Shown here piece by piece: positions 1 to 64,000 of a DNA stretch of 64,000 nucleotides; the stretch's first letter is position 1, and each line of letters opens with the position of its first letter. Under the pieces are notes generated by a model. That model did no database searches. It saw only the letters and a program-made list of their open reading frames with translations, and had not been told where the DNA came from. The stretch is taken from positions 25,640,912 through 25,704,911 of the forward strand of contig NC_092675.1 of assembly GCF_964355755.1 (NCBI RefSeq), in the 5' to 3' direction. Made by a program: the position numbers and the translations under genes. The DNA comes from Antedon mediterranea (taxonomy: Eukaryota; Animalia; Echinodermata).

Positions 1-79
1 TAATTCTGGACAAAAAAGCCTTTAAACAACACCAGACCAAAACTCTATCTTTTAAATACTATATTGTATATATTTTCAG

Positions 80-2694
80 GTACCTGTCACAGCCCAAAAT
101 ATTGCAGTGCCTGTCATAACTCATGTTACTTCGTTACAGCATCAGCAAAATGCTAATATTCTCACCACAGACAAAGCAAGAGAAATCGTCGTCCCACTGT
201 CTTCAGGTAACCCAATCAATTTAACTGAATTCATTTATTTTTAGGTTGTGCTGTTAAAAAATTTGTATTTGGGAAAATTTAAAACTATTTACTGTAGAGT
301 ATTAAGAGCAACAGCAATCTTGTGTGCATATGATAAACAATTTGTAAATATAAATTTCAGTTCAAACAAGTTTGGCAAACGACAGTGCAACATTGACAGA
401 GCTGCAACCAGCCGAGGTGTTAACCCTCCAGGCACCTGCTGTACCACAGTCCTTAGCAACAACCAAGCCTAACGAAGCTGCTAAACACCCATTACCAGGT
501 ATGTTAAGTTCTTATTGACTTCTTAAGTAACCTGTATTGGAAAATAAACTGGCAGCCTGATGTATCAGAGATCGTCAGCCGGATAGGTACTGGTGATAAA
601 CACTACACATGTCTGGCCCTTCTTTGTATAAACAATTGCATATGTTCAAAAAGAGTATGGGACTATCTCTTGTGTTCTGAAATGGTATAATGCAGATGTA
701 ATGTTATTCTTATCAATATGGAGCTTTCGAATCATGTTGCATGAAAGGACATTGGTATGACCTTCCTCCAATCGAAAGGTCCCCTAATGGGAAACCATAG
801 TTCATATAATTACTGGCAATGTAGATTTGTGCAAACTTCAGATTGAACCTTCTTGGCTAAAAACATCAAATTCACAAATTGTAATTAAACTGTAGACAGC
901 TGTTTTATAATAAAGACACCATTAATATTTTTAAAAATATTCTTTTTCATTTCCCATAGTAAGATTAATCAGTATATTATCTTATTATAAATCTGGATAT
1001 ATTTTATATTTATCGTTATTCCTTTGTTGTAATTAATTGCAGACATTAAAATATAATTTCAGAATTTGATAAGCAGTTCTTTATATATGATTATTTATAT
1101 GATTAAAATTGTAATCAAAAGATTGATTATGTGGATTGAGATTGTATCTGTTTTTTTTCTAGTTGCTACATACAAGGCTATAGCACCTCGACCAGGATTT
1201 AATGTCACACACCCATCTACCATAAACCAGACGAATGGGAATGTAGCCATTTCAAGCGCAATGCTGTCTACCACAGCAGGTAAGGAGAAAAAACATCTTT
1301 TGAATAAATATACAAATAAAGAATGTTTATGAGTTTGATTGAAAACTATTTTATGAAATTCTCTTTCAATAAATAAAAATATTCTCCTCATCCAATACAA
1401 AACCTTATTATTTGTTACTAATACACCTACTGTTCTAAAGAACAGTTTTATTGAATACACTGCTTCCATGTCTCAAAATGGATTATATATGGCAAACACT
1501 GCAGAATTCTAAAAATAAACGTGCAATATAACTATTGTATATAACTATTAAATACAAATTTTAGCATACAATAGCACATGATACAAAATTAACCAATAAT
1601 GAAACATTTAGTTTTGTTGTACTTAATAAATTACAAAAAATACCTATATCCAAATTATGCTTTCTTATGAGAAATTTATTTCCCCACCATAAAATAGCTA
1701 TCATAATATATTTTTTGTTCCAGCTGACCAATCTGCTCCTCTTCCTTCAATGAGGGTGGCATTCCCTACATCAGTAGGTAATACAGTTGAATTAACAACA
1801 GTTCCAAGTCAGTTGCAGACATCACTGGCACCGCATCAAACCTTAGTGCCACAGTCTATTACAACATCTCAAGGCATTCCGTTATCATCTCTAGGACACA
1901 CCACAGTTCCTCTACAAACAGTCACCTCATTGCCTGGTTCTGTCAGATATGCACCTGGTACAATCTCAGCTCCACAGATGGTTACCTTTCAACAACTGGC
2001 TGCCATTCAAGCTGCTCTACCACCAGGCACCATTGCAGCCCACGCAGCTACGTTGCAACCTTTGCCAACAATGCAGCAGACCTCAACGCTCTTGCAGACG
2101 GTAGTGCCTCAAAATACGATGCCTCAGACAACTACTTTTTTGCAAACAGCAGTGCCACAGAATATTGCACAACAGACATCTGCTCTTCTGCAGACAGCAT
2201 TGACACAAAGCAATGTACCAACAGGCTCTGTCACATTACCTCAACAGACTGTTCCGATTTCAGTTGCAACACAGGGAATTATGCAAGATCAGCGACAAGT
2301 TCTTCAGCAAGTTCCTTTGTCACAGCCAACAACTCTACAGCCGCAACCGGTTGCTCTGGCACAAGCACCTCAGCAGGAACAAGTTGCTACCCCAGTAGTC
2401 GCCCAATCACAAATTGTACTGCAACCACAAGTTATCACCACAGAGGTTGTTGAAGAGGTTGAAGTACAAGAGGTTATCGAAATACAAGAGGTTGTCACAA
2501 CACCAGAAGTAACGGTATCTTCCCAGCCAAACATGGAGACGAATTCAGAGCACAGTGTCACCCAATCCACCCCTCAAGAGCTTGTGACAACAGAAGCACC
2601 AGTTGTATCGATGGAAATTGAGCTGTCAGAAACAGATGCACCGATGCAAATGGTAGAGGTTGTCACATCTTCACCAACAACTACTGCATCATAA
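80..2694 (+). CDS. 3' part (last 4 exons) of a gene for a Gln/Thr/Pro/Val-rich low-complexity protein, possibly a transcriptional regulator; 5' end lies outside the window
   Basis: AG/GT-bounded exons 80-206, 361-498, 1163-1279 and 1724-2694 splice into one open frame (VPVTAQNIAVPV...VQTSLANDSATL...VATYKAIAPRPG...ADQSAPLPSMRVAFP...TTTAS*). Intron phases are consistent. No recognisable domain in this part. Confidence 0.8.
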
Positions 2695-3095
2695 CAGAGG
2701 AAGTCACATGAGTGATCATTTTACTTAATAATTCCCAAATTTTTGATAATAACTTATAAATAAAAAAAAATATTTATTTCTTTATTTTAACTAGAACTAG
2801 CTCAGAAAATTTAAATTCCTTGTAAGTGAACACCTACAATAATGTTAAAAATATATAAACGTTCTGTTAACTGTCAGTGTACATTATCTTGAAAATTTTA
2901 AAAGCAATAATTGAGAAATCAGATTTGTTCTAACAAGCGTATTAGTCAATTTATTGAAGACAGAACAAGGATGACTATCTTCATTTTACATATCTTCACA
3001 GTTTGTATTATGAAGTAATTATATAACACCAATATTAATTCTACAATACATAAAGTGTATACTTATACAAATAAATAAAATAGATTAAAATGTAA

Positions 3096-3337
3096 AGCCT
3101 GGTTTTCATCGAAATCTATGCATGCAGTCACATTGGGCTACAAAATAAAATACATTCGTTTTTTTTGTTGGAACAGTAGTTTGGTGAAGAATAACCAGTA
3201 ATGCAATGATTTGCATAATGCAGACCTATGCATAGTCAATGCTATTCTTGTTGAACGTGATAGCAATTCATACTCACATTTATGAAGCATCTCTAATGAA
3301 ATCATATTAAGAACACCAATTTTAAGAAAACCAGGCT
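3096..3337. mobile_element. Possible degenerate Harbinger/Tourist-like MITE
   Basis: 12-bp TIR AGCCTGGTTTTC / GAAAACCAGGCT with TAA on the left. The right TSD is not conserved. Termini resemble the elements at 6210 and 17696. Confidence 0.4.
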
Positions 3338-3993
3338 CTGTATTCGCTGTATATTTCGCTTGTCTTTATTCAATAAGTAATAATATATTGGTAGCCTGTA
3401 AGCATCACAATAATGTGTATATTTCTCTCGTATTTTTTAACCGTGTCAACTTTATGATAAACCTTAACTCTAATCTGTATATTTTGAATTTCTAGGTTTT
3501 AAAGGAAAAAATGGTGAAAAACACATTTCTTTAAACAAGATTTTCTTATTAAAATATTCACTCTTTGATTGTAATAAGAAATTTTTAATTTAGAAATATG
3601 TATATATCCTTCTTGGTCTTATAGTAATTACCCATATTCCTTAATAACTTTTAAACCATTTGAGTATATGCTAATTCACAGTAGGGTTGTTGATGCATAT
3701 TTCTGCTGAGCGTAGCTACATTTTGGTGTATTTTCACCAACATTTGCCAGCACTTTCTAATGGTGTTTTTTTAAGTGTAACAGGAAGAAACTGAAATAAA
3801 GTTTAATGAACATAGTTTCCTTACTTTTATATTATTTTTTAAAATAGAATATGACATTAATAATTGTATACGTATCTTTCAAATGAATGGATTTATTTTG
3901 ACCTTTTTGCTATTATACTTGTATCTTTGGTATGATTTAAATGAATGAAGTTGTTTTCTTGTTTATAATTTACATATTTATAGTCAATTTGAA

Positions 3994-4536
3994 TATACAT
4001 ACATTACTGAATTTAACGTAAATCTATGTAAATGCTGGTTACCGTTTAATTTCTAAGGAAAAAACATTATATTTTATGCATAAAATATGCTAGTATTATA
4101 GTGTTCAACATTACCGTAATGACATCAACTTAACGATAACTTTGCAAACCTTATTAACATAATATGTCAACCCTATACATACATTACTGAATTTAACTTA
4201 AATCTATGTAAATGCTGGTTACCGTTTAATATCTAAGGAAAAAACTTTATATTTTATGCATAAAATATGCTAGTATTATAGTGTTCAACATTACCGTAAT
4301 GACATCAACTTAACGATAACTTTGCAAACCTTATTAACATAATATGTCAACCCTATACATACATTACTGAATTTAACTTAAATCTATGTAAATGCTGGTT
4401 ACCGTTTAATATCTAAGGAAAAAACTTTATATTTTATGCATAAAATATGCTAGTATTATAGTGTTCAACATTACCGTAATGACATCAACTTAACGATAAC
4501 TTTGCAAACCTTATTAACATAATATGTCAACCCTAT
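3994..4536. repeat. Tandem repeat, 3 x 180 bp
   Basis: TATACATACATTACTGAATTTAAC... recurs at 3994, 4174 and 4354. Copies 2 and 3 look identical. Confidence 0.95.
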
Positions 4537-6209
4537 TCTATTTTGTGTTCAATTGTATAATATATATTTTGGTGGAGGCAATCTCAGGAGTTTCCCTTTA
4601 CATTGTCTTTCAAAATTGTTGTAAATACTTTCCCTTATCCATTTAGTGTAACTGATAAAATACCCAATTGTTTACCTTTTACAGGGTAAAATTATTATTC
4701 ACAATTAAATTATAGTTAAATTTTTACCTTTTTTTTATTCGATAAATTCAGAGAATTAAATCAATATGATTATTTTATTTGGCAAGTAGTGGTTTAAATT
4801 ATTGGTTAGTTTTTTTCTAATTATAAATGTCAATGTTACCTTAAATAATTGTTTATATTAATTTTATCAACTCAATTTTTATTTTTGCTTAAAAGAAAAT
4901 AATCTGGAATATCTTCCAGGTTATATACAAAAGCTTTGTTAAGAAAGTGCTAGCAACTTGTTATTTTAAATCTGAATGAAAACTATTATATTAATAATTA
5001 AGTGAAGATAAAAAAACCCCACATTTTAGTAAGGACTTATAAATAGAATTCATACGCAGTATTTATTATGTAGAAATCCAAATATATGGCGCCCTCTTTT
5101 CTCAACTTTCACATTGTCAAGTAAAATTGAAACACATAAACATCATACAGTATTTCAACCCTTCTAATATTTGTTTATATTACATCAAATTTAAGCGGTT
5201 TACTTGTTGTTTTTTTTAGCAACATATCCTTATAGCATACCGTAATATACCTTATTGTGTTTTACCACTTGCTTTACATTACAATTTCTGGGTAATTTTC
5301 ATTGTAAATATTATATCTAAAGTATTTTTCTTCGTGTATTTTGCCTTTTCATTTTGTAAATTCTTTTTATTAGTATTGTTGTGTTTGTCATAATTTTGTA
5401 TAATATCGGCCTACATCTTTTCTGTAGAAATGTAGTATATTTTTTTTAATCTGTTGCATTTATATAAGTAGAATACTGTATGCTGTTCATTGGATGTGGA
5501 TATTGAGTTGACTACATCCATAATCCAATGTTAATATTCTTGTAGGCCAAACATTTTTATTTCTATCTTTATGTATCCACGAAATAAAAGGCTTGCCAAA
5601 AGCATTGTTTCTTTTTTGTTGTTGTATTTTTTTAGAATTCATTTAATTTTGTATTATATGCTAGTAATTTAGAGGTAGGCCTACTCCTCTATATTGTGCA
5701 GATGATTTAAATACATTTTTCATATCATAAAAGAATAATACAAAATGACTATAGAAAAAAAACAAAGAGAAGTGAAAACGATATATTTATTCCAATTCAA
5801 TTCCTTTTTATTGAAAATAGATACTGAATATAAAATGAAAACATTGTTACACATTATTACTGTTTTCTGAAAACGAGATTCTCAATAAACCGTTTCATGT
5901 GATCCGATCCGGTCATCAAAGCTATCATCTATCATTGTAATCAAGATTACCACCAACAATACCTCAATGACACATAAAGACAAAACCAAACAATGAAAGA
6001 AATTTGGTTTTACAAATTACTTCGATTAAAAAATGAATGGTTTTTTTTTCGTAATCTGTGCATAAAAGTCCCTAGGAAATAAACAAACTTGATAAAATAC
6101 ATATTTGTTTGTAAATATTTGTCCATAATATCTGTCTCTGTTGACACTACAATAAACCATGTCGTAAGATAGAAGATAAAATTTCATGAACAAAAAAAAT
6201 CACCAACAA

Positions 6210-6400
6210 AGCCTGTTTTCCTGTGGACGTTATTCGACGCTATCGTCGTTGATCGTTAACAGTTCAACGACGATCGTTTGAAAACGATCAAGTTGAAATG
6301 ATACCTTTTCTTGGAAATCATTAAAATTTCAATGTTTACGTAAAAGATTGCCGATTATTGTTAACGATAGCATCGAATAACGTCAACAGGAAAACAGGCT
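6210..6400. mobile_element. Harbinger/Tourist-like MITE about 570 bp upstream of gene A
   Basis: About 37-bp TIR AGCCTGTTTTCCTGT(G/T)GACGTTATTCGA(C/T)GCTATCGT, flanked by CAA/TAA. Confidence 0.75.
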
Positions 6401-6970
6401 TAAGAAAGTTAATTTATCATGCAGTGGTGGTGGTTGTAAGATTTTAGCAATAACTATGTGCACTTCCTCTTAACGTGTATGACCTCAGAAAAAAGATGCA
6501 GGCCTATATCAATTTCGGATAATATTCTTTGTTATTTTCATAACGAATTTGAAAATATACAATTTTAAAAACGTTACTCTCTCGGGCTCCCTACCTCCAC
6601 CCTATAAGGGCCCTACCAACCAATAAACTCTATACTTTAAAATGTTATGTGAAACAGAGTATGTTTAGTTCTACGAATATCAAGCATTTCAATAAGGCTA
6701 ATAATAATAACCGACCGAAAATGTCCAGGCCAAAACGTCCTTCTAAAACCTTTTTTTAATTTTTTTTATTTATTTCATATTTCATGATACCAAAAACAGG
6801 ACCGACGCAGCGGTAACACACACACAAAATAAATATAAATATCAAATTCTGCAATTAACAAACCTTATGCAGGACATTGTGCGTAATACTGAAGATTCCG
6901 AAAACATTACATCCTTAAATAGGAGAAATAATAAAATCCAAGGAAGGAAGGACACGATTAGTCTAACAAA

Positions 6971-9900
6971 ATGTTTTCTCCAGTATACATCGTTGTCTGG
7001 TTCTCCATGGTACTTTTGCATATTACGAGATCTCAACAATGTTCAAGCTACGATTCGTTAGAATTAGGTAAGAAAAAAAACTTCGTTTTCAACTTTGTTT
7101 ATTGTTATTAATAGAGGAAAACAATTACATATAATTGACAAAAAAATAATATTAAAAAAATATAACAAAAATAGATATAGAAATGTTTTAAATCCAAAGG
7201 CAAATTACTGAAAAAATGACAATGCTGTGGGTATCAGTGGCTGGATCTCAATGGAGATACAAAAAAAAACCGAAAAGCTAAATCAAAACGATAAAGTAAA
7301 ACAGTCAGAAAAGTTAGTTCGGGCAACACTAGCCCTTCATCAGTGCAAGTGAAGGAAATGTTTTAAATATACATGTTAAATACTTCTACAACACTTTTTT
7401 TTAAATAACACATTTCTAACGGAAGGACTAAGATTAGTTGTACCAACACATGGAAGTATATATACCTGAATTAATACGAGGTATCTTTTAGGATTATGCC
7501 CTAAATTGAATGAGGTGTTCTGTCGCTATTAAGATCAGAAATAAAAAGAAGAACATAATGACTCCAAATGAGATTGTAACACAATTATAAATCTTAACAT
7601 TTTCAAAATTAAATTTTTATTTTGATAAGTGTCCGAGTTCAAAGAGGCAAGACAAAGTTCATTGTACCACGAGAATACCGTTGCAGGAACTGCTGTTGAC
7701 GGCTCAACTATTCGTCCATGTACTCACACTAGTAAGTAATTCTAAAACAATAACTAGTACAGTAGTATTGAAATTAATATGATAAAACATCAGTAATTGA
7801 ACATTTTATCTTTGTTAAGACGGTATATTTTTTGTTTATTCTAGTTTGTTTTATTGTAACTAATGTATCATTTCAAATAGAAAACGAACAGACGCCATGG
7901 TGGTACCTGGATCTCGGAACAGAAATAGTCATATCAAAGATTGTATTATTTAACAGAGTAGTTTGTTGTGGTAAGACGATCTAATAACAATTATTTTGAT
8001 TAAGATTTGACTTACAGCCAGCTAAAATACGGTTAGCCTATTAAGACAATGCGTTTTATTCAGAATGTTTTAACCACATTCATCAGACACATAATGCCAT
8101 AATGCTTTCGAAGTTAGATATCTCGTTTAAGATCGTTGGGGGTTTAGTTAATGTGACTGATTATCCAAAAACATTCCTAATTATCATAGTGGACAGGATT
8201 GTACTCCTTCCTACTGGTAAGCAATCCACCAACGTATACCAAGACAAAGCTGCGTAGAGGAATCATTACGATGACAATGTAATTTGCCCATATATGAATA
8301 TGATGATGCCATATCGCTACCATATTTGGGCATATCACTATCATTTTGTGCACATCACACTTTTTTGTCAAACTAGTTTGATATTGTAGACAGAGCTTTA
8401 ATGACAATGTTGTTCTTATTAGCGATTAGGTTACAAGGAGCAGATGTTCGTGTTGGAAACAGTAAGGATTTGCCATTTACAGAGAATACAAGATGTGGAA
8501 CAGTAGTTACACAAAATGAAGCAGAGAATATAAACCCGATACAACGTTACTGTAACCCACCTACTGGCATTGCCGGACGGTATGTCAGCATAACTAAACC
8601 TAGAGTTGTTGGAATTCTTTCCTTATGTGAAGTAAAGGTTTACAAAGGTACGTAAACGTTAATCATTTTTAACATCTTTTCAATTAATTAAATATGTTTT
8701 AAAATGAAAGCAATTTTAAATTATATTTTTTTATGACCAATATTATCAACATTCATAAAAGTTTTTTTTTTATTATGGCTCTACACCAACTGCAAACTAC
8801 TGTATCTAGCATTGTTTTTATGTTTCTAATGACGTTTAATAAACTGTGTCAATGAATGAGGATTATTAATAGTCTCAAACAGCTATTATGTCAACAGTCT
8901 AATTAAATAATTATGTCTATAGATAGTGGAAAACCTGTAGTTCTGTGTCCAGATGATATAGAAGTAAATGTTGAAAATAATCAAACTTTACATCCGGTTA
9001 CTTGGAATCTTCCTGAAGTTTATGATAATTTGCAAACAGACCTAATGGTGACCTGCTCTCCGTCATCAGGCTTCTTATTTCACATTGGATTCACCAAAGT
9101 TACTTGTTCAGCAACTGACGCAACTGGAAACGAAGGAAACTGTTCGTTTGTTGTAAATATTGCAGGTAAAAACAAGATAACAGTATGTTTTGACTATCAA
9201 TAGTACAACAACAATTAGCATTACTGTTCTTTTTTATCCTAATAATATCAAAAATAAAGTAAATTGCATACCACAAATAACGATTAATACATGACAAATA
9301 ATGTCCTTCTTATTTGCGTCCCATATTTTGAGTGTTTAAAAACTTTATTAGGATAGAACATGTTTAAACAACCTTTTTTCAAACATCCTGAATAAATGTT
9401 ACTACTGACAGTATTTTACTATAGCATTATTCATTCAATGTATTTTACATTTATAATAATGAAAGTGGATTTTATTTGTTTATTAGATAACAAGAAACCA
9501 GACCTCGTTTGCCCTACGCATATCACAGTAAAAAGCAACATTGACCAGTACGAAAATCCAGTTACCTGGAGTGACCCAACAGTGACGGACAATTTACATA
9601 AAGGTATATCAGCAACTTGTACACCTGCATCCGGATCCATCTTTGACGTTGGTTCAACTATTGTCACGTGTTCTGCAACAGATGGTACTGGAAATGTTGG
9701 AAGCTGTTCATTTGTTGTCCATGTCATAGGTCAGACGTTTAATAGTAAGGAGTACTTTTTATTTCATGTAGAGCTATATAATTATTTGTAAGCTTACAGG
9801 ATCGAAATAGTACCTTAAACACATTCTAAAATAATGTAGGAATATTAATATCAACACAATAAAGAAAATGTATACTCTGGCGTTTCGAAGTAGGCCTACA

Positions 9901-12900
9901 TAAGGTAGTTACCTATTTCAATAATAATTAACAATTATAGGCCTATTTGAGGGAAATTGTGAACTGCGATTACGTACTAAAATACTCTAAAAAAGGAGAA
10001 TTTTTCAATTATTTGTGTATGTTTCATTTTTTATTCAACATTTATTTAGTCATCAATTACAGTACATCATAATTACAGTACAACTGAAAACAGGGATCCT
10101 GCATAAAAAACTGTAGCTTCGTTTTTTTGTAGGACCCTTTTACATAAGAACAAGTATATAGAACTTAAATAAACAAAGGTGTTGTTAATCAGCATATAGT
10201 GATAAAAAGTATTTTTTGACCTGTTTTTTTATACATTTATTTTGTTTCTTTAAGATAACCGGTTTATTACCACCATTACAAGTGAATTCTTTCCACAATT
10301 TTGGTCCATATATGGGTATAAACTGTTGACTGCAAGTTAGTCTTGTGAAGGGAATTTCGAATTCAGTTTCTGTTCTGAGGTTATGAGTAGGCCTAATACT
10401 GTCACAGTAATTAAAAATATTTAAAATGTGATAATGTGGTAATTCATTGAATTTTACGTTTGCCATAAATCCTATGACGTTTACTTTGTAAATATCATAA
10501 ACGTTTAATATTTTTAGTTTCTTAAACAGTGGCTCTGAGGCTTGTCTGGATTTAGAGAAGGTAATGCATTTTACAGCTCTCTTTTGGAGTTTTAGTATTA
10601 CTTCTAACGTGCTCTTGTATGTATTTCCCCATATTAAGTTACCATACTGAAGATGAGGTAATACTAAGGTGTTATAAAGACTAATACGGACTTTATGAGG
10701 AAAGAATTCTCTTACTTTTAAAAGTATACCAATTGCCCTAGACATTTTTTTTCTAATAAGCTGTATGTGATGTTTCCAGTTAAGATTTTCGTTTAAAATT
10801 ACACCTAGAAATGTCACATTTTCTTTTCTATGTAATAACACATTATTCATTTTTATTTTAAACTGGTTTTTGTCAAAGTTCTTTTGGTTAGTTTTAAAAA
10901 CAACGTAATTAGTTTTGCTGACATTCAGTAACAGCTTATTTGCTTTAAGCCATACGTTTATTTTTTCTAGTTCAATATTCATAGTATGGTTTAACATTGT
11001 AGGATCTCCCCTTGTTATACAAGTTGTGTCGTCAGCAAAACTAATTATATCTATTTTACTACTTGCTCGACTTATATCATTGATGTAAATTAAAAACAAA
11101 AGTGGTCCTAAAACAGAACCCTGTGGCACCCCTATATTGGTGTCTTTTAAACATGATGATCTACCGTTGGCATAAACATATTGTTTGCGGCCACTTAAAT
11201 AGTTTCTAAACCACATTAAAACGATGCCTCTTATACCATAATGCGCCAATTTGCTCAACAGAATACTGTGATCGATAATGTCAAACGCTTTTGACATATC
11301 TATAAAGGTAGTAAGTGCATATTCCTTTTTTTCAAATGCATTTAATATTCTATGGACCAAGTCGATCATAGCATGAGAAGTTGAGTGTTTGTTTCTAAAT
11401 CCATATTGATTGTTGCTTAACACTTTACATTTTGTAAGATAATTGTATAATTGATTATGGATAATCTTTTCAAAAACTTTCGAAAAAATGGGCAACAGCG
11501 ATATGTGGTACAGTTAAGAAAATAAATATATAAACCAAATATCGTCATCTTAAACGCTGATCGTCATTAGACATTGCGCGTCTCACTTGTGTTCGCCACT
11601 CAGTACGTTTTTGAGCAAGCATGTGTATAGGTCTGCATGTGAAAAGTTCTCCTTTTTTATGTTTACCATCCATGTTGTTTTTGGTCTTCCTTTTGGTCTT
11701 TCTCTGAGCCTGAGATTAACAAAATAATAAACTGCAAAAAAAAAAAATCGTGAAAACAATACAGTACAAAGATTAGATTTGCAACGCCTCTCACAAAAGT
11801 AAAATTTAAACTGAACATTTGGGGCATTGTTTTTACCTATATCAGAGCTAGTTAGTGTACCGTAGTGGGTCATACGTATATAGTAAGTGTGGTATACGTT
11901 TTATAATATCTAACATCTTAATTTAAATTGTGTTTGAAATTATAAATACGCCAGAAATGATTAGCTTTACAACATACACATTCAGAACATTTTGTGTATA
12001 AAGGGAAACTAGCGCCCCCATATGGTTATTAAGATTCTATACCAAATACAAATTTAGGCGCCCGATCGCCATTTCCCTCTATTAAAACGTTTCAGTTGCG
12101 CTCTGTTGACTCTATATGAACATTACGTTATAGTTTATATATAAAGACAAATAAACGTAATGCTTTCAAGATTTTTTAATATCTAAAAAAATATTAATTA
12201 GGCGTACAGTATCATAAATCTAATAATATGTTTAGCTAAAGTTAGAATAATAATAATATAACATTATACATACTGATTCTGTTTGTTTTTTCTAGTTAAA
12301 AACAATTTTGTTGATAACAAATCTGTGTTTATTTGTCCTGAAAACGTTACTGTGAACAGCAATATTGACCAATCAAGGGCTTCAGTGATGTGGACTGGAA
12401 CAATGACCCCTAACAATGGGAATACAATAACGTGCATACCAGCATCGGGATCGGTCTTTGAAGTTGGTTCAACTATTGTCACTTGTTCTACTAGACATAA
12501 TGATGACGTAACAAGATGTCAGTTTGTTGTTCACGTGGAAAAATTTATTTCAGGTAAGAATACAATCTTCTAATTCATGTAGTGGCTTTTCTTTGTTAGG
12601 CCTGATTACAATTAGTATTTATTTTATAATGTGTACTTTTGACATTTTACATTATAAAGTTATTATTTCTTTTTTATATTCGTGGGCTTAGATTTATTCA
12701 AACTATAAAGAACTGTAGGATGTATTAATAATTATACTTCCAGCAATTGCCTACTTTCTTAATAAATACGCTTGTTCTCTGGTTCAACCAACGATCTAGT
12801 CTAGATAAGTAGCATGACATCCCAAACATTATATATTTATTTCGGTATACATAAACATACAAACAGCAGTAGCCTGGAAACGTTTATTAACAAATATATA

Positions 12901-14444
12901 AAAGATAAAGTATCAGTGGTTTCAATATAGAATTGTCAATAGAATTTTAACAACAAAAACCTTTCTAAAAAAAATTAAGATAAAGAATTGTGATCTTTGT
13001 ACTTTTTGTAAAATTAACACTGAAACAATTCAGCATATTTTTTTATGGTTGTATCCATGCAAATACTTTTTGGGTTTTTGTTTTTTCAACAAATTAAAAG
13101 CAAATGAATAGTTGGAATTATAATTTAAAGAAAACCCTTACCAGAGAATGCATTTTATTTGGTAATGCTTACAATGCTGTAAATAATCTTGTCATTTAGG
13201 TAAAATATTTTATTTACATATCTAGATGTTCTGATATTAAACCACCAAATTTAGGACTGGTTAATTTTTTAAGTCGAATTTTAAAAATAGAAGAGTACTT
13301 ACATTCGATAAACGACAAAATAGAGTTATTTAATGAGGACTGGAACGTTAAACTTTTGATTTTATAAGTAAATAAATAGGATATACCTTTTACATATTTT
13401 GTTTGCATTTTTGCTTTGGCCTTTTAATTATTTTAATTTAATTAAATTTCTGTTTTTAAGATTTGTTCTGCCTCATGTGTCACCGCTGTGTCGGTTTTTT
13501 TTTGCATATTTATTTTTCTCTTTTGTTGGGGCAACCCACTTTTATTGCAATGATAAACAATATGGTGAAGGTTACAGTATAATATATGTCTATCTATCTA
13601 TTTATCAATGAATATTTAAGTGATATTACACAGACAGAGGTTAAAAGATTATATAAAATATTTTGATATTGTGTTGAAATCTAGATAAAACAAACATGTA
13701 TACAGAGAAAATTTATATTACAGAGCTAAAACGATATAAAGATTGATATTCAGTATTAAAAAGAGATTCGATATAATATAAATATATATATGATAAAATG
13801 GTATATTGCATTATAAGATTATGTTTTGTTTGAATACTTTTATAAAATTGTATAGTTTTACATTTTGAACATAATATTTCTTTTATTATTTATATTATAA
13901 AATAACAAACTAATAAATATTGCAAAGCTAAACCCAAACCGAAGTATGGGGATACGCCCTCGTCGCTAGCCAGGTTTATTTTAATAGTTCTAGTTTAAAT
14001 CCTGGCTAGCACGTCTCCGTCATCCCGAATAAAAAAAAAAAAAAAAAAAAATAACATGTGGGTATTTCCAAATTTTTAGAAAATTCATATAGTGGACATG
14101 TATCTACCAGCGCAAGTGTTTATAAAGCAGTAATCGCAATGTTCTGTGTAATGGTTGTTATTATGGCATCTGCGTTATTTCTGGTTGTCAGGTACAGTAA
14201 CATGTCATTTATTCCATTACGATTTAAAATAAACCTAAATATATTTGAGGTAAATATAAGGTACTATTTAAAGAAACTTATTCTACATAATTATATCTTT
14301 AAAATATTAATAGGCATGAGCTTTGTGTTTATATTTTTATTTTCATTCGTGTTTTTTAGATACTATAAATCGAAGTTAAATCATCACACAATTGGAGTCA
14401 CCAAGTTAGAAGGTGATGCGATGAGCTGGAAGATTCTGGAATAA
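6971..14444 (+). CDS. Gene A: F-type lectin (FTP) - 3xHYR - TM receptor with tail lacking the distal tyrosine, about 484 aa
   Basis: Exons 6971-7067 (signal peptide MFSPVYIVVWFSMVLLHIT); 7630-7731, 7881-7970 and 8423-8647 (FTP: AVDG, CTHT, PWWYLDLG, NRVVCCAIRL, GRYV, LSLCEVKVY); 8923-9165, 9487-9729 and 12296-12553 (HYR); 14080-14191 (TM AVIAMFCVMVVIMASALFLVV); 14360-14444 (RYYKSKLNHHTIGVTKLEGDAMSWKILE*). All introns are GT-AG and the 1455 nt read in frame. Confidence 0.88.
10020..11505 (-). mobile_element. 5'-truncated CR1/L2-group (Crack-like) non-LTR retrotransposon in a gene A intron
   Basis: ORF 10185-11495 has RT motifs QYGFR, DMSKAFD, GVPQGSVLGPLLFLIYIND and FADDT, followed by the typical C-terminus and an AATAAA-containing 3' end. 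Confidence 0.9.
11530..11715 (-). mobile_element. Short 3' fragment of an RTE-type LINE
   Basis: Translates RERPKGRPKTTWM, matching the RxxGRPxxxW C-terminal motif also seen in the RTE element at 29760-29800. Confidence 0.45.
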
Positions 14445-16386
14445 TAATACGACGTACTTGTTGTCTAAGAATCATACTCTAATGCACTGTTAACAATATT
14501 AAAATAAAGACATTTAAACTATATAATGGATTGAAACAACATCTTAACATGAAAGCATGACGTCCATTTATATTTTCTTAGCTCTCTTATTAATCCTATT
14601 GAATAACTGAAACTATTGTTTTGAAGTTACAGCTTAGATTCAATTAATTGAAAGAAGAATATAGCTTCAACTTCGTTGAAGTTAGGTCGATAGTTATAGA
14701 TCTAAAGTTGCACTCCTAGTCAAATTATCATTCCATACAGGAGTTCTAGTAGCACCAATGGGCAAACGCTATAGAAAAAACCTCTGAAAAAAGTATTTGT
14801 AGGCCTTACTTAGGCATAACTGTTACTATCAAAATACGATGTATGTAAACGTCCTATTAAAATCGTTTTACAGGAAATTCTGAACAAAATGGGCCTAGAA
14901 GTGGTTCCTGGTGATAAAATCTAAAACCATAAAAGCTTGGCAATAAAGGGAATGAAACGGATGGTATAGAATGATAACAAGTTATTAAAGACTGAAAAGG
15001 AAATTTAAAAAAAATTACCACCTGAAAAATGTTTTTTTTTCTATAACTATAGCATAAACCGTAGTAGCATTGATAATGATATATAATAATTAATATTATT
15101 ATTTTAAGCATGATAACGTTTACATAACATATTGCCTAATTTTGAGTTTTTTATGTAACTCCATGTTTTATAGAAACATGTTTAGGCTATAAGAATGTAT
15201 CTTCCAAGAAACATAAGAAATATATTAGATAAGAACAATCTTTATTTTGATGACCACAAGGCGAATTTGTTTTCCTTGAAGCTTAATTACACACACTATA
15301 GACCTACAGTAATTAAAATTAATACAATATAATAATAAAGATTAAAATTAGAAAAAAAACATGATGGATAAAAAAACATTGAGTTGTTTTGAGTTGAGGA
15401 CAAATGAATTCCTACATCGAGTGCTTGCTATTAAGATTGTGTCAACCACATCCCGGTGAACAATCTATTTACCCGAGGAATCAAGAGATCACCAACAATC
15501 CCAATAAGTATTCTTAGAAAACAGATTTGCAGATGATTCGTTTTATTAATATGATATCTTTTACACATTGTGTAGAATGATATCATTGTTTTGGTAATAC
15601 ACTTTCTGTACCCACAGAAAAAAATTACACATATTGTAGTAATGAAAACGTAATCTGTATATAGGCTAGGCTACAAATTCCCATACTGTAGTTTTTCTAA
15701 ATGGTACTATAATTTGAAAACATTTCGGTAATTTTGTCATAAATACATTCATATCATTTCCGTCATAGAGATGATTGATTATGATAAAGATGGGAGGTAG
15801 CAGGGGCAGAAAAAATTGGGAATTATGGGCGGCAATAGTGGGTTCTACATTTTTGATACCACAAGTCTAGATACTAGTTTATTTTAATAATATATAACAT
15901 ATCGGACCGAACGTTAAATCAACAAAAATACAGTCGCGATATGAACGGAACGAAGTACAGGTATAGGCTACTAGAATTATACGCATGCGCAGATTAATAT
16001 TTTGTATAAATTACCGTTCCTTTACGTCTACCTTCCCCTTTCGTCTACTAACTATTGACTTTGACCAGCACGGTAACCACTGAGAATGCAGATGTGTACA
16101 ACGACGCGGCAAGAAGCTTGCAAAGGAAGACACCGATTTCAGTTTCTTTAAAATAATGATAGCATTATTTCTATTGAGATGAATTCGATGATCATAATGC
16201 AGCATGGGAATCTTGATAAATGTTTGGAATATAAATAACACTCAAATACTATACTATTTTTACAAAAATTATATTTACTGAATGTGTAACAAAATTGATC
16301 GTATTTGATACAACATTTCTTTAGAATTCCTTCTAATTTTCCATTTATAGATTGTTCCTAAATTTTACAATTCACCATTTCCTTAA

Positions 16387-19368
16387 AGGGGGTTTCCGGG
16401 TTTAAAATGAATAGTAAAAAATGTAAAATATATTTGTTTGTCTCTTGAACGGTAAAAGTTTCAATTTATATAAGCGCCCAGTGAAGCAGAACGAAGGCTG
16501 TGAAATCAGGCCAGATTACAAGTGCAGCTACGGCAAAATCACACTGTGGTTACAAAATAGGAAATTCGTGAAATGGTCCATCTTCCGACGACTCGTTATC
16601 AAAAACCATATCAATTACTTTTGTAAAATTATACTTATCTGATGTAATTTTAGTCGGTCTTCCCATTTATAAAGTCAATTTTTTATGAAAATTCATCAAA
16701 ACAGTGAAAAATTAGATATGTTTGCACTTTACGTTTGCCGATTTTCGCACCGACTTAGGGAAAAATCAAAATCAATGAAGCGTAACGTATACTGTACATT
16801 CCTGCTGAGGATCGAGCGAGACGAAAATACACGTGCTCTCTCTGCTGCCCATGCCTGGCATCGTCACGTGATAAGCAGATACAACAATACCAAACTGGTC
16901 GGGTCGAGTATACCCCGTCTATAATCACAACATGAACGATGTACAGTATTTGATTGAAGGTCGACTTGACCTACCGGATTGGTATAGATAATATAGCTCG
17001 AATGAGAGAGTTGGAATATTTGTGTAGTGCAGCCTATAGTAAAAGGCCTGGTAGTATCAATTCGCATAGGGTCTACTACACTAGCTAGCTCAATTTTTAA
17101 CTGGGCCGGATCGGCTAGGTCTCCTTCCTACTACCTGGTCTACTTGCTTGATGCATGAGTATCCGCTTTTTTGGAGAGTAAACTAAGCCTATTTTATTTT
17201 AGGCCTACTTAGACGATCGGGACACCATACGTGTGGACGGCGATCGGACCTTGTTTTGCTTCAATATTTACAGCCGATTTTGTAGAACGTTTTAGGTTTA
17301 GATTGTTTAGGAGTTTGGTTGATAGGATGGGTTTTGTTATTTATGGGCCAATCGTCTAGTAGTAGGCTAGCTAGGCCCATGGGCCCCATTGTTTTAACGT
17401 AGCCATCGTGGCATGGAATCCCTAGTCAGAATGGCTCTCGCCCATATTATTATTAGGCTAGGCCTAGAGTAGTATTGTACGTGAAGCCGATAATACGATC
17501 TGTACTATAGAGTATAAAAATAGTATAATTTATGACTCCGTATCTGTACTAAATTTTGTATTTCATTAAATGTCAAATAAATATATGCTACTACTGTTAT
17601 TATTACACTTTAGGCCTAGCTTAGAAAATCTACAAAAAATGTATTTCACAATGATCGGGTGGTCGTCGTTTGACAGGGGAGAGAGATGTAAATTAAGGCT
17701 GGTTTCCTGTCGACGTAAGAACATCACTTTTGTTGCGACTACGTCGATTGAAATGCGGATTTTACAGGAAACCGATTACGATCGAAAATTTATAAAATCG
17801 ACGTAACGTAAGAAAAATGGTAACGACAAACGATTTTACAGGAAACCGATGACCTAACAATTGTTGCGTTACGACGTTTTCTTCCGATTTTACAGGAAAC
17901 CGGGATTTTTTATCTTACGCTTGAATGAACGCCCTTGCGTCACGTTTCTTACGTCTCTTACGAAAGTTGACTTGAAGTCAACTTTCGCAAGAGACGTAAG
18001 CGCAATCGTAACAAGCAACCAATGAGCGACAAGAGTTATGACGTAATTTGTATGACCTTACAGTGAAATATAGCCGGACAATAACATTTGTATGTATTTA
18101 CCGTACTACTACAATTTTAGCCCACTTTACGATGTTGTACAATGTACATACTTTACAAATGCACAGTAGTTTCAATATAATATTGTTCTAATCAGGGAGT
18201 TTACAACTCACATCAAAATATAATACTCTTATTTATGGACGTGCAATAAACAATCCGCATTGAAACATTCGACATTTTTCTGTTCTATTTGTCGGTAGAA
18301 ACGTCGCGAAAATGAACATTTGCAACAAGATAAGATATAGAAAGCCCTTGTAAGCAATATAATATTATTATGTAACTTAAAAAAAAAATGTTTGCTTGAT
18401 TTTGTATAATTTATATTGTTTTGTCAATATAAATTATATTTTGGTATGCCTGGGCCCATAGGTAGGTCTAATAATAATAGGAATCCCGAAATGATTTGCC
18501 GTTTTTTAATTTTGAAAACTATTTAAGGCTAGGCCTACTAAGGCCAGAATAATTAATTCATATTTTGGTTCATACAATAGTGCATAGGCCTAGCCTATTA
18601 GCCTGGCTCCTAGGCTAGTTTGATTATATTTTGGTCAAATCCATTCCTATTAGTACAGTATTAATTAAGTATTATCACTAATACTAGGGCCTAGCATATC
18701 TACTAAAAATAATATGTTGGTGTGCTGCACTGACACTGAGTAGCTACAGGTACAATAACAACATTCAACATTTCGCGCGAAAAATGATAAAACCCGCTCT
18801 AAAAAGAAACACCAATCATAGATGTTGTTTCAAATACGTCATAAATCCGACCGACGTAAGAAAAAAATTTCAACTTTCGTAACAACACTAAAATCGACGT
18901 AAGCATACGACGTGTGTTTCACAGCCAAAATTTCAACTTTCGGGAGCAGCATAACTACAGATGTTTCTCTGTGGCCCGACACGATCTTGACTAACGTCAA
19001 CGACGTCAATTTTTTCTCAACTTTCGTAAGAGACGTAAGAAACGTATGAAACGCAAGAATCGTTGCAAAATTCAACTTCTTACGTCGATAGGAAACCAGC
19101 CTTTAGTTGACAAACACAACGTACATGACGTCGCGAGTTTGGAATCCACTGGTGACGTGATCTTGTGAATATCTCATGAATATTAATGAGCTTCCCTAAG
19201 CTGCTGAAAAACAGACTTTCCATGAATTTACCCTAAAATGTATATGAAATTTAATTTTTTTAATTTCTCGTTAATACTTCTTCATTCTGACATGTCTATA
19301 TTGTTATAATATTTTTTATTTAATAAATAAACGATATTTAAAACCAATTTTAAACCCAGAATCCCCCT
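16387..19368. mobile_element. Non-autonomous Kolobok-like DNA transposon (TTAA TSD, AG...CT termini) about 200 bp upstream of the gene B start codon
   Basis: TIR AGGGGGTTTCCGGGTTTAAAA / TTTTAAACCCAGAATCCCCCT with TTAA on both sides. The paralogous empty site CCATTTCCTTAAATATTTTAAC is at about 60071-60092. Confidence 0.85.
17696..19102. mobile_element. Non-autonomous PIF/Harbinger element nested in the Kolobok-like element
   Basis: TIR AGGCTGGTTTCCT(G/A)TCGACGTAAGAA with TTA TSD at 17693-17695 and 19103-19105. Subterminal ACGTAAGA and TTTACAGGAAACCG repeats. Confidence 0.85.
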
Positions 19369-20863
19369 TTAAATATTTTAACAAATGCTAAAAAAGTATA
19401 AAGAATGGTAGAGTGTTGTGATTGTGTGTAGTAGTAATACTGGGATACAGAAGATTTTGAACCAATAATAGGTAAGTCTTTTGGTTGCTTTGAATACGCG
19501 TTTCCTGGTGAACCTTATACACATTTCACATATTAAATAAATGATGTCACATCTGATGGCCCATTATTACACAATGTTTCCGTCAGTGTACAGCTTCGTC
19601 TGTTTTATGGCTTTTCTGCATATATCGACATCAAAAATCATTCAGTCATGCTACAATACGTTCGAATTAGGTAAGTCAAGTTTATTTTCATACATCTTTA
19701 AAATCTAATATATAGGCTACTAAGTAGGCCTATAAACAATTTAGTAAAATACTGAAATTGGAATTTTGAGAAAAACCGTAAGCTTTTTTTAAACGTATTG
19801 TATTTTATTTTATTGTAAGACTAGATGATTTATCAATTTACGATCATGGGAAAATGTAGAGATACCAAAGAGAAATGCACGGTTGTACATTACAATTCTC
19901 ATTTAGAAAAGGTATGACTTTCTAGTCAAAACAATATAATAATAATACGATTTACCTCTGCAGCAGACATTCCAATTTTTAGTATACATCCGAATAGGTC
20001 GACTACACCAAAAACTATAACTGTAATCTTAATCAAGACTAAAACAAATAAGGAATTTGGGCTAAAATTATGAACCGAATTCACTACACACCCAGCGTTG
20101 TTTCTAAATTTGATTGTAGTTATCTGCCAATTGAAATGACAGCATGTCTTTATAAGTATGACATTGTACTGTTGAAGAATAATTATAGCTTTTAAAATGT
20201 TTGTCAAAAATTGTCTAGTGTCAGAGTTCAAAACAACTAGACAAAGTACAACACATGGAAATGGTCCTGCTTCGTATGCTGTTGACGGTGGAATAAATGG
20301 ACAGTACAGCAAACGTACATGTACGCACACTAGTAAGTGATAATGCGTTTTAATTAATTATCTATTTCTAGGATTGATGCATATTCTATAACAATACTTG
20401 TTAACGTAGTTTTACTAGCATCAAAAACATAAAACATTTCCAAATAGTTTTCTTATTCAAACGTTAAATAATTTAGTAGTTGTATTTGTTTTATAATGTA
20501 AACCTTGGCTAAATACTGTAAACATGACTGACATCCTATATATCCTATTCCGCCTGCATTATTGTTTTCCAATCCTTCTTAAGCAGAGATTATTTATGGT
20601 ATACAGTTGGAAATTATAGGGGCGATATATAAGCATGAACTTCGATCAAATATTCCATAATAAATCTCATGAATTACTTATGTTTCTGCCTTAACCTGAT
20701 AGGAGAAAAACATGACACTAACGGCCTCACCTGCAATAACATGTATTCAATGGGTTTAGCGTATGTTACAAACGATGAATTGGGTTTCCTATCCGAAACA
20801 TAGTTCAATCGAACGTTTAATGATCAATGAAAAATGATAACCGAAAGTGAAACATTAAGAACA

Positions 20864-21530
20864 AATAATAAATGATAATAAATGAAAACTTATATAGCGC
20901 CGGTATCCTCCACCCATGTGGCGCTCATGGCGCTTTGTGCATTAACAACGTGCGAGAACATCAGCGAATAGCGACGTCTTTAGGTTGGTCTTGAAACTGT
21001 TTAGACTAGTTGAGCATTTAACTGTTGCTGGTAAGCTGTTCCATACACTTGCGGCCGCAACGTAAAAAGATCTCTGACCCCACTGATTTTTCGCTCTACG
21101 ATCTTGAAGAAGGTTTTGTGACAATGATCGTAGGCCTCTGCGGGATGATTCGTAACGATCCACAAGGTCAGATAAATAAGCAGCGGAGCACTGTCATTTA
21201 GGATCTTGAATACAAACAACGCAAGTTTGTACTTAATACGTTGTTGAACAGGCAACCAATGCAAATCCATCAGGACAGGAGTTATGTGAGCGTTTGATTT
21301 TGTATAAGTTACAATTCTAGCTGCCATATTTTGCAAGCGCTGCAAACGTTGTATTTGAGATTTTGGTATGCCAAACAACAAGGCATTACCAATGTCAATT
21401 TTAGAAGTGACAAATGAGTGTACAATCAATTCAGCTGTTTTCTTGTTAAGATTACCGCGAATACGACCAAGGTTCCTAATCGATATGCATGCTGCTTTGG
21501 ATACAGTTGTTATTTGTGCTTCCAATATTG
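20864..21530 (-). mobile_element. 3' fragment of an L2-type LINE in gene B intron 2
   Basis: ORFs 21001-21525 and 20942-21163 (LQRLQNMAARIV, HITPVLMDLHWLPV, FYVAAASVWNSLP, FKTNLKT) and a GCGCTATATAA plus short-repeat tail. Absent at the gene E site near 61570-61595. Confidence 0.88.
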
Positions 21531-22631
21531 AACAATATTGAACAATACTTCATGTTATCATTCTATGGCAAGGTGAACGTTTCTGTATATTTTTTGTTAT
21601 GAATAGACAATTGATAGATTCTTAAACAGTATTTTTATTTTTTTTCCAATTGAAAGCCTTCATGAATAATCCATGGTGGTATGTTGATCTCGGAACGGAA
21701 AAAGTAATTTCAAAGATTGTTATATTTAACAGAGAAGATTGTTGTGGTAAGTAATAACAATATATTAAACTCAGTATCTATTTGCATGTACATTTAATTC
21801 TAGTCGTGACCGCGGTCGAAGGTGTTAAAGAGTCGCTATTTATCTCCATAGACTTACCATTAAAGTACAGTAGTCTAATTTAGGATGTATATTAAGCAGA
21901 ATACGACATTAAGTCTCCTTTTAATGTATATGAATTGTTAAACCATAGTCTAATCAACCTATATTATCGATGGGCAGTTAGTTATTATACTTTTAAACTA
22001 TTTTCGACTATGCTGACTCAGCCTGATTTTTTGGTATAAGTTCATTTCTCCAAAAATAAACTCCAGGTAACCTAAAATAAAAGTGTACGGTTTATTCTCG
22101 ACATCGCCTCGATAGAAACAATTAAACGCAGTTGGTTATCTGAACATAAGTTAACTTTTTCAAGCCTATATTATTATACCTTAATGTTTTTAACATTTTA
22201 TTTATGAATAATCTTCCATCAGATATTAAATAAGCATAAACGTGCTAATAAAGATTCATCTTGGTAATGTAAAAAAAAAAGAAAAAGAAGACACACTAAA
22301 AGAAAAGATAGCTGAAATTGAAAAATTCAAAGATGACTCAACAAGAATGTACCAAGCAGTAAAAAACCTAAAACTTAACGAAAATAAAAGACTTGTAGTA
22401 GAAACAGAGTTCGGTATAACAACAAACGAAGAAGAGCAGGTAGAAATAATTAGCAATTTCTTTGAAAACGTCTATCACAAATCACAAGAAAAACCTATAA
22501 ACGAAAACATTAAACCTATTGAAATGAAGTCTCCCTTTACAGGTGATGAAGTTGCCAAAGCAGCGAAATGCTTAAAAAATAATAAAAGCCCAGGAAGTGA
22601 CCAAGTATACTCTGAAATGGTAAAATATGCA

Positions 22632-25630
22632 ATAGGGTTGGTGAAATCTGTCCATAATAGGTTACTTTTCTGTCCATAATAGGGGACTTTCTGTCCATAA
22701 TAGGGACTAGAGGGCGCTGTTGTTTGTCCATAATAGGTAACTTTCATAATTGGCTGTCCAAAATAGGCGACTTTTTGTCCACAATAGGCGAGTTTATTGG
22801 AGTAGTGCGCCATTCATTGTGTTGTCCATAATAGGTGATTTTGTTGGCGTACTCGATCGTACGTACGTAGTTTATTTCGCGAGTAGAAGTAGTATTATTA
22901 GTTAATACTAATTTGCTTTCTCTTCAAACTTCGAGGCTACCTACTGTAGGCCTAGCTAGTAGGAGGCCTAATTAGTATAATTATTTAAGTCTCTCTAGCC
23001 GCTAGGGCCTAGGCTAGTCCTGTTTTAGAGTTAGGCTACCTCAGGCATAGATAGTACTACTACTAGCTTATAGGCCTAGCTGGAGTCCATTTGTTATTGT
23101 CCACTATTACTAATGAAATGTGAGCTTTTTTTTTCTAGGCCTACCTTACAGCAGGGGGTACCTCCCTGCTACAGTAGGAATAAAAATGACATGGGCTCAT
23201 ATTAGGTAGATAGGTTTCCTACTACAAACAACTAGGCCTATCCTCATTATCTGTTTTTTTATTATTTTAATATGAATATTTTACAGACTCATCTCGTAAC
23301 TATACTGCCTAACTGCAGGTCAGGTCTGGCGGACTAGTCACTATACAGTCTTTTACTAATACCACTGCCACCACCGCCCACTACTATACTTTAAAGACTG
23401 AAATCAGCTACTACTAGCCTAGTCTACTAGACCTATTGGTAGTTTGTCTTCAAATCACAGACATCTAGATTGCTAGATTGACCTTTTTGTTTTTTTAAAT
23501 TATTTTTTGAATGAATGAGTCTTATCCAGACAGTTCGGACAGTTAGTAGGTTGGCAGTATAGTAGAGCCAGAGCTATTGTTACTGTATGTTATTAATTAT
23601 GTCATCTATTTAAATCTCAATTTTTCCCATATTTTTTGCATGTATCAAAGATTGTGTACAGTGTATCTTCTGATCAATGTTATAGTACAGTAGCATGGAC
23701 ATTTCTATTAACTAGGGTAAGTAACAGATAGGCCCAACCTACAATTGAAGAAAAATACTTTACATACAACCCACTAGGCCTACATCTTTTAGGACATTTT
23801 TCAATATGACCAAGATACTGTAAAATCCCAAGAAGAAGCCTATTTAGAAAAAGTATTTGTTTGCAAAAGTAATCTTCGGAAAAGAAGGATACAATTTAGT
23901 CAAACATTTTCAGAGAGACAAACTGAATTTTATCAGTACCGTAGTAGAAAAACTGACAATACATGAAAATTAATTTTTAACATTCTGATTTGAAATATTC
24001 TATTCATTTGAATTGCTAAGAAATTAAAAGTAGATATTTTTTTTTTATTTCCATTCATTATAAACATTACAATCACAGTACAAAGAATAGATAAATCCAC
24101 TAACAAATTCATGCAGACAATATTTCAAAATTTAATTGAATGTTATATTATTAAAGCATTCATTCAATAAAGCATTTGTCTTTAAAACATTTAATATCAG
24201 TTTTCATATAGTGAGTATGGTAATAATTGACTCTAACAACTGGTATAAACTTAAATTTAGTAAAACAATCCTACATATCTTTTTTTTAAATGCAATAAAA
24301 TATTTAAACATAACTGTTTCCCACCATACAACATGAAAATTTGTCTCAGCATTACTAAGATTGAAGTTTCTTGCATTATACAATACCTTTTTTTTATTAT
24401 AGGCATACAGATGTTTGATATTCTGCTCATATACAGTATGCTGCTGAAATGAAAAAGTACATCACTTCAACATATTATTTTTGATCATAATCATCGATCA
24501 ATAATTATAGTAATAAACATAATCATTATGGTGCATTTTATTTATCCTTGCTATTTTTTAAATTGTAGTTTAACCATGTTTTTACACTTTTAAAAATAAT
24601 ATAATTCAGTATTTTTTAAATGTGATTTAGATTTTGAATAAACTGTTCTGAATACAGAACAAAGGTGTTGATTGTACACAGCGTGTATGTAAACTTGATT
24701 TGTCGTATTTCTTATTAGTATTAAACATTAAAATTGATTCATTTAATTAAACAATATAATAAATGGATGAGATGTGCTGCTGTTGATCCACTTTAGACTG
24801 GGATGGTTTGTCATTGAGCTATGTGGATCCAGAATTTTGAAATAGGGGAGGACCTAAAATGACGAAATGAAGTGCTGAACTGTGATGTCTTTTTCAATAT
24901 TAAATTGATTTTTATTATTACTGTTAACAAAACAAAATAAGTCCAAAGAAACAATACATTGAAACACCAATGCATTTATAAAAATAACAGTTTACATTTC
25001 ATTATCTTAAAAAAATAAAACTTTATCAATATTATTATTAATATTAGAGTATTATGGGGTATTTTTTATTTTTGTAAAAGAACGTGTGGGTTCGTTTGGT
25101 GATTTATTTAAACTTGCAATAGTATGGTAAGTTGCGTAATGTCTGTCCATACTATCAAACCTAAAATGAAGTTCAAATTAAATTATTTGTTGCTGAATAA
25201 ATTTCACATTTCATTATTATTAGTGGACAATAACAAATGGACTAGGCCTAGGCTAGTAGGCCTATATAGAGGTAGCCTAACTAACAGGACTAGCCTAGGC
25301 TAGAAAGACTTAAATATTTATACTAATTAGGCCTAGGTAGCCTCGAAGTCTGAACAGAAAGCAAATTAGTATTACTTCTACTCGCGAAATAAACTACGTA
25401 CGTACGAGTACGCCAAAAAAATCACCTATTATGGACAACACAATGGATGGCGCACTACTCCAATAAACTCGCCTATTGTGGACAAAAAGTCACCTATTTT
25501 GGACAGCCAATTATGAAAGTCACCTATTATGGACAAACAACAGCGCCCTCTAGTCCCTATTATGGACAGAAAGTAACCTATTATGGACAGAAAAGTAACC
25601 TATTATGGACAGATTTCACCAACCCCGCTC
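22632..25630. mobile_element. Foldback/MULE-like non-autonomous element with long TIRs
   Basis: About 400-480-bp inverted termini beginning GGGTTGGTGAAATCTGTCCATAATAGG, with internal TGTCCATAATAGG subrepeats. 10-bp TSD AAAATATGCA at 22622-22631 and 25631-25640. Confidence 0.88.
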
Positions 25631-25667
25631 AAAATATGCACCTATAGAAGTTTTTAACCACATAGCA

Positions 25668-27706
25668 CAGGCCCGTATGCAGCATTTATAATGAGGGGGT
25701 GCGAGCGAAGCGAGCAACAATGGCTGGGGGCCAGGGGGCCGCCAAGGGCCCCCGGTCAGGGTCCAGGGGCCGAAGGCCCTGGAAAAATTTGCGTTATTTG
25801 ACGTTCTAAAGACTGATGTAAGACTGTCTGTTGTGGCTTGGGCTAGTTGAACGATGGACACCAGAACTTAACGCTTTCATGATGAGGCCAACTCAGCAGG
25901 GGTGGCGCCAGGATCTTCCCGACGCGGGGGCTACATTCCCCGATGAGGGGGCTATGCGAGCGAAGCGAGCATCACTAGGCTGAGGGCCAGGGGCGCCAAG
26001 AGCCCCCGGTGGGGTCCAGGGGGGCAAAGCCCCCGGAAGCAACGCGTTCTAGCGTCATTTGAGGTCTTTTTAATCAGATTTAGGGTAGCCATTTTTTCCA
26101 TTTTTTATAATGCATAAATAAAATACTGCGTGCAAAAAAACGATGCGCGATGACTGTTTCAATCCATATTTTTCAATTTAAAAAATAAAAGTTCAAAGAA
26201 AATTTAGAAAAATAGAGTTGGAGGTCCCGGAAATTGGACTTATTATACTTCAAAACATGAAAAAAAATATATAAGTCCCTATCATGGGTTGTGACTGAGC
26301 TAAGAAATGTTTGAAAAATAGAGATGCTAGGTCTCGGAAAATGTACTTCTTGTTCTTCGAAATATGACCAGCTTTATTGTTGGGGCTGAGCTAAGAAAAT
26401 GTTTAAAACTAGAGCTGCAGGTCTTCAAAAAATTGCATTTTATACTTTGGTGGAAACATCAGGCCTAGAGGCTTAAAAAACGCAAGCGTAGACCTTTTTC
26501 AGTCGGGGAAAAAAGTTTATTCCTCCCAGGTGTATGCATGCGTACCATCTGGACTTCCGAGTGGTGAGAAATTCATGACATACAGGATATTGAAAATGTA
26601 ATAACTATAGCTATAATGTTGGCTAAGCGAAAATGGCATGTTTTTTTGTTTAGTAATAGATGAAAAATTTATTTTAGGTGCCCCACGGTACAGAAGGTTA
26701 CTTGTAAATTAAAAAATTGGTGAACAAACGAACAATTAACATAATTCGTTTTTGCTGTAGTGTAGCGTACGTCGACGCAGTACACGACGTAACCGTCGGT
26801 AAACTTCGCCTGGAAAATAACACATTACACATTTTGGTCCCTGGATGAAACTTGATATCACGCGTCTCGACCCAACGTTGAACGATTCGTACAAAGGGAT
26901 ACCGCCAGACAAGTGCGTACCTAGCTATTGTTTAGTAGTAAGTTAGATCGCTGGCAATAATGAATGCATATAAAGTGCATATTATCACTCTGACGTACTC
27001 TCACGGTCAATGAAACGTCGCGGTTTTCTAGGCGCTGAAGCTAGCTACGAAGTGAACGCGAACGCTTTTTACTGTATATTATATTCCCCGACAAAAAGTA
27101 CACGTGTTCCCTTCGGTAACCGTCGGTAAACTTCGCCTGGAAAATAACTACATTACACATTTTGGTCCCTGGATGAAACTTGATATCACGCGTCTCGACC
27201 CAACGTTGAACGATTCGTACAAAAGGATACCGCCAGACAAGTGCGTACCTAGCTAATGTTTATTAGTAAGTTAGATCGCTGGCAATAATGAATGCATAAA
27301 AGTGCATATTAGCCCTCTGACATACTCTCACGGTCAATGGAACATCGTGGTTTTCTAGGCGCTGAAGCTATATGAAGTGAACGCGAACGTTTTTACTGTA
27401 TATTATACCGCGTACCGCGTACATGAAGCGCTAAGCTATTGCTTGTCGTCACATGATCGACTGCGCATGTTTTACATCGAGTTTGTAGTCAGTTCAGATT
27501 CCGTAATTTAATTACCGGTATTTTTTCATTTTATATTAGCATATTTTTGTTTGTATACCATTGATAATGTAAATTTTGTATATATATAATGATATTGTCT
27601 TTAGTTAAACAAGACAAGAAAAAATACCAACCGAGGAAATAGTGGACCTTTTGGGACTTGGGGGGGTGCGTCTGCACCCAACGCACCCCCCCTGGATACG
27701 GGCCTG
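25668..27706. mobile_element. Non-autonomous DNA transposon with CAGG termini and 5-bp TSD (hAT5-like)
   Basis: TIR CAGGCCCGTAT(G/C)CAG with TSD TAGCA at 25663-25667 and 27707-27711. GC-rich subterminal region and an internal tandem duplication. Confidence 0.75.
26789..27406. repeat. About 327-bp tandem duplication inside the hAT5-like element
   Basis: GTAACCGTCGGTAAACTTCGCCTGGAAAATAAC... starts at both 26789 and 27116. Confidence 0.9.
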
Positions 27707-27856
27707 TAGCAAAAATATATACCAAACAGCTAAAACAGGAAACATACCTAAAGAAATCAACGAAGGCATATTGCATCCAATACCGAAACCAGGCAAGATA
27801 AAAGGTCCACCAAAAAACATCCGACCCATCATCCTACTGTCGGTTCTTAGGAAAAT

Positions 27857-28264
27857 CAAAGAACTTATAACACAAGAATCTCCTGTTCGTCCGAAGCGCG
27901 TAACAATTTCGAAAGGCATTGTGGGATAGAATAGAGCTATGGGTGGCGCCATTATGAGCCATGGAGTAGGGCGCCCGCATCAAATTAGAAAGTCAAAATC
28001 ATAGAGGGGTTCTGCTAATGCTCTAGGGGGTATAGAGTAATTGACTGAGGAGTAGGGCGCCCGCATCAAATTAGAAAGTCAAAATCATAGAGAGGATCTG
28101 CTAATACTCTAGGGGGTAGAGTAATTGACTTCCTAGTTTGGAGGGGGCGCTGCTCCATGCTGTGAAATGGCGTCGCCCAGTTTGACCTTTTAACCATTTA
28201 CTTCCGATACTGTGTTTTGAATGCAAATTGAAGAACAGGAGATTCTTGTGTTATAAGTTCTTTG
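27857..28264. mobile_element. P-element-like MITE
   Basis: 32-bp TIR CAAAGAACTTATAACACAAGAATCTCCTGTTC with 7-bp TSD GGAAAAT. Internal direct repeat of about 84 bp. Confidence 0.82.
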
Positions 28265-28361
28265 GGAAAATGCTAGCAATATGCTTACTAAATAGGATAA
28301 ACGACAGATTAGATGAACATGTCCCTGTAACACAGGCCGCGTATCGCAGAGGACAATGCAC

Positions 28362-28815
28362 CAAAGATTATATAGCGCCGCTACGCGGCGCAAGATAGGT
28401 AACTGTTGCCAAGCTCCTATCTTATAACACTACGCGCCCAGTAAATCCATGGACGCCATTCGGGCGGACAGGTTATTATTGTGATTTAAATGTAAATGGT
28501 TTAAATTTTGCGGTCCGCCTCGAAGTATCTGTTGTTAACCATCCTTATGATTGATTCATGGAAAAGGGAAGAAATTATGTAAACAAAGTAAAATAAAAGT
28601 TTCTTTGGGATCTGGACACTTTCCGATTAATTCTGTGTGTTTACATTTATATGTTTGGTTAGACAACTTCATTCTTTAACCGAAACATTGTGGATATTGC
28701 CTTGACGACGACTTTATTCCGGTTCAAACTTGTCCGCCGGAATGGCGTCCATGGATTACAAAGGTCTCACCCAGTTACCTATCTTGCGCCGCGTAGCGGC
28801 GCTATACAATCTTTG
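28362..28815. mobile_element. Second P-element-like MITE
   Basis: About 44-bp TIR CAAAGATT(A/G)TATAGC(G)CCGCTACGCGGCGCAAGATAGGTAACTG with a degenerate 7-bp TSD (AATGCAC/GAAGCAC). Confidence 0.75.
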
Positions 28816-31387
28816 GAAGCACTACCGAACATGTACATACATGCAAAATGTTAGCAGAAAAGGCAATTGCGTCATCTAACTACGAAATAATATTACTACT
28901 ACTTGACATGACCAGTGCATTTGACACGGTGCGGAGGAATACTCTATTCGACATACTGACACATATATTACAAGATGATGAACTACACATGTTGAAAGTT
29001 TTGATAAACAATGTAAAATTAAGCGTTCGAATTGGAAAACAGACAGGAAAATTGTTTACTACTACACTAGGAGTACCACAAGGTGACTGTATGTCTCCGA
29101 TACTGTTCACACTATACCTAGCAAAGGCACTCGAATCAGCAAACACAACACCACTACCCCTACAACAGCTTAATATCCAGATGCAGTATGCAGATGACAT
29201 TTCATTTATTAGCGACTCAAAAGAACACATAACTAAAATAAAGAAAAATGTAACAGAGAAATTAGCAGAATTCAATCTAAAGATAAACGAAAGTAAAACA
29301 GAAGAATACCTAATAGGAAGAAACACCGATAGTAAATGGGAAGAATGCAAATACCTCGGTAGTAACTTGGACACAGAAAAAGACATTAAAAGAAGAAAAT
29401 CACTAGCAGCTATGGCATATAACAAGCTGAAGTCGTCGCTAGAACACAAAACGATGTCTATAGACGTGAAATCCCGTTTGTTTGACGCATACATAGCAAG
29501 TATTTTCTTATATAACAGTGAACTCTGGGTACTAAACCAAAAATTACAAGAGAGTATAGATATATATCACAGGAAAATGTTGCGAAAGATGATAGATATT
29601 AAAGTAACAGATAGAGTGTGTAACACGAAAATATACGAGATAACAAAACAAGAAGAATGGAGTAAAAGAATTAAACGAAGGAGACTAAAATGGTATGGAC
29701 AAATAATTAGATTACCGGATGATACCCCAATCAAACAAACAATGAAGGAAACTAACAGGAAAGTAAAACGACCCGTAGGAAGACCAAGAAATAACTGGAT
29801 GAATCAAATAAAGAAAGACTTACAAGGACTAGTAGACACTAACACAATAACAAACCATCCTGCCATAAACAGAAAAAAATGGAAACAAATTGTGGAAAGC
29901 TGTGAATTGTTAATGTTATTGTAACTGTTAATTGTTAGTACAAACACCATTGGAAATAAGCTGTGTCAGCTTTACGGATGTTGTTTCGAGTACCGAAACA
30001 AACAAACTGAGTATATCATGTATTTGCATTTTGTGTTTTTTTTTGCGCCTAACGCATGTTAATGTTAATTACTGGTTATTAACAGTGAGTTGTTTGTTTT
30101 AAGCTGAGAGGTTAGCAGGAGCAGAGGTTTGTGTTGGAAATAACAAGGCTCCACCGTTTTCGGGTAATGCACAATGTGCATTGACTATATCACGAATGGA
30201 TGCAATCGCAATAAACCCTATAGAGATGTCATGCAACCCACCTATTTCTGGGCGGTATGTTACTGCATATAAACAGCTTCGAGGATATCTTACATTTATG
30301 TGAAGTAAAGGTTTACACAGGTGAGTACATATTAAACTTAGTAATAAATCCTTTACAGTTATTGCTCACCATCTATGGAATTTCTAAAAAATCATTAAAA
30401 ACAATTGTAGACCTATGCGTACAAAACACACCTTTAGGGCCATTTGTGGAGGAAAAAAACTAAAATTAATACCTATTTATAGTATAGTATTTATCAATAC
30501 TTTAAAGAGCTTAATTTTAAATTAATACTGTTATATCTCTTTTCGCTATTCATCGTGTCCGATAACGGGCTTAGGATCAAAATACGTATTATATGTGTAT
30601 TTGTATGTTCTTCAGATAATAAGGAACCAGATCTAGTGTGTCCTGAACCTATCATAGTTAACAACAGCACCGACCAGTACGAATATCCAGTCACCTGGAA
30701 GAACCCCATAGTAACAGACAATTTGCTTAACGATATATCAGCAACTTGCACACCTGCATCGGGATCCATCTTTGACGTTGGTTCAACAATTGTCACCTGT
30801 TCTGCGACAGATGGTACTGGAAATGTAGGAAGTTGTTCATTCGTTGTCCATGTCATGGATCAGACATATCTTTCTTGTAAGCACTGACTGGCATAACTTT
30901 TAACAGTACGTTAAACACTTATGTTGATGACTGATATTAATTGTAAGCAATAGCAAGAGAAAAGTAGACATTCATAACAATTCAATTCTACTGATTACTA
31001 GGCCTATCATCATTTTTATTGCATCATGGTTTTCCTTATTATTGGCATTATGAAATACATTTAGTTAGATAAACCTTTTTTAAAATTAAATTAAATTCAC
31101 ATATACAAATTATTATATCCAACCCTTAATACTCAATATTTAAATTTATTTTAAAACGTAGGTTTTTCTGATGAGGGCCATAAATTTATTAGCGCTAGTG
31201 GTCAAGTAGCAATTCTCGTAGTCCTATGTATATTCGTTGCTAATTTGGTATTAGCTTTAATTGTGGTTGTCAGGTACAGTAATATTCTGTTATTTTCATT
31301 ATTTTCAATTTTGATTAAAGCTTTTGAATTGGCGAAAGTTCAGAGAGGATGTATCTGGTGGGTAAAAATCTATGATAATATCATAAT

Positions 31388-31452
31388 GGCTCTGTAGTCT
31401 AGTGGTATGATACTCGCCATGTAAGCGAGAGGTTCGAATCCCGCCAGAGACA
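31388..31452 (+). pseudogene. tRNA-derived sequence (SINE head or tRNA pseudogene), duplicate copy with a 7-bp deletion
   Basis: Paralogue of 42687-42758 lacking part of the T stem. Confidence 0.6.
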
Positions 31453-33049
31453 TTTTTTCATACAACTAAAAAATAAAGAACTTTCGCCAATGCTCGACAA
31501 GATTATGAGATCATGTTCCGAATTATGAGCACTGTTTCTATAATTTACAGTATGATTTTTATATAATTTTCACAGTGATACGCAACACATTGATTTATAT
31601 ATATATTTGTAAATATACCGTATGTATGTATGTTTTATAATAATACAAAAAGGCGGATCATTTGGCTGCCCTATTCTCTTTATTTTTTAAGGTTTAAAAA
31701 GGCGTCTAAGAATCATTTGTAAAAAGTAAAAAAAAAAATCCTATACTCTCTCTCCCTTTCAGAACAATGGAATATTAAACAATGTTATTAGATTGCATGC
31801 TATTATTCCTAAAACAATATAATTACTATTATTAATTACTTACAGCAAGTATAATTCCATAAGTTGTTATTTTTCTTTTCATATGACTGTTACTAATTGG
31901 ATGATTTTGAACAAATTATGCTAGTTTATTGAAATTTGTTTTGTTCTTTTTATGTGGGTTTATGCAAATTCTCCAATATTTAACATTGTATAAATGTAAC
32001 AAATAAATAAGAATTAAGCAACAATTTGTTAGCTCAACTTTTTAATACAAATTTATAACTGATGTGTTATTTAGGTACTATAAATGGAAATGGAAATATA
32101 AGTAGGACACATTTACAGTCAGCAAGAAGAAAGAAGATGATGCAATATACTGTTCTGTATTGCAACCATAACCTACTCATTTACTAAGAAAAAAAAAACC
32201 CCATGAGATGGTTGGAAATTACTGTTCACATTTAATTGCTGTGTTTTGATTCTTTTTAAATTTAAACCTAATTCACTAACTGAAAATTTATAATAAGTAT
32301 TGAGTGGCATATTTAGCAATTTTCATTAAAATTTCAGAATTAAAGTTTTTCCTAATTAATATAATTATCCGGTAACATTATAACGGTTGAATTAGTGAAT
32401 CTATGTATTATTTGCTATTGTCTTGCTATGCCATTATTATTGCATTATTTCAAAATCAAACAACTGATAAATCTGGAATGGCACATGCCATACATCTTTA
32501 TTTATATAAAAGTTAGGCATAATTAGTAAAATGTCATTACCAACATAATGTTATTAACCCAAAGAATCTAGAATCATTGTACAGTGTTACTGTGCTTGTG
32601 TTGATATTGTATCTAATACTCCCAACAACAACAACAAATGTTTTTTACGCGTTTCAAGTGAGTATATAGTCAACTTAACATGTAAATACTGCTAAACTAA
32701 TAAATAGTGTAATTTATTATACTGTTAAATACATTGTGAATACACAAACATAATCAAAGAATGGATGTCAACGACTTCCGATGATGATTCTATTTAACAT
32801 CAAAGTTGGAAAAAACTAATATTAACAACCACTTCCTGTAAATCCGAAGACGGATTTGCAGCAAATTATTGTTATTATATTAATATCTTTCAGATACATT
32901 GTGTAGTTTATATTCAAATAGCAGAAGCAAGATAGAAATAAAGTGTTTATAAGCAACTTAGACCTCTGTTCTGTACTCTTACTTGTGGTACCTGTATTCT
33001 TAATAAGCTCTCCGTCCTGGTTAGGCCCTATATATGTATTTGGTAATAA

Positions 33050-33920
33050 GATTCAAGAAGATTCAAGATTTAAGAAATTGTATTGCTCCGTTTAAAATGG
33101 AAATTCATTTTGCTTGGGTGGCATAATTAAGAAAATAATAGACAATAAAAATACAAGAAAAATACATCAAATTGCATAAACACTTAGGCCAATGTTAACA
33201 TACTATTAGAACTATTAAAAATCATTAAATTTTAAAATAAATCTTACAGTATAAAGTTATCGTCGAACACATATGAATGCTATTTACAACAAATGAATTC
33301 CTAGTTCTATTTAGATTGGCTGTTGGTGGTCGTAGTCTAATCTATTAAACTTGTAACAGTTGGATGGGGTCTTTCTTAAGATACACTTCTCGTAAATTAG
33401 TGATTAGATTAGTTAGATCTGCTTTAATGATACGTTGCGCAATTTTACGTGGTCTCTCTATATTTTTCTTATCTTTTTCATTATAATATGATATACCTCC
33501 ATGAGGACGTACTGCCAACAGAGATGCGGAGGTATCAAGAGACGATGTGGCATAACAGTAAAAATAATTATGCAACGTTTTCAGAAAGTTAAGCTCATCA
33601 TTAAATAGCCATGTTTCTTGCAAACAAATAGCATCAAGTCAAGAATCTCCTTCTGTCTAGACTTTAAGTTCTTACAGTTATACGAAACTACTCGGGCATC
33701 ACAAGTTTGGTGTACAGCCATGACTAGTCAGTATAGTTAAATCAGGAGTATATTGCTTATCTTTCAAACCTATTCTAGGCTCATAATATTTACGAATGAT
33801 GGCATTAGCATGCTAGATCGACGGATCAAGTATATTATCTCTCTATATTTAGCATCGCAGCTCACAATGAAAGAAACATATTCGACACTTTAACAGCCAA
33901 AGCACTCACTTGCAGTGACT
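33050..33920 (-). mobile_element. Internally deleted, decayed CR1/L2-group LINE (APE endonuclease start fused to 3' end); duplicated at about 44360-49330
   Basis: LQETWL and RPHGG endonuclease motifs (ORF 33345-33623) run directly into C-terminal-like sequence, with a (TCTTGAA)n-like tail. Confidence 0.6.
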
Positions 33921-34289
33921 GCTCAACGGACCTATTTCCAAGGTATAGACAAAAAGGACCTGTTTTATTAGTTCCACGTTGCGACATTCTGCGGTTGTAG
34001 CGTGGTATAATTATAATGTCCAAACAACTAGATAAAAGGCATCCTTATCGTCGTTTCTTTCAACATAAAATCCATTGAATACGCAATGTCATTAATAAAA
34101 AACTTTTGCAAGGCCTAATGTTTATGTGTGCTAAGACTTTCAGGAACGGAAATAATATAAAGAACAAATAGTCTTTAAAAAGAAACTATTTCTTGATACA
34201 CATTTTTATTAAATATCGGACAACTTTCTTCTGAACAATCTTCAGACATTTAACGCCTATTAAAATAACCACTTAGCCAAAATTAAGCA

Positions 34290-35325
34290 TTTAGTAAAAA
34301 ACAGCATTGACCAGTACGAAGTTCCAATAACCTGTAGTGACTCCACAGTACACCTGCACCGGGATGCATTGCCACTGGGATGCATTCTTTTTTCCCTATT
34401 AGGTTAAGGCAGAAACTATAGAGGGTGTGAATCAACACATAAATATTCATGATGTGACGGCAAACCCTGGAAATAGTTTTCAAACGGTAACCGAAAATGA
34501 TCTCTCGTCGCGTTGCTAGGAAAGCTGCTGCAAAAACATTCACCAACCGTGTAGCCGCACCTACGTACGTATAGTATTAAACATTGTAATGTAGTGCAAA
34601 TGAATTTGATTAAGAACTAATTGGCACTAAAATAACTGATAAAATACTTTTATTGCAACTTTAGGGTTGAATTATACAAAATGACATACATGTTTAATAT
34701 TAGTCTGAACGTTGTACTTTCAGACATAATGAATTATTCCCTATAATATACATGGGAATATCTTTGGCACTGCTAATGCAAAAACAAAATAATTAAGAAT
34801 AAAAACATTATAATAATAATATATGTTGCTTATGTTTATGAAATATTTATTTTTTTGACATCCAACAATGTACATTATTAAATGAATTAATTAAAACTCA
34901 CACATAATCTTAGAATCAATTGTGATTATACAGGTTTAATTATATCATAGCTAGGCCTACATATTAACGGATTCTGCCAAAAAAAAGGAAAGACAATTAA
35001 TTCATCAACGCGACAACATCATACCTCCATGTTCAGGCTATTTAGGCCTAATAGCTAGCGTACGATGTTCGTACGCTACGGCTCTTTACCAGCTATGTAG
35101 CAGGTCTAGTGTCTTTAACAACAACATTGTATGACGTCATGAGCTCAGGCATGCATCATGAATATTGATGATATACGTACGCCCTCTATAGCTTCTGCCT
35201 TAACCTAATAGGAAAACAATAATGCCACCTGGATCAATCTTTGATGTTGGTTCAACTATTGTCACGTGTTCTGCAACCGCTAGAAATGTAGGAAGTTGTT
35301 CGTTTGTTGTCCATGTCATAGGTCA
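34290..35325 (+). pseudogene. Orphan, fragmented HYR exon relic upstream of gene C; duplicate at about 49720-50757
   Basis: 34295-34378 (AACAGCATTGACCAGTACGAAGTTCCA...ACACCTGCACCGGGAT) and 35230-35325 (ATCTTTGATGTTGGTTCAACTATTGTCACGTGTTCTGCAACC...GTCCATGTCATAG|GTCAG) match the two halves of an HYR2 exon. Confidence 0.75.
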
Positions 35326-35478
35326 GAGAATTGATTCAGGAAGATTTTGTTAACAGATGTAAACGTTGTGTTATGTATAAACACGAGTTTACTGAATAAT
35401 CATATTCATACCTATACATACTTCGTAGGGCCTACATTAAATGAAAGTCACACTTTTCCTGTTGAACATTCTTACAAA

Positions 35479-38400
35479 ATGTTTTCGTCAGTATATACCA
35501 TTGTCTGTTTTATGACTTTTCTGCATATGTCGCAATCCAGAATCATTTCATCATGCTATGATACGTTCGAATTAGGTAAGTTATCCTATATCTATTTTCT
35601 CAATCATCTAATTTTATGTACAAATTTAAATAAACAATCGGGAATCAAAATCCAAATTGCGTAACCAATTAACACAGTTTAGTAATAATACTTATATTGG
35701 ACGGTTAAGTTAGGTAACGTTATCCTTAAATGTATTGTATTAGGCTGCTAAATTCATTTATTTCCATCATCATCTAAAGTAAAACAAAAACAAAACCCAA
35801 AACAAAGGAGAAATGAAGTGTTGTAATAAGTATCAACTAATGGTTTAGAATGAATGGTTTAGTGACTTATAGGCCGACACATTGTATTACACGATTTTAG
35901 TCTCCTGTAAAGTATATACATTCTTCTTAAATATTAACAGCGCGATACATAATTTCCAAACTATAACTTTATTGTTCCGAAATTTAACAACGTAAATAGG
36001 TAATTTGGAATGGAAAGAGTGGCAGAATTTCAAAACTTGGATGACAAATGGATTGTCTGTCGTTGGGACGACAGTTAAAATACGCTGCATTTTCAAAATG
36101 TTTACCTTTTAACACAATGCTCATTATGAAAATGTACCATTGATGAATATATAATAACTTTTAAAACGTTGATCAAAATTGTTTAGTGTCAGAGTTCAAA
36201 GAAGCAAGACAAATTTCAAGATATAATGTAGATGCTTTTTCTTCACACGCGGCTGACGGTGGAATAGATGGAACGTACAAGAAACGTTCATGCACGCACA
36301 CACGTAAGTGATAAATTGCAAAATGTTTTAACGAATTATCTATTTTGTAGGATTTTATACATATTCATATAACATAACAATACGTGTAGTAACGTATTTT
36401 TAAGAGCATCGACGGCATGTAAACCATTTCAAAATAAATAGTTTCTAATTCAAACTTTCTTTTCGATCGATCGCAAAGACTTCAGCGCAACGCAGAATAT
36501 AGGAATTGACCAATGACATTCGACTGCTCGAATAATCCGTCAAATCCGTGATGGTATTTTTGTCGTATTTTATGTAATGTAGGCCTAATTGATATTTCTT
36601 TCATTAAAGTTTTAGAGGATAGTACGTGGTGGTATGTTGATCTCGGAACAGAAACAGTAATTTCAAAAATTGTTATATTTAACAGAGACGATTGTTGTGG
36701 TAAGAAGATTAAATATCATATTTGAGTGATTTTTTACTCGGTATTATTCTGAATTCTATTATATTACGTATACTCTAATTTCTATTGCATGCGTGTAAGG
36801 TACACTTTCGTTGAAGAGTTTGTATCTATCCAATTGGACTTCTTGTACCAGTGGTCTAATGGTGGATTCCGAGTTCAAATTTCTTCTCACTCTCTCTCTC
36901 TCCCTCTCTTTCCCCCATATTTCCTCACTTTAGCGTTTAAATTATAAAAACTTTAGTTTATTTATAGGCTTATAATATATATATATATATTATATATAAA
37001 TCAAAGAGCTGCATAGGCAGGATATAGAAAAAAATCAAGATCAAATAAGTTAAAACTGCCTCAATATAGATTTATTTTAACGACATGTTTCGGGCATAGC
37101 CCATCATCAGGTGAAAAGAATTGTAACAAAGGATAACATATATAAGTCACAAAATTACATAATAAAACAAATCAGCCAATCAAAGATGTTAACAAACAAA
37201 AGGCATAGTTATAAAGGCACACCTCCAAAAGCTATGGTGTACGAAGCAGGAATGGTTGCTTATAAAGCAGGAAATTTAAAACAAAGACAAAAGCTTCAAG
37301 TGTAAATAATTGTTAATATGTGAATGTCTCTGGCAAAATTAATGTTTAAAGGATCTAAATTGTACATTTATGCCGGTAGGGGCAAGAGTGCCAAGCTTTA
37401 CAATTATTCTTTCTTCTATAATTCTATGAGATGTCTCAGAACCATTACATACTTTAACACCAGAAATTGTAATATCCGAAAGGGAATGCTCATTATTACA
37501 AAAATGGGTGGCTACAGGTAATCCGGGAGTCTTTAGTTTAATAGACCTTAAATGTTCTACAAACCTATCACCTAACCTGCGTTTAGTTTCACCAATATAA
37601 AGCATATTACATTTAGTACACGAAATACAATAAACTAGATTTCTAGTGGTGCACGTAATACGATCTGTGATAACATAATTACCAGAAGGTCCTACTATTT
37701 GGTTTGAACATGAAACGTAATTACATGTCGAACATCTATTTCTATTACATTTGAATATTCCAGTTGATTCATTACCTTTGTTTTGTAATTTAGATTTAAC
37801 TAAAGTGTCTTTAATGCTTTGATCACGTCTGTAAGCTATCATGGGTGGTTCTTGAAAAATATCTTTTGTAGCGGATTTATCTTCAGTCAAAATTGAAAAG
37901 TTATCGCGGACAATGTTAATAACCTTCTTATTCATAGGATGATACGTGAGGACTAGAGGTATGCGGTCACAAGCATTTGTATTACGTGTAGGTTGCAATG
38001 TGTCCTCGTGCGTTAACTGGCAAACTTTTCTTAGAGATTTCACAGTAATGTCAGATGGATATTCGCGTGCATTGAAAAAATCGATCATCTCAGATGCTTT
38101 GATGTTAAAGTCATCATCATCGCTACATAAACGTCGAAGTTGCGAATACGGTATAGCATTCTTACAAGCTGGAGGATGCGAAGAGTTGTAATTTAGATAA
38201 GTGTGCGCGTCAGTATCTTTGTAGTGGACGGATGTAGAAAGACCAGGTTTATCAATAGATAAACTAATATCAAGGAAAGGCACACACTTGTCAGAAATTT
38301 CATGAGTAAACTTTATAGCAGGATGAAAATTGTTCACGAAGTTAATGAACTCATTAAGTTCATCTAAAGTTCCCGACATAACACCAACACAATCATCAAT

Positions 38401-38537
38401 ATACCGTTTGAATAAATCTGGTTTCTTTCCCTTAAAATCTCGTAACACATTCTGCTCAAAATACCCCATAAAGAGGCAAGCAAAGTTAGGTCCCATTTTT
38501 GTACCCATGCTTATCCCAGAAACTTGCCGAAAAAACT

Positions 38538-38574
<37 letters not shown>

Positions 38575-41500
38575 ATCATTAAATAAGATAATTTATTTCA
38601 GTTTTGTACTTTTTGCATATTTTCAAATGTATATCACTTGCTCGTTGTATTAACCTGTAGTTCTTTCTTTATTTAAGCGGATAGATTATCAGGAGTAGAG
38701 GTTCGTGTTGGCAATAGTCAAGTTTCGCCCTTTTTTAGTAATGCACAATGTAGATCGACTATTTCACGAATGAATGCACTTTTGCATTTTGTGTTTTTTT
38801 TTGCCTAACGCATGGTAATGTTACTGGTTATTAACAGTGAGTTGTTTGTTTTAAGCTGAGAGGTTAGCAGGAACAGAGGTTCGTGTTGGAAATAACAAGG
38901 CTCCACCGTTTTCGGGTAATGCACAATGTGCATTGACTATATCACGAATGGATGCAATCGCAAGAAACCCTATAGAGATGTCATGCAACCCACCTATTTC
39001 TGGGCGGTATGTCACTGTATATAAACAGATTAGAGGATATCTTACCTTATGTGAAGTAAAGGTTTACAAAGGTGTGTACATGGTAATAAAGCTTTCGCTA
39101 TTGTTGCTAAACATCATGTGTACACTTAGACAAATCACATGTTTTTCCACCAAGGTTTACAGAAATCTACGCTGATTCTAATTTCAAAATCACAATTTTT
39201 ACTGCGCATTTCCTAAATATGACCATATCAAAAAACGAAATTATCAAAATACTGTGTACATCAACAATAAATTAATCCTAAATCATTTTTTTTTAATAAA
39301 AGGGCTTTACTTCATTTTTTTTTCAAATCGAGATTGTTTGAGTATTTGATTTGACTAGTATAATTTATGGTATGACCAATATATAATGAATCAGCTTTAT
39401 ATTAGCGGGTACGATTCTCAGATGAAAAGTTTCTTTGATTAAATTTGTGTTTTTGCAAATATAAAACATGTGAAACTACGTGGAATATTTTATATTGATA
39501 TACTCCTAAAAACCAGAATACTACCTGTACATTGAAAAACAAAAACGCGTTTTGGTCAAAAGCGACATTTTGTAGATAAGCTCCTTTTCAACATCGGTCA
39601 GCATAGTTGGGCCTATTTTTATTTTCATTTATTATATTTCTTGTTATTGATCTTCATACAATAAAACCAATAGGTTCAAAAGAAGGAATGTAAACCTCTG
39701 TCATTATCTTTATAGACATTGGAAAACCTAAAGTTATGTGTCCAGATGATATAGTGGTAAATGTTGATAATAATCAGACTTTACATCAAGTTAATTGGAA
39801 TCCTCCTGACGTTTCTGATAATTTCCATACGGATCTTTCGGCAATCTGTTCACCGTCATCAGGTTCTTTATTTCCAGTCGGATTCACCAAAGTTACTTGT
39901 TTAGCTTCTGACGCAACTGGAAACCAAGGAAACTGTTCATTTGTTGTAAATATTGCAGGTCAGGTCAACTATTTATTATTTATAATAATGTATTGTCAAT
40001 ATAATCTGTATGTATTGGTATTTGTTTAACATATATATTTTTCTATATTTGCGATATTTTATATCGTATACATGTCAATTTAATCTATAGGTATGTGTAT
40101 TTGTTCAATATATATACTTCTATATATTTTTATATATTTGCAATATGTTATACCGTAAATACAAATTGTAAGTAGTAGTTGTACTAAGATGACATCGGGT
40201 ATGAAGCGTCTCACATACACACAGAGCCAACATTGCATCTTGGACTTGCACAGTGTATGGACTCTAACCTTACGGTTTCCATTAAATATACCATTTCATG
40301 CTATCATTCTAAATAACTAACTGTACTTTCAACCTATTGCATTCATCTTTTTTTCATTCCATCCATCTTATCTTGGTGAAAAGGGAGGATACTACATTTT
40401 CCTCCCCTGAGTTTATAGCCTCTCTACTCGAACACAAATAAGAACACAAATAAGATAGTTTAACAAGAAAATTTTAATCATGTATTTTACCGCCATTTTT
40501 CATTTCTACATTTAAATTAACATCGTATCTAAAATTTTAAATGAGAAAATGTATTGTTAATACTGAATTCTGGCATCTTATTATGTAAATATACCGGTAT
40601 TTTAACTACTCTAAACACTTACTTTTAATTGTCACAAATGTACTTATATGTATATAATATATTCATCAATGAGAATTTAAATAAACGTGAGAAGAACTCA
40701 CACAAGACAAAAAAAAAATAATGTATTGCGGAATTACAGAGGCCAACTAGCTAGGCATCCATATATGACGTTCGTTCTTATCGTGGTTTCTTTCAACATT
40801 TTCAATTCATTGAATACGCAATGTCATAAATCAAAACTAATTGATAGGCCTAATTTTTATGTGTGCTAAGACTTTCAGGAATGGAAATAAGAACAGATAG
40901 TCTTTAAACAGAAACTATTACATTTTAAATAGACACTATCCAGAAATTAAAAAAATATCGGACAACTTCCTTCTGAACAATATCCAGACACCTAACGCCT
41001 ATTAAAATAACCACCTAGCCTAAATTAAGCATTGAGCCAAGCTGTTTTTGTGGTAAGAGCAGCTAAGTTACTCAGTACGCCGGGGATCAATTTATTAATT
41101 ATAAGTCTTATTTGCACATCGTAATAATATATTATTATTGTATATTAGATAATAAACAACCAGACTTAATCTGTTCCAAACATAATAGTAAAAAAAAACA
41201 CATTGAAGAATAATAATGAAGAAAGAACTATGATCCAAACTGTAGTTGGGCATAAAGGTACAAGTTGTTTGTTTTTTCAGATGATAGAGAACCTGACCTC
41301 ATTTGTCCTGAGCATATCACGGTGGGCAACAATACTGACCAGTACGAAGATCCAGTAACCTGGAGTGACCCGACAGTGACTGACAATTTGCATAAAGACA
41401 TATCAGCAACATGTACACCTGAATTGGGATCAATCTTTGACGTTGGGTCAACTATTGTCACGTGTTCTGCAACGGATGATATTGGAAATGTTGGAAGTTG

Positions 41501-43475
41501 TTCATTCGTTGTCCATGTCATAGGTCAAACATTTATTTCTTGTAAGCATAATATTTATCAATACTTTAAAGAGCTTAATTTTTTAAATTAATACTGTTAT
41601 ATCTCTTTTCGCTATTCACCGTGTCCGATAACGGGCTTAGGATCAAAATACGTATTATATGTGTATTTGTATGTTCTTCAGATAATAAGGAACCAGATCT
41701 AGTGTGTCCTGAACCTATCATAGTTAACAACAGCACCGACCAGTACGAATATCCAGTCACCTGGAAGAACCCCATAGTAACAGACAATTTGCTTAACGAT
41801 ATATCAGCAACTTGCACACCTGCATCGGGATCCATCTTTGACGTTGGTTCAACTATTGTCACGTGTTCTGCGACAGATGGTACTGGAAATGTAGGAAGTT
41901 GTTCATTCGTTGTCCATGTCATGGATCAGACATATCTTTCTGGTAAGCACTGACTGGCATAACTTTTAACAGTACGTTAAACACTTATGTTGATGACTGA
42001 TATTAATTGTAAGCAATAGCAAGAGAAAAGTAGACATTCATAACAATTCAATTCTACTGATTACTAGGCCTATCATCATTTTTATTGCATCATGGTTTTC
42101 CTTATTATTGGCATTATGAAATACATTTAGTTAGATAAACCTTTTTTAAAATTAAATTAAATTCACATATACAAATTATTATATCCAACCCTTAATACTC
42201 AATATTTAAGTTGATTTTAAAACGTAGGTTACTTAATCAAACTGTGCAGAATATTTTAATGACTTAAAAGATTGAATATTCTTTTAAAAGCTGCGTGGCA
42301 GGGCAGTTGATTTATCATCAGCCTACCTGTACATGCGCAATATTCTCAACATGAAATGGAAGGAGATTATGCACAGCACAAACATACGAAATTAACAAAT
42401 CAATGGAAGGGTACTACACTTATTGAACAGTATATGACATATTTTAAAATGTTGTTATAGGTTATTCTGATGAGGGCCATGAATTTATTAGCGCTAGTGG
42501 TCAAGTAGCAATTCTCGTAGTCCTATGTATACTCGTTGCTAATTTGGTATTAGCTTTAATTGTGGTTGTCAGGTACAGTACTATTCTGTTATTTTCATTA
42601 TTTTCAATTTTGATTAAAGCTTTTGAATTGTTGAAAGTTCAGAGAGGATGTATCTGGTGGGTGAAAATCTATGATAATATCATAATGGCTCTGTAGTCTA
42701 GTGGTATGATACTCGCCCTGTAAGCGAGAGGTTGCAGGTTCGAATCCCGCCAGAGACATTTTTTCATACAACTAAAAAATAAAGAACTTTCGCCAATGCT
42801 CGACAAGATTATGAGATCATGTTCCGAATAATGAGCACTGTTTCTATAATTTACAGTATGATTTTTATATAACTTTCACAGTGATACGCAACACATTGAT
42901 TTATATATATATTTGTAAATATACCGTATGTATGTATGTTTATAATAATACAAAAAGGCGGATCATTTGGCTGATCTATTCTCTTTATTTTTTAAGGTTT
43001 AAAAAGGCGTCTACGAATCATTTGTAAAAAGTATAAAATGAAAAATCCTATACTCTCTCTCCCTTTCAGAACAATGGAATATTGAACAATGTTATTAGAT
43101 TGCATGCTATTATTCCTAAAACAATATAATTGCTATTAATAATTACTTACAGCAAGTATAATTCAATAAATTGTTATTTATTTTCATATGACTGTTTTAA
43201 CTAACTAATTAAATGATTTTAAACAAATTAGGCTAGTTTATTGAAATTTGTTTTGTTCGTTTTATGTGGGTTTTTATGCAAATTCTTCAATATTTAACAT
43301 TGTATAAATCTAACAAATAAATAAGAATTAAACAACAATTTGTTTTTAATACACATTTAAAACTGATGTGTTATTTAGGTACTATAAATGGAAATGGAAA
43401 TATAAGCAGGACACATTTACAGTCAGGAAGAAGAAAGAAGATGATGCAATATACTGTTCTGTATTGCAACCATAA
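35479..43475 (+). CDS. Gene C: FTP - 3xHYR - TM receptor with tyrosine-motif tail, about 491 aa
   Basis: Exons 35479-35575, 36187-36303, 36610-36699, 38856-39071, 39716-39958, 41281-41523, 41682-41942, 42461-42572 (TM VAILVVLCILVANLVLALIVVV) and 43379-43475 (RYYKWKWKYKQDTFTVRKKKEDDAIYCSVLQP*). The 1476 nt are in frame if the acceptor at 38856 is used. The H-x26-R-x-D-x4-R motif is intact. Confidence 0.8.
36990..38540 (-). mobile_element. 5'-truncated Penelope-like retroelement (RT plus GIY-YIG endonuclease) inserted in a (TA)n tract
   Basis: ORF 37339-38508: MGTKMGPNFA, RYIDD, FLD, CxxxRCxxC, VYCISCTKC..YIGETKRRLGDRFVEH. Flanked by TA repeats. Absent from the gene D paralogous intron at about 52410-52465. 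Confidence 0.93.
37075..37117 (-). ncRNA. Minimal type I hammerhead ribozyme in the Penelope terminal region
   Basis: Minus strand reads UUUUCAC-CUGAUGA-U-GGGC-UAU-GCCC-GAAAC-AU-GUC-GUUAAAA: conserved core, stem II, very short palindromic stem III, and stem I with one mismatch. Confidence 0.75.
42687..42758 (+). pseudogene. tRNA-like sequence (TGT at the anticodon position, Pro-like body); probably a SINE head or tRNA pseudogene in the TM-tail intron
   Basis: GGCTCTG/CAGAGAC acceptor stem, A box TAGTCTAGTGG, CTCGC-CCTGTAA-GCGAG anticodon arm and B box GGTTCGAATCC. It has C instead of U33 and stem mismatches. Confidence 0.65.
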
Positions 43476-46029
43476 CCTACTCATTTACTAAGAAAAAAAA
43501 CCCCCATGAGATGGTTAGAAATTACTGTTCACATTTAATTGCTGGGTTTTGATTCTTTTTAAATTTAAACCTAATTCACTAACTGAAAATTTATAATAAG
43601 TATTATAGTTTCAGATTGGCATATTTAGCAATTTTCATTAAAATTGATTTCAGAATTAAAGTTTTTCCTAATTAATATAATTATCCGGTAACATTATAAC
43701 GGTTGAATTAGTGAATCTATGTATTATTTGCTATTGTCTTGCTATGCTATTATTATTGCTTTATTTTAAAATCAAACAACTGATAAATCTGGAATGGCAC
43801 ATGCCATACATCTTTATTTATATAACAATTAGGTCTAATTTGTAAAATGTCATTACCAACATAATGTTATTAACTAAATGAATCTAGAATCATTGGACAA
43901 TGTTACTGTGCTTGTGTTGATATTGTATCTAATACTCCCAACAACAACAACACATGTTTTTTTATGCGTTTCCAGTGAGTATATAGTCAACTTAACATGT
44001 AAATACTGCTAAACTAATAAATAGTGTAATTTATTATACTGTTAAATACATTGTGAATACACAAACATAATCAAAGAATGGATGTCAACGACTTCCGATG
44101 ATGATTCTATTTAACATCAAAGTTGGAAAAATACTAATATTAAAAACCACTTCCTGTAAATCCGAAGACGGATTTGCAGCAAATTATTGTTATTATATTA
44201 ATATCTTTCAGATACATTGTGTAGTTTATATTCAAATAGCAGAAGCAAGATAGAAATAAAGTGTTTATAAGCAACTTAGACCTCTGTTCTGTACTCTTAC
44301 TTGTGGTACCTGTATTCTTAATAAGCTATCCGTCCTGGTTAGGCCCTATATATGTATTTGGTAATAAGATTCAAGAAGATTCAAGATTTAAGGAATTGTA
44401 TTGCTCCGTTTAAAATGGAAATTCATTTTGCTTGGGTGGCATAATTAAGAAAATAATAGACAATCAAACTACAAGAAAAATACATCAAATTGCATAAACA
44501 CTTAGGCCAATGTTAACATACTATTAAAACTATTAAAAATCATTAAATTTTAATATAAATCTTACAGTATAAAGTTATCGTCGAACACATATGAATGCTA
44601 TTTACAACAAATGACTTCCTAGTTCTATTTAGATTAGCTGTTGGTGGTCGTAGTCTAATCTATTAAACTTGTCATTAGGAAAACGAGCCCTATTTAACGT
44701 GAGCTTTTAGTACCCCGGCTAACCCGGGGTACTATAATTGCCTGTAATTGTTTTGACCCTGATCAGTCTTGTTGATGGGTAATTAACAGAACAGTGGCCA
44801 TCAATCATGCAGGAAAGTATCTGGGTACTAAAAGAAGCCAAGCCCACTTTGTTTGCCAACAGCCAATCACCGACAGCATCAGGTTTCAGTTACAGCATGT
44901 TTTTTAATGATTAGGTAATAGTTTGATTTCATGAAATAAATGAATATTTATAAAATAGCCTTTTCACGCCTTATAATTATTTAAGTAAGCCTTTATTTCC
45001 ATGTTTCCTTTTCGATTTTGTACATTTTAACAACATTGTATGGGGAGCTACAAAGTTCAACCTTAGATTGAGTAGTCAAGCGATCAACCAATTACAATTA
45101 AATAATTTTAATTTTATTAATTTACCAATGAAATACATAGCCTACTACAAATGGATTCTGAAATAAACTGGGATGGTGCGATGGGATTTGGTAGGGATGT
45201 CAAGAGGTACACCATCACATCAGACTCGGGCTGAGGTATAGGCAGGGAGTTGTTATTAATAACAACTCCCTGGTATAGGTAGGCCTACAATTTTTGAGAA
45301 TATGAGCGGGAAATTCAAATAAAATAATGTAGCCGTAGGGGGTGGTACCCATACGCTTCCCAAAAAGTGTTTGCGCTATATTAGTATATAGGACCAGATA
45401 TATGAATTAATTAATAATACTAAAAAATCTAAAAAATAAATCTTTTTATTTAAAAAAATGTAATTGAATGAATGTTAATAAACATAAACGAAACCTATAT
45501 AAATAACAATCTTTTTTATTGTGTAACAAGTTGATGTTATACGATATTATAATAGAGGGATTATGCCTCATTTTAGTTGTTTATGTTATTCTAAGAAAAC
45601 TGCACATAGGCCTACATACATTATGTTCACTTTAGCACTCTAGTATTTTAAAACATTGATGACTAGCAATTATACACGCCCGGGCGGGTTTCCTATGTAG
45701 TTTTAAAACTTCACAGTACATTCCCGATCATTTGATAACTCATTATGCAGATGCCCTAAAATGCACCCACCTCCCCAACACACACCCGCACTCGGGGATT
45801 TTTTAACTTATAATGTTAAACTTCCTGGTACAAATTCTATTGCAAACCCCGGCTCTATGACGGTTTTCAAATGCAGTTAAAACATACCCCAGTTCACATT
45901 ACTCATGTGGTCATTGATACTAACCCCAGCAAATCACTAAGCCTCCAACCCCTCTAACCTCTGCACACTGTGATTTTTTTAAATATAGTTTAAAACCTTC
46001 CCAGTACAATTGTGGTCATACAATCACGA

Positions 46030-46790
46030 AATATTGTGCTACCTACATTTGAGAAAGTGTGCAATCCATTAAAAAATTGTGCTCCTCTTTGAGAAATTGT
46101 GCTACCTTTTTGAGAAATAATTGTGCTAACCATTCGGGAAATTGTGCTACCTCTTTGAGAAATTGTTCTACCCATTCGGGAAATTGTGCTACCTCTTTGA
46201 GAAATTGTGCTAACCATTCGTGAAATTGTGCTACCTCTTTGAGAAATTGTGCTAACCATTCGAGAAATTGTGCTACCTCTTTGAGAAATTGTGCTAACCA
46301 TTCCGGAAATTGTGCTACCTCTTTGAGAAATTATGCAATCCATTCGGGAGATTTTGTGCTACCTCTTTGAGAAATTGTGCTAACCATTCGGGAAATTGTG
46401 CTACCTCTTTGAGAAATTGTGCTAACCATTGGGAAATTGTGCTACCTCTTTGAGAAATTGTGCTAACCATTCGGGAAATTGTGCTACCTCTTTGAGAAAT
46501 TGTGCTAACCATTCGGGAAATTGTGCTACCTCTTTGAGAAATTGTGCTAACCATTTGGGAAATTGTGCTACCTCTTTGAGACATTGTGCTAACCATTCGG
46601 GAAATTGTGCTACCTCTTTGAGAAATTGTGCTAACCATTTGGGAAATTGTGCTCCCTCTTTGAGAAATTGTGCTAACCATTCGGGAAATTGTGCTACCTC
46701 TTTGAGAAATTGTGCAATCCATTCCGAAAGTTGTGCTACTTCTTTGAGAAATTGTACGTACGGTATACCTATTTGAGAAATTGTGCTATC
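46030..46790. repeat. Minisatellite with a 42-bp unit made of two related 21-mers
   Basis: Alternating GAAATTGTGCTACCTCTTTGA and GAAATTGTGCTAACCATTCGG, degenerate at both ends. Confidence 0.95.
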
Positions 46791-46941
46791 TTTTTCACGT
46801 TTTTTCATCCCCTTCATAATCCATATTCCTATATCTTACCATGCACCAACTCATTCCAAATGTTAAAGGATACAAGATAATACTGTGACGGGATTTAATA
46901 TTATGTGCCAACAATACTTTATCGCATTATGCAGGTTCACA

Positions 46942-47676
46942 TTTTTAGTCGCGTGGACGCGACTCTATAGTTCACTATGTCGGTCGGTCGGTCTGTCTGT
47001 CTGTCGGTCCGGTATCACTATGCATGTTATCGCTTTCTGACCTTATCTTGATATCAGTTTAATCTAGCTAAGTCAATTTTTCACAGTATATTCCTTATGG
47101 CCAGGAATCGATGTGGTTATGTTTTCACGGTGCGCAATAAAAAATTACGCGGTCTACGCACGATTTAACGAAATCACGTTTGTAATCATATCTTCACAAC
47201 CATGAATCACAATTAAATAAAATTTGGTACTCATAAATTTCAGGGCATAAATCATTATATGGCAATACAATTACGTGCGTAGCGCATGTAACGCATGCGT
47301 ACGCGCGCTTAAAATTTTCAAAATTTATTTTCGATGAAATAAGAGTACGTTTCAGGCAATTTTAAGGGTTTACAAAATTGCCATGAGTGCGCAGATTTTT
47401 GCGCGCGCACTGTGCATTAAATGTTATTGCGCACTCTTTTTGGCCGATTTCTGTTTTCTTGACTTACTTTTCAACTAGAAATTACGTTATATGAGCACGT
47501 CAAAAGTGACAGGCTACGCACGTGTAAATTAAAAAAATATAAATGTTTTTAAACATTTCAACATTTTTACACATGTTCAGTAGTTCACTATGTCGGTCGG
47601 TCTGTCGGTCTGTCTGTCGGTCGGTCCGGTATCACTATGCATTGTAGCACGCGACTTAATGGCTGTTGGCCTTGTT
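46942..47676 (+). mobile_element. Helentron-associated (DINE-1/HINE-like) non-autonomous element
   Basis: Inserted in a T-run. Subterminal inverted repeat AGTCGCGTG / CACGCGACT, an adjacent 5' inverted copy, a duplicated core with (GTCG/GTCT)n microsatellite, and a short GC-rich 3' hairpin. Confidence 0.7.
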
Positions 47677-50600
47677 TTTTAACGGACAGGAATTTTTTAA
47701 GAATATATACTCTATAAAATTTAATTCAAATTAGGCCCATAATATATGTTTACATGGCAATTGTTAATTTTCAAATTTCAAACATGCACATACAGATTTT
47801 ATTCAGTGTATTAATTACAGTATCTGATTTTTTAGTTAATCGTTAAAATAATGATATCCTGGCCTATAACAAAAATGTTCCATCTGTAACATTAACAACC
47901 ATTTTTTAATATTTACTTAGACCTAATCTATTGATTACAATTCAGGAGTTACAAATTAAGAGTTAACATTTTTGGTATCATTACTTCACACAACTTAGAC
48001 AAACAAATGTCACATTAATGTGAAAAAAAAACTGAACTATTATGTATTGAGAAAAACATAAATATATATTTCCTCCATAAATGTGCATACAATTGGGGTA
48101 TACTCAAGAAAAGGGGTTTATAATTGAGACATAAAGTAACTATTATATAAAATATGATTATAAAATACAGTATTTAATTGTTTGCTTATAATTTGAAATA
48201 GTATTACTGTACTATTTATTATACTCCCTCTAATGTTAAATATATAGGCCTATTATAGGCCTATATATTTAACATTAGAGGGGTGGCAAATCCATAGAGA
48301 TCATTTTGAGATCTCAGCTGAAGAACATGAAATAGTTTATAAATATAGTTTTAATTTCAAAACAAAAGTTTTTGCTTTTCCAGCGATTTTAGTCTGGGTG
48401 CACAAAACACAAATTTTTAATTTAAACTCATCTCTACAGTTCATTCTTGGCTCCCTGCTGTTAGATTAGAACTGACCTTGCTAACCACAAGGCCACTTGC
48501 ATTCTTTAATTTTGTGTGCAAAAAATTTACCCATGGTATAATGGTGGTTTCTAAATACAATGAGTGACCAATTCCAAAATAGGCTGTGCATTGCAGCCAA
48601 TCAGAAGCAAGGAAGGCTGAGCCTGGAAGATGAACAAGGTGTTACGTGATTTATTAATTGCCTAAGACATTAATGACTGGCTTTAGGCAAAAATAAACAA
48701 GTAAGATGCCAGAGGCAAAAGCTCACGCTAAATAGGGCTCGTTCTCCTAATGTAACAGTTGGATGGGGTCTTTCTTAAGATACACTTCTCGTAAATTAGT
48801 GATTATATTAGTTAGATCTGCTTTAATGATACGTTGCGCAATTTTACGTGGTCTCTCTATATTTTTCTTATCTTTTTCATTATAATATGATACACCTCCA
48901 CGAGGACGTACTGCCAACAGAGATGCGGAGGTATCAATAGACGATGTGGCATAACAGTAAAAATAATTATGCAACGTTTTCAGGAAGTTAAGCTCATCAT
49001 TAAAAAGCCATGTTTCTTGCAAACAAATAGCATCAAGTCAAGAATCTCCTTCTGTCTAGACTTTAAGTTCTTACAGTTATACGAAACTACTCGGGCATCA
49101 CAAGTTTGGTGTACAGCCATGACTAGTCAGTATAGTTAAATCAGGAGTATATTTATTATCTTTCAAACCTATTCTAGGCTCATAATATTTACGAATGATG
49201 GCATTAGCATGCTAGATCGACGAATCAAGTATATTATCTCTCTATATTTAGCATCGCAGCTCAAAATGAAAGAAACATATTCGACACTTTAACAGCCAAA
49301 GCACTCACTTGCAGTGACTGCTCAACGGACCTATTTCCAAGGTATAAACAGAAAGGACCTGTTTTATTAGTTCCACGTTGCGACATTCTGCGGTTGTAGC
49401 GTGGTATAATTATAATGTCCAAACAACAGAGTCCAACTAGATAAAAGGCATCCATATTATATGTGACGTTCGTTCTTATCGTCGTTTCTTTCAACATAAA
49501 ATCCATTGAATACGCAATGTCATTAATAAAAAACTTTTGCAAGGCCTAATGTTTATGTGTGCTAAGATTTTCAGGAACGGAAATGATATAAAGAACAAAT
49601 AGTCTTTAAAAAGAAACTATTTCTTGATACACATTTTTATTAAATATCGGACAACTTTCTTCTGAACAATCTTCAGACATTTAACGCCTATTAAAATAAC
49701 CACCTAGCCAAAATTAAGCATTTAGTAAAAAACAGCATTGACCAGTACGAAGTTCCAGTAACCTGTAGTGACTCCACAGTACACCTGCACCGGGATGCAT
49801 TGCCACTGGGATGCATTCTTTTTTCCATATTAGGTTAAGGCAGAAACTATAGAGGGTGTGAATCAACACATAAATATTCATGATGTGACGGCAAACCCTG
49901 GAAATAGTTTTCAAACGGTAACCGAAAATGATCTCTCGTCGCGTTGCTAGGAAAGCTGCTGCAAAAACATTCACCAACCGTGTAGCCGCACCTACGTACG
50001 TATAGTATTAAACATTGTAATGTAGTGTAAATGAATTTGATTAAGAACTAATTGGCACTAAAATAACTGATAAAATACTTTTATTGCAACTTTTGGGTTG
50101 AATTATACAAAATGACATACATGTTTAATATTAGTCTGAACGTTGTACTTTCAGACATAATGAATTATTCCCTATAATATACATGGGAATATCTTTGGCA
50201 CTGCTAATGCAAAAACAAAATAATTAAAAATAAAAACATTATAATAATAATATATGTTGCTTATGTTTCTGAAATATTTATTTTTTTGACATCCAACAAT
50301 GTACATTATTATTATTAAATGAATTAATTAAAACTCACACATAATCTTAGAATCAATTGTGATTATACAGGTTTAATTATATCATAGCTAGGCCTACATA
50401 TTAACGGATTCTGCCAAAAAAAAGGAAAGACAATTAATTCATCAACGCGACAACATCATACCTCCATGTTCAGGCTATTTAGGCCTAATAGCTAGCGCAC
50501 GATGTTCGTACGCTACGGCTCTTTACCAGCTATATAGCAGGTCTTGTGTCAACAACATTGTATGACGTCATGAGCTCAGGCATGCATCATGAATATTGAT

Positions 50601-50909
50601 GATATACGTACGCCCTCTATAGCTTCTGCCTTAACCTAATAGGAAAACAATAATGCCACCGGGATACATCTTTGATGTTGGTTCAACTATTGTCACGTGT
50701 TCTGCAACCGCTGGAAATGTAGGAAGTTGTTCGTTTGTTGTCCATGTCATAGGTCAGAGAATTGATCCAGGAAGATTTTGTTAACAGATGTAAACGTTGT
50801 GTTATGTATAAACACGAGTTTACTGAATAATCCTATACATACCTGTACATACTTCGTAGGGCCAACATTAAATGAAAGTCACACTTTTCCAGTCGAACAT
50901 TCTTACAAA

Positions 50910-53900
50910 ATGTTTTCGTCAGTATATACCATTGTCTGTTTTATGACTTTTCTGCATATGTCGCAATCCAGAATCATTTCATCATGCTATGATACGTTCG
51001 AATTAGGTAAGTTATCCTATATCTATTTTCTCAATCATCTAATTTTATGTGCAAATTTAAATAAACAATCGGGAATCAAAATCCAAATTGCGTAACCAAT
51101 TAACACAGTTTAGTAATAATACTGATATTGGACGGTTAAGTTAGGTAACGTTATCCTTAAATGTATTGTATTAGGCTGCTAAATTCATTTATTTCCATAA
51201 TCATCTAAAGTAAACTAAAAACAAAACCCAAAACAAAGGAGAAATGGAGTGTTGTAATAAGTATCAACTAATGGTTTAGAATGAATGATTTAGTGACTTA
51301 TAGGCCGACACATTGTATTACACGATTTTAGTCTCCTGTAAAGTATATACATTCTTCTTAAATATTAACACCGCGATACTTGTCATAATTTCCAAACTAT
51401 AACTTTATTGTTCCGAAATTTAACAACGTAAATAGGTAATTTGGAATGGAAAGAGTGGCAGAATTTCAAAACTTGGATGACAAATGGATTGTCTGTCGTT
51501 GGGACGACAGTTAAAATACGCTGCTTTTTCAAAATGTTTACCTTTTAACACAATGCTCATTATGAAAATGTACCATTGATGAATATATAATAACTTTTAA
51601 AACGTTGATCAAAATTGTTTAGTGTCAGAGTTCAAAGAAGCAAGACAAATTTCAAGATATAATGTAGATGCTTTTTCTTCACACGCGGTTGACGGTGGAA
51701 TAGATGGAACGTACAAGAAACGTTCATGCACGCACACACGTAAGTGATAAATTGCAAAATGTTTTAACGAATTATCTATTTTGTAGGATTTTATACATAT
51801 TCATATAACATAACAATACGTGTAGTAACGTATTTTTAAGAGCATCGACGGCATGTAAACCATTTCAAAATAAATAGTTTCTAATTCAAACTTTCTTTTC
51901 GATCGATCGCAAAGACTTCAGCGCAACGCAGAATATAGGAATTGACCAATGACATTCGACTGCTCGAATAATCCGTCAAATCCGTGATGGTATTTTTGTC
52001 GTATTTTATGTAATGTAGGCCTAATTGATATTTCTTTCATTAAAGTTTTAGAGGATAGTCCGTGGTGGTATGTTGATCTCGGAACAGAAACAGTAATTTC
52101 AAAAATTGTTATATTTAACAGAGACGATTGTTGTGGTAAGAAGATTAAATATCATATTTGAGTGATTTTTCACTCGGTATTATTCTGAATTCTATTATAT
52201 TACGTATACTCTAATTTCTATTGCATGCGTGTAAGGTACACTTTCGTTGAAGAGTTTGTATCTATCCAATTGGACTTCTTGTACCAGTGGTCTAATGGTG
52301 GATTCCGAGTTCAAATTTCTTCTCACTCTCTCTCTCTCCCTCTCTTTCCCCCATATTTCCTCACTTTAGCGTTTAAATTATAAAAACTTCAGTTTATTTA
52401 TAGGCTTATAATATATATATATATTATATATAAACAAATCAGTGCAAAGAACATATATATATATAAAATATCATTAAATAAGATAATTTATTTCAGTTTT
52501 GTACTTTTTGCATATTTTCAAATGTATATCGCTTGCTCGTTGTATTAACCTGTAGTTCTTTCTTTATTTAAGCGGATAGATTATCAGGAGTAGAGGTTCG
52601 TGTTGGCAATAGTCAAGTTTCGCCCTTTTTTAGTAATGCACAATGTGCATTGACTATATCACGAATGGATGCAATCGCAAGAAACCCTATAGAGATGTCA
52701 TGCAACCCACCTATTTCTGGGCGGTATGTCACTGTATATAAACAGATTAGAGGATATCTTACCTTATGTGAAGTAAAGGTTTACAAAGGTGTGTACATGG
52801 TAATAAAGCTTTCGCTATTGTTGCTAAACATCATGTGTACACTTAGACAAATCACATGTTTTTCCACCAAGGTTTACAGAAATCTACGCTGATTCTAATT
52901 TCAAAATCACATTTTTTACTGCGCATTTCCTAAATATGACCATATCAATTGTAAAAAACGAAATTATCAAAATACTGTGTACATCAACAATAAATTAATC
53001 CTAAATCATTTTTTGATAAAAGGGCTTTACTTCATTTTTTTTTCAAATTGAGATTGTTTGAGTATTTGATTTGACTAGTATAATTTACGGTATGACCAAT
53101 ATATAATGAATCAGCTTTATATTAGCGGGTACGATTCTCAGATGAAAAGTTTCTTTGATTAAATTTGTGTTTTTGCAAATATAAAACGTGAAAATGTGAA
53201 ACTACGTGGAATATTCTATATTGATATACTCCTAAAAACCAGAATACTACCTGTACATTGAAAAACAAAAACGCGTTTTGGTCAAAAGCGACATTTTGTA
53301 GATAAGCTCCTTTTCAACATCGGTCAGCATAGTTGGGCCTATTTTTATTTTCATTTATTATATTTCTTGTTATTGATCTTCATACAATAAAACCAATAGG
53401 TTCAAAAGAAGGAATGCAAACCTCTGTCATTATCTTTATAGACATTGGAAAACCTAAAGTTATGTGTCCAGATGATATAGTGGTAAATGTTGATAATAAT
53501 CAGACTTTACATCAAGTTAATTGGAATCCTCCTGACGTTTCTGATAATTTCCATACGGATCTTTCGGCAATCTGTTCACCGTCATCAGGTTCTTCATTTC
53601 CAGTCGGATTCACCAAAGTTACTTGTTCAGCTTCTGACGCAACTGGAAACCAAGGAAACTGTTCATTTGTTGTAAATATTGCAGGTCAGGTCAACTATTT
53701 ATTATTTATAATAATGTATTGTCAATATAATCTGTATGTATTGGTATTTGTTTAACATATATATTTTTCTATATTTGCAATATTTTATATCGTATACATG
53801 TCAATTTAATCTATAGGTATGTGTATTTGTTCAATATATATACTTCTATATATTTTTATATATTTGCAATATGTTATACCGTAAATACAAATTGTAAGTA

Positions 53901-56900
53901 GTAGTTGTACTAAGATGACATCCGGTATGAAGCGTCTCACATACACACAGAGCCAAAATTGCATCTTGGACTTGCACAGTGTATGGACTCTCCCCTTACG
54001 GTTTCCATTAAATATACCATTTCATGCTATCATTCTAAATAACTAACTTTCAACCTATTGCATTCATCTTTTTTTCATTCCATCCATCTTATCTTGGTGA
54101 AAAGGAAGGATACTACATTTTCCTCCCCTGAGTTTATAGCCTCTCTACTCGAACACAAATAAGAACACAAATAAGATAGTTTAACAAGAAAATTTTAATC
54201 ATGTATTTTACCGCAATTTTCATTTCTACATTTTAATTAACATCGTATCTAAAATTTTAAATGAGAAAATGTATTGTTAATACAGAATTCTGGCATCTTA
54301 TTATGTAAATATACCGGTATTTTAACTACTCTAAACACTTACTTTTAATTGTCACAAATGTACTTATATGTATATAATATATTCATCAATGAGAATTTAA
54401 ATAAACGTGAGAAGAACTCACACAAGACAAAAAAAAAATTATGTATTGCGGAATTACAGAGGCCAACTAGCTAGGCATCCATATGACGTTCGTTCTTATC
54501 GTGGTTTCTTTCAACATTTTCAATTCATTGAATACGCAATGTCATAAATCAAAACTAATTGATAGGCCTAATTTTTATGTGTGCTAAGACTTTCAGGAAT
54601 AAGAACAGATAGTCTTTAAACAGAAACTATTACATTTTAAATAGACACTATCCAGAAATTAAAAAAATATCGGACAACTTCCTTCTGAACAATATCCAGA
54701 CACCTAACGCCTATTAAAATAACCACCTAGCCTAAATTAAGCATTGAGCCAAGCTGTTTTTGTGGAAAGAGCAGCTAAGTTACTCAGTACGCCGGGGATC
54801 AATTTATTAATTATAAGTCTTATTTGCACATCGTAATAATATATTATTATTGTATATTAGATAATAAACAACCAGACTTAATCTGTTCCAAAAATAATAG
54901 TAAAAAAACTCATTGAAGAATAATAATGAAGAAAGAACTATGATCCAAACTGTAGTTGGGCATAAAGGTACAAGTTGTTTGTTTTTTCAGATGATAGAGA
55001 ACCTGACCTCGTTTGTCCTGAGCATATCACGGTGGGCAACAATACTGACCAGTACGAAGATCCAGTAACCTGGAGTGACCCGACAGTGACTGACAATTTG
55101 CATAAAGACATATCAGCAACTTGTACACCTGAATTGGGATCAATCTTTGACGTTGGGTCAACTATTGTCACGTGTTCTGCAACAGATGATACTGGAAATG
55201 TTGGAAGTTGTTCATTCGTTGTCCATGTCATAGGTCAAACATTTATTTCTTGTAAGCATAATATTTATCAATACTTTAAAGAGCTTAATTTTTAAAATTA
55301 ATACTGTTATATCTCTTTTCGCTATTCACCGTGTCCGATAACGGGCTTAGGATCAAAATACGTATTATATGTGTATTTGTATGTTCTTCAGATAATAAGG
55401 AACCAGATCTAGTGTGTCCTGAACCTATCATAGTTAACAACAGCACCGACCAGTACGAAGATCCAGTCACCTGGAAGAACCCCATAGTAACAGACAATTT
55501 GCTTAACGATATATCAGCAACTTGCACACCTGCATCGGGATCCATCTTTGACGTTGGTTCAACTATTGTCACGTGTTCGGCAACCGATTATATTGGAAAT
55601 CTAGGAAGTTGTTCGTTTGTTGTCCATGTCATAGGTCAGACCTTCAATGGTAAGGAGTACTTTTATTTATATAGAGCTATGATATTATTTACAAACTTAC
55701 AGAATTGACCAGTATGACAAACAATATTTTAAATTTTTTTTAATCTACTACAATATTTTAATAAATTAAGCAGCCGAGGCTACCTGGGGTTAAGGAGTAA
55801 ATAATAATTATACAATTAGTATAAAAGTAAAGTAGTAAAAAAACTAAGGAAAATGGTGAATGAAAATTGAATAAATGAAAAAAAGAATCGCCATTTTGCT
55901 TTTCGTTATATCAAAATAGTTTACTAAAATCGTCTATATGAACATTTACTTTCAAGTAGGACTAGTTAGGCCAACAAAAATAAAATACGTAGTATTATAA
56001 TGCTTTAATTATTTTATCTGGATATTTAATAATTGAGATATAGTTATTGTCCAAAAAAGACGAACAATGCCACAAATAGCCAGAAGGCTGAAACTGTGAC
56101 ATTTTACAATACAAAAGTTAAAATCCGTTTAAATATTGTAATTATTATACTTTTATTATCATTTTTTTCTTTTTTTTATAGTTAAAAACAATGTACTTGA
56201 TAAACAGCCCGTGCTTATTTGTCCTGAAAACATTATTGTTAACAACAGTGGCATTGATTTAATGAGGACACCAGTAACTTGGACTAACCCGACAATGAGC
56301 TCTGATAATATTTTACCAACAATCTGTGCTCCGGCATCGGGATCGGGGTTTGACGTTGGTTTCACTACTGTTACATGCTCTGCTGTTACTGATGACGTAA
56401 TACGATGTCAGTTTGTTGTTTACGTTGAACAATATATTTCAGGTAAGACAATACATGTTCGACGTTCTGTTTTTTTTAACATGATGTACACTATAAGTGT
56501 ACACAGTCAAGCGGATCAGAAGGGTAATATATCCCGTATTACCTGTTTGATGTTTCTACGCGCGCGTTGTTTATGTAGTGCATTGTATTTTTATCGTTGA
56601 GCGCATGCGTAGTTGTAATTTCAAACCCGTATTCGACGGTTAAAAAAGCTAATCGTAATCGTCGAAAGCTCCCTATTGTTGTTGTGATAGCTAGAGCTCA
56701 AAATGGATGAAAATAAAGGTCGTCGATTTCAATGTGTACACTAAGAGATAAAATCGTTGCACCCTGCTTGTTCTTACAAAATACGGGAAATATCTAGCCT
56801 ACGTTCTGGTTCCATGGAATTTTCTTATATTTTGTTATACACTTGACAGGATCATCATTATCATCTATCTCGTTTTAAAATAGTTCACACACTTTCATTT

Positions 56901-58137
56901 GTTTGTTTTCATTTTACAACCCGGATTATACAATATATTTATATACATGATAAAAAAATAAAAAAAACAATAATAGCTCAGTACCACCAGTAACCCGTAT
57001 CACTGTAATTCCTTTTCGGTTAATCGTATCAAATTAGAATTTATATTATCATAATCTTATTTCTTAAAGCTACCCATTTTTCTATACTTGTTTCTTTATT
57101 GTTATATGTTTCACATTCAATGTTATATAACATATTGCTTTTAAATGAATTCCATAAAGATTTACCCACTGGCTTATTTAGTGCAGATAACATTTTTATT
57201 CTATAAATAGTAAATGCTGCAAAAGTGTAAATATAATCTATTAGCTTATCTCCCGTTCCTAGTATTAATTGTTTAAATGATATATTATTGTGATTTAAAC
57301 TTACAAAGATACTAAGCATTTTCCTCCAATATTTCTGAATAAATCTACAACTAAAAAACAAATGATTTTCATTTTCAATTTCCGTAATATCTGAAGATCT
57401 GAAGTGATAGTTTAAATTTGGCGCCAAGAATGTACAGAAAGTAATTTGTGGGTACTTTAAAATTATAGTTATTATTATTAGGTTATTCGTATGATGAACA
57501 TGTCTATACGACAAGTTTGAACAAAGCAGTGATCGTAACACTTTGTGTAATGGTTGTTATTATGGCATCTGCGTTGTTTTTGGTTGTAAGGTACTGTACC
57601 ATGTCATTTTTGGAAATTCCGATTTTCAATAAACCAGTAAATATAAGGTGTCTTATTTAAATTAACTTCAACATACATACTACCGCTTACCACTATTTAT
57701 GAACCACCGTGATTCTAAACCTATTTAATTTAACTTTCGCCGATGAGCTATGCTCGACGCGATTATGGGATCATGTTCCAAATATGAGCACTGTTTCAAT
57801 AACTTGACAGTATGATTTATATATAATTTACTCAGTGCTACGCAACACAATCCAAATATATACAAGTTTGTATTGGGATTGTTTTTTGTTACGGGTAACT
57901 CACTATGTAATGAAATTAGCGGACATACGGAAACCCTAATATAAAATTGATGAAAAGAAACAGGTGGTTCGAAAATGAGGTTGCAAATTAATATAATGTA
58001 CAGCAATAGAACGCTTTGTGTTTATATTTTTATTTTCATTTGTGCTTTTTAGATACTATAAATCGAAGTTGAATCATCACACAATTGGAGTCACCAAGTT
58101 AGAAGGTGATGCGATGAGCTGGAAGATTCTGGAATAA
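50910..58137 (+). CDS. Gene D: FTP - 4xHYR - TM receptor with C-type ectodomain and A-type tail, about 567 aa
   Basis: Exons 50910-51006, 51623-51739, 52046-52135, 52573-52788, 53442-53684, 54991-55233, 55392-55634, 56182-56442, 57482-57590 and 58053-58137. The 1704 nt are in frame, all introns are GT-AG, and the motif NRDDCCADR is intact. Confidence 0.88.
56940..57435 (-). mobile_element. Decayed 3' fragment of an L1/Tx1-type LINE
   Basis: ORF 57041-57541 includes ENENHLFFSCRFIQKYW, resembling the zf-RVT C-terminus of Tx1/L1 ORF2. Confidence 0.55.
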
Positions 58138-61100
58138 TAATACGACGTACTTGTTGTCTAAAAATCATACTTTAATGCACTGTTAACAATATTAAAATAG
58201 AGACATTTAAACTATATAATGGATTGAAACAACATCTTAACATGAAAGCATGAAGCCCATTTATATTTCCTTAGCTCTCTTATTAACCTATTGAATAACT
58301 GAAACTATTGTATTGAAGTTACAGCTTAGATTCAATTAATTGAAAGAAGAATATAGCTTCAACTTCGTTGAAGTTAGCTCGATAGTTATAGATCTAAAGA
58401 TGCACTCCTAGTCAAATTACCATTCCATACAGGAGTTCTAGTAGCACCAATGGGCAAACGCTATAGAAAGAACCTCTGAAAAAAAGTATTTGTAGGCCTT
58501 ACTTAGGCATAACTGTTACTATCAAAATACGATGTATGTAAACGTCCTAATAAAATCGTTTTACAGGAAATTCTGAACAAAATGGGCCTAGAAGTGGTTC
58601 CTGGTGATAAAATCTAAAACCATAAAAGCTTGGCAATAAAGGGAATGAAACGGATGGTATAGAATGATAACAAGTTATTAAAGACTGAAAAGGAAATTTA
58701 AAAAAAATTACCACCTGAAAAATGTTTTTTTTCTATAACTATAGCATAAACCGTAGTAGCATTGATAATGATATATAATAATTAATATTATTATTTTAAG
58801 CATGATAACGTTTACATAACATATTGCCTAATTTTGAGTTTTTTATGTAACTCCATGTTTTATAGAAACATGTTTAGGCTATAAGAATGTATCTTTCGAG
58901 AAACATAAGAAATATATTAGATAAGAACAATCTTTATTTTGATGACCACAAGGCGAATTTGTTTTCCTTGAAGCTTAATTACACACACTATAGACCTACA
59001 GTAATTAAAATTAATACAATATAATAATAAAGATTAAAATTAGAAAAAAAAACATGATGGAAAAAAAAACATTGAGTTGTATTGAGTTGAGGACAAATGA
59101 ATTCCTACATCGAGTGCTTGCTATTAAGATTGTGTCAACCACATCCCGGTGAACAATCTATTTACCCGAAGAATCAAGAGATCACCAACAATCCCAATAA
59201 GTATTCTTAGAAAACAGATTTGCAGATGATTCGTTTTATTAATATGATATCTTTTACACATTGTGTAGAATGATACATATACTGTTTAACCTCGTTATCA
59301 TTGTTTTGGTAATACACTTTCTGTACCCACAGAAAAAAATTACACATATTGTAGTAATGAAAACGTAATCTGTATATAGGCTAGGGTACAAATTCCCATA
59401 CTGTAGTTTTTCTAAATGGTACTATAATTTGAAAACATTTCGGTAATTTTGTCATAAATACATTCATATCATTTCCGTCATAGAGATGATTGATTATGAT
59501 AAAGATGGGAGGTAGCAGGGGCAGAAAAAATTGGGAATTATGGGCGGCAATAGTGGGTTCTACATTTTTGATACCACAAGTCTAGATACTAGTTTATTTT
59601 AATAATATATAACATATCGGACCGAACGTTAAATCAACAAAAATACAGTCGCGATATGAACGGAACGAAGTACAGGTATAGGCTACTAGAATTATACGCA
59701 TGCGCAGATTAATATTTTGTATAAATTACCGTTTCCTCGTTTCCTTTACGTCTACCTTCCCCTTTCGTCTACTAACTGAGAATGCAGATGTGTACAACGA
59801 CGCGGCAAGAAGCTTGCAAAGGAAGACACCGATTTCAGTTTCTTTAAAATAATGATAGTATTATTTCTATTGAGATGAATTCGATGATCATAATGCAGCA
59901 TGGGAATTTTGATAAATGTTTGGAATATAAATAACACTTAAATACTATACTATTTTTACAAAAATTATATTTACTGAATGTGTAACAAAATTGATCGTAT
60001 TTGATACAACATTTCTTTAGAATTCCTTCTAATTTTCCATTTATAGATTGTTCCTAAATTTTACAATTCTCCATTTCCTTAAATATTTTAACAAATGCAA
60101 AAAAAGTATAAAGAATGGTAGAGTGTTGTGATTGTGTGTAGTAGTAATACTGGGATACAGAAGATTTTGAACCAATTATAGGTAAGTCTTTTGGTTGCTT
60201 TGAATACGCGTTTCCTGGTGAACCTTATACACATTTCACATATTAAATAAATGATGTCACATCTGATGGCCCATTATTACACAATGTTTCCGTCAGTGTA
60301 CAGCTTCGTCTGTTTTATGGCTTTTCTGCATATATCGACATCAAAAATCATTCAGTCATGCTACAATACGTTCGAATTAGGTAAGTCAAGTTTATTTTCA
60401 TACATCTTTAAAATCTAATATATAGGCTACTAAGTAGGCCTATAAACAATTTAGTAAAATACTGAAATTGGAATTTTGAGAAAAACCGTAAGTTTTTTTT
60501 AAACTGTATTGTATTTTATTTTATTGTAAGACTAGATGATTTATCAATTTACGATCATGGGAAAATGTAGAGATACCAAAGAGAAATGCATGGTTGTACA
60601 TTACAATTCTCATTTAGAAAAGGTATGACTTTCTAGTCAAAACAATATAATAATAATAATACGATTTACCTCTGCAGCAGACATTCCAATTTTTAGTATA
60701 CATCCGAATAGGTCGACTACCCCAAAAACTATAACTGTAATCTTAATCAAGACTAAAACAAATAAGGAATTTGGGCTAAAATTATGAACCGAATTCACTA
60801 CACACCCAGCGTTGTTTCTAAATTTGATTGTAGTTATCTGCCAATTGAAATGACAGCATGTCTTTATAAGTATGACATTGTACTGTTGAAGAATAATTAT
60901 AGCTTTTAAAATGTTTGTCAAAATTGTCTAGTGTCAGAGTTCAAAACAACTAGACAAAGTACAACACATGGAAATGCTCCTGCTTCGTATGCTGTTGACG
61001 GTGGAATAAATGGACAGTACAGCAAACGTACATGTACGCACACTAGTAAGTGATAATGCGTTTTAATTAATTATCTATTTCTAGGATTGTATGCATATTC

Positions 61101-63055
61101 TATAACAATACTTGTTAACGTAGTTTTACTAGCATCAAAAACATAAAACATTTCCAAATAGTTTTCTTATTCAAACGTTAAATAATTTAGTAGTTGTATT
61201 TGTTTTATAATGTAAACCTTGGCTAAATACTATAAACATGACTGACATCCTATATATCCTATTCCGCCTGCATTATTGTTTTCCAATCCTTCTTAAGCAG
61301 AGATTATTTATGGTATACAGTTGGAAATTATAGGGGCGATATATAAGCATGAACTTCGATCAAATATTCCATAATCAATCTCATGAATTACTTATGTTTC
61401 TGCCTTAACCTGATAGGAGAAAAACATGACACTAACGGCCTCACCTGCAATAACATGTATTCAATGGGCTTAGCGTATGTTACAAACGATGAATTGGGTT
61501 TCCTATCCGAAACATAGTTCAATCGAATGATCAATGAAAAATGATAACCGAAAGTGAAACATTAAGAACAAGCAAGGGTTACAATATTTTCCAATATTGA
61601 ACAATACTTCATGTTATCATTCTATGGCAAGGTGAACGTTTCTGTATATTTTTTGTTATGAATAGACAATTGATAGATTCTTAAACAGTATTTTTATTTT
61701 TTTTCTAATTGAAAGCTCTCATGAATAATCCATGGTGGTATGTTGATCTCGGAACGGAAAAAGTAATTTCAAAGATTGTTATATTTAACAGAGAAGATTG
61801 TTGTGGTAAGTAAGAACAATATATTAAACTCATTATCTATTTGCATGTACATTTAATTCTAGTCGTGACCGCGGTCGAAGGTGTTAAAGAGTCGCTATTT
61901 ATCTCCATAGACTTACCATTAAAGTACAGTAGTCTAATTTAGGATGTATATTAAGCAGAATACGACATTAAGTCTCCTTTTAATGTATATGAATTGTTTA
62001 ACCATAGTCTAATCAACCTATATTATCGATGGGCAGTTAGTTATTATACTTTTAAACTATTTTCGACTATGCTGACTCAGCCTGGTATTTTGGTATAAGT
62101 TCATTTCTCAAAAAATAAACTCCAGGTAACCTAAAATAAAAGTGTACGGTTTATTCTCGACATCGCCTCGATAGAAACAATTAAACGCGCGCAGTTGGTT
62201 ATCTGAACATAAGTTAACTTGTTCAAGCCTTAAATTATACCTTAATGTTGATACCTCTCTAGCAAATAATTTTACAAAGATTTTCAAAGGAAATCAAACG
62301 AACATTTTGTAATTCCTAATATCAAAGGGATAGCTTCGAAAACATTTTATTTATGAATAATCTTCCTTCAGATATTAAATAAGCATAAACGTGCTAATAA
62401 AGATTCATCTTGGTAATGTTCATGACTACACTGAAAGTAATGAAAACTGTTAAATAATGCTGTAAATTGTTAATGTTATTGTAACTGTTAATTGTTAGTA
62501 CAAACACCATTGGAAATAAGCTGTGTCAGCTTTATGGATGTTGTTTAGAGTACCGAAACAAACAAACTGAGTATATCATGTATTTGCATTTTGTGTTTTT
62601 TTTTGCCTAACGCATGTTAATGTTACTGGTTATTAACCGTGTGTTGTTTGTTTTAAGCTGAGAGGTTAGCAGGAACAGAGGTTCGTGTTGGAAATAACAA
62701 GGCTCCACCGTTTTCGGATAATGCACAATGTGCATTGACTATATCACGAATGGATGCAATCGCAATAAACCCTATAGAGATGTCATGCAACCCACCTATT
62801 TCTGGGCGGTATGTCACTGTATATAAACAGATTAGAGGATATCTTACCTTATGTGAAGTAAAGGTTTACACAGGTGAGTACATATTAAATTTGGTAATAA
62901 AGCCTTTACAGTTATTGTTCACCATCTATGGAATTTCGACATTGAATTCGTCTAAAAAATCATTAAAAACACATCTTTGTGCCAATTGTAGACCTATGCG
63001 TACAAAACACACCTTTAGAGCCATATGTGGAGGAAAAAAACTAAAATAATACCTA
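58013..63055 (+). repeat. Dispersed segmental duplicate of 14320-30475 lacking the TE insertions
   Basis: Near-identical tail exon, 3' UTR, intergenic region and exons 1-4 (D to E versus A to B). Confidence 0.92.
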
Positions 63056-63903
63056 CAATTAATTATCTATAGGCCTAATGTATGCTATTTTATTACATTT
63101 TATTACAAAAAAACAACCCGAAAATGTTGGAAAGAAGGAATCCTGCCATCAAACAGCTTTATTTACTAACTGTTAATAATATAACAAACTATAAGAACTA
63201 ACATTGGTTTTGTAGATATTGAAAAACCTGAAGTTGTGTGTCCAGATGATATAGAATTACATGTTGGGAATAATCATCGTTTACATCAAGTTGATTGGAA
63301 TCCTCCTGCAGTTTCTGATAATTTTCATACGGATCTTTCGGCAACCTGTTCTCCATCATCAGATTCTTTATTTCCAGTTGAATTCACCAAAGTTACTTGC
63401 TCAGCAACTGATGCAACTGGAAACAAAGGAAACTGTTCGTTTGTTGTAAATATTGCAGGTCAGGAAACTATTGCTAAAGCTTGGTTCCCACTAGGACGCA
63501 ACACAAGAACGCTTGTGATTGGTCAATTTGCTTACGTTGCGGTAATTACGTCATTGCGTTGCGTCCTAATGGGAACCAAGCTTAATAATGAAGAAAGAAC
63601 TATGATCGAATCTGTAGTTGGGCATAAAGGTACATCTATACAAGTTGTTTGTTTTTTCAGATGATAGGAAACCTGACCTCGTTTGTCCTGAGCATATCAC
63701 GGTGGGAAACAATACTGACCAGTACGAAGATCCAGTAACCTGGAGTGACCCAGCAGTGACCGACAATTTGCATACAAATATATCAGCAACGTGTACACAT
63801 GCATCGGGATCAATATTTGATGTTGGTTCAACTATTGTCACGTGTTCGGCAACAGACGGTACTGGAAATGTGGGAAGTTGTTCATTTGTTGTCCATGTCA
63901 TAG
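60284..63903 (+). CDS. Gene E: FTP-HYR receptor, 5' part (continues beyond the window); intact counterpart of gene B
   Basis: Exons 60284-60380, 60932-61045, 61716-61805, 62658-62873, 63216-63458 and 63661-63903 are in frame, with motif NREDCCAER. Confidence 0.87.
63478..63582. mobile_element. 105-bp Harbinger/Tourist-like MITE in a gene E intron
   Basis: TIR AGCTTGGTTCCCA(C/T)TAGGACGCAAC(A/G)CAA with TAA TSD on both sides. Confidence 0.85.
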
Positions 63904-64000
63904 GTCAAACATTTATTTCTAGTAAGCAATACTTGAAACAACTTAACAGTCCTAACTTAGACAATTTCGTATTTATATGTAATGGTAGAAATATAATATT

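Follow-up and report, generated by a model that had tools for sequence, protein, structure and literature searches.

Most of the F-type lectins known are soluble, and their membrane forms are represented by furrowed, the lectin function of which is still unclear. Siglecs carry a lectin head, a variable number of Ig-like domains and a transmembrane (TM) segment, and their clustered genes undergo rapid gain and loss. Among F-type lectins, a membrane-anchored form is already described from Drosophila, furrowed/CG9095; furrowed is ascribed a role in adhesion, and CG9095 deviates at two residues of the fucose motif (PMC5712786). The same source gives this motif as a His followed by Arg-x-Asp-x4-Arg/Lys, along with a cation motif of the form h-h-D-G-x, in which x is N, D or S (PMC5712786). 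The F-lectin reviews consulted do not mention HYR, and a search of the literature found no description of an architecture combining an F-type lectin domain (FTLD), HYR domains and a TM segment, though surveys of FTLD architectures may list it; this agrees with the original prediction from the DNA studied here, by which no characterized receptor family is known to have this build. Bishnoi et al. 2015 is reportedly such a survey, with tables that may list FTLD together with HYR.

The window, i.e. the whole 64,000-nucleotide stretch that we analyzed from the crinoid (feather star) Antedon mediterranea, contains five collinear paralogs, A to E, on the + strand at 6971-63921 (Table 1). Each copy is built in the order signal exon, three FTP exons encoding the FTLD, one to four HYR domains with one exon each, TM exon and tail exon. 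The spliced models comprise 41 exons, with GT..AG ends in 36/36 introns, phase 1-1 in all extracellular exons and phase 2 at the end of the TM exon. The + strand has 203 ORFs of 45 aa or more, from which 69 were selected and compared with Pfam; HYR (PF02494) scored above the gathering threshold in 13/69 (E 1.3e-17 to 1.3e-4), which correspond to 13 window exons split 3, 1, 3, 4 and 2 across A, B, C, D and E, and the F-lectin-type family (PF22633) matched one ORF, below its cut-off. A tblastn search with the exon peptides of gene A recovered, for each feature of the layout sought (signal, FTP1, FTP2, FTP3 and TM exons), the counterparts in the other copies, and their order was the same. The spliced models, Pfam matches and tblastn hits bear out the prediction of F-type lectin-HYR proteins, probably of type I membrane topology, in a collinear tandem family of five with stalks of variable length (1-4 HYR exons), and the tails, anticipated at about 30 aa, measure 28-33 aa. 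The full layout reads intact in A, C and D (3/5), but its extension to all five copies has to be narrowed, as gene B is broken and gene E continues past the end of the window, which holds only its 5' part.

Table 1. Positions of genes, exons and repeats in the window
Feature	Position	Strand	Exons and remarks
Gene A	6971..14444	+	489-aa open model; signal 6971-7067; F-lectin domain 7630-7731, 7881-7970, 8423-8647; HYR 8923-9165, 9487-9744, 12296-12553; TM 14080-14191; tail and stop 14360-14444
Reverse-transcriptase ORF	10185..11513	-	Retroelement in HYR2-HYR3 intron of gene A; Pfam RVT_1, E 1.3e-32
Repeated segment	14320..30475		Tail exon of A to FTP exon 3 of B
Gene B	19574..32171	+	Broken copy; first exon 19574-19670; F-lectin domain 20219-20332, 21657-21746, 30104-30320; HYR 30616-30876; TM 31162-31273; tail 32075-32171
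Gene B lesion 1	30289..30303	+	FTP exon 3; 1-nt insertion (~30294) relative to C, D, E
Duplication unit 1	30481..41544		HYR exon of B to second HYR exon of C
Gene B lesion 2	32103..32105	+	Tail exon; TAG where gene C has CAG
Relic HYR exon piece	35231..35326	+	~150 bp upstream of gene C start codon
Gene C	35479..43475	+	497-aa open model; first exon 35479-35575; F-lectin domain 36187-36303, 36610-36699, 38856-39071; HYR 39716-39958, 41281-41541, 41682-41942; TM 42461-42572; divergent tail 43379-43475
Partial second FTP exon 3	38679..38781	+	Within intron 3 of gene C
Relic HYR exon piece	50662..50757	+	Upstream of gene D; twin of 35231..35326
Gene D	50910..58137	+	578-aa open model; first exon 50910-51006; F-lectin domain 51623-51739, 52046-52135, 52573-52788; HYR 53442-53684, 54991-55251, 55392-55649, 56182-56442; TM 57482-57590; tail 58053-58137
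Gene E, 5' part	60284..63921	+	Leaves window after second HYR exon; first exon 60284-60380; F-lectin domain 60932-61045, 61716-61805, 62658-62873; HYR 63216-63458, 63661-63921

The gene D model is identical at 578/578 residues to XP_071954522.1 (P0001; "uncharacterized protein" at NCBI). Residues 12-340 of gene E equal residues 1-329 (329/329) of P0164, a protein of 557 aa with four HYR domains, TM segment and tail, and residues 12-166 of gene B equal the whole of P0002 ('fucolectin-5-like isoform X1', 155 aa; 155/155), which terminates at the frameshift stop of this gene. The NCBI starts of B and E are at the second Met, which leaves no good signal peptide, and genes A and C have no matching protein among the database matches listed. 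Sequencing run X1, presumed to be RNA and belonging to a study separate from that of the DNA runs, was compared over gene D only. One X1 contig of 1422 nt joins 55649|56182, 56442|57482 and 57590|58053 with GT..AG ends, i.e. HYR3-HYR4-TM-tail, and the joints coincide exactly with the modelled splice sites of the last three introns; DNA run X2, the depth of which is unfit as a measure of copy number, has none of these three joints over gene D. The 3' half of gene D is spliced as modelled, and for these three introns the proposed spliced model is supported by this contig. Over gene D, no X1 contig links one FTP exon with another or FTP exon 3 with HYR1, and the 5' contig (50900-51037) extends beyond the donor of the modelled exon 1; no conclusion is drawn from these parts of the gene. 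X1 variants in FTP exon 3 match gene B at 3/5 places and no window copy at 2/5, a pattern that is not interpretable.

In P0001, PF22633 is found with an E-value of 5.4e-18 (65.8 bits; cut-off 27.8), and phmmer searches of the PDB gave 3CQO (8.5e-39) and 1K12 (1.3e-21). The AlphaFold2 model contains four beta domains and a helix at 526-559, with FTLD blocks mostly at pLDDT 76-92 and one dipping to 60-66; its best Foldseek match is 1K12 (TM 0.79, rmsd 2.8). By sequence and predicted fold the domain is that of a fucolectin and belongs to the F-type lectin family. Further, a comparison with the eel lectin AAA showed that: 1) His52, Arg79, Asp81 and Arg86 of AAA align without gaps with His70, Arg97, Asp99 and Arg104 of the Antedon protein, and the cysteines align too. 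2) B, C, D and E have the fucose motif with the His-to-Arg spacing of AAA and keep the His/Arg/Arg triad. 3) Gene A reads Arg-Val-Val, with Val for Asp81, and thus lacks the Asp of the motif; a 5-residue deletion at AAA Phe45/Tyr46 also removes part of its CDR2. 4) At the position of the cation motif gene A has AVDGS, which fits the published form, and B-E have A(V/A)DGG, in which x is Gly. 5) The equivalent of Ser49 is Ser in C and D, Thr in B and E, and Pro in A. 6) The vicinal Cys82-Cys83 pair is present as CC in A-E and kept throughout the family, the conserved cysteines all being aligned. The four motif residues, His, Arg, Asp and Arg, are retained in C, D and E and, outside the window, in P0009, P0166, P0022, P0018 and P0019; P0015 has Asn in place of the Asp but retains His and the two Arg, P0008 is without His and the second Arg, P0168 is without His, and larger EGF/CUB-FTLD-HYR proteins have no triad at all. 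From such losses of motif residues, fucose binding is predicted to be impossible for some members of the family.

Recent duplication of segments, together with unequal crossing-over at HYR exons, made the array grow. Self-blastn showed that duplication unit 1 is repeated as unit 2 at 41545-55254 with 95-98.5% identity, insertions aside, and that the segment at 14320..30475 recurs with 91-98.5% identity at 58013-63055, where it runs from the tail of D into FTP exon 3 of E. The first copy of this segment is broken up by transposon insertions, with an RVT_1 ORF at 28797-29921, and FTP exons 2 and 3 of gene B are split by an 8.3-kb intron full of transposons. Gene B is decaying; its first lesion leads to an in-frame TGA at 30301-30303. 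The relic upstream of gene C matches a HYR exon with 88% identity over 34 aa (tblastn, E ~3e-13), and the partial FTP exon 3 within this gene, with an intact acceptor, a TAA inside and a possible donor at 38815, may act as a decoy that could spoil its splicing. In structure the copies differ by the number of HYR exons (1, 3 or 4), by which of two TM/tail cassettes they carry and by their transposon insertions; unequal crossing-over at the HYR exons alters stalk length and makes chimeric copies. The broken gene B, the exon relics and the chimeric copies are traces of the birth-and-death evolution that had been proposed for this locus, and the cluster is a clear case of phase 1-1 domain-exon shuffling and unequal crossing-over yielding receptor diversity.

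Genes D and E differ at 33 positions of the FTLD, 20 of which fall within AAA positions 20-58, on the CDR1/CDR2 side. Nonsynonymous and synonymous changes stand at 30:10 in FTLD exons 1+2 versus 8:13 in HYR exon D2/E2 (Fisher p = 0.006, for a comparison picked after the data were seen); for the whole FTLD versus HYRa+b the p-value is 0.08. The HYR exons are the conserved part, with dN/dS of 0.16-0.3, and the FTLD, its dN/dS being below 1, is likewise under constraint. No dN/dS above 1 was found in any comparison with more than a handful of sites; with values below 1, positive selection has no support. The searches found 18 proteins with both FTLD and HYR, all crinoid. The HMMER search covered the best 150 matches, in which giant HYR proteins prevail, so that short FTLD-HYR proteins of other phyla with scores below ~438 bits would fall outside it. 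Anneissia japonica has proteins of the same build (P0018, P0019), and the family shows species-specific clades. In the ESM Atlas the nearest large clusters have HYR only or FTLD only, never both, which implies neither novelty nor absence.

We consider it probable that these tandem genes for putative type I membrane proteins, with a distal FTLD predicted to bind fucose-type glycans, encode recognition or adhesion receptors of selectin- or furrowed-like layout. In P0001 the four HYR domains score above cut-off (Pfam, E 2.4e-43); by hydropathy, the models have an N-terminal hydrophobic core (2.05-2.77 over 10 aa) and a single TM segment (2.95-3.37 over 19 aa) followed by Arg/Lys, and the tail pattern, G-x-x-M-K-x-E-(D/E) ... 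(S/T)-W, is kept across nine Antedon paralogs and one Anneissia protein. In such receptors a rigid stalk of beta-sandwiches would carry the FTLD head at its tip, the head would bind terminal fucosylated glycans of microbes, matrix or other cells, paralogs would differ in fine specificity via CDR1/CDR2, and the short conserved tail might serve sorting or cytoskeletal anchoring rather than ITIM/ITAM signaling. More tentatively, and with considerable doubt, they might form a fast-duplicating family of membrane fucose receptors of the crinoids' own, in which the design of a lectin head on a variable Ig-like stalk arose independently, paralogs read different fucosylated glycans by CDR1/CDR2 in discriminating non-self or gametes, and crossing-over at HYR exons tunes the stalk.

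The layout shared with Siglecs (lectin head, variable Ig-like stalk and TM segment), in a clustered family with fast turnover, would also suit immunoregulatory receptors of that type, the heads sensing self or microbial glycans and the tails signaling by tyrosine motifs or a partner chain; the tail of gene C contains a YxxV motif (A-I-Y-C-S-V), and T-x-Y-E-V-I forms the C-terminus of larger FTLD-HYR proteins that crinoids encode outside the window. However, the gene C motif has Ala at -2, unlike a canonical ITIM or ITSM, the model and tail exon of this gene come from the present analysis only, and the tails common to A, D, E and six other paralogs have no Y-based motif except a juxtamembrane YY. 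No canonical ITIM, ITSM or ITAM was found in the tails and no charged residue for adaptor pairing in the TM segments, and the head is an FTLD in place of a V-set Ig domain. Signaling receptors of this sort are therefore unlikely, and of the parallel with Siglecs first drawn the layout stands while the signaling features do not; as the tails are without ITIM/ITAM, the layout is nearer to that of selectins and furrowed. A function in gamete recognition, with the FTLD used as in oyster sperm bindin and HYR as in sea urchin egg receptor candidates, we give a small though not negligible chance: copies are duplicated and lost rapidly, clades are species-specific and the lectin loops change faster, all of which fits reproductive proteins, and oyster bindins are described as FTLD repeats (PMC5712786). 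Sea urchin EBR1_5 is reported with a TM segment, SEA, seven HYR and positive selection in HYR (PMC5521101), and Anneissia P0025 likewise has seven HYR and SEA; yet the HYR exons of the Antedon array are conserved, the opposite of EBR1_5, and dN/dS never exceeds 1.

There is little likelihood, too, that these are matrix or cell-adhesion proteins akin to hyalin, with an FTLD that no longer binds sugar and serves as a structural module. Several members bear the name 'hyalin-like' at NCBI, and motif residues are gone from A, P0008, P0168 and the larger EGF/CUB proteins, but eight members (C, D, E and the five named above) keep the full motif, P0015 departs from it only at the Asp, the vicinal Cys pair persists throughout and the FTLD is constrained. 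Least credible is an array that consists largely of haplotypes assembled in tandem, or of dead copies. The B/E and C/D pairs are 95-98.5% identical over kilobases, which falls within the allelic divergence range of marine invertebrates, and B is broken and A and C are without outside annotation. Against this, the copies differ in structure and not just in sequence, gene A is only ~60% identical to the rest, the 3' part of gene D appears in X1, from another study, with 1 difference in 519 nt, and three ORFs of 489-578 aa remain open.

The family comprises at least 11 loci in crinoids, its copy number and the limits of the cluster being based on protein matches. On the preferred reading, of furrowed-like recognition or adhesion receptors, it presents a canonical head, predicted to bind fucose, on a stalk of HYR domains that is anchored in the membrane. 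Their natural variants in loops, stalk length and tail offer a tractable set for the evolution of F-lectin specificity and presentation, and they add a candidate receptor family to the little-known immunity or reproduction of crinoids. Like sea urchin hyalin and EBR1_5, the latter of which also has a TM segment (PMC5521101), they are echinoderm extracellular HYR-repeat proteins, but hyalin and EBR1_5 are not described with an FTLD, and the HYR repeats of EBR1_5 are fast-evolving whereas those of Antedon are conserved. Unlike Siglecs, they have an F-type jelly roll as head and not a V-set Ig domain, and a predicted ligand of fucose type rather than sialic acid. With Drosophila furrowed/CG9095 (PMC5712786) they share an FTLD close to the N-terminus, repeated small modules as stalk and a short tail, as well as, by prediction in Antedon, one TM segment and the type I orientation, but furrowed is single-copy, with a CCP (sushi) stalk in place of HYR and an additional C-type lectin domain; Pfam found neither CCP nor a C-type lectin domain in P0001, and the resemblance to selectins and furrowed is one of layout only. 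With eel AAA (1K12) and striped bass MsaFBP32 (3CQO) they share the domain family itself, motif and cysteines aligning gap-free, although the fish lectins are secreted, with 1-2 FTLDs and no stalk or TM segment, and the Antedon proteins combine one FTLD with 1-4 HYR domains and a predicted membrane anchor; as among eel isoforms (PMC5712786), the variation between copies is concentrated in CDR1/CDR2.

With a GC content of about 0.26-0.40 the window is AT-rich, and its gene structure is eukaryotic. From its 203 plus-strand ORFs (stop to stop, 45 aa or longer) we picked 69 around candidate exons for Pfam searches, in which 13 of the 69 matched the HYR domain (PF02494) above the gathering score (E = 1.3e-17 to 1.3e-4) and one matched the F-lectin-type PF22633 slightly under the cut-off. 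TBLASTN searches with exon peptides taken from the first copy recovered four more copies of the signal, FTP1, FTP2, FTP3 and TM exons on the plus strand with their order kept, and with splice sites set by cross-comparison of the copies we obtained five gene models (A-E) comprising 41 exons, with GT..AG ends at all 36 introns. Thus, the originally predicted collinear array of five paralogs combining an F-type lectin domain (FTLD) with HYR domains is borne out. Exon 1 of the models ends in phase 1, and the FTLD and HYR exons are all phase 1-1 with lengths that are multiples of three, save for the 217-nt FTP exon 3 of gene B. The TM exon has a phase-2 end, and the tail specified by the final exon is 28-33 residues long, in agreement with the approximately 30 predicted. 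Within the window genes A to E contain 3, 1, 3, 4 and 2 HYR domains respectively, and A, C and D have open reading frames of 489, 497 and 578 aa.

The remaining copies are damaged or incomplete. In gene B, a single-base insertion in FTP exon 3 leads to a TGA at 30301, and a TAG stands at 32103, where gene C has CAG; hence, this gene is a decaying copy. Gene E leaves the window before its end. The partial FTP exon 3 duplicate in gene C could, judging from its sequence, serve as a decoy exon, which in turn could account for the absence of gene C from the protein set examined. The HYR relic pieces upstream of C and D are remains of a lost copy.

Elements accompanying the FTLD-HYR gene array
Element	Position	Strand	Remarks
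Transposon ORF, intron of A	10185-11513	-	RVT_1 reverse transcriptase
Transposon ORF, intron of B	28797-29921	+	RVT_1 reverse transcriptase
Transposon ORF, intron of C, 417 aa	37339-38592	-	without Pfam match
Partial second FTP exon 3, intron 3 of C	38679-38781 (to 38815 with possible donor)	+	acceptor intact, TAA inside
HYR exon relic pieces	35231-35326, 50662-50757		spacers just upstream of C and D start codons
Weaker HYR exon relic pieces	34294-34365, 49725-49868
Minisatellite, C-D spacer	46093-46755		42-nt unit, 15.7 copies, 93% matches
Repeat upstream of cluster	3994-4536		180-nt unit, three copies, 99% matches
Open 333-codon stretch	1693-2691	+	Gln/Thr/Pro/Val-rich, without Pfam match; probably an exon of an unrelated neighbor gene

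Searching with FTP exon 3 of D retrieved at 100% identity P0001 (XP_071954522.1, 578 aa), named by NCBI "uncharacterized protein [Antedon mediterranea]", and the D model equals it at 578/578 residues. Likewise, P0002 ("fucolectin-5-like isoform X1", 155 aa) corresponds to gene B as far as the frameshift stop, and P0164 ("hyalin-like", 557 aa) to gene E from the second Met, from which four HYR domains, a TM segment and a tail can be read for this gene. Genes A and C are absent among the database proteins listed, both being predicted by the spliced models. Paralogs of the same architecture (P0008, P0009, P0166, P0015, P0168 and P0022) lie on the same 31.7-Mb contig, several with near-consecutive accession numbers, which hints that the cluster extends past the window. 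A 1422-nt contig from run X1, a putative RNA run from a different study, joins 55649|56182, 56442|57482 and 57590|58053 with GT..AG ends, exactly the modeled introns of D between HYR3, HYR4, TM and tail; none of these three joints occurs in the DNA run X2. The expectation of transcripts splicing lectin, HYR and TM exons together is supported in part, for HYR3-HYR4-TM-tail of D; the FTLD-to-HYR joint is given by the NCBI model only. Among NCBI-predicted isoforms, P0011 (versus P0166) skips FTLD exons 2 and 3, and P0165 (versus P0002) continues beyond FTP exon 2 with different sequence; as all exons are phase 1-1, exon skipping preserves the reading frame.

In P0001 Pfam detects PF22633 (E = 5.4e-18), PF00754 and four HYR stretches, and the protein aligns with striped bass FBP32 (3CQO) at 8.5e-39 and with eel agglutinin (AAA, 1K12) at 1.3e-21. 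The alignment with AAA is gap-free from AAA position 26 to 86, cysteines included, so that His52, Arg79, Asp81 and Arg86 of AAA are His70, Arg97, Asp99 and Arg104 of P0001. According to a review (PMC5712786), 1) the three basic residues bind the 4-OH of fucose; 2) the Cys82-Cys83 pair touches the fucose ring; and 3) CDR1 (Glu26/His27) and CDR2 (Phe45/Tyr46) shape the extended site. The fucose motif is retained in B, C, D and E; in gene A Asp is replaced by Val, Ser49 by Pro, and five residues of the CDR2 segment are deleted. Triad residues are lost in P0008 and P0168, both outside the window, and the triad is missing from the larger EGF/CUB-FTLD-HYR proteins. The AlphaFold2 model of P0001 (mean pLDDT 71.2; FTLD blocks mostly 76-92, with one dip to 60-66) combines a head rich in beta structure with four beta domains and a helix (526-559). 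Among solved structures 1K12 matches it best (TM 0.79, rmsd 2.8 over 152 columns), ahead of streptococcal FTLDs, and the stalk matches only loosely to strings of Ig-like or cadherin domains.

Hydropathy is in favor of an N-terminal hydrophobic core and a single TM segment without charged residues. The tail follows the pattern R-(Y/H)-(Y/R)-K, a short basic stretch, G-x-x-M-K-x-E-(D/E) and then (S/T)-W in A, D, E, six other Antedon paralogs and Anneissia japonica P0018, and that of gene C is alignable but diverged; none of these tails contains a canonical ITIM, ITSM or ITAM. Two larger Antedon proteins from outside the window, P0028 and P0013, of CUB/EGF-FTLD-HYR(6-8)-TM architecture, have long tails ending in an ITSM-like T-x-Y-E-V-I and an FTLD without the fucose triad. 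In Anneissia P0019 (about 470-527) the final approximately 50 residues past the TM are unlike the family tail and may represent a mis-joined exon of the automatic model.

Self-comparison of the window revealed two layers of recent duplication: 1) the stretch from the A tail exon to B FTP exon 3 recurs from the D tail exon to E FTP exon 3 (91-98.5% identity), and transposon insertions, one with an RVT_1 ORF, break the first copy but not the second; 2) a unit that starts at an HYR exon of one gene and reaches an HYR exon of the following gene recurs at 30481-41544 and 41545-55254 (95-98.5% identity). The breakpoints fall within HYR exons, explaining both the differing HYR numbers and the chimeric gene C, whose 5' part is D-like and whose last HYR, TM and tail are B-like. 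Between B and E and between C and D, synonymous divergence amounts to about 0.03-0.09, compared with 0.6-1.2 between A and the others. dN/dS is 0.16-0.31 in HYRb exons for most pairs, 0.42-0.60 in HYRa exons, and 0.73-0.81 in FTLD exons 1+2 between the C/D and B/E lineages. Between D and E 33 FTLD positions differ, 20 of them within AAA positions 20-58, and nonsynonymous versus synonymous differences number 30:10 for FTLD exons 1+2 and 8:13 for the D2/E2 HYR exon (Fisher test of this post hoc comparison, p = 0.006; p = 0.08 for the whole FTLD versus HYRa+b). By these counts the lectin loops evolve faster than the stalk, with dN/dS never significantly above 1 in any part compared and no sign of positive selection. 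A maximum-likelihood tree built from 13 proteins sets the eight members from Antedon apart from the two from Anneissia (support 94/93), which fits lineage-specific expansion or homogenization.

Screening 314 proteins, including the best 150 of 27,898 exhaustive HMMER matches (E <=0.001), with local profiles recovered FTLD and HYR together in 18, all from crinoids (14 Antedon, 4 Anneissia), a restriction that holds among the matches listed, which favor long HYR proteins. Other architectures occur among the 18, e.g. TSP1-FTLD-HYRx9-CTLDx14 in P0242. F-lectin reviews (PMC5712786; PMC12221842), in their available portions, give CTLD, pentraxin, CCP, TM and FA58C as FTLD partners, and a term search of the same portions finds neither "HYR" nor "hyalin". 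We found no literature combining the HYR domain with fucolectin, and nothing on an FTLD-HYR membrane family in that on crinoid lectins or HYR plus lectin. Judged by these sources, the FTLD-HYR-TM architecture is a new form within a known and highly mosaic F-lectin family.

The best-supported reading is that these genes encode a family of membrane-anchored F-type lectins, in which the HYR stalk would hold a predicted fucose-type binding head off the cell surface, with a short, conserved tail that is unlikely to be made for tyrosine-motif signaling. Their setting may be immune, tissue-adhesion or gamete-recognition; HYR membrane proteins of sea urchin eggs are under selection (PMC5521101), which keeps the gamete-recognition reading alive. 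In design, the nearest systems to these FTLD-HYR proteins are the selectins and Drosophila furrowed.

Follow-up and report, generated by a model that had tools for sequence, protein, structure and literature searches.

A probable unequal-crossover hybrid in a crinoid tandem array of predicted membrane fucose-lectin-like genes

Two neighbouring genes of Antedon mediterranea, here termed C and D, begin with nearly the same exons and end in different ones. The preliminary description of this locus read them as paired receptors, i.e. the same ligand-binding end placed on opposite transmembrane (TM) and tail modules, with D as the gene that had switched. Do C and D constitute a receptor pair, or does their likeness reflect the recent history of a gene array? 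This question was addressed by computational analysis of the window, i.e. the whole stretch of 64,000 nucleotides in which both genes lie.

On sequence grounds, the window contains a tandem array A-B-C-D-E of membrane fucose-lectin-like genes (Table 1), i.e. crinoid genes whose predicted products cross the membrane once and carry an F-type lectin domain together with HYR repeats. In each encoded protein, a signal peptide precedes the F-type lectin domain, after which come 3-4 HYR repeats, a TM segment and a short tail. The model of gene A comprises 9 exons (489 aa), which are open and GT-AG-bounded, and its HYR4 exon matches Pfam HYR. One intron of gene A contains a reverse-transcriptase ORF (10185-11513, minus strand). 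Gene B lacks HYR1-2 and is decayed, as exon 4 has a 1-nt insertion and the tail has a TAG stop (32103-32105); another reverse-transcriptase ORF (28797-29924) lies in its intron 3. Exons 2-4, HYR1 and HYR2 of gene E are open. The second young duplication matches the stretch from the tail of A through exon 4 of B (14320-30475), with a divergence of 0.6-3.5% in four blocks, and the segment found only in the C-D spacer holds a 42-bp minisatellite (46093-46755).

Table 1. Coordinates of the features of the array within the window.
Feature	Position	Strand	Remarks
Gene A	6971..14444	+	signal, F-type lectin domain (4 exons), 3 HYR exons, TM, tail ...LEGDAMSWKILE
Gene B (decayed)	19607..32171	+	P0002 (155 aa, 'fucolectin-5-like') maps to B
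Gene B exons 1-4	19607-19669, 20215-20334, 21659-21751, 30103-30300		
Gene B 3' part	HYR3 ~30618-30878, TM ~31161-31272, tail exon 32075-32171		
R1, crossover repeat in B	30481..30803	+	137 nt intron + 5' part of HYR3 exon
U1	30804-41544		
Gene C	35479..43475	+	open reading frame 497 aa
Gene C exons 1-4	35479-35575, 36187-36303, 36610-36699, 38856-39071		exon 3 starts at 36616 with alternative acceptor
Gene C exons 5-9	39716-39958, 41281-41541, 41682-41942, 42461-42572, 43379-43475		
Repeat (retroelement-like) insertion, C intron 3	37054..38557	-	gap in C/D match; D without insertion
Pseudo-exon 4'	38677..38778	+	D-like copy: exon 4 acceptor + first 102 nt
B/E-like patch	38781..38960	+	acceptor in use + first part of C exon 4
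R2, putative hybrid crossover repeat in C	41545..41868	+	best breakpoint 41863-41869
U2	41869-55254		
C-D spacer-only segment	44673..48750	.	4.1 kb; absent from rest of array layout
Gene D	50910..58137	+	protein 578 aa; equals public protein P0001
Gene D exons 1-5	50910-51006, 51623-51739, 52046-52135, 52573-52788, 53442-53684		
Gene D exons 6-10	54991-55251, 55392-55649, 56182-56442, 57482-57590, 58053-58137		
R3, crossover repeat in D	55255..55578	+	
Old D-specific segment (HYR3 end, HYR4, TM)	55579..58012	+	72-82% like A in exons
Second young duplication	58013..63055	+	D tail exon, downstream DNA, E exons 1-4
Gene E, 5' part only	60284..64000	+	exon 1 ATG ~60284; runs off window

Pfam analysis of the D protein P0001 displays HYR (146.8 bits) and F5_F8_type_C_2 (65.8 bits, cut-off 27.8). 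P0001 matches the F-type lectins FBP32 of striped bass (3CQO, E 8.5e-39) and eel agglutinin (1K12, E 1.3e-21), the domain sequence and the His/Arg/Asp/Arg positions being conserved. The fucose-binding residues named for the F-type lectin are His52, Arg79, Asp81 and Arg86, and the corresponding motif is His followed by Arg-x-Asp-x4-Arg/Lys (PMC5712786). Residues H70, R97, D99 and R104 of D align with these four residues of 1K12, gap-free from the His to the second Arg; they are kept in C too (RDDCCAER), and gene A reads RVVCCAIR at the motif, the Asp being missing. The cation-binding motif is given as h2DGx (PMC5712786); the region reads AVDGG in D and AADGG in C, with Gly in the last position and not a small hydrophilic residue. 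For Pfam HYR (PF02494, cut-off 21.7 bits), HYR1-3 of C score 63.9, 50.2 and 45.4 bits, and HYR3 and HYR4 of D 43.7 and 24.4 bits; the Pfam scans covered single-exon references and the public proteins P0001 and P0011. The best matches in the ESM Atlas (feature score 0.76, TM-score 0.33) belonged to bacterial HYR/Big_4 clusters; they are no more than leads and were set aside on taxonomic grounds. The proteins are predicted to lie in the cell membrane, where the lectin head would bind fucosylated glycans and the HYR stalk would hold this head off the membrane.

Here, unlike in 1K12 and 3CQO, fusion joins the F-type lectin domain with 3-4 HYR repeats as well as with a TM segment and a short tail. 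The legend of a review figure names a TM domain and CCP repeats as partner domains, HYR not being among those given there (PMC5712786). The same architecture, with a tail that starts RY(Y/R)K, is displayed by P0009, P0016, P0022 and P0023 of Antedon and by P0013 and P0014 of Anneissia japonica (P0022 and P0013 by Pfam scan, the other four by precomputed Pfam annotation). These relatives share 66-79% identity with HYR3 of C, and none of them has the Tyr-Cys tail variant of C. A literature search found no paper on an F-type lectin, HYR and transmembrane architecture; the family is absent among the matches listed for the Antedon mediterranea genome, and none among the matches listed combines F-type lectin, echinoderm and paired receptors. 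The text match for 'HYR' in PMC8878817 was rejected, as it is 'Hyriopsis' in a reference. The locus suggests that crinoids have a family of F-type lectins that are anchored in the membrane and carry HYR stalks, for which we found no describing paper.

The sequence common to the 5' parts of C and D extends over ~6.4 kb at ~99% substitution identity; it starts 2.1 kb ahead of the ATG and ends within the third HYR exon (47 mismatches in 3543 aligned bases between C 33352-36900 and D 48751-52340; 27 in 2890 between C 38960-41868 and D 52677-55578). By exon, the two genes differ at 0 of 97 nt in the signal exon, 1 of 117 and 1 of 90 in exons 2 and 3 of the lectin domain, 2 of 243 in HYR1 and 4 of 261 in HYR2; the third HYR exon displays one difference before C 41869 and dense differences from there up to its end. 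Exon 4 of the lectin domain is the exception, with differences at 18 of 216 nt and in 9 residues, owing to a B/E-like patch that C has behind a leftover, partial D-like exon 4'. Hence, the near-identity claimed in the preliminary description for all these exons stands for the signal, lectin exons 2-3, HYR1-2 and the third HYR exon up to C 41869, and does not stand for lectin exon 4. In residues 1-407, 391 are identical (96%) and 16 differ; 11 of the 16 fall in the F-type lectin domain, nine of them supplied by the patch. Before the break and outside the patch there are 9 exon differences in about 1,000 nt, seven of which alter the residue; introns and upstream DNA are about 1.2-1.7% different. 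Similarity in exons is not above that in introns and intergenic DNA; the likeness of C and D seems to reflect how old the duplication is, and not a homogenisation that has been kept up.

Self-comparison of the window displays the layout R1-U1-R2-U2-R3. B, C and D each have one of the three copies of the repeat R (~324 bp), which covers an intron end and the 5' part of the HYR3 exon. U occurs in two copies and comprises a B/C-type HYR3 end, a TM exon, a tail exon, a spacer and C/D-type exons 1-4, HYR1 and HYR2. Sequence of B is found again in C (30481-31164 as 41545-42230; 31147-33354 as 42440-44672) and sequence of C in D (33352-37053 as 48751-52486; 38829-41931 as 52543-55641), and therefore the B-C spacer is duplicated as the C-D spacer. 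It follows from this layout that C combines the 5' half of D with the 3' half of B, as a probable new hybrid. An informative-site breakpoint test places the switch at C 41863-41869, equal to D 55573-55579, within the third HYR exon: five sites to the left have C=D and two C=B, and to the right the ratio is 0 to 34 (Fisher 2.8e-5, uncorrected for the choice of breakpoint). The preliminary description had located a switch at about 55570-55680 and is borne out in this; its polarity is reversed, with C and not D as the recent chimera, a polarity derived from the layout of the R and U copies within one assembly.

C is probably a young hybrid from one unequal crossover between the third HYR exons of the neighbours B and D. 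Non-allelic homologous recombination would be the underlying mechanism, for which a hybrid is looked for between both parents, with a duplicated spacer and three copies of the repeat; all of these were found. As for age, the C-D half displays 0.9-1.3% divergence, and the C-B half 1.2% in the HYR3 block and 2.8% in the block from TM to spacer. Substitution divergence between the blocks of U1 and U2 (8/684, 62/2194, 47/3543 and 27/2890) is thus uneven, from 0.9% to 2.8%, and therefore leaves room for conversion at a later time or for more events than one. The two C=B sites among the seven informative sites left of the break are a counter-signal within R.

D is a conventional array member. Its model is identical, letter for letter, to the public 578-aa protein P0001, and open exons with GT-AG borders encode its fourth HYR, TM and tail (...LEGDAMSWKILE), in line with the preliminary description; the same holds for the TM and tail of C (...KEDDAIYCSVLQP). 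One may suppose instead that it was D that recombined recently, by the joining of a C-like 5' half to an A-like gene, or that ongoing conversion keeps the 5' halves of C and D alike; we regard this as very unlikely. The tail exon of D and its downstream DNA are ~98.8% identical to A (25 mismatches in 2038 bases), and therefore the 3' end of D has itself been reshuffled, but this applies only from 58013. The older segment before it is too unlike A for a recent joining (Table 1); right of the break, D and A have 28 mismatches in 140 aligned bases, and D has no young relative there within the window. The 3' end of D earlier described as A-type is such from the tail exon onward, and not in its HYR3 end, HYR4 and TM exon. 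Moreover, three R and two U copies make the middle gene the new combination. Conversion gains some support from the patch in C, which shows that non-reciprocal exchange occurs in the array; however, the high identity includes spacer and introns, and its ends coincide exactly with those of the duplication unit.

The proposed hybrid C has features of its own. The ~1.5 kb insertion in intron 3 contains a 417-aa ORF (37339-38592), for which a Pfam scan gave no match at E <= 0.001, and displays very high contig depth in DNA runs; we take it to be perhaps Penelope-like, only on the basis of YIDD and YIGET motifs in the translation. Pseudo-exon 4', if spliced in, reaches a stop codon. The patch region of C is 97.7% identical to E 62583-62883 in the self-comparison, and the patch in exon 4 is a copy from paralogue B or E that was introduced later. 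The public protein P0011 (244 aa) corresponds, from residue 3 onward, to the last four exons of C.

Tandem copies at 99% identity are difficult to assemble, and C or D could be an assembly chimera of such copies, which we consider extremely unlikely in view of the sequencing runs. Run X5 was treated as RNA; its identity as such, initially only guessed, was accepted because one contig carries three GT..AG joints missing from the DNA runs. This 1422-nt contig joins D 55649 to 56182, 56442 to 57482 and 57590 to 58053, all matching the model, and the DNA runs X1 and X3 cover the introns at these joints instead. An RNA contig from another study thereby has the D-type end of HYR3 continuous with HYR4, TM and tail. 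A further D-type X5 contig covers the 5'UTR and exon 1 with 1 difference in 309 nt. D is transcribed and spliced (3' splicing, 5' exon). The contig over exon 1 extends 31 nt beyond the donor, and 143 nt bounded by non-canonical ends are missing from it; our reading is that the RNA was unspliced and that two direct repeats flank an indel. A C-specific RNA contig was not seen, with no X5 cover on HYR3, TM and tail of C at 98% likeness; this was not used as evidence.

DNA contigs agree with C without any difference at 41849-42209 and at 42180-42511, and with D at 55612-56073 apart from 2 differences, and the private insertion, exon 4' and patch of C likewise argue against a chimera. On the other hand, X1 and X3 contigs display only D letters at the C/D-differing sites in 35620-36735 and only G at 41750, so that the C-specific letters of exons 1-3 are missing, which may mean nothing as contigs drop minority variants. 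The sampled individual may also lack the form of the C 5' half that the window displays. Among the contigs listed, none bridges the patch junction (38778/38781) or the junctions of the repeat insertion in C. Run X6 (organism B) matched repeats only.

Paired receptors of vertebrates, such as Siglec-5/Siglec-14, KIR and PIR, combine one partner with an ITIM tail and another with a charged TM residue or an ITAM. The ITIM consensus is (I/V/L/S)xYxx(I/V/L). The TM segments of D (AVIVTLCVMVVIMASALFLVV) and C (VAILVVLCILVANLVLALIVVV) are devoid of K, R, D and E. The tails, of 28 and 32 residues, are short, and 6 further family members have tails collinear with them; by sequence they are homologous, collinear variants of one family tail, and the opposite modules of the preliminary description are not upheld. 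Neither tail contains a canonical ITIM (AIYCSV of C has Ala at -2, and D is without a distal Tyr) or an ITAM, a YxxL/I pair being absent. In the C tail, an acidic run is followed by a single distal Tyr (EDDAIYCSV), which is missing from D and the 6 other tails, and Tyr-Cys stands at the family's Ser/Thr-Trp position; this could alter sorting or signalling. Comparison of the C TM and tail with proteins of 428-2000 aa gave 41 candidates, none at E <= 0.01, which is weak evidence. Pfam hits on single tail or TM exons (DUF7309 19.9 bits, cut-off 27; Pertussis_S2S3 13.1; LsmAD 15.5) were rejected as sub-threshold noise.

May C and D still work as paired receptors, with one glycan ligand and a Tyr-motif tail (C) versus a Ser/Thr-Trp tail (D)? 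The gene-level configuration was described correctly: one 5' module stands on two different 3' modules in adjacent genes, which are linked and closely similar in their outer parts. The fucose-binding triad is intact in both, the 497-codon frame of C is fully open, so that a predicted full-length C could work, and the distal Tyr is peculiar to C. Nevertheless, we deem a working pair highly improbable. The signalling motifs are lacking and the tails are homologous. Most residue differences adjoin the binding motif in the lectin domain, those in exons outside the patch give no purifying signal, and the similarity of the outer parts is not kept above background by conversion, being equal in introns, spacer and exons. 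Signal, lectin domain and HYR1 are missing from the public model of C, no match to the C-type TM and tail was found among the searched proteins of 428-2000 aa, and the sole other copy of the C tail, in B, has a stop codon. An opposing receptor pair is thus unsupported, and C and D probably represent an ordinary young gene duplication. As it stands, C is an ordinary young duplicate with a putative function.

We give little chance to a crinoid lectin paired receptor built by a single crossover, with one fucose-binding head and two tails; if true, Siglec-5/14 would have a counterpart among invertebrates, observed at no more than about 1% divergence from its origin. Regardless, the locus is a clean and datable case of a tandem array exchanging TM and tail exons between receptors with a common outer part, and such exon swapping is the same raw material as for vertebrate paired receptors.

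Hybrid genes from unequal crossover in tandem arrays are known from haemoglobin anti-Lepore, red/green opsin hybrids and KIR hybrids. As in these, C lies between its presumed parents, joins the 5' half of one to the 3' half of the other, has a duplicated spacer towards D and a break within a common homologous stretch. Unlike in these, the parents are crinoid membrane lectin genes, and the 3' parent B has decayed since. With Siglec-5/14, KIR and PIR, the locus shares adjacent genes, similar outer parts, different TM and tail exons and recombination within a cluster. It differs from them in that C and D have homologous tails without ITIM, ITAM or charged TM residue, and in that their similarity extends beyond the ligand-binding exons, with most differences in the lectin head.

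The window is AT-rich (26–40% G+C in 2-kb windows) and carries five related genes, A to E, arranged as a tandem array on its + strand. Exon models with GT–AG borders give open frames of 489 aa for A, 497 aa for C (using the exon 3 acceptor of the public model) and 578 aa for D. The D model is identical in every letter to the public protein P0001, and querying with D exon 4 recovered an entry of 578 aa, "uncharacterized protein [Antedon mediterranea]", with 100% identity. Open reading frames matching Pfam RVT_1 lie inside introns of A (10185–11513, − strand, E = 1.3e-32) and B (28797–29924, + strand, E = 3.5e-24). Upstream of the array (1693–2694, + strand), an open frame encodes 333 aa with many Gln, Thr, Pro and Val residues; it has no Pfam match and could belong, as one exon, to an unrelated neighbour gene. 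Self-comparison also shows a unit of about 180 bp repeated in tandem at 3994–4536, its copies being 98–99% identical.

Genes of the array, and repeats and units of the proposed duplication
Feature	Position	Strand	Description
Gene A	6971–14444	+	array member
Gene B	19607–32171	+	array member
Gene C	35479–43475	+	array member
Gene D	50910–58137	+	array member
Gene E	from about 60284, extends past window end	+	array member
R, copy 1	30481–30803		about 324 bp: 137 nt of intron and 5' part of HYR3 exon
R, copy 2	41545–41868		as copy 1
R, copy 3	55255–55578		as copy 1
U1	30804–41544		between R copies
U2	41869–55254		between R copies

Against Pfam, P0001 scores 146.8 bits for HYR (three stretches), 65.8 bits for F5_F8_type_C_2 and 35.4 bits for F5_F8_type_C; the fourth HYR repeat of D alone reaches 24.4 bits (cut-off 21.7). 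Comparison of the N-terminal domain of D with solved structures gave F-type lectin matches to FBP32 (3CQO, E = 8.5e-39) and to eel agglutinin (1K12, E = 1.3e-21). The motif-bearing stretch of D aligns to eel agglutinin without gaps, so that H70, R97, D99 and R104 fall on His52, Arg79, Asp81 and Arg86, the residues that a review names as fucose-binding (PMC5712786). C retains the residues of D at these positions. Together, the Pfam, structure-match and motif results point to a predicted architecture of signal peptide (suggested by the hydrophobic N-terminus), F-type lectin domain, 3–4 HYR repeats, one transmembrane (TM) segment and a tail of 28–32 residues. This architecture recurs in other proteins encoded on that Antedon chromosome and in Anneissia japonica; our own Pfam scan confirmed it for P0022 (Antedon) and P0013 (Anneissia japonica). 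In the portion of the literature reached by our searches, no paper describes a membrane F-type lectin with HYR repeats. Relics of a HYR exon are seen at 35231–35326 and 50662–50757, about 150–250 bp 5' of the start codons of C and D, with 88% identity to residues 304–337 of P0001 (34 residues).

The likeness of C and D extends from 2.1 kb 5' of the ATG into the third HYR exon, with 47/3543 and 27/2890 mismatched bases over the shared 5' part. The first six exons differ at 0/97, 1/117, 1/90, 18/216, 2/243 and 4/261 nucleotides. The near-identity of the ectodomains claimed in the preliminary description thus holds for most exons (0–4 nucleotide differences), but not for lectin exon 4, where nine residues differ at positions 103–122, directly after the binding motif; residues 1–407 hold 16 differences, 11 of them within the lectin domain. 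In C, about 180 bp at this place (38781–38960) are B/E-like and are preceded by a leftover D-like acceptor and a partial exon 4' (38677–38778) which, if used, reads into a stop codon. Competition from the acceptor at 38677 could plausibly lead to mis-splicing of C. Intron 3 of C also holds a highly repeated 1.5-kb insertion that D lacks, with very high contig depth in all DNA runs. Its − strand contains a 417-aa ORF (37339–38592) without a Pfam match at E ≤ 0.001; YIDD and YIGET are visible in the translation, motifs which we take to suggest a Penelope-like retroelement.

Within the HYR3 exon, C and D differ at one site before C 41869 and in a dense run afterwards. When B, C and D are aligned together, informative sites uniting C with D versus C with B number 5:2 left of 41863–41869 and 0:34 right of it (Fisher p = 2.8e-5, with no correction for breakpoint choice), which agrees with the switch previously placed in D at 55570–55680. 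The 3' part of D had been called A-type; this applies to the tail exon and downstream DNA, which are young copies of A (25/2038 mismatches), but up to 58012 identity is only 72–82%. On the right side of the break, 28 of 140 aligned bases distinguish D from A, and D has no young relative within the window; the HYR3–HYR4 junction of D is old.

We propose that the C–D and B–C likenesses are parts of a single tandem duplication. Each unit (U) between copies of the crossover repeat (R) contains, in order, a B/C-type HYR3 end, TM exon, tail exon, spacer, C/D-type exons 1–4, HYR1 and HYR2. Aligned blocks of U1 and U2 diverge by 0.9–2.8% (8/684, 62/2194, 47/3543 and 27/2890). The units are distinguished by the 1.5-kb insertion, the exon 4 patch, an intron piece of about 0.2 kb (42231–42439, between the HYR3 and TM exons of C, absent in B) and a 4.1-kb segment unique to the C–D spacer, which includes a minisatellite (46033–46755; 42-bp unit of two 21-bp halves, 15.7 copies, 93% matches). 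R-U-R-U-R is the expected product of unequal crossover between the two R copies of an ancestral R-U-R. Because the middle gene of this layout is the new combination, C is most likely the recent chimera, with a D-type 5' half and a B-type 3' half. A second young duplication (0.6–3.5%) leads from the A tail exon, downstream DNA and B exons 1–4 to the D tail exon, downstream DNA and E exons 1–4; hence, the array has been reshuffled repeatedly. B decayed afterwards: exon 4 has a 1-nt insertion, HYR1–2 are missing, intron 3 has taken up large repeats, and a TAG stop interrupts the tail exon ahead of the tyrosine.

Contigs from the DNA runs X1 and X3 match local junctions of C (41849–42209 and 42180–42511, 0 differences) and D (55612–56073, 2 differences); this supports local junctions, not long-range order. 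At ten C/D-differing sites (35620–36735) they carry solely the letters of D in one unbroken 1548-nt contig, and at 41750 only G, where B and C in the window both have T. Contigs drop minority variants, so the absence of C letters may be an artefact of how they are built. Alternatively, the individual may carry a different version of the array; its sequence also departs from the window at two positions of D, 55644 and 55654. Position 55644 is G in X1/X3 and T in the window and the RNA contig, likely an allele; G would turn Phe into Cys in the HYR3–HYR4 linker.

A 1422-nt contig of X5, a run from a different study treated as RNA, displays GT..AG joints at 55649/56182, 56442/57482 and 57590/58053, joining the HYR3 end of D to HYR4, TM, tail and 3'UTR. 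The same joints are absent from X1 and X3, whose contigs cover the introns; therefore, the 3' half of D is transcribed and spliced as modelled. A second X5 contig, differing at 1 of 309 nt, covers the D 5'UTR and exon 1. The donor region of this exon recurs about 140 bp downstream (51003–51181), and here one X5 RNA contig omits 143 nt with non-canonical ends; the probable cause is unspliced RNA carrying an indel polymorphism.

No C-specific RNA contig was seen among the X5 contigs. The public C model (P0011, 244 aa) starts with "MY", continues with HYR2, HYR3, TM and tail, and lacks signal peptide, lectin domain and HYR1. Exon 4 of C was not found in proteins of 126–2000 aa, the 3 hits among 13 candidates being D, B and a frog protein. 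The open frame of C is no argument for selection, because frames stay open by default at about 1% divergence; nor is the proportion of residue-altering exon differences outside the patch (7 of 9).

The TM and tail sequences quoted earlier for C and D are present, but their reading as opposite modules is not borne out. When aligned, the tails of C, D, A and six other family members are all collinear: RY(Y/R)K.K is followed by T/F/L positions, a run of acidic residues and, close to the end, (S/T)W. D and A have the same tail at the protein level, and C has Y-C at the site that S/T-W or S/T-L/F occupies in the other members. With the TM and tail of C as query, none of 41 candidates of 428–2000 aa matched at E ≤ 0.01, which is weak evidence. 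Among consensus motifs, AIYCSV of C deviates from that of the ITIM at position −2 and is loosely compatible with a YxxV sorting or an acidic-Tyr (hemITAM-like) motif, which gives no basis for assigning an output to the tail. Neither TM segment has a charged residue, and there is no ITAM. The literature covered by our searches yielded no paper on echinoderm paired receptors. The comparison with paired receptors is an analogy that fails in the defining features tested (ITAM, charged TM residue, ITIM consensus); the underlying structural observation was largely right. In the best-supported reading, C is a young hybrid that arose by unequal crossover, and the array of crinoid membrane F-type lectin genes around it is reshuffling fast.

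Follow-up and report, generated by a model that had tools for sequence, protein, structure and literature searches.

How does an exon come to consist of two halves that belong to different members of a gene family? Mosaic exons are common in recognition-gene arrays, the steps behind them having usually been erased, and patchwork exons between paralogues are usually read as the product of direct gene conversion. The stretch of Antedon mediterranea DNA analysed here (the window, 64 kb in length) raises this question at exon 4 of two neighbouring lectin genes, which is doubled in one and fused in the other. Self-comparison and translation of the window revealed five tandem F-type lectin paralogues, A–E, all on the + strand. 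Gene A (6971–14444) is open for 489 aa. Gene B starts at 19574, corresponds to the proteins P0002/P0009 and is truncated. Exons 1–8 of gene C lie within 35479..42572, and its last exon was not found in the window. Gene D (50910..58137) contains 10 exons and encodes 578 aa, and gene E, which starts at 60284 and corresponds to P0008, runs off the window.

The 10-exon model of D is identical, letter for letter, to the NCBI protein XP_071954522.1 of the same species (P0001). The protein layout in the array comprises a signal peptide, one F-type lectin domain encoded by exons 2–4, HYR repeats and a transmembrane segment. Single exons gave no lectin match in Pfam, and the whole D protein gave one. 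Protein searches found at least seven further genes of this lectin–HYR kind in the same species and relatives in Anneissia japonica, the paralogues outside the window being known here from proteins alone. A protein for C is not among the protein-search matches, an absence that says little because gene A, with its long open frame, is also missing from them and clusters hide members. Genes C and D form one lineage, with identities of 96/96, 117/118 and 87/88 in exons 1–3 and a divergence of only ~1% outside the rearranged parts; their fourth exons are ~14 kb apart. Genes B and E form the other lineage, whose identity to the C/D lineage is 0.76–0.90 in exons 1–3 and 0.88 in exon 5.

Exon 4 of C is doubled. 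An earlier note on this DNA had described a half-exon followed by a B/E-type intron end and a full exon 4, and the coordinates and sequences are as it claimed. The half-exon (38678..38778, + strand, as are all features of exon 4 given below) is 101 nt long and of the C/D lineage's own type, matching positions 1–74 of D exon 4 at 74/74. Its end had been placed at about 38780; homology reaches 38778, and the next two bases (38779..38780), which are unassigned, form an out-of-register junction seen both in the junction alignment and in a contig of run X2. The B/E-type end of intron 3 with its acceptor follows (38781..38855, 75 nt), at 74/75 to B, 72/75 to E and an identity of about 0.71 to C's own intron end. 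The full exon 4 (38856..39071) has 216 nt, is of B/E type to about position 213 and shows three differences from E. The half-exon and the full exon are identical at 78/101 positions (~77%) and contain the same 14-nt stretch, GTAATGCACAATGT, at 38738..38751 (exon positions 61–74) and at 38916..38929. The half-exon extends 27 nt past this repeat, and this tail (38752..38778), present in C only, carries five differences from the B/E type in an open frame. In C the acceptors lie at 38678 and 38856, the D acceptor is at 52573, and the donor list contains no strong donor site after the half-exon.

Exon 4 of D (52573..52788, 216 nt; residues 102–173 of P0001) is fused, with the crossover within codons 122–126. 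When the half-exon and the full exon of C are joined at any of 15 equivalent breakpoints (positions 60–74), the result is D exon 4 with 0/216 mismatches, which bears out the proposal that D combines the 5′ half of the first with the 3′ half of the second at their common repeat. The fused exon is indeed an in-frame mosaic lectin exon. Pairwise alignment of exon 4 of C and D shows a single 178-nt gap. The affinity of D switches sharply along the exon: it differs from the full exon of C at 18/60 of the first 60 positions and at 0/156 thereafter (Fisher p = 1.2e-11), and from the half-exon at 0/74 positions at first and then at 5/27. Direct 14-nt repeats lie 178 bp apart in C, one copy is retained in D and no bases are added. 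A loss of 178 bp between the two repeats of a C-like arrangement is the simplest origin of D exon 4; it may have been the repeat-mediated deletion proposed earlier or an unequal exchange, which would give the same sequence.

Nine public sequencing runs, none recorded as RNA, match the stretch or part of it, and six of them were compared as assembled contigs rather than raw reads (X1, X3, X5 and X6 for a long stretch; X2, X3, X5 and X7 for a smaller one). Run X2 contains an 89-nt contig over 38722–38810 with 0 differences at depth 31.8, extending 57 nt to the left and 32 nt to the right of 38778|38779, and only 30 nt to the right of 38780|38781. This contig supports the doubled exon and rules out an assembler error as the source of the C junction. 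It excludes such an error without showing a second individual, since sample S1 may be the assembly's own source animal and hence maybe the same individual. A second X2 contig (38722–38767, 46 nt, depth 60), shorter than the 31-letter bridging rule requires, has four differences; since this is exactly the number of sites that separate D from the half-exon over that interval, we take the contig for the D form. Run X3 yielded a contig with the C-private G38815 at depth 12.4 and an intron 4 contig with D-type letters at 26.8. Judged from these contigs, both exon forms are present in S1. C-type contigs stand at about half the D-type depth in X2. Such a ratio of 1:2 would be expected if one haplotype carried C and both carried D, but contig depth is a weak measure and not a copy number. 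E-type depths disagree between X2 and X3.

On the long stretch, the intron 4 letters of the X1 and X3 contigs are all of D type, and the share of 31-mers is 0.64 vs 0.642 expected from D and E alone. An S1 without C, first suggested by these D-only letters, was overturned by the C-specific contigs on the smaller stretch. In runs X6 and X7 (organism B) the B/E-type intron end and exon are covered and the half-exon is uncovered, and in X5 and X3 most of the half-exon is without cover; such holes prove nothing. None of the runs compared contains a contig that spans C to D.

The shape of the B/E-type tract in C suggests how the exon was doubled. The tract measures ~290 bp, starts abruptly at 38781 and ends by exon position 213. 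Candidate donor lineages are the intron 3 end and exon 4 of gene B (30029..30320, exon of 217 nt) and of gene E (62583..62873), both on the + strand; the two genes still possess these sequences, and C matches E at positions 18, 27, 158, 163, 174 and 177 and B at 61. Within exon 4 the tract differs from E at positions 61, 109 and 214, with 113/115 alike over positions 102–216. Outside it, the identity of C/D to E is 0.77–0.88 in exons 1–3, falls to 0.68 over the first 100 nt of intron 4 and reaches 0.88 in exon 5. The 3′ end of the tract is in register and lies in a stretch that is conserved in gene A too: at position 214 genes A, C and D carry the base A where B and E carry C, and own-lineage sequence goes on from there into intron 4 without any change in length. 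The 5′ end is out of register, old exon position 101 being joined to donor intron position −75, and there the junction microhomology amounts to 4/5 bases alike at best, plus the two unassigned bases. A tract with one end in register and the other out of it has the shape that one-sided gene conversion leaves. C and D agree in having G at position 109 and in their 3′ border, and neither mark occurs in B or E.

These observations make it probable that D exon 4 derives from a C-like doubled exon in two steps, a one-sided conversion followed by a repeat-mediated collapse. In the first step, exon 4 of the C/D ancestor would have suffered a break and been repaired by copying ~290 bp from a B/E-type paralogue. 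The copy would have kept register where the 3′ end of the exon is conserved, extended upstream over the entire donor exon and a further 75 nt of the donor's intron, and then been attached by out-of-register end joining at old exon position 101. The 3′ half of the old exon would have been lost, which leaves the arrangement seen in C today. In the second step, which would have taken place on a descendant allele, recombination between the two copies (101 bp, 77% identical) within their 14-nt perfect stretch, by microhomology joining, single-strand annealing or unequal exchange, would have removed 178 bp and left one exon of normal length. Finally, an unequal crossover in the array would have set the uncollapsed allele (C) beside the collapsed one (D). 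C and D may therefore be former alleles that now stand in tandem, as their ~1% divergence outside the rearranged parts suggests. The description of the exon as caught mid-process was overstated, as C would be the surviving older state in a neighbouring copy.

Regarding the direction of change, everything in the D exon is obtainable from C by one loss, and C has 27 nt of exon and 75 nt of intron that are absent from D. The five differences of the 27-nt tail have a binomial p of 7e-6 to 2e-4 at a background of 1–2%; neutral decay as the origin of the tail was rejected, since five changes in 27 nt are too many at that background. Read in frame, the tail encodes RSTISR, which appears as GSTISR in P0038, DSTISR in P0040 and ALTISR in the B/E type. 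Against eight outgroups the half-exon tail scores above the B/E tail in five, equal in two and below in one, and random changes at five sites reached an equal outgroup score in 982/20000 trials, a borderline 4.9%. Taken on its sequence, the tail is likely a relic of an older exon, and C to D is the likelier direction because the tail looks like such a real older exon. An intact old-type exon 4 was not found, and the ancestral state is a reconstruction. On the order of insertion first and collapse second, the combination of an own N-terminal part and a B/E C-terminal part arose already with the insertion into C, and the collapse in D returned nine own residues; D and the product of the full exon of C differ at nine residues within 102–122.

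In the main rival account, which we reckon unlikely, an old allele that was still intact underwent in-register conversion by, or unequal exchange with, a B/E-type exon (possibly the full exon of C itself) and so gave the D exon, C being a sister product or the donor. Deletion and exchange give identical final sequences, and the array holds other independent chimeras, in gene B and in the third HYR exon of D. However, G109 and the 3′ border that C and D have in common are absent in B and E, and an independent origin of the two exons would need later homogenisation. C and D are identical over exon positions 61–74 and 102–216, and a later homogenisation over these parts could have erased the evidence of common origin.

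That C is the derived form, a D-type allele that received a 178-bp B/E-templated insertion and whose 27-nt tail is the product of error-prone repair synthesis, is in our judgement very improbable. D-type contigs have about twice the C-type depth in S1 (60 vs 31.8, X2) and C has a private 1.5-kb insertion, both in favour of a derived C, but the five changes in the tail extend over 22 nt, leave the frame intact and shift the peptide towards other paralogues, and their density of 5/27 is of the order of the divergence between half-exon and full exon upstream (18/60). We give hardly any credence to a false duplication, in which the assembly placed two alleles of one locus in tandem: the ~1% distance between C and D away from the rearranged parts, the half depth of C-type contigs and the want of a contig linking the two genes agree with it, but their 3′ tails differ, the spacer between them recurs once upstream, the 1:2 depth, a weak measure, is better explained by C on a single haplotype with D on each of the two than by alleles at 1:1, and both exon forms would be real even so.

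The doubled exon raises the matter of what gene C can encode. Read through from the first acceptor, C reaches a stop, as the earlier note had predicted, and this TAA lies at 38806–38808 rather than near 38816, giving a product of 144 aa. With the half-exon skipped, 465 aa can be read without a stop, up to and including the transmembrane exon. C is thus not necessarily dead, and judged from its reading frames it would yield a full-length protein only if splicing skips the half-exon. Run X5, guessed to be a probable RNA run from its exon-only cover and a GT–AG joint between exon 4 and exon 5, contains one contig (depth 5.68) that outlines a candidate cryptic GT–AG intron of 155 nt (38701..38855, + strand) from the interior of the half-exon to the full exon. 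This 38700-to-38856 splice shifts the frame and leads to a stop after 112 aa. It was rejected as proof that C is expressed, being a single contig of that depth with other readings. On its downstream side the contig has G at 38873, where C in the window has A and X5's E-like contig has G; the same cryptic donor exists in D, and read-through from D to E would give the same join. The contig may also be chimeric, because its first 26 letters match 7275–7300 on the minus strand, in intron 1 of gene A. On paper, splicing could also yield in-frame micro-exons (60 or 72 nt), and none appears in the contigs of the runs compared. Intron 3 of C carries, within a TA run, an insertion of ~1.5 kb that is absent from D (37000..38540, minus strand). 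It contains a long open frame without a Pfam family at E 0.001, and we take it from its motifs to have the look of a Penelope-type retroelement.

Since the His–Arg–Arg triad and six cysteines are in place, we predict a folded fucose-type lectin, anchored in the membrane, as the product of D. By sequence, its residues 1–121 derive from its own lineage and 127–172 from the B/E lineage. The F-type lectin motif and the residue numbering were taken from the available text of the review PMC5712786. The basic triad His...Arg-x-Asp-x4-Arg/Lys is present in D, where His70, Arg97, Asp99 and Arg104 align with His52, Arg79, Asp81 and Arg86 of the eel agglutinin (AAA); the His–Arg spacing in D is 26, the same as in the AAA numbering, and the review gives 24 in that text. 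The pocket residues come from D's own lineage, because the crossover (codons 122–126) falls after the triad. All six domain cysteines are aligned with those of AAA, including the pairs Cys50–Cys146 and Cys108–Cys124. The sequence AVDGG at 54–58 contains the h2DG of the cation motif h2DGx (x = N, D or S), with Gly at x. D matches 1k12 (AAA) at E 1.3e-21 and 3cqo (MsaFBP32) at E 8.5e-39. The predicted model has a pLDDT of 81–91 over residues 71–180 and lower values before, and it superposes on 1k12 with a TM of 0.70 on the target over 151 columns, at rank 33 behind cadherin-like matches to the HYR repeats. The triad and disulfide cysteines are thus aligned with those of AAA and MsaFBP32; unlike these lectins, which are soluble, the D protein also has a transmembrane segment and four HYR repeats.

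The sugar pocket differs within the family, as three paralogues among the proteins compared (P0017, P0038, P0010, P0012 and P0040) do not match the His–Arg–Arg pattern. Gene A (6971–14444) has R-V-V-C-C instead of R-x-D-C-C and departs from the fucose-binding motif. Comparison of P0017 with P0038 shows an annotated isoform of another array member that is without lectin exons 3–4.

Chimerism is the rule in this array. In gene B (30104–30481), E-type exons 1–4 are joined within intron 4 to a C/D-type intron 6, two HYR exons being missing; a 1-nt frameshift near 30294 lies in its exon 4, and the NCBI products have 155 aa and 92 aa. In D (55579–58140), the third HYR exon is of B/C type until close to its end, where it turns A-like, the fourth HYR and transmembrane exons are 72–78% like A, and the last exon with the following spacer is ~99% like A by substitutions. 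The 3′ tail of C is B-like and that of D is A-like.

Mobile and repetitive DNA is found at several places in the window. Intron 1 of gene A contains ~175 bp between 14-bp direct repeats (7180–7193 and 7355–7368), likely a small mobile insertion, 26 letters of which, reversed, form the loose end of the X5 cryptic-splice contig. An intron of A also contains, on the minus strand, a 442-aa reverse transcriptase frame (10188–11513; Pfam RVT_1), and further retroelement fragments lie in intron 3 of B. A minisatellite array (46027–46795) is located between C and D, in a 4-kb stretch absent from the B-to-C spacer. Upstream of the array, an open frame of 333 aa rich in Q, T, V and P (1693–2691), for which no Pfam family was found, is probably an exon of an unrelated gene.

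Events of both kinds are described in Trypanosoma brucei. According to the accessible part of PMC3045614, one-sided conversion, which combines homologous recombination with microhomology end joining, was shown experimentally to copy 28–1084 bp, and microhomology deletions used microhomologies of 5–20 bp with a mean deletion of 284 bp; a title on one-sided invasion is also cited in the available text of PMC4888836. As in the events reported there, the C tract keeps register at only one of its ends, its ~290 bp is within the range, and so are the 14-nt repeat and the 178-bp loss in Antedon. In the T. brucei work, as far as that part describes it, the events were induced and caught singly, whereas here both would have occurred in succession at one exon, in a natural animal gene array and with weak microhomology at the insertion junction. 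By analogy, we infer that the repair mechanism of T. brucei may apply to this crinoid array.

Two animal systems offer further parallels. In oyster sperm bindin, recombination among F-type lectin copies creates new combinations of N- and C-terminal domain parts, according to the accessible text of PMC5712786, and there too retroelements and microsatellites lie nearby. In that account the exchange takes place in a mid-domain intron and produces many variants per species, whereas in Antedon the crossover is inside an exon of a membrane-anchored lectin–HYR gene, with one documented event. The human GYP(B-A-B) hybrid glycophorins are a textbook case of a paralogue tract that creates composite exons (PMC11073628, available text). 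As described there, a short tract from a tandem paralogue makes a composite exon and alters splice-site use, as in Antedon; unlike Antedon, the glycophorin parents are highly similar, the conversion is in register and a pseudoexon is reactivated, whereas the exons compared here are ~77% identical and the doubled intermediate survives. A literature search, with most subscription papers outside it, returned no description of this locus or gene family.

Repair is known to have outcomes of both proposed kinds, and chimeric lectin domains have been described before; the uncommon part is the surviving doubled intermediate, and the value of the locus lies in a clear example, not in a new principle. 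A plausible precursor and its product stand 14 kb apart with breakpoints at base level. More generally, we suggest with some doubt that patchwork exons of paralogues diverged by 20–30% can form by a two-step detour, in which a one-sided, out-of-register paste doubles the exon and a collapse at microhomology then turns it into a clean mosaic in frame, and that this crinoid array keeps both stages, the intermediate possibly still segregating, while recombining the halves of a lectin domain. Along such a detour, the gene can still splice to the pasted copy while its exon is doubled. If the order holds true in populations, the locus would provide a test in nature of the way in which strongly diverged paralogues exchange sequence; it would also test whether skipping of the broken half can keep a gene with a doubled exon functional. 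As to the lectin itself, the union of its own fucose-pocket residues, all of which lie before residue 105, with the C-terminal half of a sister gene may tune glycan preference.

Follow-up and report, generated by a model that had tools for sequence, protein, structure and literature searches.

Tyrosine motifs of the ITIM/ITSM class follow the pattern (V/L/I/S/T)xYxx(I/L/V), and the source of this consensus itself warns that such motifs may originate by chance (PMC11460946). At least 32 human receptors carry them in tandem, an arrangement that favors two-point binding of SHP1/2 (PMC8631942). The kinase c-Src prefers Ile, Leu, or Val at −1, Asp, Glu, Ser, or Gly at +1, and Phe at +3 relative to the tyrosine, and Asp-Glu occupies positions −4/−3 of its consensus peptide (PMC10065799). 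Another tested phosphotyrosine site is that of Cbp (PAG1), whose human peptide ISAMpYSSVNK binds the Csk SH2 domain at a Kd of 0.5–1 µM (PMC5071372). Csk is conserved across animals; the adaptor Cbp contains nine tyrosines and is palmitoylated at two sites adjoining the membrane (PMC3492796). In YxxPhi sorting signals, Val at Phi is tolerated to a lesser extent, Arg or Pro is favored at the second X, and acidic residues close to the tyrosine are associated with mu3A and with lysosomal targeting (PMC2133128). With regard to ectodomains, the partner domains of F-type lectins listed in the consulted part of a review are CCP, C-type lectin, pentraxin, FA58C, and transmembrane domains, a list that does not name HYR (PMC5712786).

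In this work, we describe an array of predicted lectin receptor genes in the crinoid Antedon mediterranea and, in particular, the tail of one of them, paralogue C, in which a first-pass annotation had noticed an acidic tyrosine motif, EDDAIYCSV, and called it ITIM-like. The last coding exon of C is read here as encoding the cytoplasmic tail of the receptor. Its tyrosine, a change that only the C/B lineage carries, is in our reading likely a by-product with no part in signalling, and not an ITIM; we hold this reading with about even confidence.

A tandem array of F-type lectin–HYR genes

The window (the whole stretch of DNA analysed, 64,000 nucleotides) is AT-rich animal DNA with a GC content of 26–40%. 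It contains five tandem paralogues, A to E, interspersed with retroelement remnants. The gene plan of each paralogue runs from a predicted signal exon through three F-type lectin exons, HYR (PF02494), and a transmembrane segment to a short tail. The main features around paralogue C are:

6971..14444, + strand: paralogue A; exons from 7881 to the tail open, GT-AG
14360..14444, + strand: paralogue A tail exon; same protein as the D tail
19574..32171, + strand: paralogue B (XP_071954528.1); lectin exon with a frameshift, a single HYR, transmembrane and tail exons of the C type
30481..41544, no strand assigned: tandem unit U1; B HYR, transmembrane and tail exons, then the C 5' half; 95–98.5% blocks to U2
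41545..55254, no strand assigned: tandem unit U2; C HYR3, transmembrane and tail exons, then the D 5' half
50910..58137, + strand: paralogue D; signal, lectin, four HYR, transmembrane, Ser-Trp tail (58053–58137)
60317..64000, + strand: paralogue E, 5' part, extending past the window edge; its protein XP_071954524.1 has a Thr-Trp tail ending

The ten-exon model of D is identical to A. mediterranea XP_071954522.1, and XP_071954245.1 is the RefSeq counterpart of the 3' half of C. Two pairs of paralogues are near-identical duplicates, A/D (95.8% over 2.1 kb) and B/C (94.9% over 2.2 kb), so that the earlier comparison of four tails was in effect one of two lineages. No account of an F-type lectin–HYR family was found among the literature matches listed (titles and abstract openings).

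The lectin part can be assigned with the help of solved structures. D matches the F-type lectins 3CQO (striped bass FBP32; E 8.5e-39) and 1K12 (eel agglutinin; E 1.3e-21), its precomputed domains are PF00754 and PF22633, and its lectin exons are 92–99% identical to those of C. C, D, B, and E all have the His, the Arg-x-Asp-x4-Arg, and the adjacent Cys-Cys; in C, the triad reads His, 26 residues, RDDCCAER, the spacing being 24 in the wording of the review (PMC5712786). In contrast to eel agglutinin and FBP32, the F-type domain here belongs to tandem genes that also encode HYR repeats and a membrane-spanning segment. C is best described as a predicted fucose-binding F-type lectin–HYR membrane receptor. 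Upstream of its tail exon, it comprises:

35479..35575, + strand: exon 1, predicted signal peptide; 100% to D
36187..36303, + strand: F-type lectin exon 1; 99.1% to D
36610..36699, + strand: F-type lectin exon 2; 98.9% to D
37339..38592, − strand: Penelope-like retroelement ORF in intron 3; weak GIY-YIG match below the Pfam cut-off, from which the name is inferred
38678..38781, + strand: cut copy (4a) of the third lectin exon; acceptor intact, read-through stops at about 38806
38856..39071, + strand: F-type lectin exon 3 (4b); B/E-like 5' end; 91.7% to D, 95.4% to B
39716..39958, + strand: HYR1 exon (PF02494); 99.2% to D
41281..41541, + strand: HYR2 exon (PF02494); 98.5% to D
41682..41942, + strand: HYR3 exon (PF02494); 92.7% to D, 98.9% to B
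42461..42572, + strand: transmembrane exon, 112 nt, phase 1 to 2; 62.5% to D, 97.3% to B

Provided that copy 4a is skipped, the model of C is 498 aa long, with 9/9 exons open and GT-AG introns, and its hydrophobic span contains no charged residue. The RefSeq protein XP_071954245.1 has only 244 aa, starts at HYR2, and is without a signal peptide.

The exon identities give C the appearance of a mosaic. Its exons 1–3, HYR1, and HYR2 (five ectodomain exons) are 98.5–100% identical to those of D, and the lectin domains of C and D are sisters in the tree (98/98). HYR3, the transmembrane exon, and the tail are 97–99% identical to B, and the latter two only 60–62% to D. C spans the junction of units U1 and U2, and these relationships suggest that it is a recombinant, in which unequal crossing-over would have set a fast-diverging tail behind a D-type ectodomain. 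The contigs listed over the C 5' half carry D-type differences; the tyrosine tail is therefore known to follow a D-type ectodomain from one assembly alone. Among the contig pieces listed, none matches U1 (B tail, C 5' half); as contigs drop variants, this is no evidence of absence.

The anatomy of C and D resembles that of Siglec-11 and Siglec-16: the genes are neighbours, their lectin ectodomains are near-identical while their tails differ, and a broken copy lies close by (PMC5701461). In contrast to that pair, D has no activating feature, and the C–D identity may stem from a single duplication event and not from gene conversion acting repeatedly. Neither D nor A was found to have an activating partner feature: their tails contain no ITAM or other tyrosine motif, and their membrane spans are free of charged residues. 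One unequal crossover would explain the paired-receptor anatomy of C and D.

The broken copy is paralogue B, in which two differences from C are of interest:

30104..30320, + strand: B lectin exon 3, 217 nt versus 216 in C and D; frameshift, early stop
32103..32105, + strand: TAG in the tail exon of B where C has CAG (T at 32103 versus C at 43407)

The first-pass annotation had stated that the CAG-to-TAG change removes exactly the tyrosine motif in B. The change itself is present; the TAG, however, would cut 22 of the 31 exon-encoded residues. Moreover, the frameshift stop in exon 30104–30320 leaves the TAG unread when all exons are included, and the RefSeq B protein has 155 aa. The B frame thus ends upstream of the tail, and the TAG loses its value as a sign that the motif matters; it is probably later decay. 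Were the frameshifted exon skipped, the reading frame would survive, all phases being 1, but much of the lectin domain would be lost. Between B and C, the transmembrane and tail exons hold four non-stop differences, all amino-acid changes and too few for testing. More generally, when a neighbouring copy is already broken further upstream, a stop codon in it cannot serve as evidence of regulation.

The tail exon of paralogue C and its tyrosine

The tail of C is encoded by a single exon with the following features:

43379..43475, + strand: last coding exon of C, 31 cytoplasmic-tail codons and a stop; identical to the end of XP_071954245.1
43437..43463, + strand: EDDAIYCSV motif; Tyr codon TAC at 43452–43454

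The exon follows an AG acceptor, is joined in phase 2 to the transmembrane exon 42461–42572, and reads (R)YYKWKWKYKQDTFTVRKKKEDDAIYCSVLQP followed by the stop codon. The resulting tail has 32 residues, with one distal tyrosine motif and no juxtamembrane Cys. In both the exon model and XP_071954245.1, the tyrosine lies 25 residues past the hydrophobic span and, by the predicted topology, in the cytosol, as had been proposed. The homology of the C tail to the tails of A and D, claimed earlier from an alignment, withstood shuffling at both levels: the DNA score is 65 against 14 ± 7 for shuffled sequences (0/1000 shuffles as high), while at the protein level the score was reached in 0/2000 shuffles and, with YYK fixed, in 5/2000. 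The absence of the tyrosine from A and D was likewise borne out, since the column holds Ser (AGC) in both.

Two alternative exon boundaries were considered and rejected. An internal acceptor at the CAG/TAG (43407–43409 in C, 32103–32105 in B) is contradicted by a contig of sample X1 that continues up to 43377. A cryptic donor (GAAG/GTGATG) that would extend the A/D tail finds no place in RefSeq, where D ends in WKILE as in the model, and Trp stands there in 7/10 other tails.

The tail comparison was extended to 11 sequences: C, A, D, E, Antedon P0011, P0061, P0013, P0021, P0063, and P0023, and Anneissia P0020. P0019 (annotated ending unalignable) and the isoforms P0012 and P0062 were left out of the count, and B was not treated as separate from C. 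Every tail of the family has a run of basic residues next to the membrane and, further along, acidic residues that lead into hydrophobic-Ser/Thr-Trp. The tyrosine column holds Tyr in one tail (C), Ser/Thr in 9/11, and Asp in the remaining one. The next column is Cys in C, with Trp in seven of the ten other tails and Phe, Leu, and a gap in one each. At least two acidic residues at −5 to −1 occur in 10/10 other tails, a hydrophobic −1 in 7/10, and a hydrophobic +3 in 5/10. The acidic and hydrophobic context is thus inherited, so a single residue change suffices to make the motif. The same change of Ser/Thr to Tyr would give a strict ITIM in P0061 and an ITSM-like site in E or P0013. In several tails, the Ser/Thr has Asp/Glu at −3 and could be a casein kinase 1 site.

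The Anneissia tail most similar to that of C (45%) has Asp in the tyrosine column and ends at that column. A search with the C tail against 5.8 billion proteins returned only C itself (1/1 candidates), a blank that is weak evidence; a transmembrane-plus-tail profile run over 211 proteins found no further homologous tail. In a profile search of cluster representatives, long HYR or lectin repeat proteins crowded out other matches. An ESM Atlas search gave only short membrane proteins with scores up to 0.90 (LIME1 0.80), which is chance level. Among the sequences compared, the tyrosine is private to the C/B lineage, and private need not mean recent. The conservation check proposed with the motif leans against it, in a set without a sure C-tail orthologue from another species.

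With regard to motif class, no ITIM, ITSM, ITAM, hemITAM, dileucine, NPxY, or class I PDZ pattern was found in the C tail. Like ITIM/ITSM receptors, C is a single-pass membrane protein with a tyrosine predicted to be cytosolic and Val at +3. Unlike them, it has Ala at −2, where the ITIM calls for V/L/I/S and the ITSM requires Thr, and its motif is not family-wide. The departure at −2 had been recognized in the first-pass annotation. With both patterns failing and one distal tyrosine instead of tandem motifs, the label ITIM-like has to be given up. The suggestion of a Src-family substrate survives in its upstream half; downstream, the site does not fit, as Cys at +1 and Val at +3 differ from the Asp/Glu/Ser/Gly and Phe preferred by Src (PMC10065799).

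The closest tested site is that of Cbp/PAG1, with which DDAIYCSV aligns and shares Ala at −2, a hydrophobic −1, a small +1, Ser at +2, and Val at +3 (PMC5071372). The likeness of the cores, YCSV in C and YSSV in Cbp, is a likeness to one ligand and not a profile score. No homology is claimed between Cbp and C, since the former is a palmitoylated adaptor with many tyrosines (PMC3492796), and the latter has a lectin–HYR ectodomain and a short tail; juxtamembrane palmitoylation cysteines and further tyrosine motifs are absent from C. The earlier idea of SH2 docking, including that of Csk, may thus draw some support from the Cbp-like peptide and is weakened by the rest of the tail. As a YxxPhi signal of the AP-2 mu2 or AP-3 mu3A type, the other possibility raised earlier, the short tail of C has the pattern, while Val at Phi and Ser at the second X are both second-choice residues (PMC2133128).

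Transcripts, chance, and selection

Of the five sequencing runs that contain the stretch, none is recorded as RNA; four were compared, and that X1 is RNA is a guess. An X1 contig of 1237 letters (record 4) matches 43377–44188 with two other letters and one gap, and also matches the HYR exon at 41329–41540 with 29 other letters. Because it reaches 43377, the acceptor at 43379 is in use in that contig. The two differing letters, at 43545 and 43667, both lie in the 3' UTR, so the CAG and TAC codons are intact. Between the matched pieces lie 111 unlisted letters, the length to be expected from the 112-nt transmembrane exon once the final base of the HYR is added and the shared AG subtracted. HYR3 of C differs from HYR2 at 31 of the 212 HYR letters covered by the contig, and at the last base. 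The contig is therefore probably a spliced HYR–transmembrane–tail transcript, its middle exon and the identity of its HYR being deduced from lengths and counts. A contig of X3 matches 43361–44672 with zero differences; X3 may be the source sample of the assembly and hence not independent. The tyrosine codon is intact in contigs of both samples, which counts against a mere by-product. In X1, the depth is 0 in the bin 36014–36370, an observation that was given no weight.

How readily such a motif arises without selection depends on the null. In 100,000 shuffles of the C tail, a distal YxxPhi appeared in 24%, and Yxx[VIL] preceded by at least three acidic residues in 0.3%; this null disregards the inherited acidic and hydrophobic context. 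Drift was also simulated from the D exons, with stops forbidden, at 0.25 and 0.5 changes per site (5000 runs per setting). A distal YxxPhi arose in 3.8–9.2% of runs, which is in favor of a by-product; by arithmetic from these rates, about eight tail lineages would give at least one in roughly 27–54%. Against it count the rates for a tyrosine at the exact column (1.2–3.3%) and for Yxx[LIV] with at least two acidic residues (0.5–0.9%). Chance accounts fairly for some YxxPhi, and less so for one this good.

The C tail lineage itself is probably under selection. Neutral substitution left the frame without a stop in only 4–13% of runs, the length differences between C and D are in frame, and the C membrane span is still hydrophobic. 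The transmembrane and tail segment of C is at the same time the longest end branch (1.22 against a median of 0.26), with its placement not settled. Over 63 codons, C and D differ by a dN of 0.49 and a dS of 0.53, and this ratio near 1 may equally reflect loose constraint or adaptive change.

Possible roles of the C tail

In C, Ser/Thr has changed to Tyr and Trp to Cys, with the inherited flanks completing YxxV, and unequal crossing-over in the array would have joined the fast-diverging tail to a D-type ectodomain. If the tyrosine is a by-product, the receptor would bind fucosylated glycans extracellularly, and the tail would chiefly fix its membrane topology. This reading is supported by the single Tyr among 11 tails, the inherited flanks, the absence from C of the ITIM, ITAM, and other patterns named above, the long end branch with its dN and dS, such as loose constraint would produce, the tail search that returned C alone, and the frameshift in B. 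The same residues could instead form a functional docking site of the Cbp/PAG type, where clustering of the lectin leads to phosphorylation by a Src-family kinase and binding of the Csk SH2 domain, which damps Src signalling; C and D would then be a pair with the same ligand and different outputs. The Cbp-like peptide (PMC5071372), the animal-wide occurrence of Csk (PMC3492796), and the upstream preferences of c-Src, which the site satisfies (PMC10065799), speak for it, as do the contrast between near-identical ectodomains and divergent tails in C and D, the sister lectin domains, and the frame of C, open despite its divergence. Yet the residues at +1 and +3 are not those of Src substrates, C is without the multiple tyrosines and membrane-adjacent palmitoylation Cys of Cbp, neither the 11 tails nor the protein search yielded a Tyr-bearing orthologue, D offers neither an ITAM nor a charged span residue, and recent tandem duplication alone explains the C–D ectodomain identity. 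We regard this docking function as unlikely, though less so than the two readings that follow.

The tyrosine could also act unphosphorylated, with YCSV bound by an adaptor mu subunit that directs C and its glycan cargo to endocytosis or lysosomes. Here, the pattern, the short tail, the position close to the C-terminus, and the nearby acidic residues, as in mu3A and lysosomal signals (PMC2133128), are favorable, and an uptake role would suit a lectin. However, besides the two second-choice residues, the acidic residues of C stand at −3 to −5 and do not adjoin the tyrosine, and a distal YxxPhi is found in 0/10 other tails (P0063 has a juxtamembrane YYKL), which leaves sorting with a small probability. 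Hardly different, and if anything slightly smaller, is the probability we give to C being a decaying recombinant copy that produces little or no full-length receptor, so that the motif is without consequence in this haplotype. The retroelement in intron 3, the cut exon copy 4a with its live acceptor leading to a stop, the truncated RefSeq model, the broken twin B, and the D-type differences of the contigs over the 5' half fit such decay; the fully open 498-aa model with GT-AG introns, the intact lectin motif, and the X1 contig, in which an HYR exon is followed by an intact tail at a distance that suits the transmembrane exon, do not.

A bolder combination of these elements is improbable, in our estimate, but can be stated simply. 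A shared Ser/Thr would have become a Csk-docking Tyr in one step, and recombination would then have placed it onto a copy of the fucose-binding ectodomain of D, giving an echinoderm paired glycan receptor, with a signalling C and a non-signalling D, without Ig domains or ITIMs.

The array as a whole is plausibly a crinoid self/non-self recognition family, in which ectodomains and tails are swapped. For the study of its members, the tail of C is a caution: where the acidic and hydrophobic surroundings are inherited, a single changed residue can yield a convincing-looking tyrosine motif. If docking of Csk nevertheless proved true, it would be a small case of a receptor acquiring phosphotyrosine signalling, and of the beginnings of paired receptors outside vertebrates.

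Probable traces of recombination between the paralogues

Several features of the tandem receptor genes A to E suggest that segments have been exchanged or lost between the copies. The third lectin exon of D (52573-52788) looks as if it were a recombination product of two C sequences, as its first ~75 nt match 4a, a cut copy of the third lectin exon of C (38678-38781), while the remainder matches 4b, the F-type lectin exon 3 of the same gene (38856-39071). Gene B has one HYR only, and near 30481 an E-type intron passes directly into the intron preceding HYR3; this point is likely a deletion or recombination junction. In the self-comparison, A and D share 96% identity over the tail exon and downstream DNA (14320-16387 versus 58013-60083), and only 78% over the transmembrane region (14072-14243 versus 57474-57645). 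This drop marks another predicted swap point, located within the transmembrane-tail intron.

Repeats and a probably unrelated open frame

In C, the intron between the transmembrane and tail exons contains a tRNA-Thr(TGT) called by ARAGORN at 42686-42759 (+). Because DNA depth across 42440-43153 is hundreds of times that of the flanks, this call probably represents a tRNA-derived repeat, of which it would form the head. A decayed copy lies near 31390-31450, and the 3' flank of the called tRNA is also present at 57750-57872. The other elements are listed below.

Retroelements, tandem repeats and open frame
10185-11513 (-): LINE-type reverse-transcriptase ORF, RVT_1 match, intron of A
28797-29924 (+): LINE-type reverse-transcriptase ORF, RVT_1 match, intron of B
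21001-21549 (-): LINE-type reverse-transcriptase ORF or fragment, intron of B
22230-22679 (+): LINE-type reverse-transcriptase ORF or fragment, intron of B
46027-46795 and 3994-4536: tandem repeat arrays with ~42-nt and ~180-nt units (self-comparison)
1693-2694 (+): 333-codon open frame rich in Gln, Thr, Pro and Val

No Pfam match was found for the 1693-2694 frame, which is probably an exon belonging to an unrelated neighbouring gene.

Tail tyrosines and the fucose-binding triad in related proteins

The tail of P0020 (Anneissia japonica XP_033105153.1), with 45% identity to that of C, is among the closest, and it terminates at the alignment column of the tyrosine in the C motif EDDAIYCSV, carrying Asp there. 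The codons TAC and GAC are a single change apart. Given this and the Asp in that column, the C tyrosine might be older than it appears, with GAC as the putative codon of the P0020 Asp.

Two other HYR membrane proteins of crinoids, P0014 and P0026, are encoded outside the window; their tails are longer and contain several tyrosines set among acidic residues. For tyrosine signalling, both are more promising candidates than C.

The paralogues P0011 and P0063 lack the His of the fucose-binding triad, and P0011 additionally lacks its last Arg, hinting that sugar specificity may have been altered or lost within the family.
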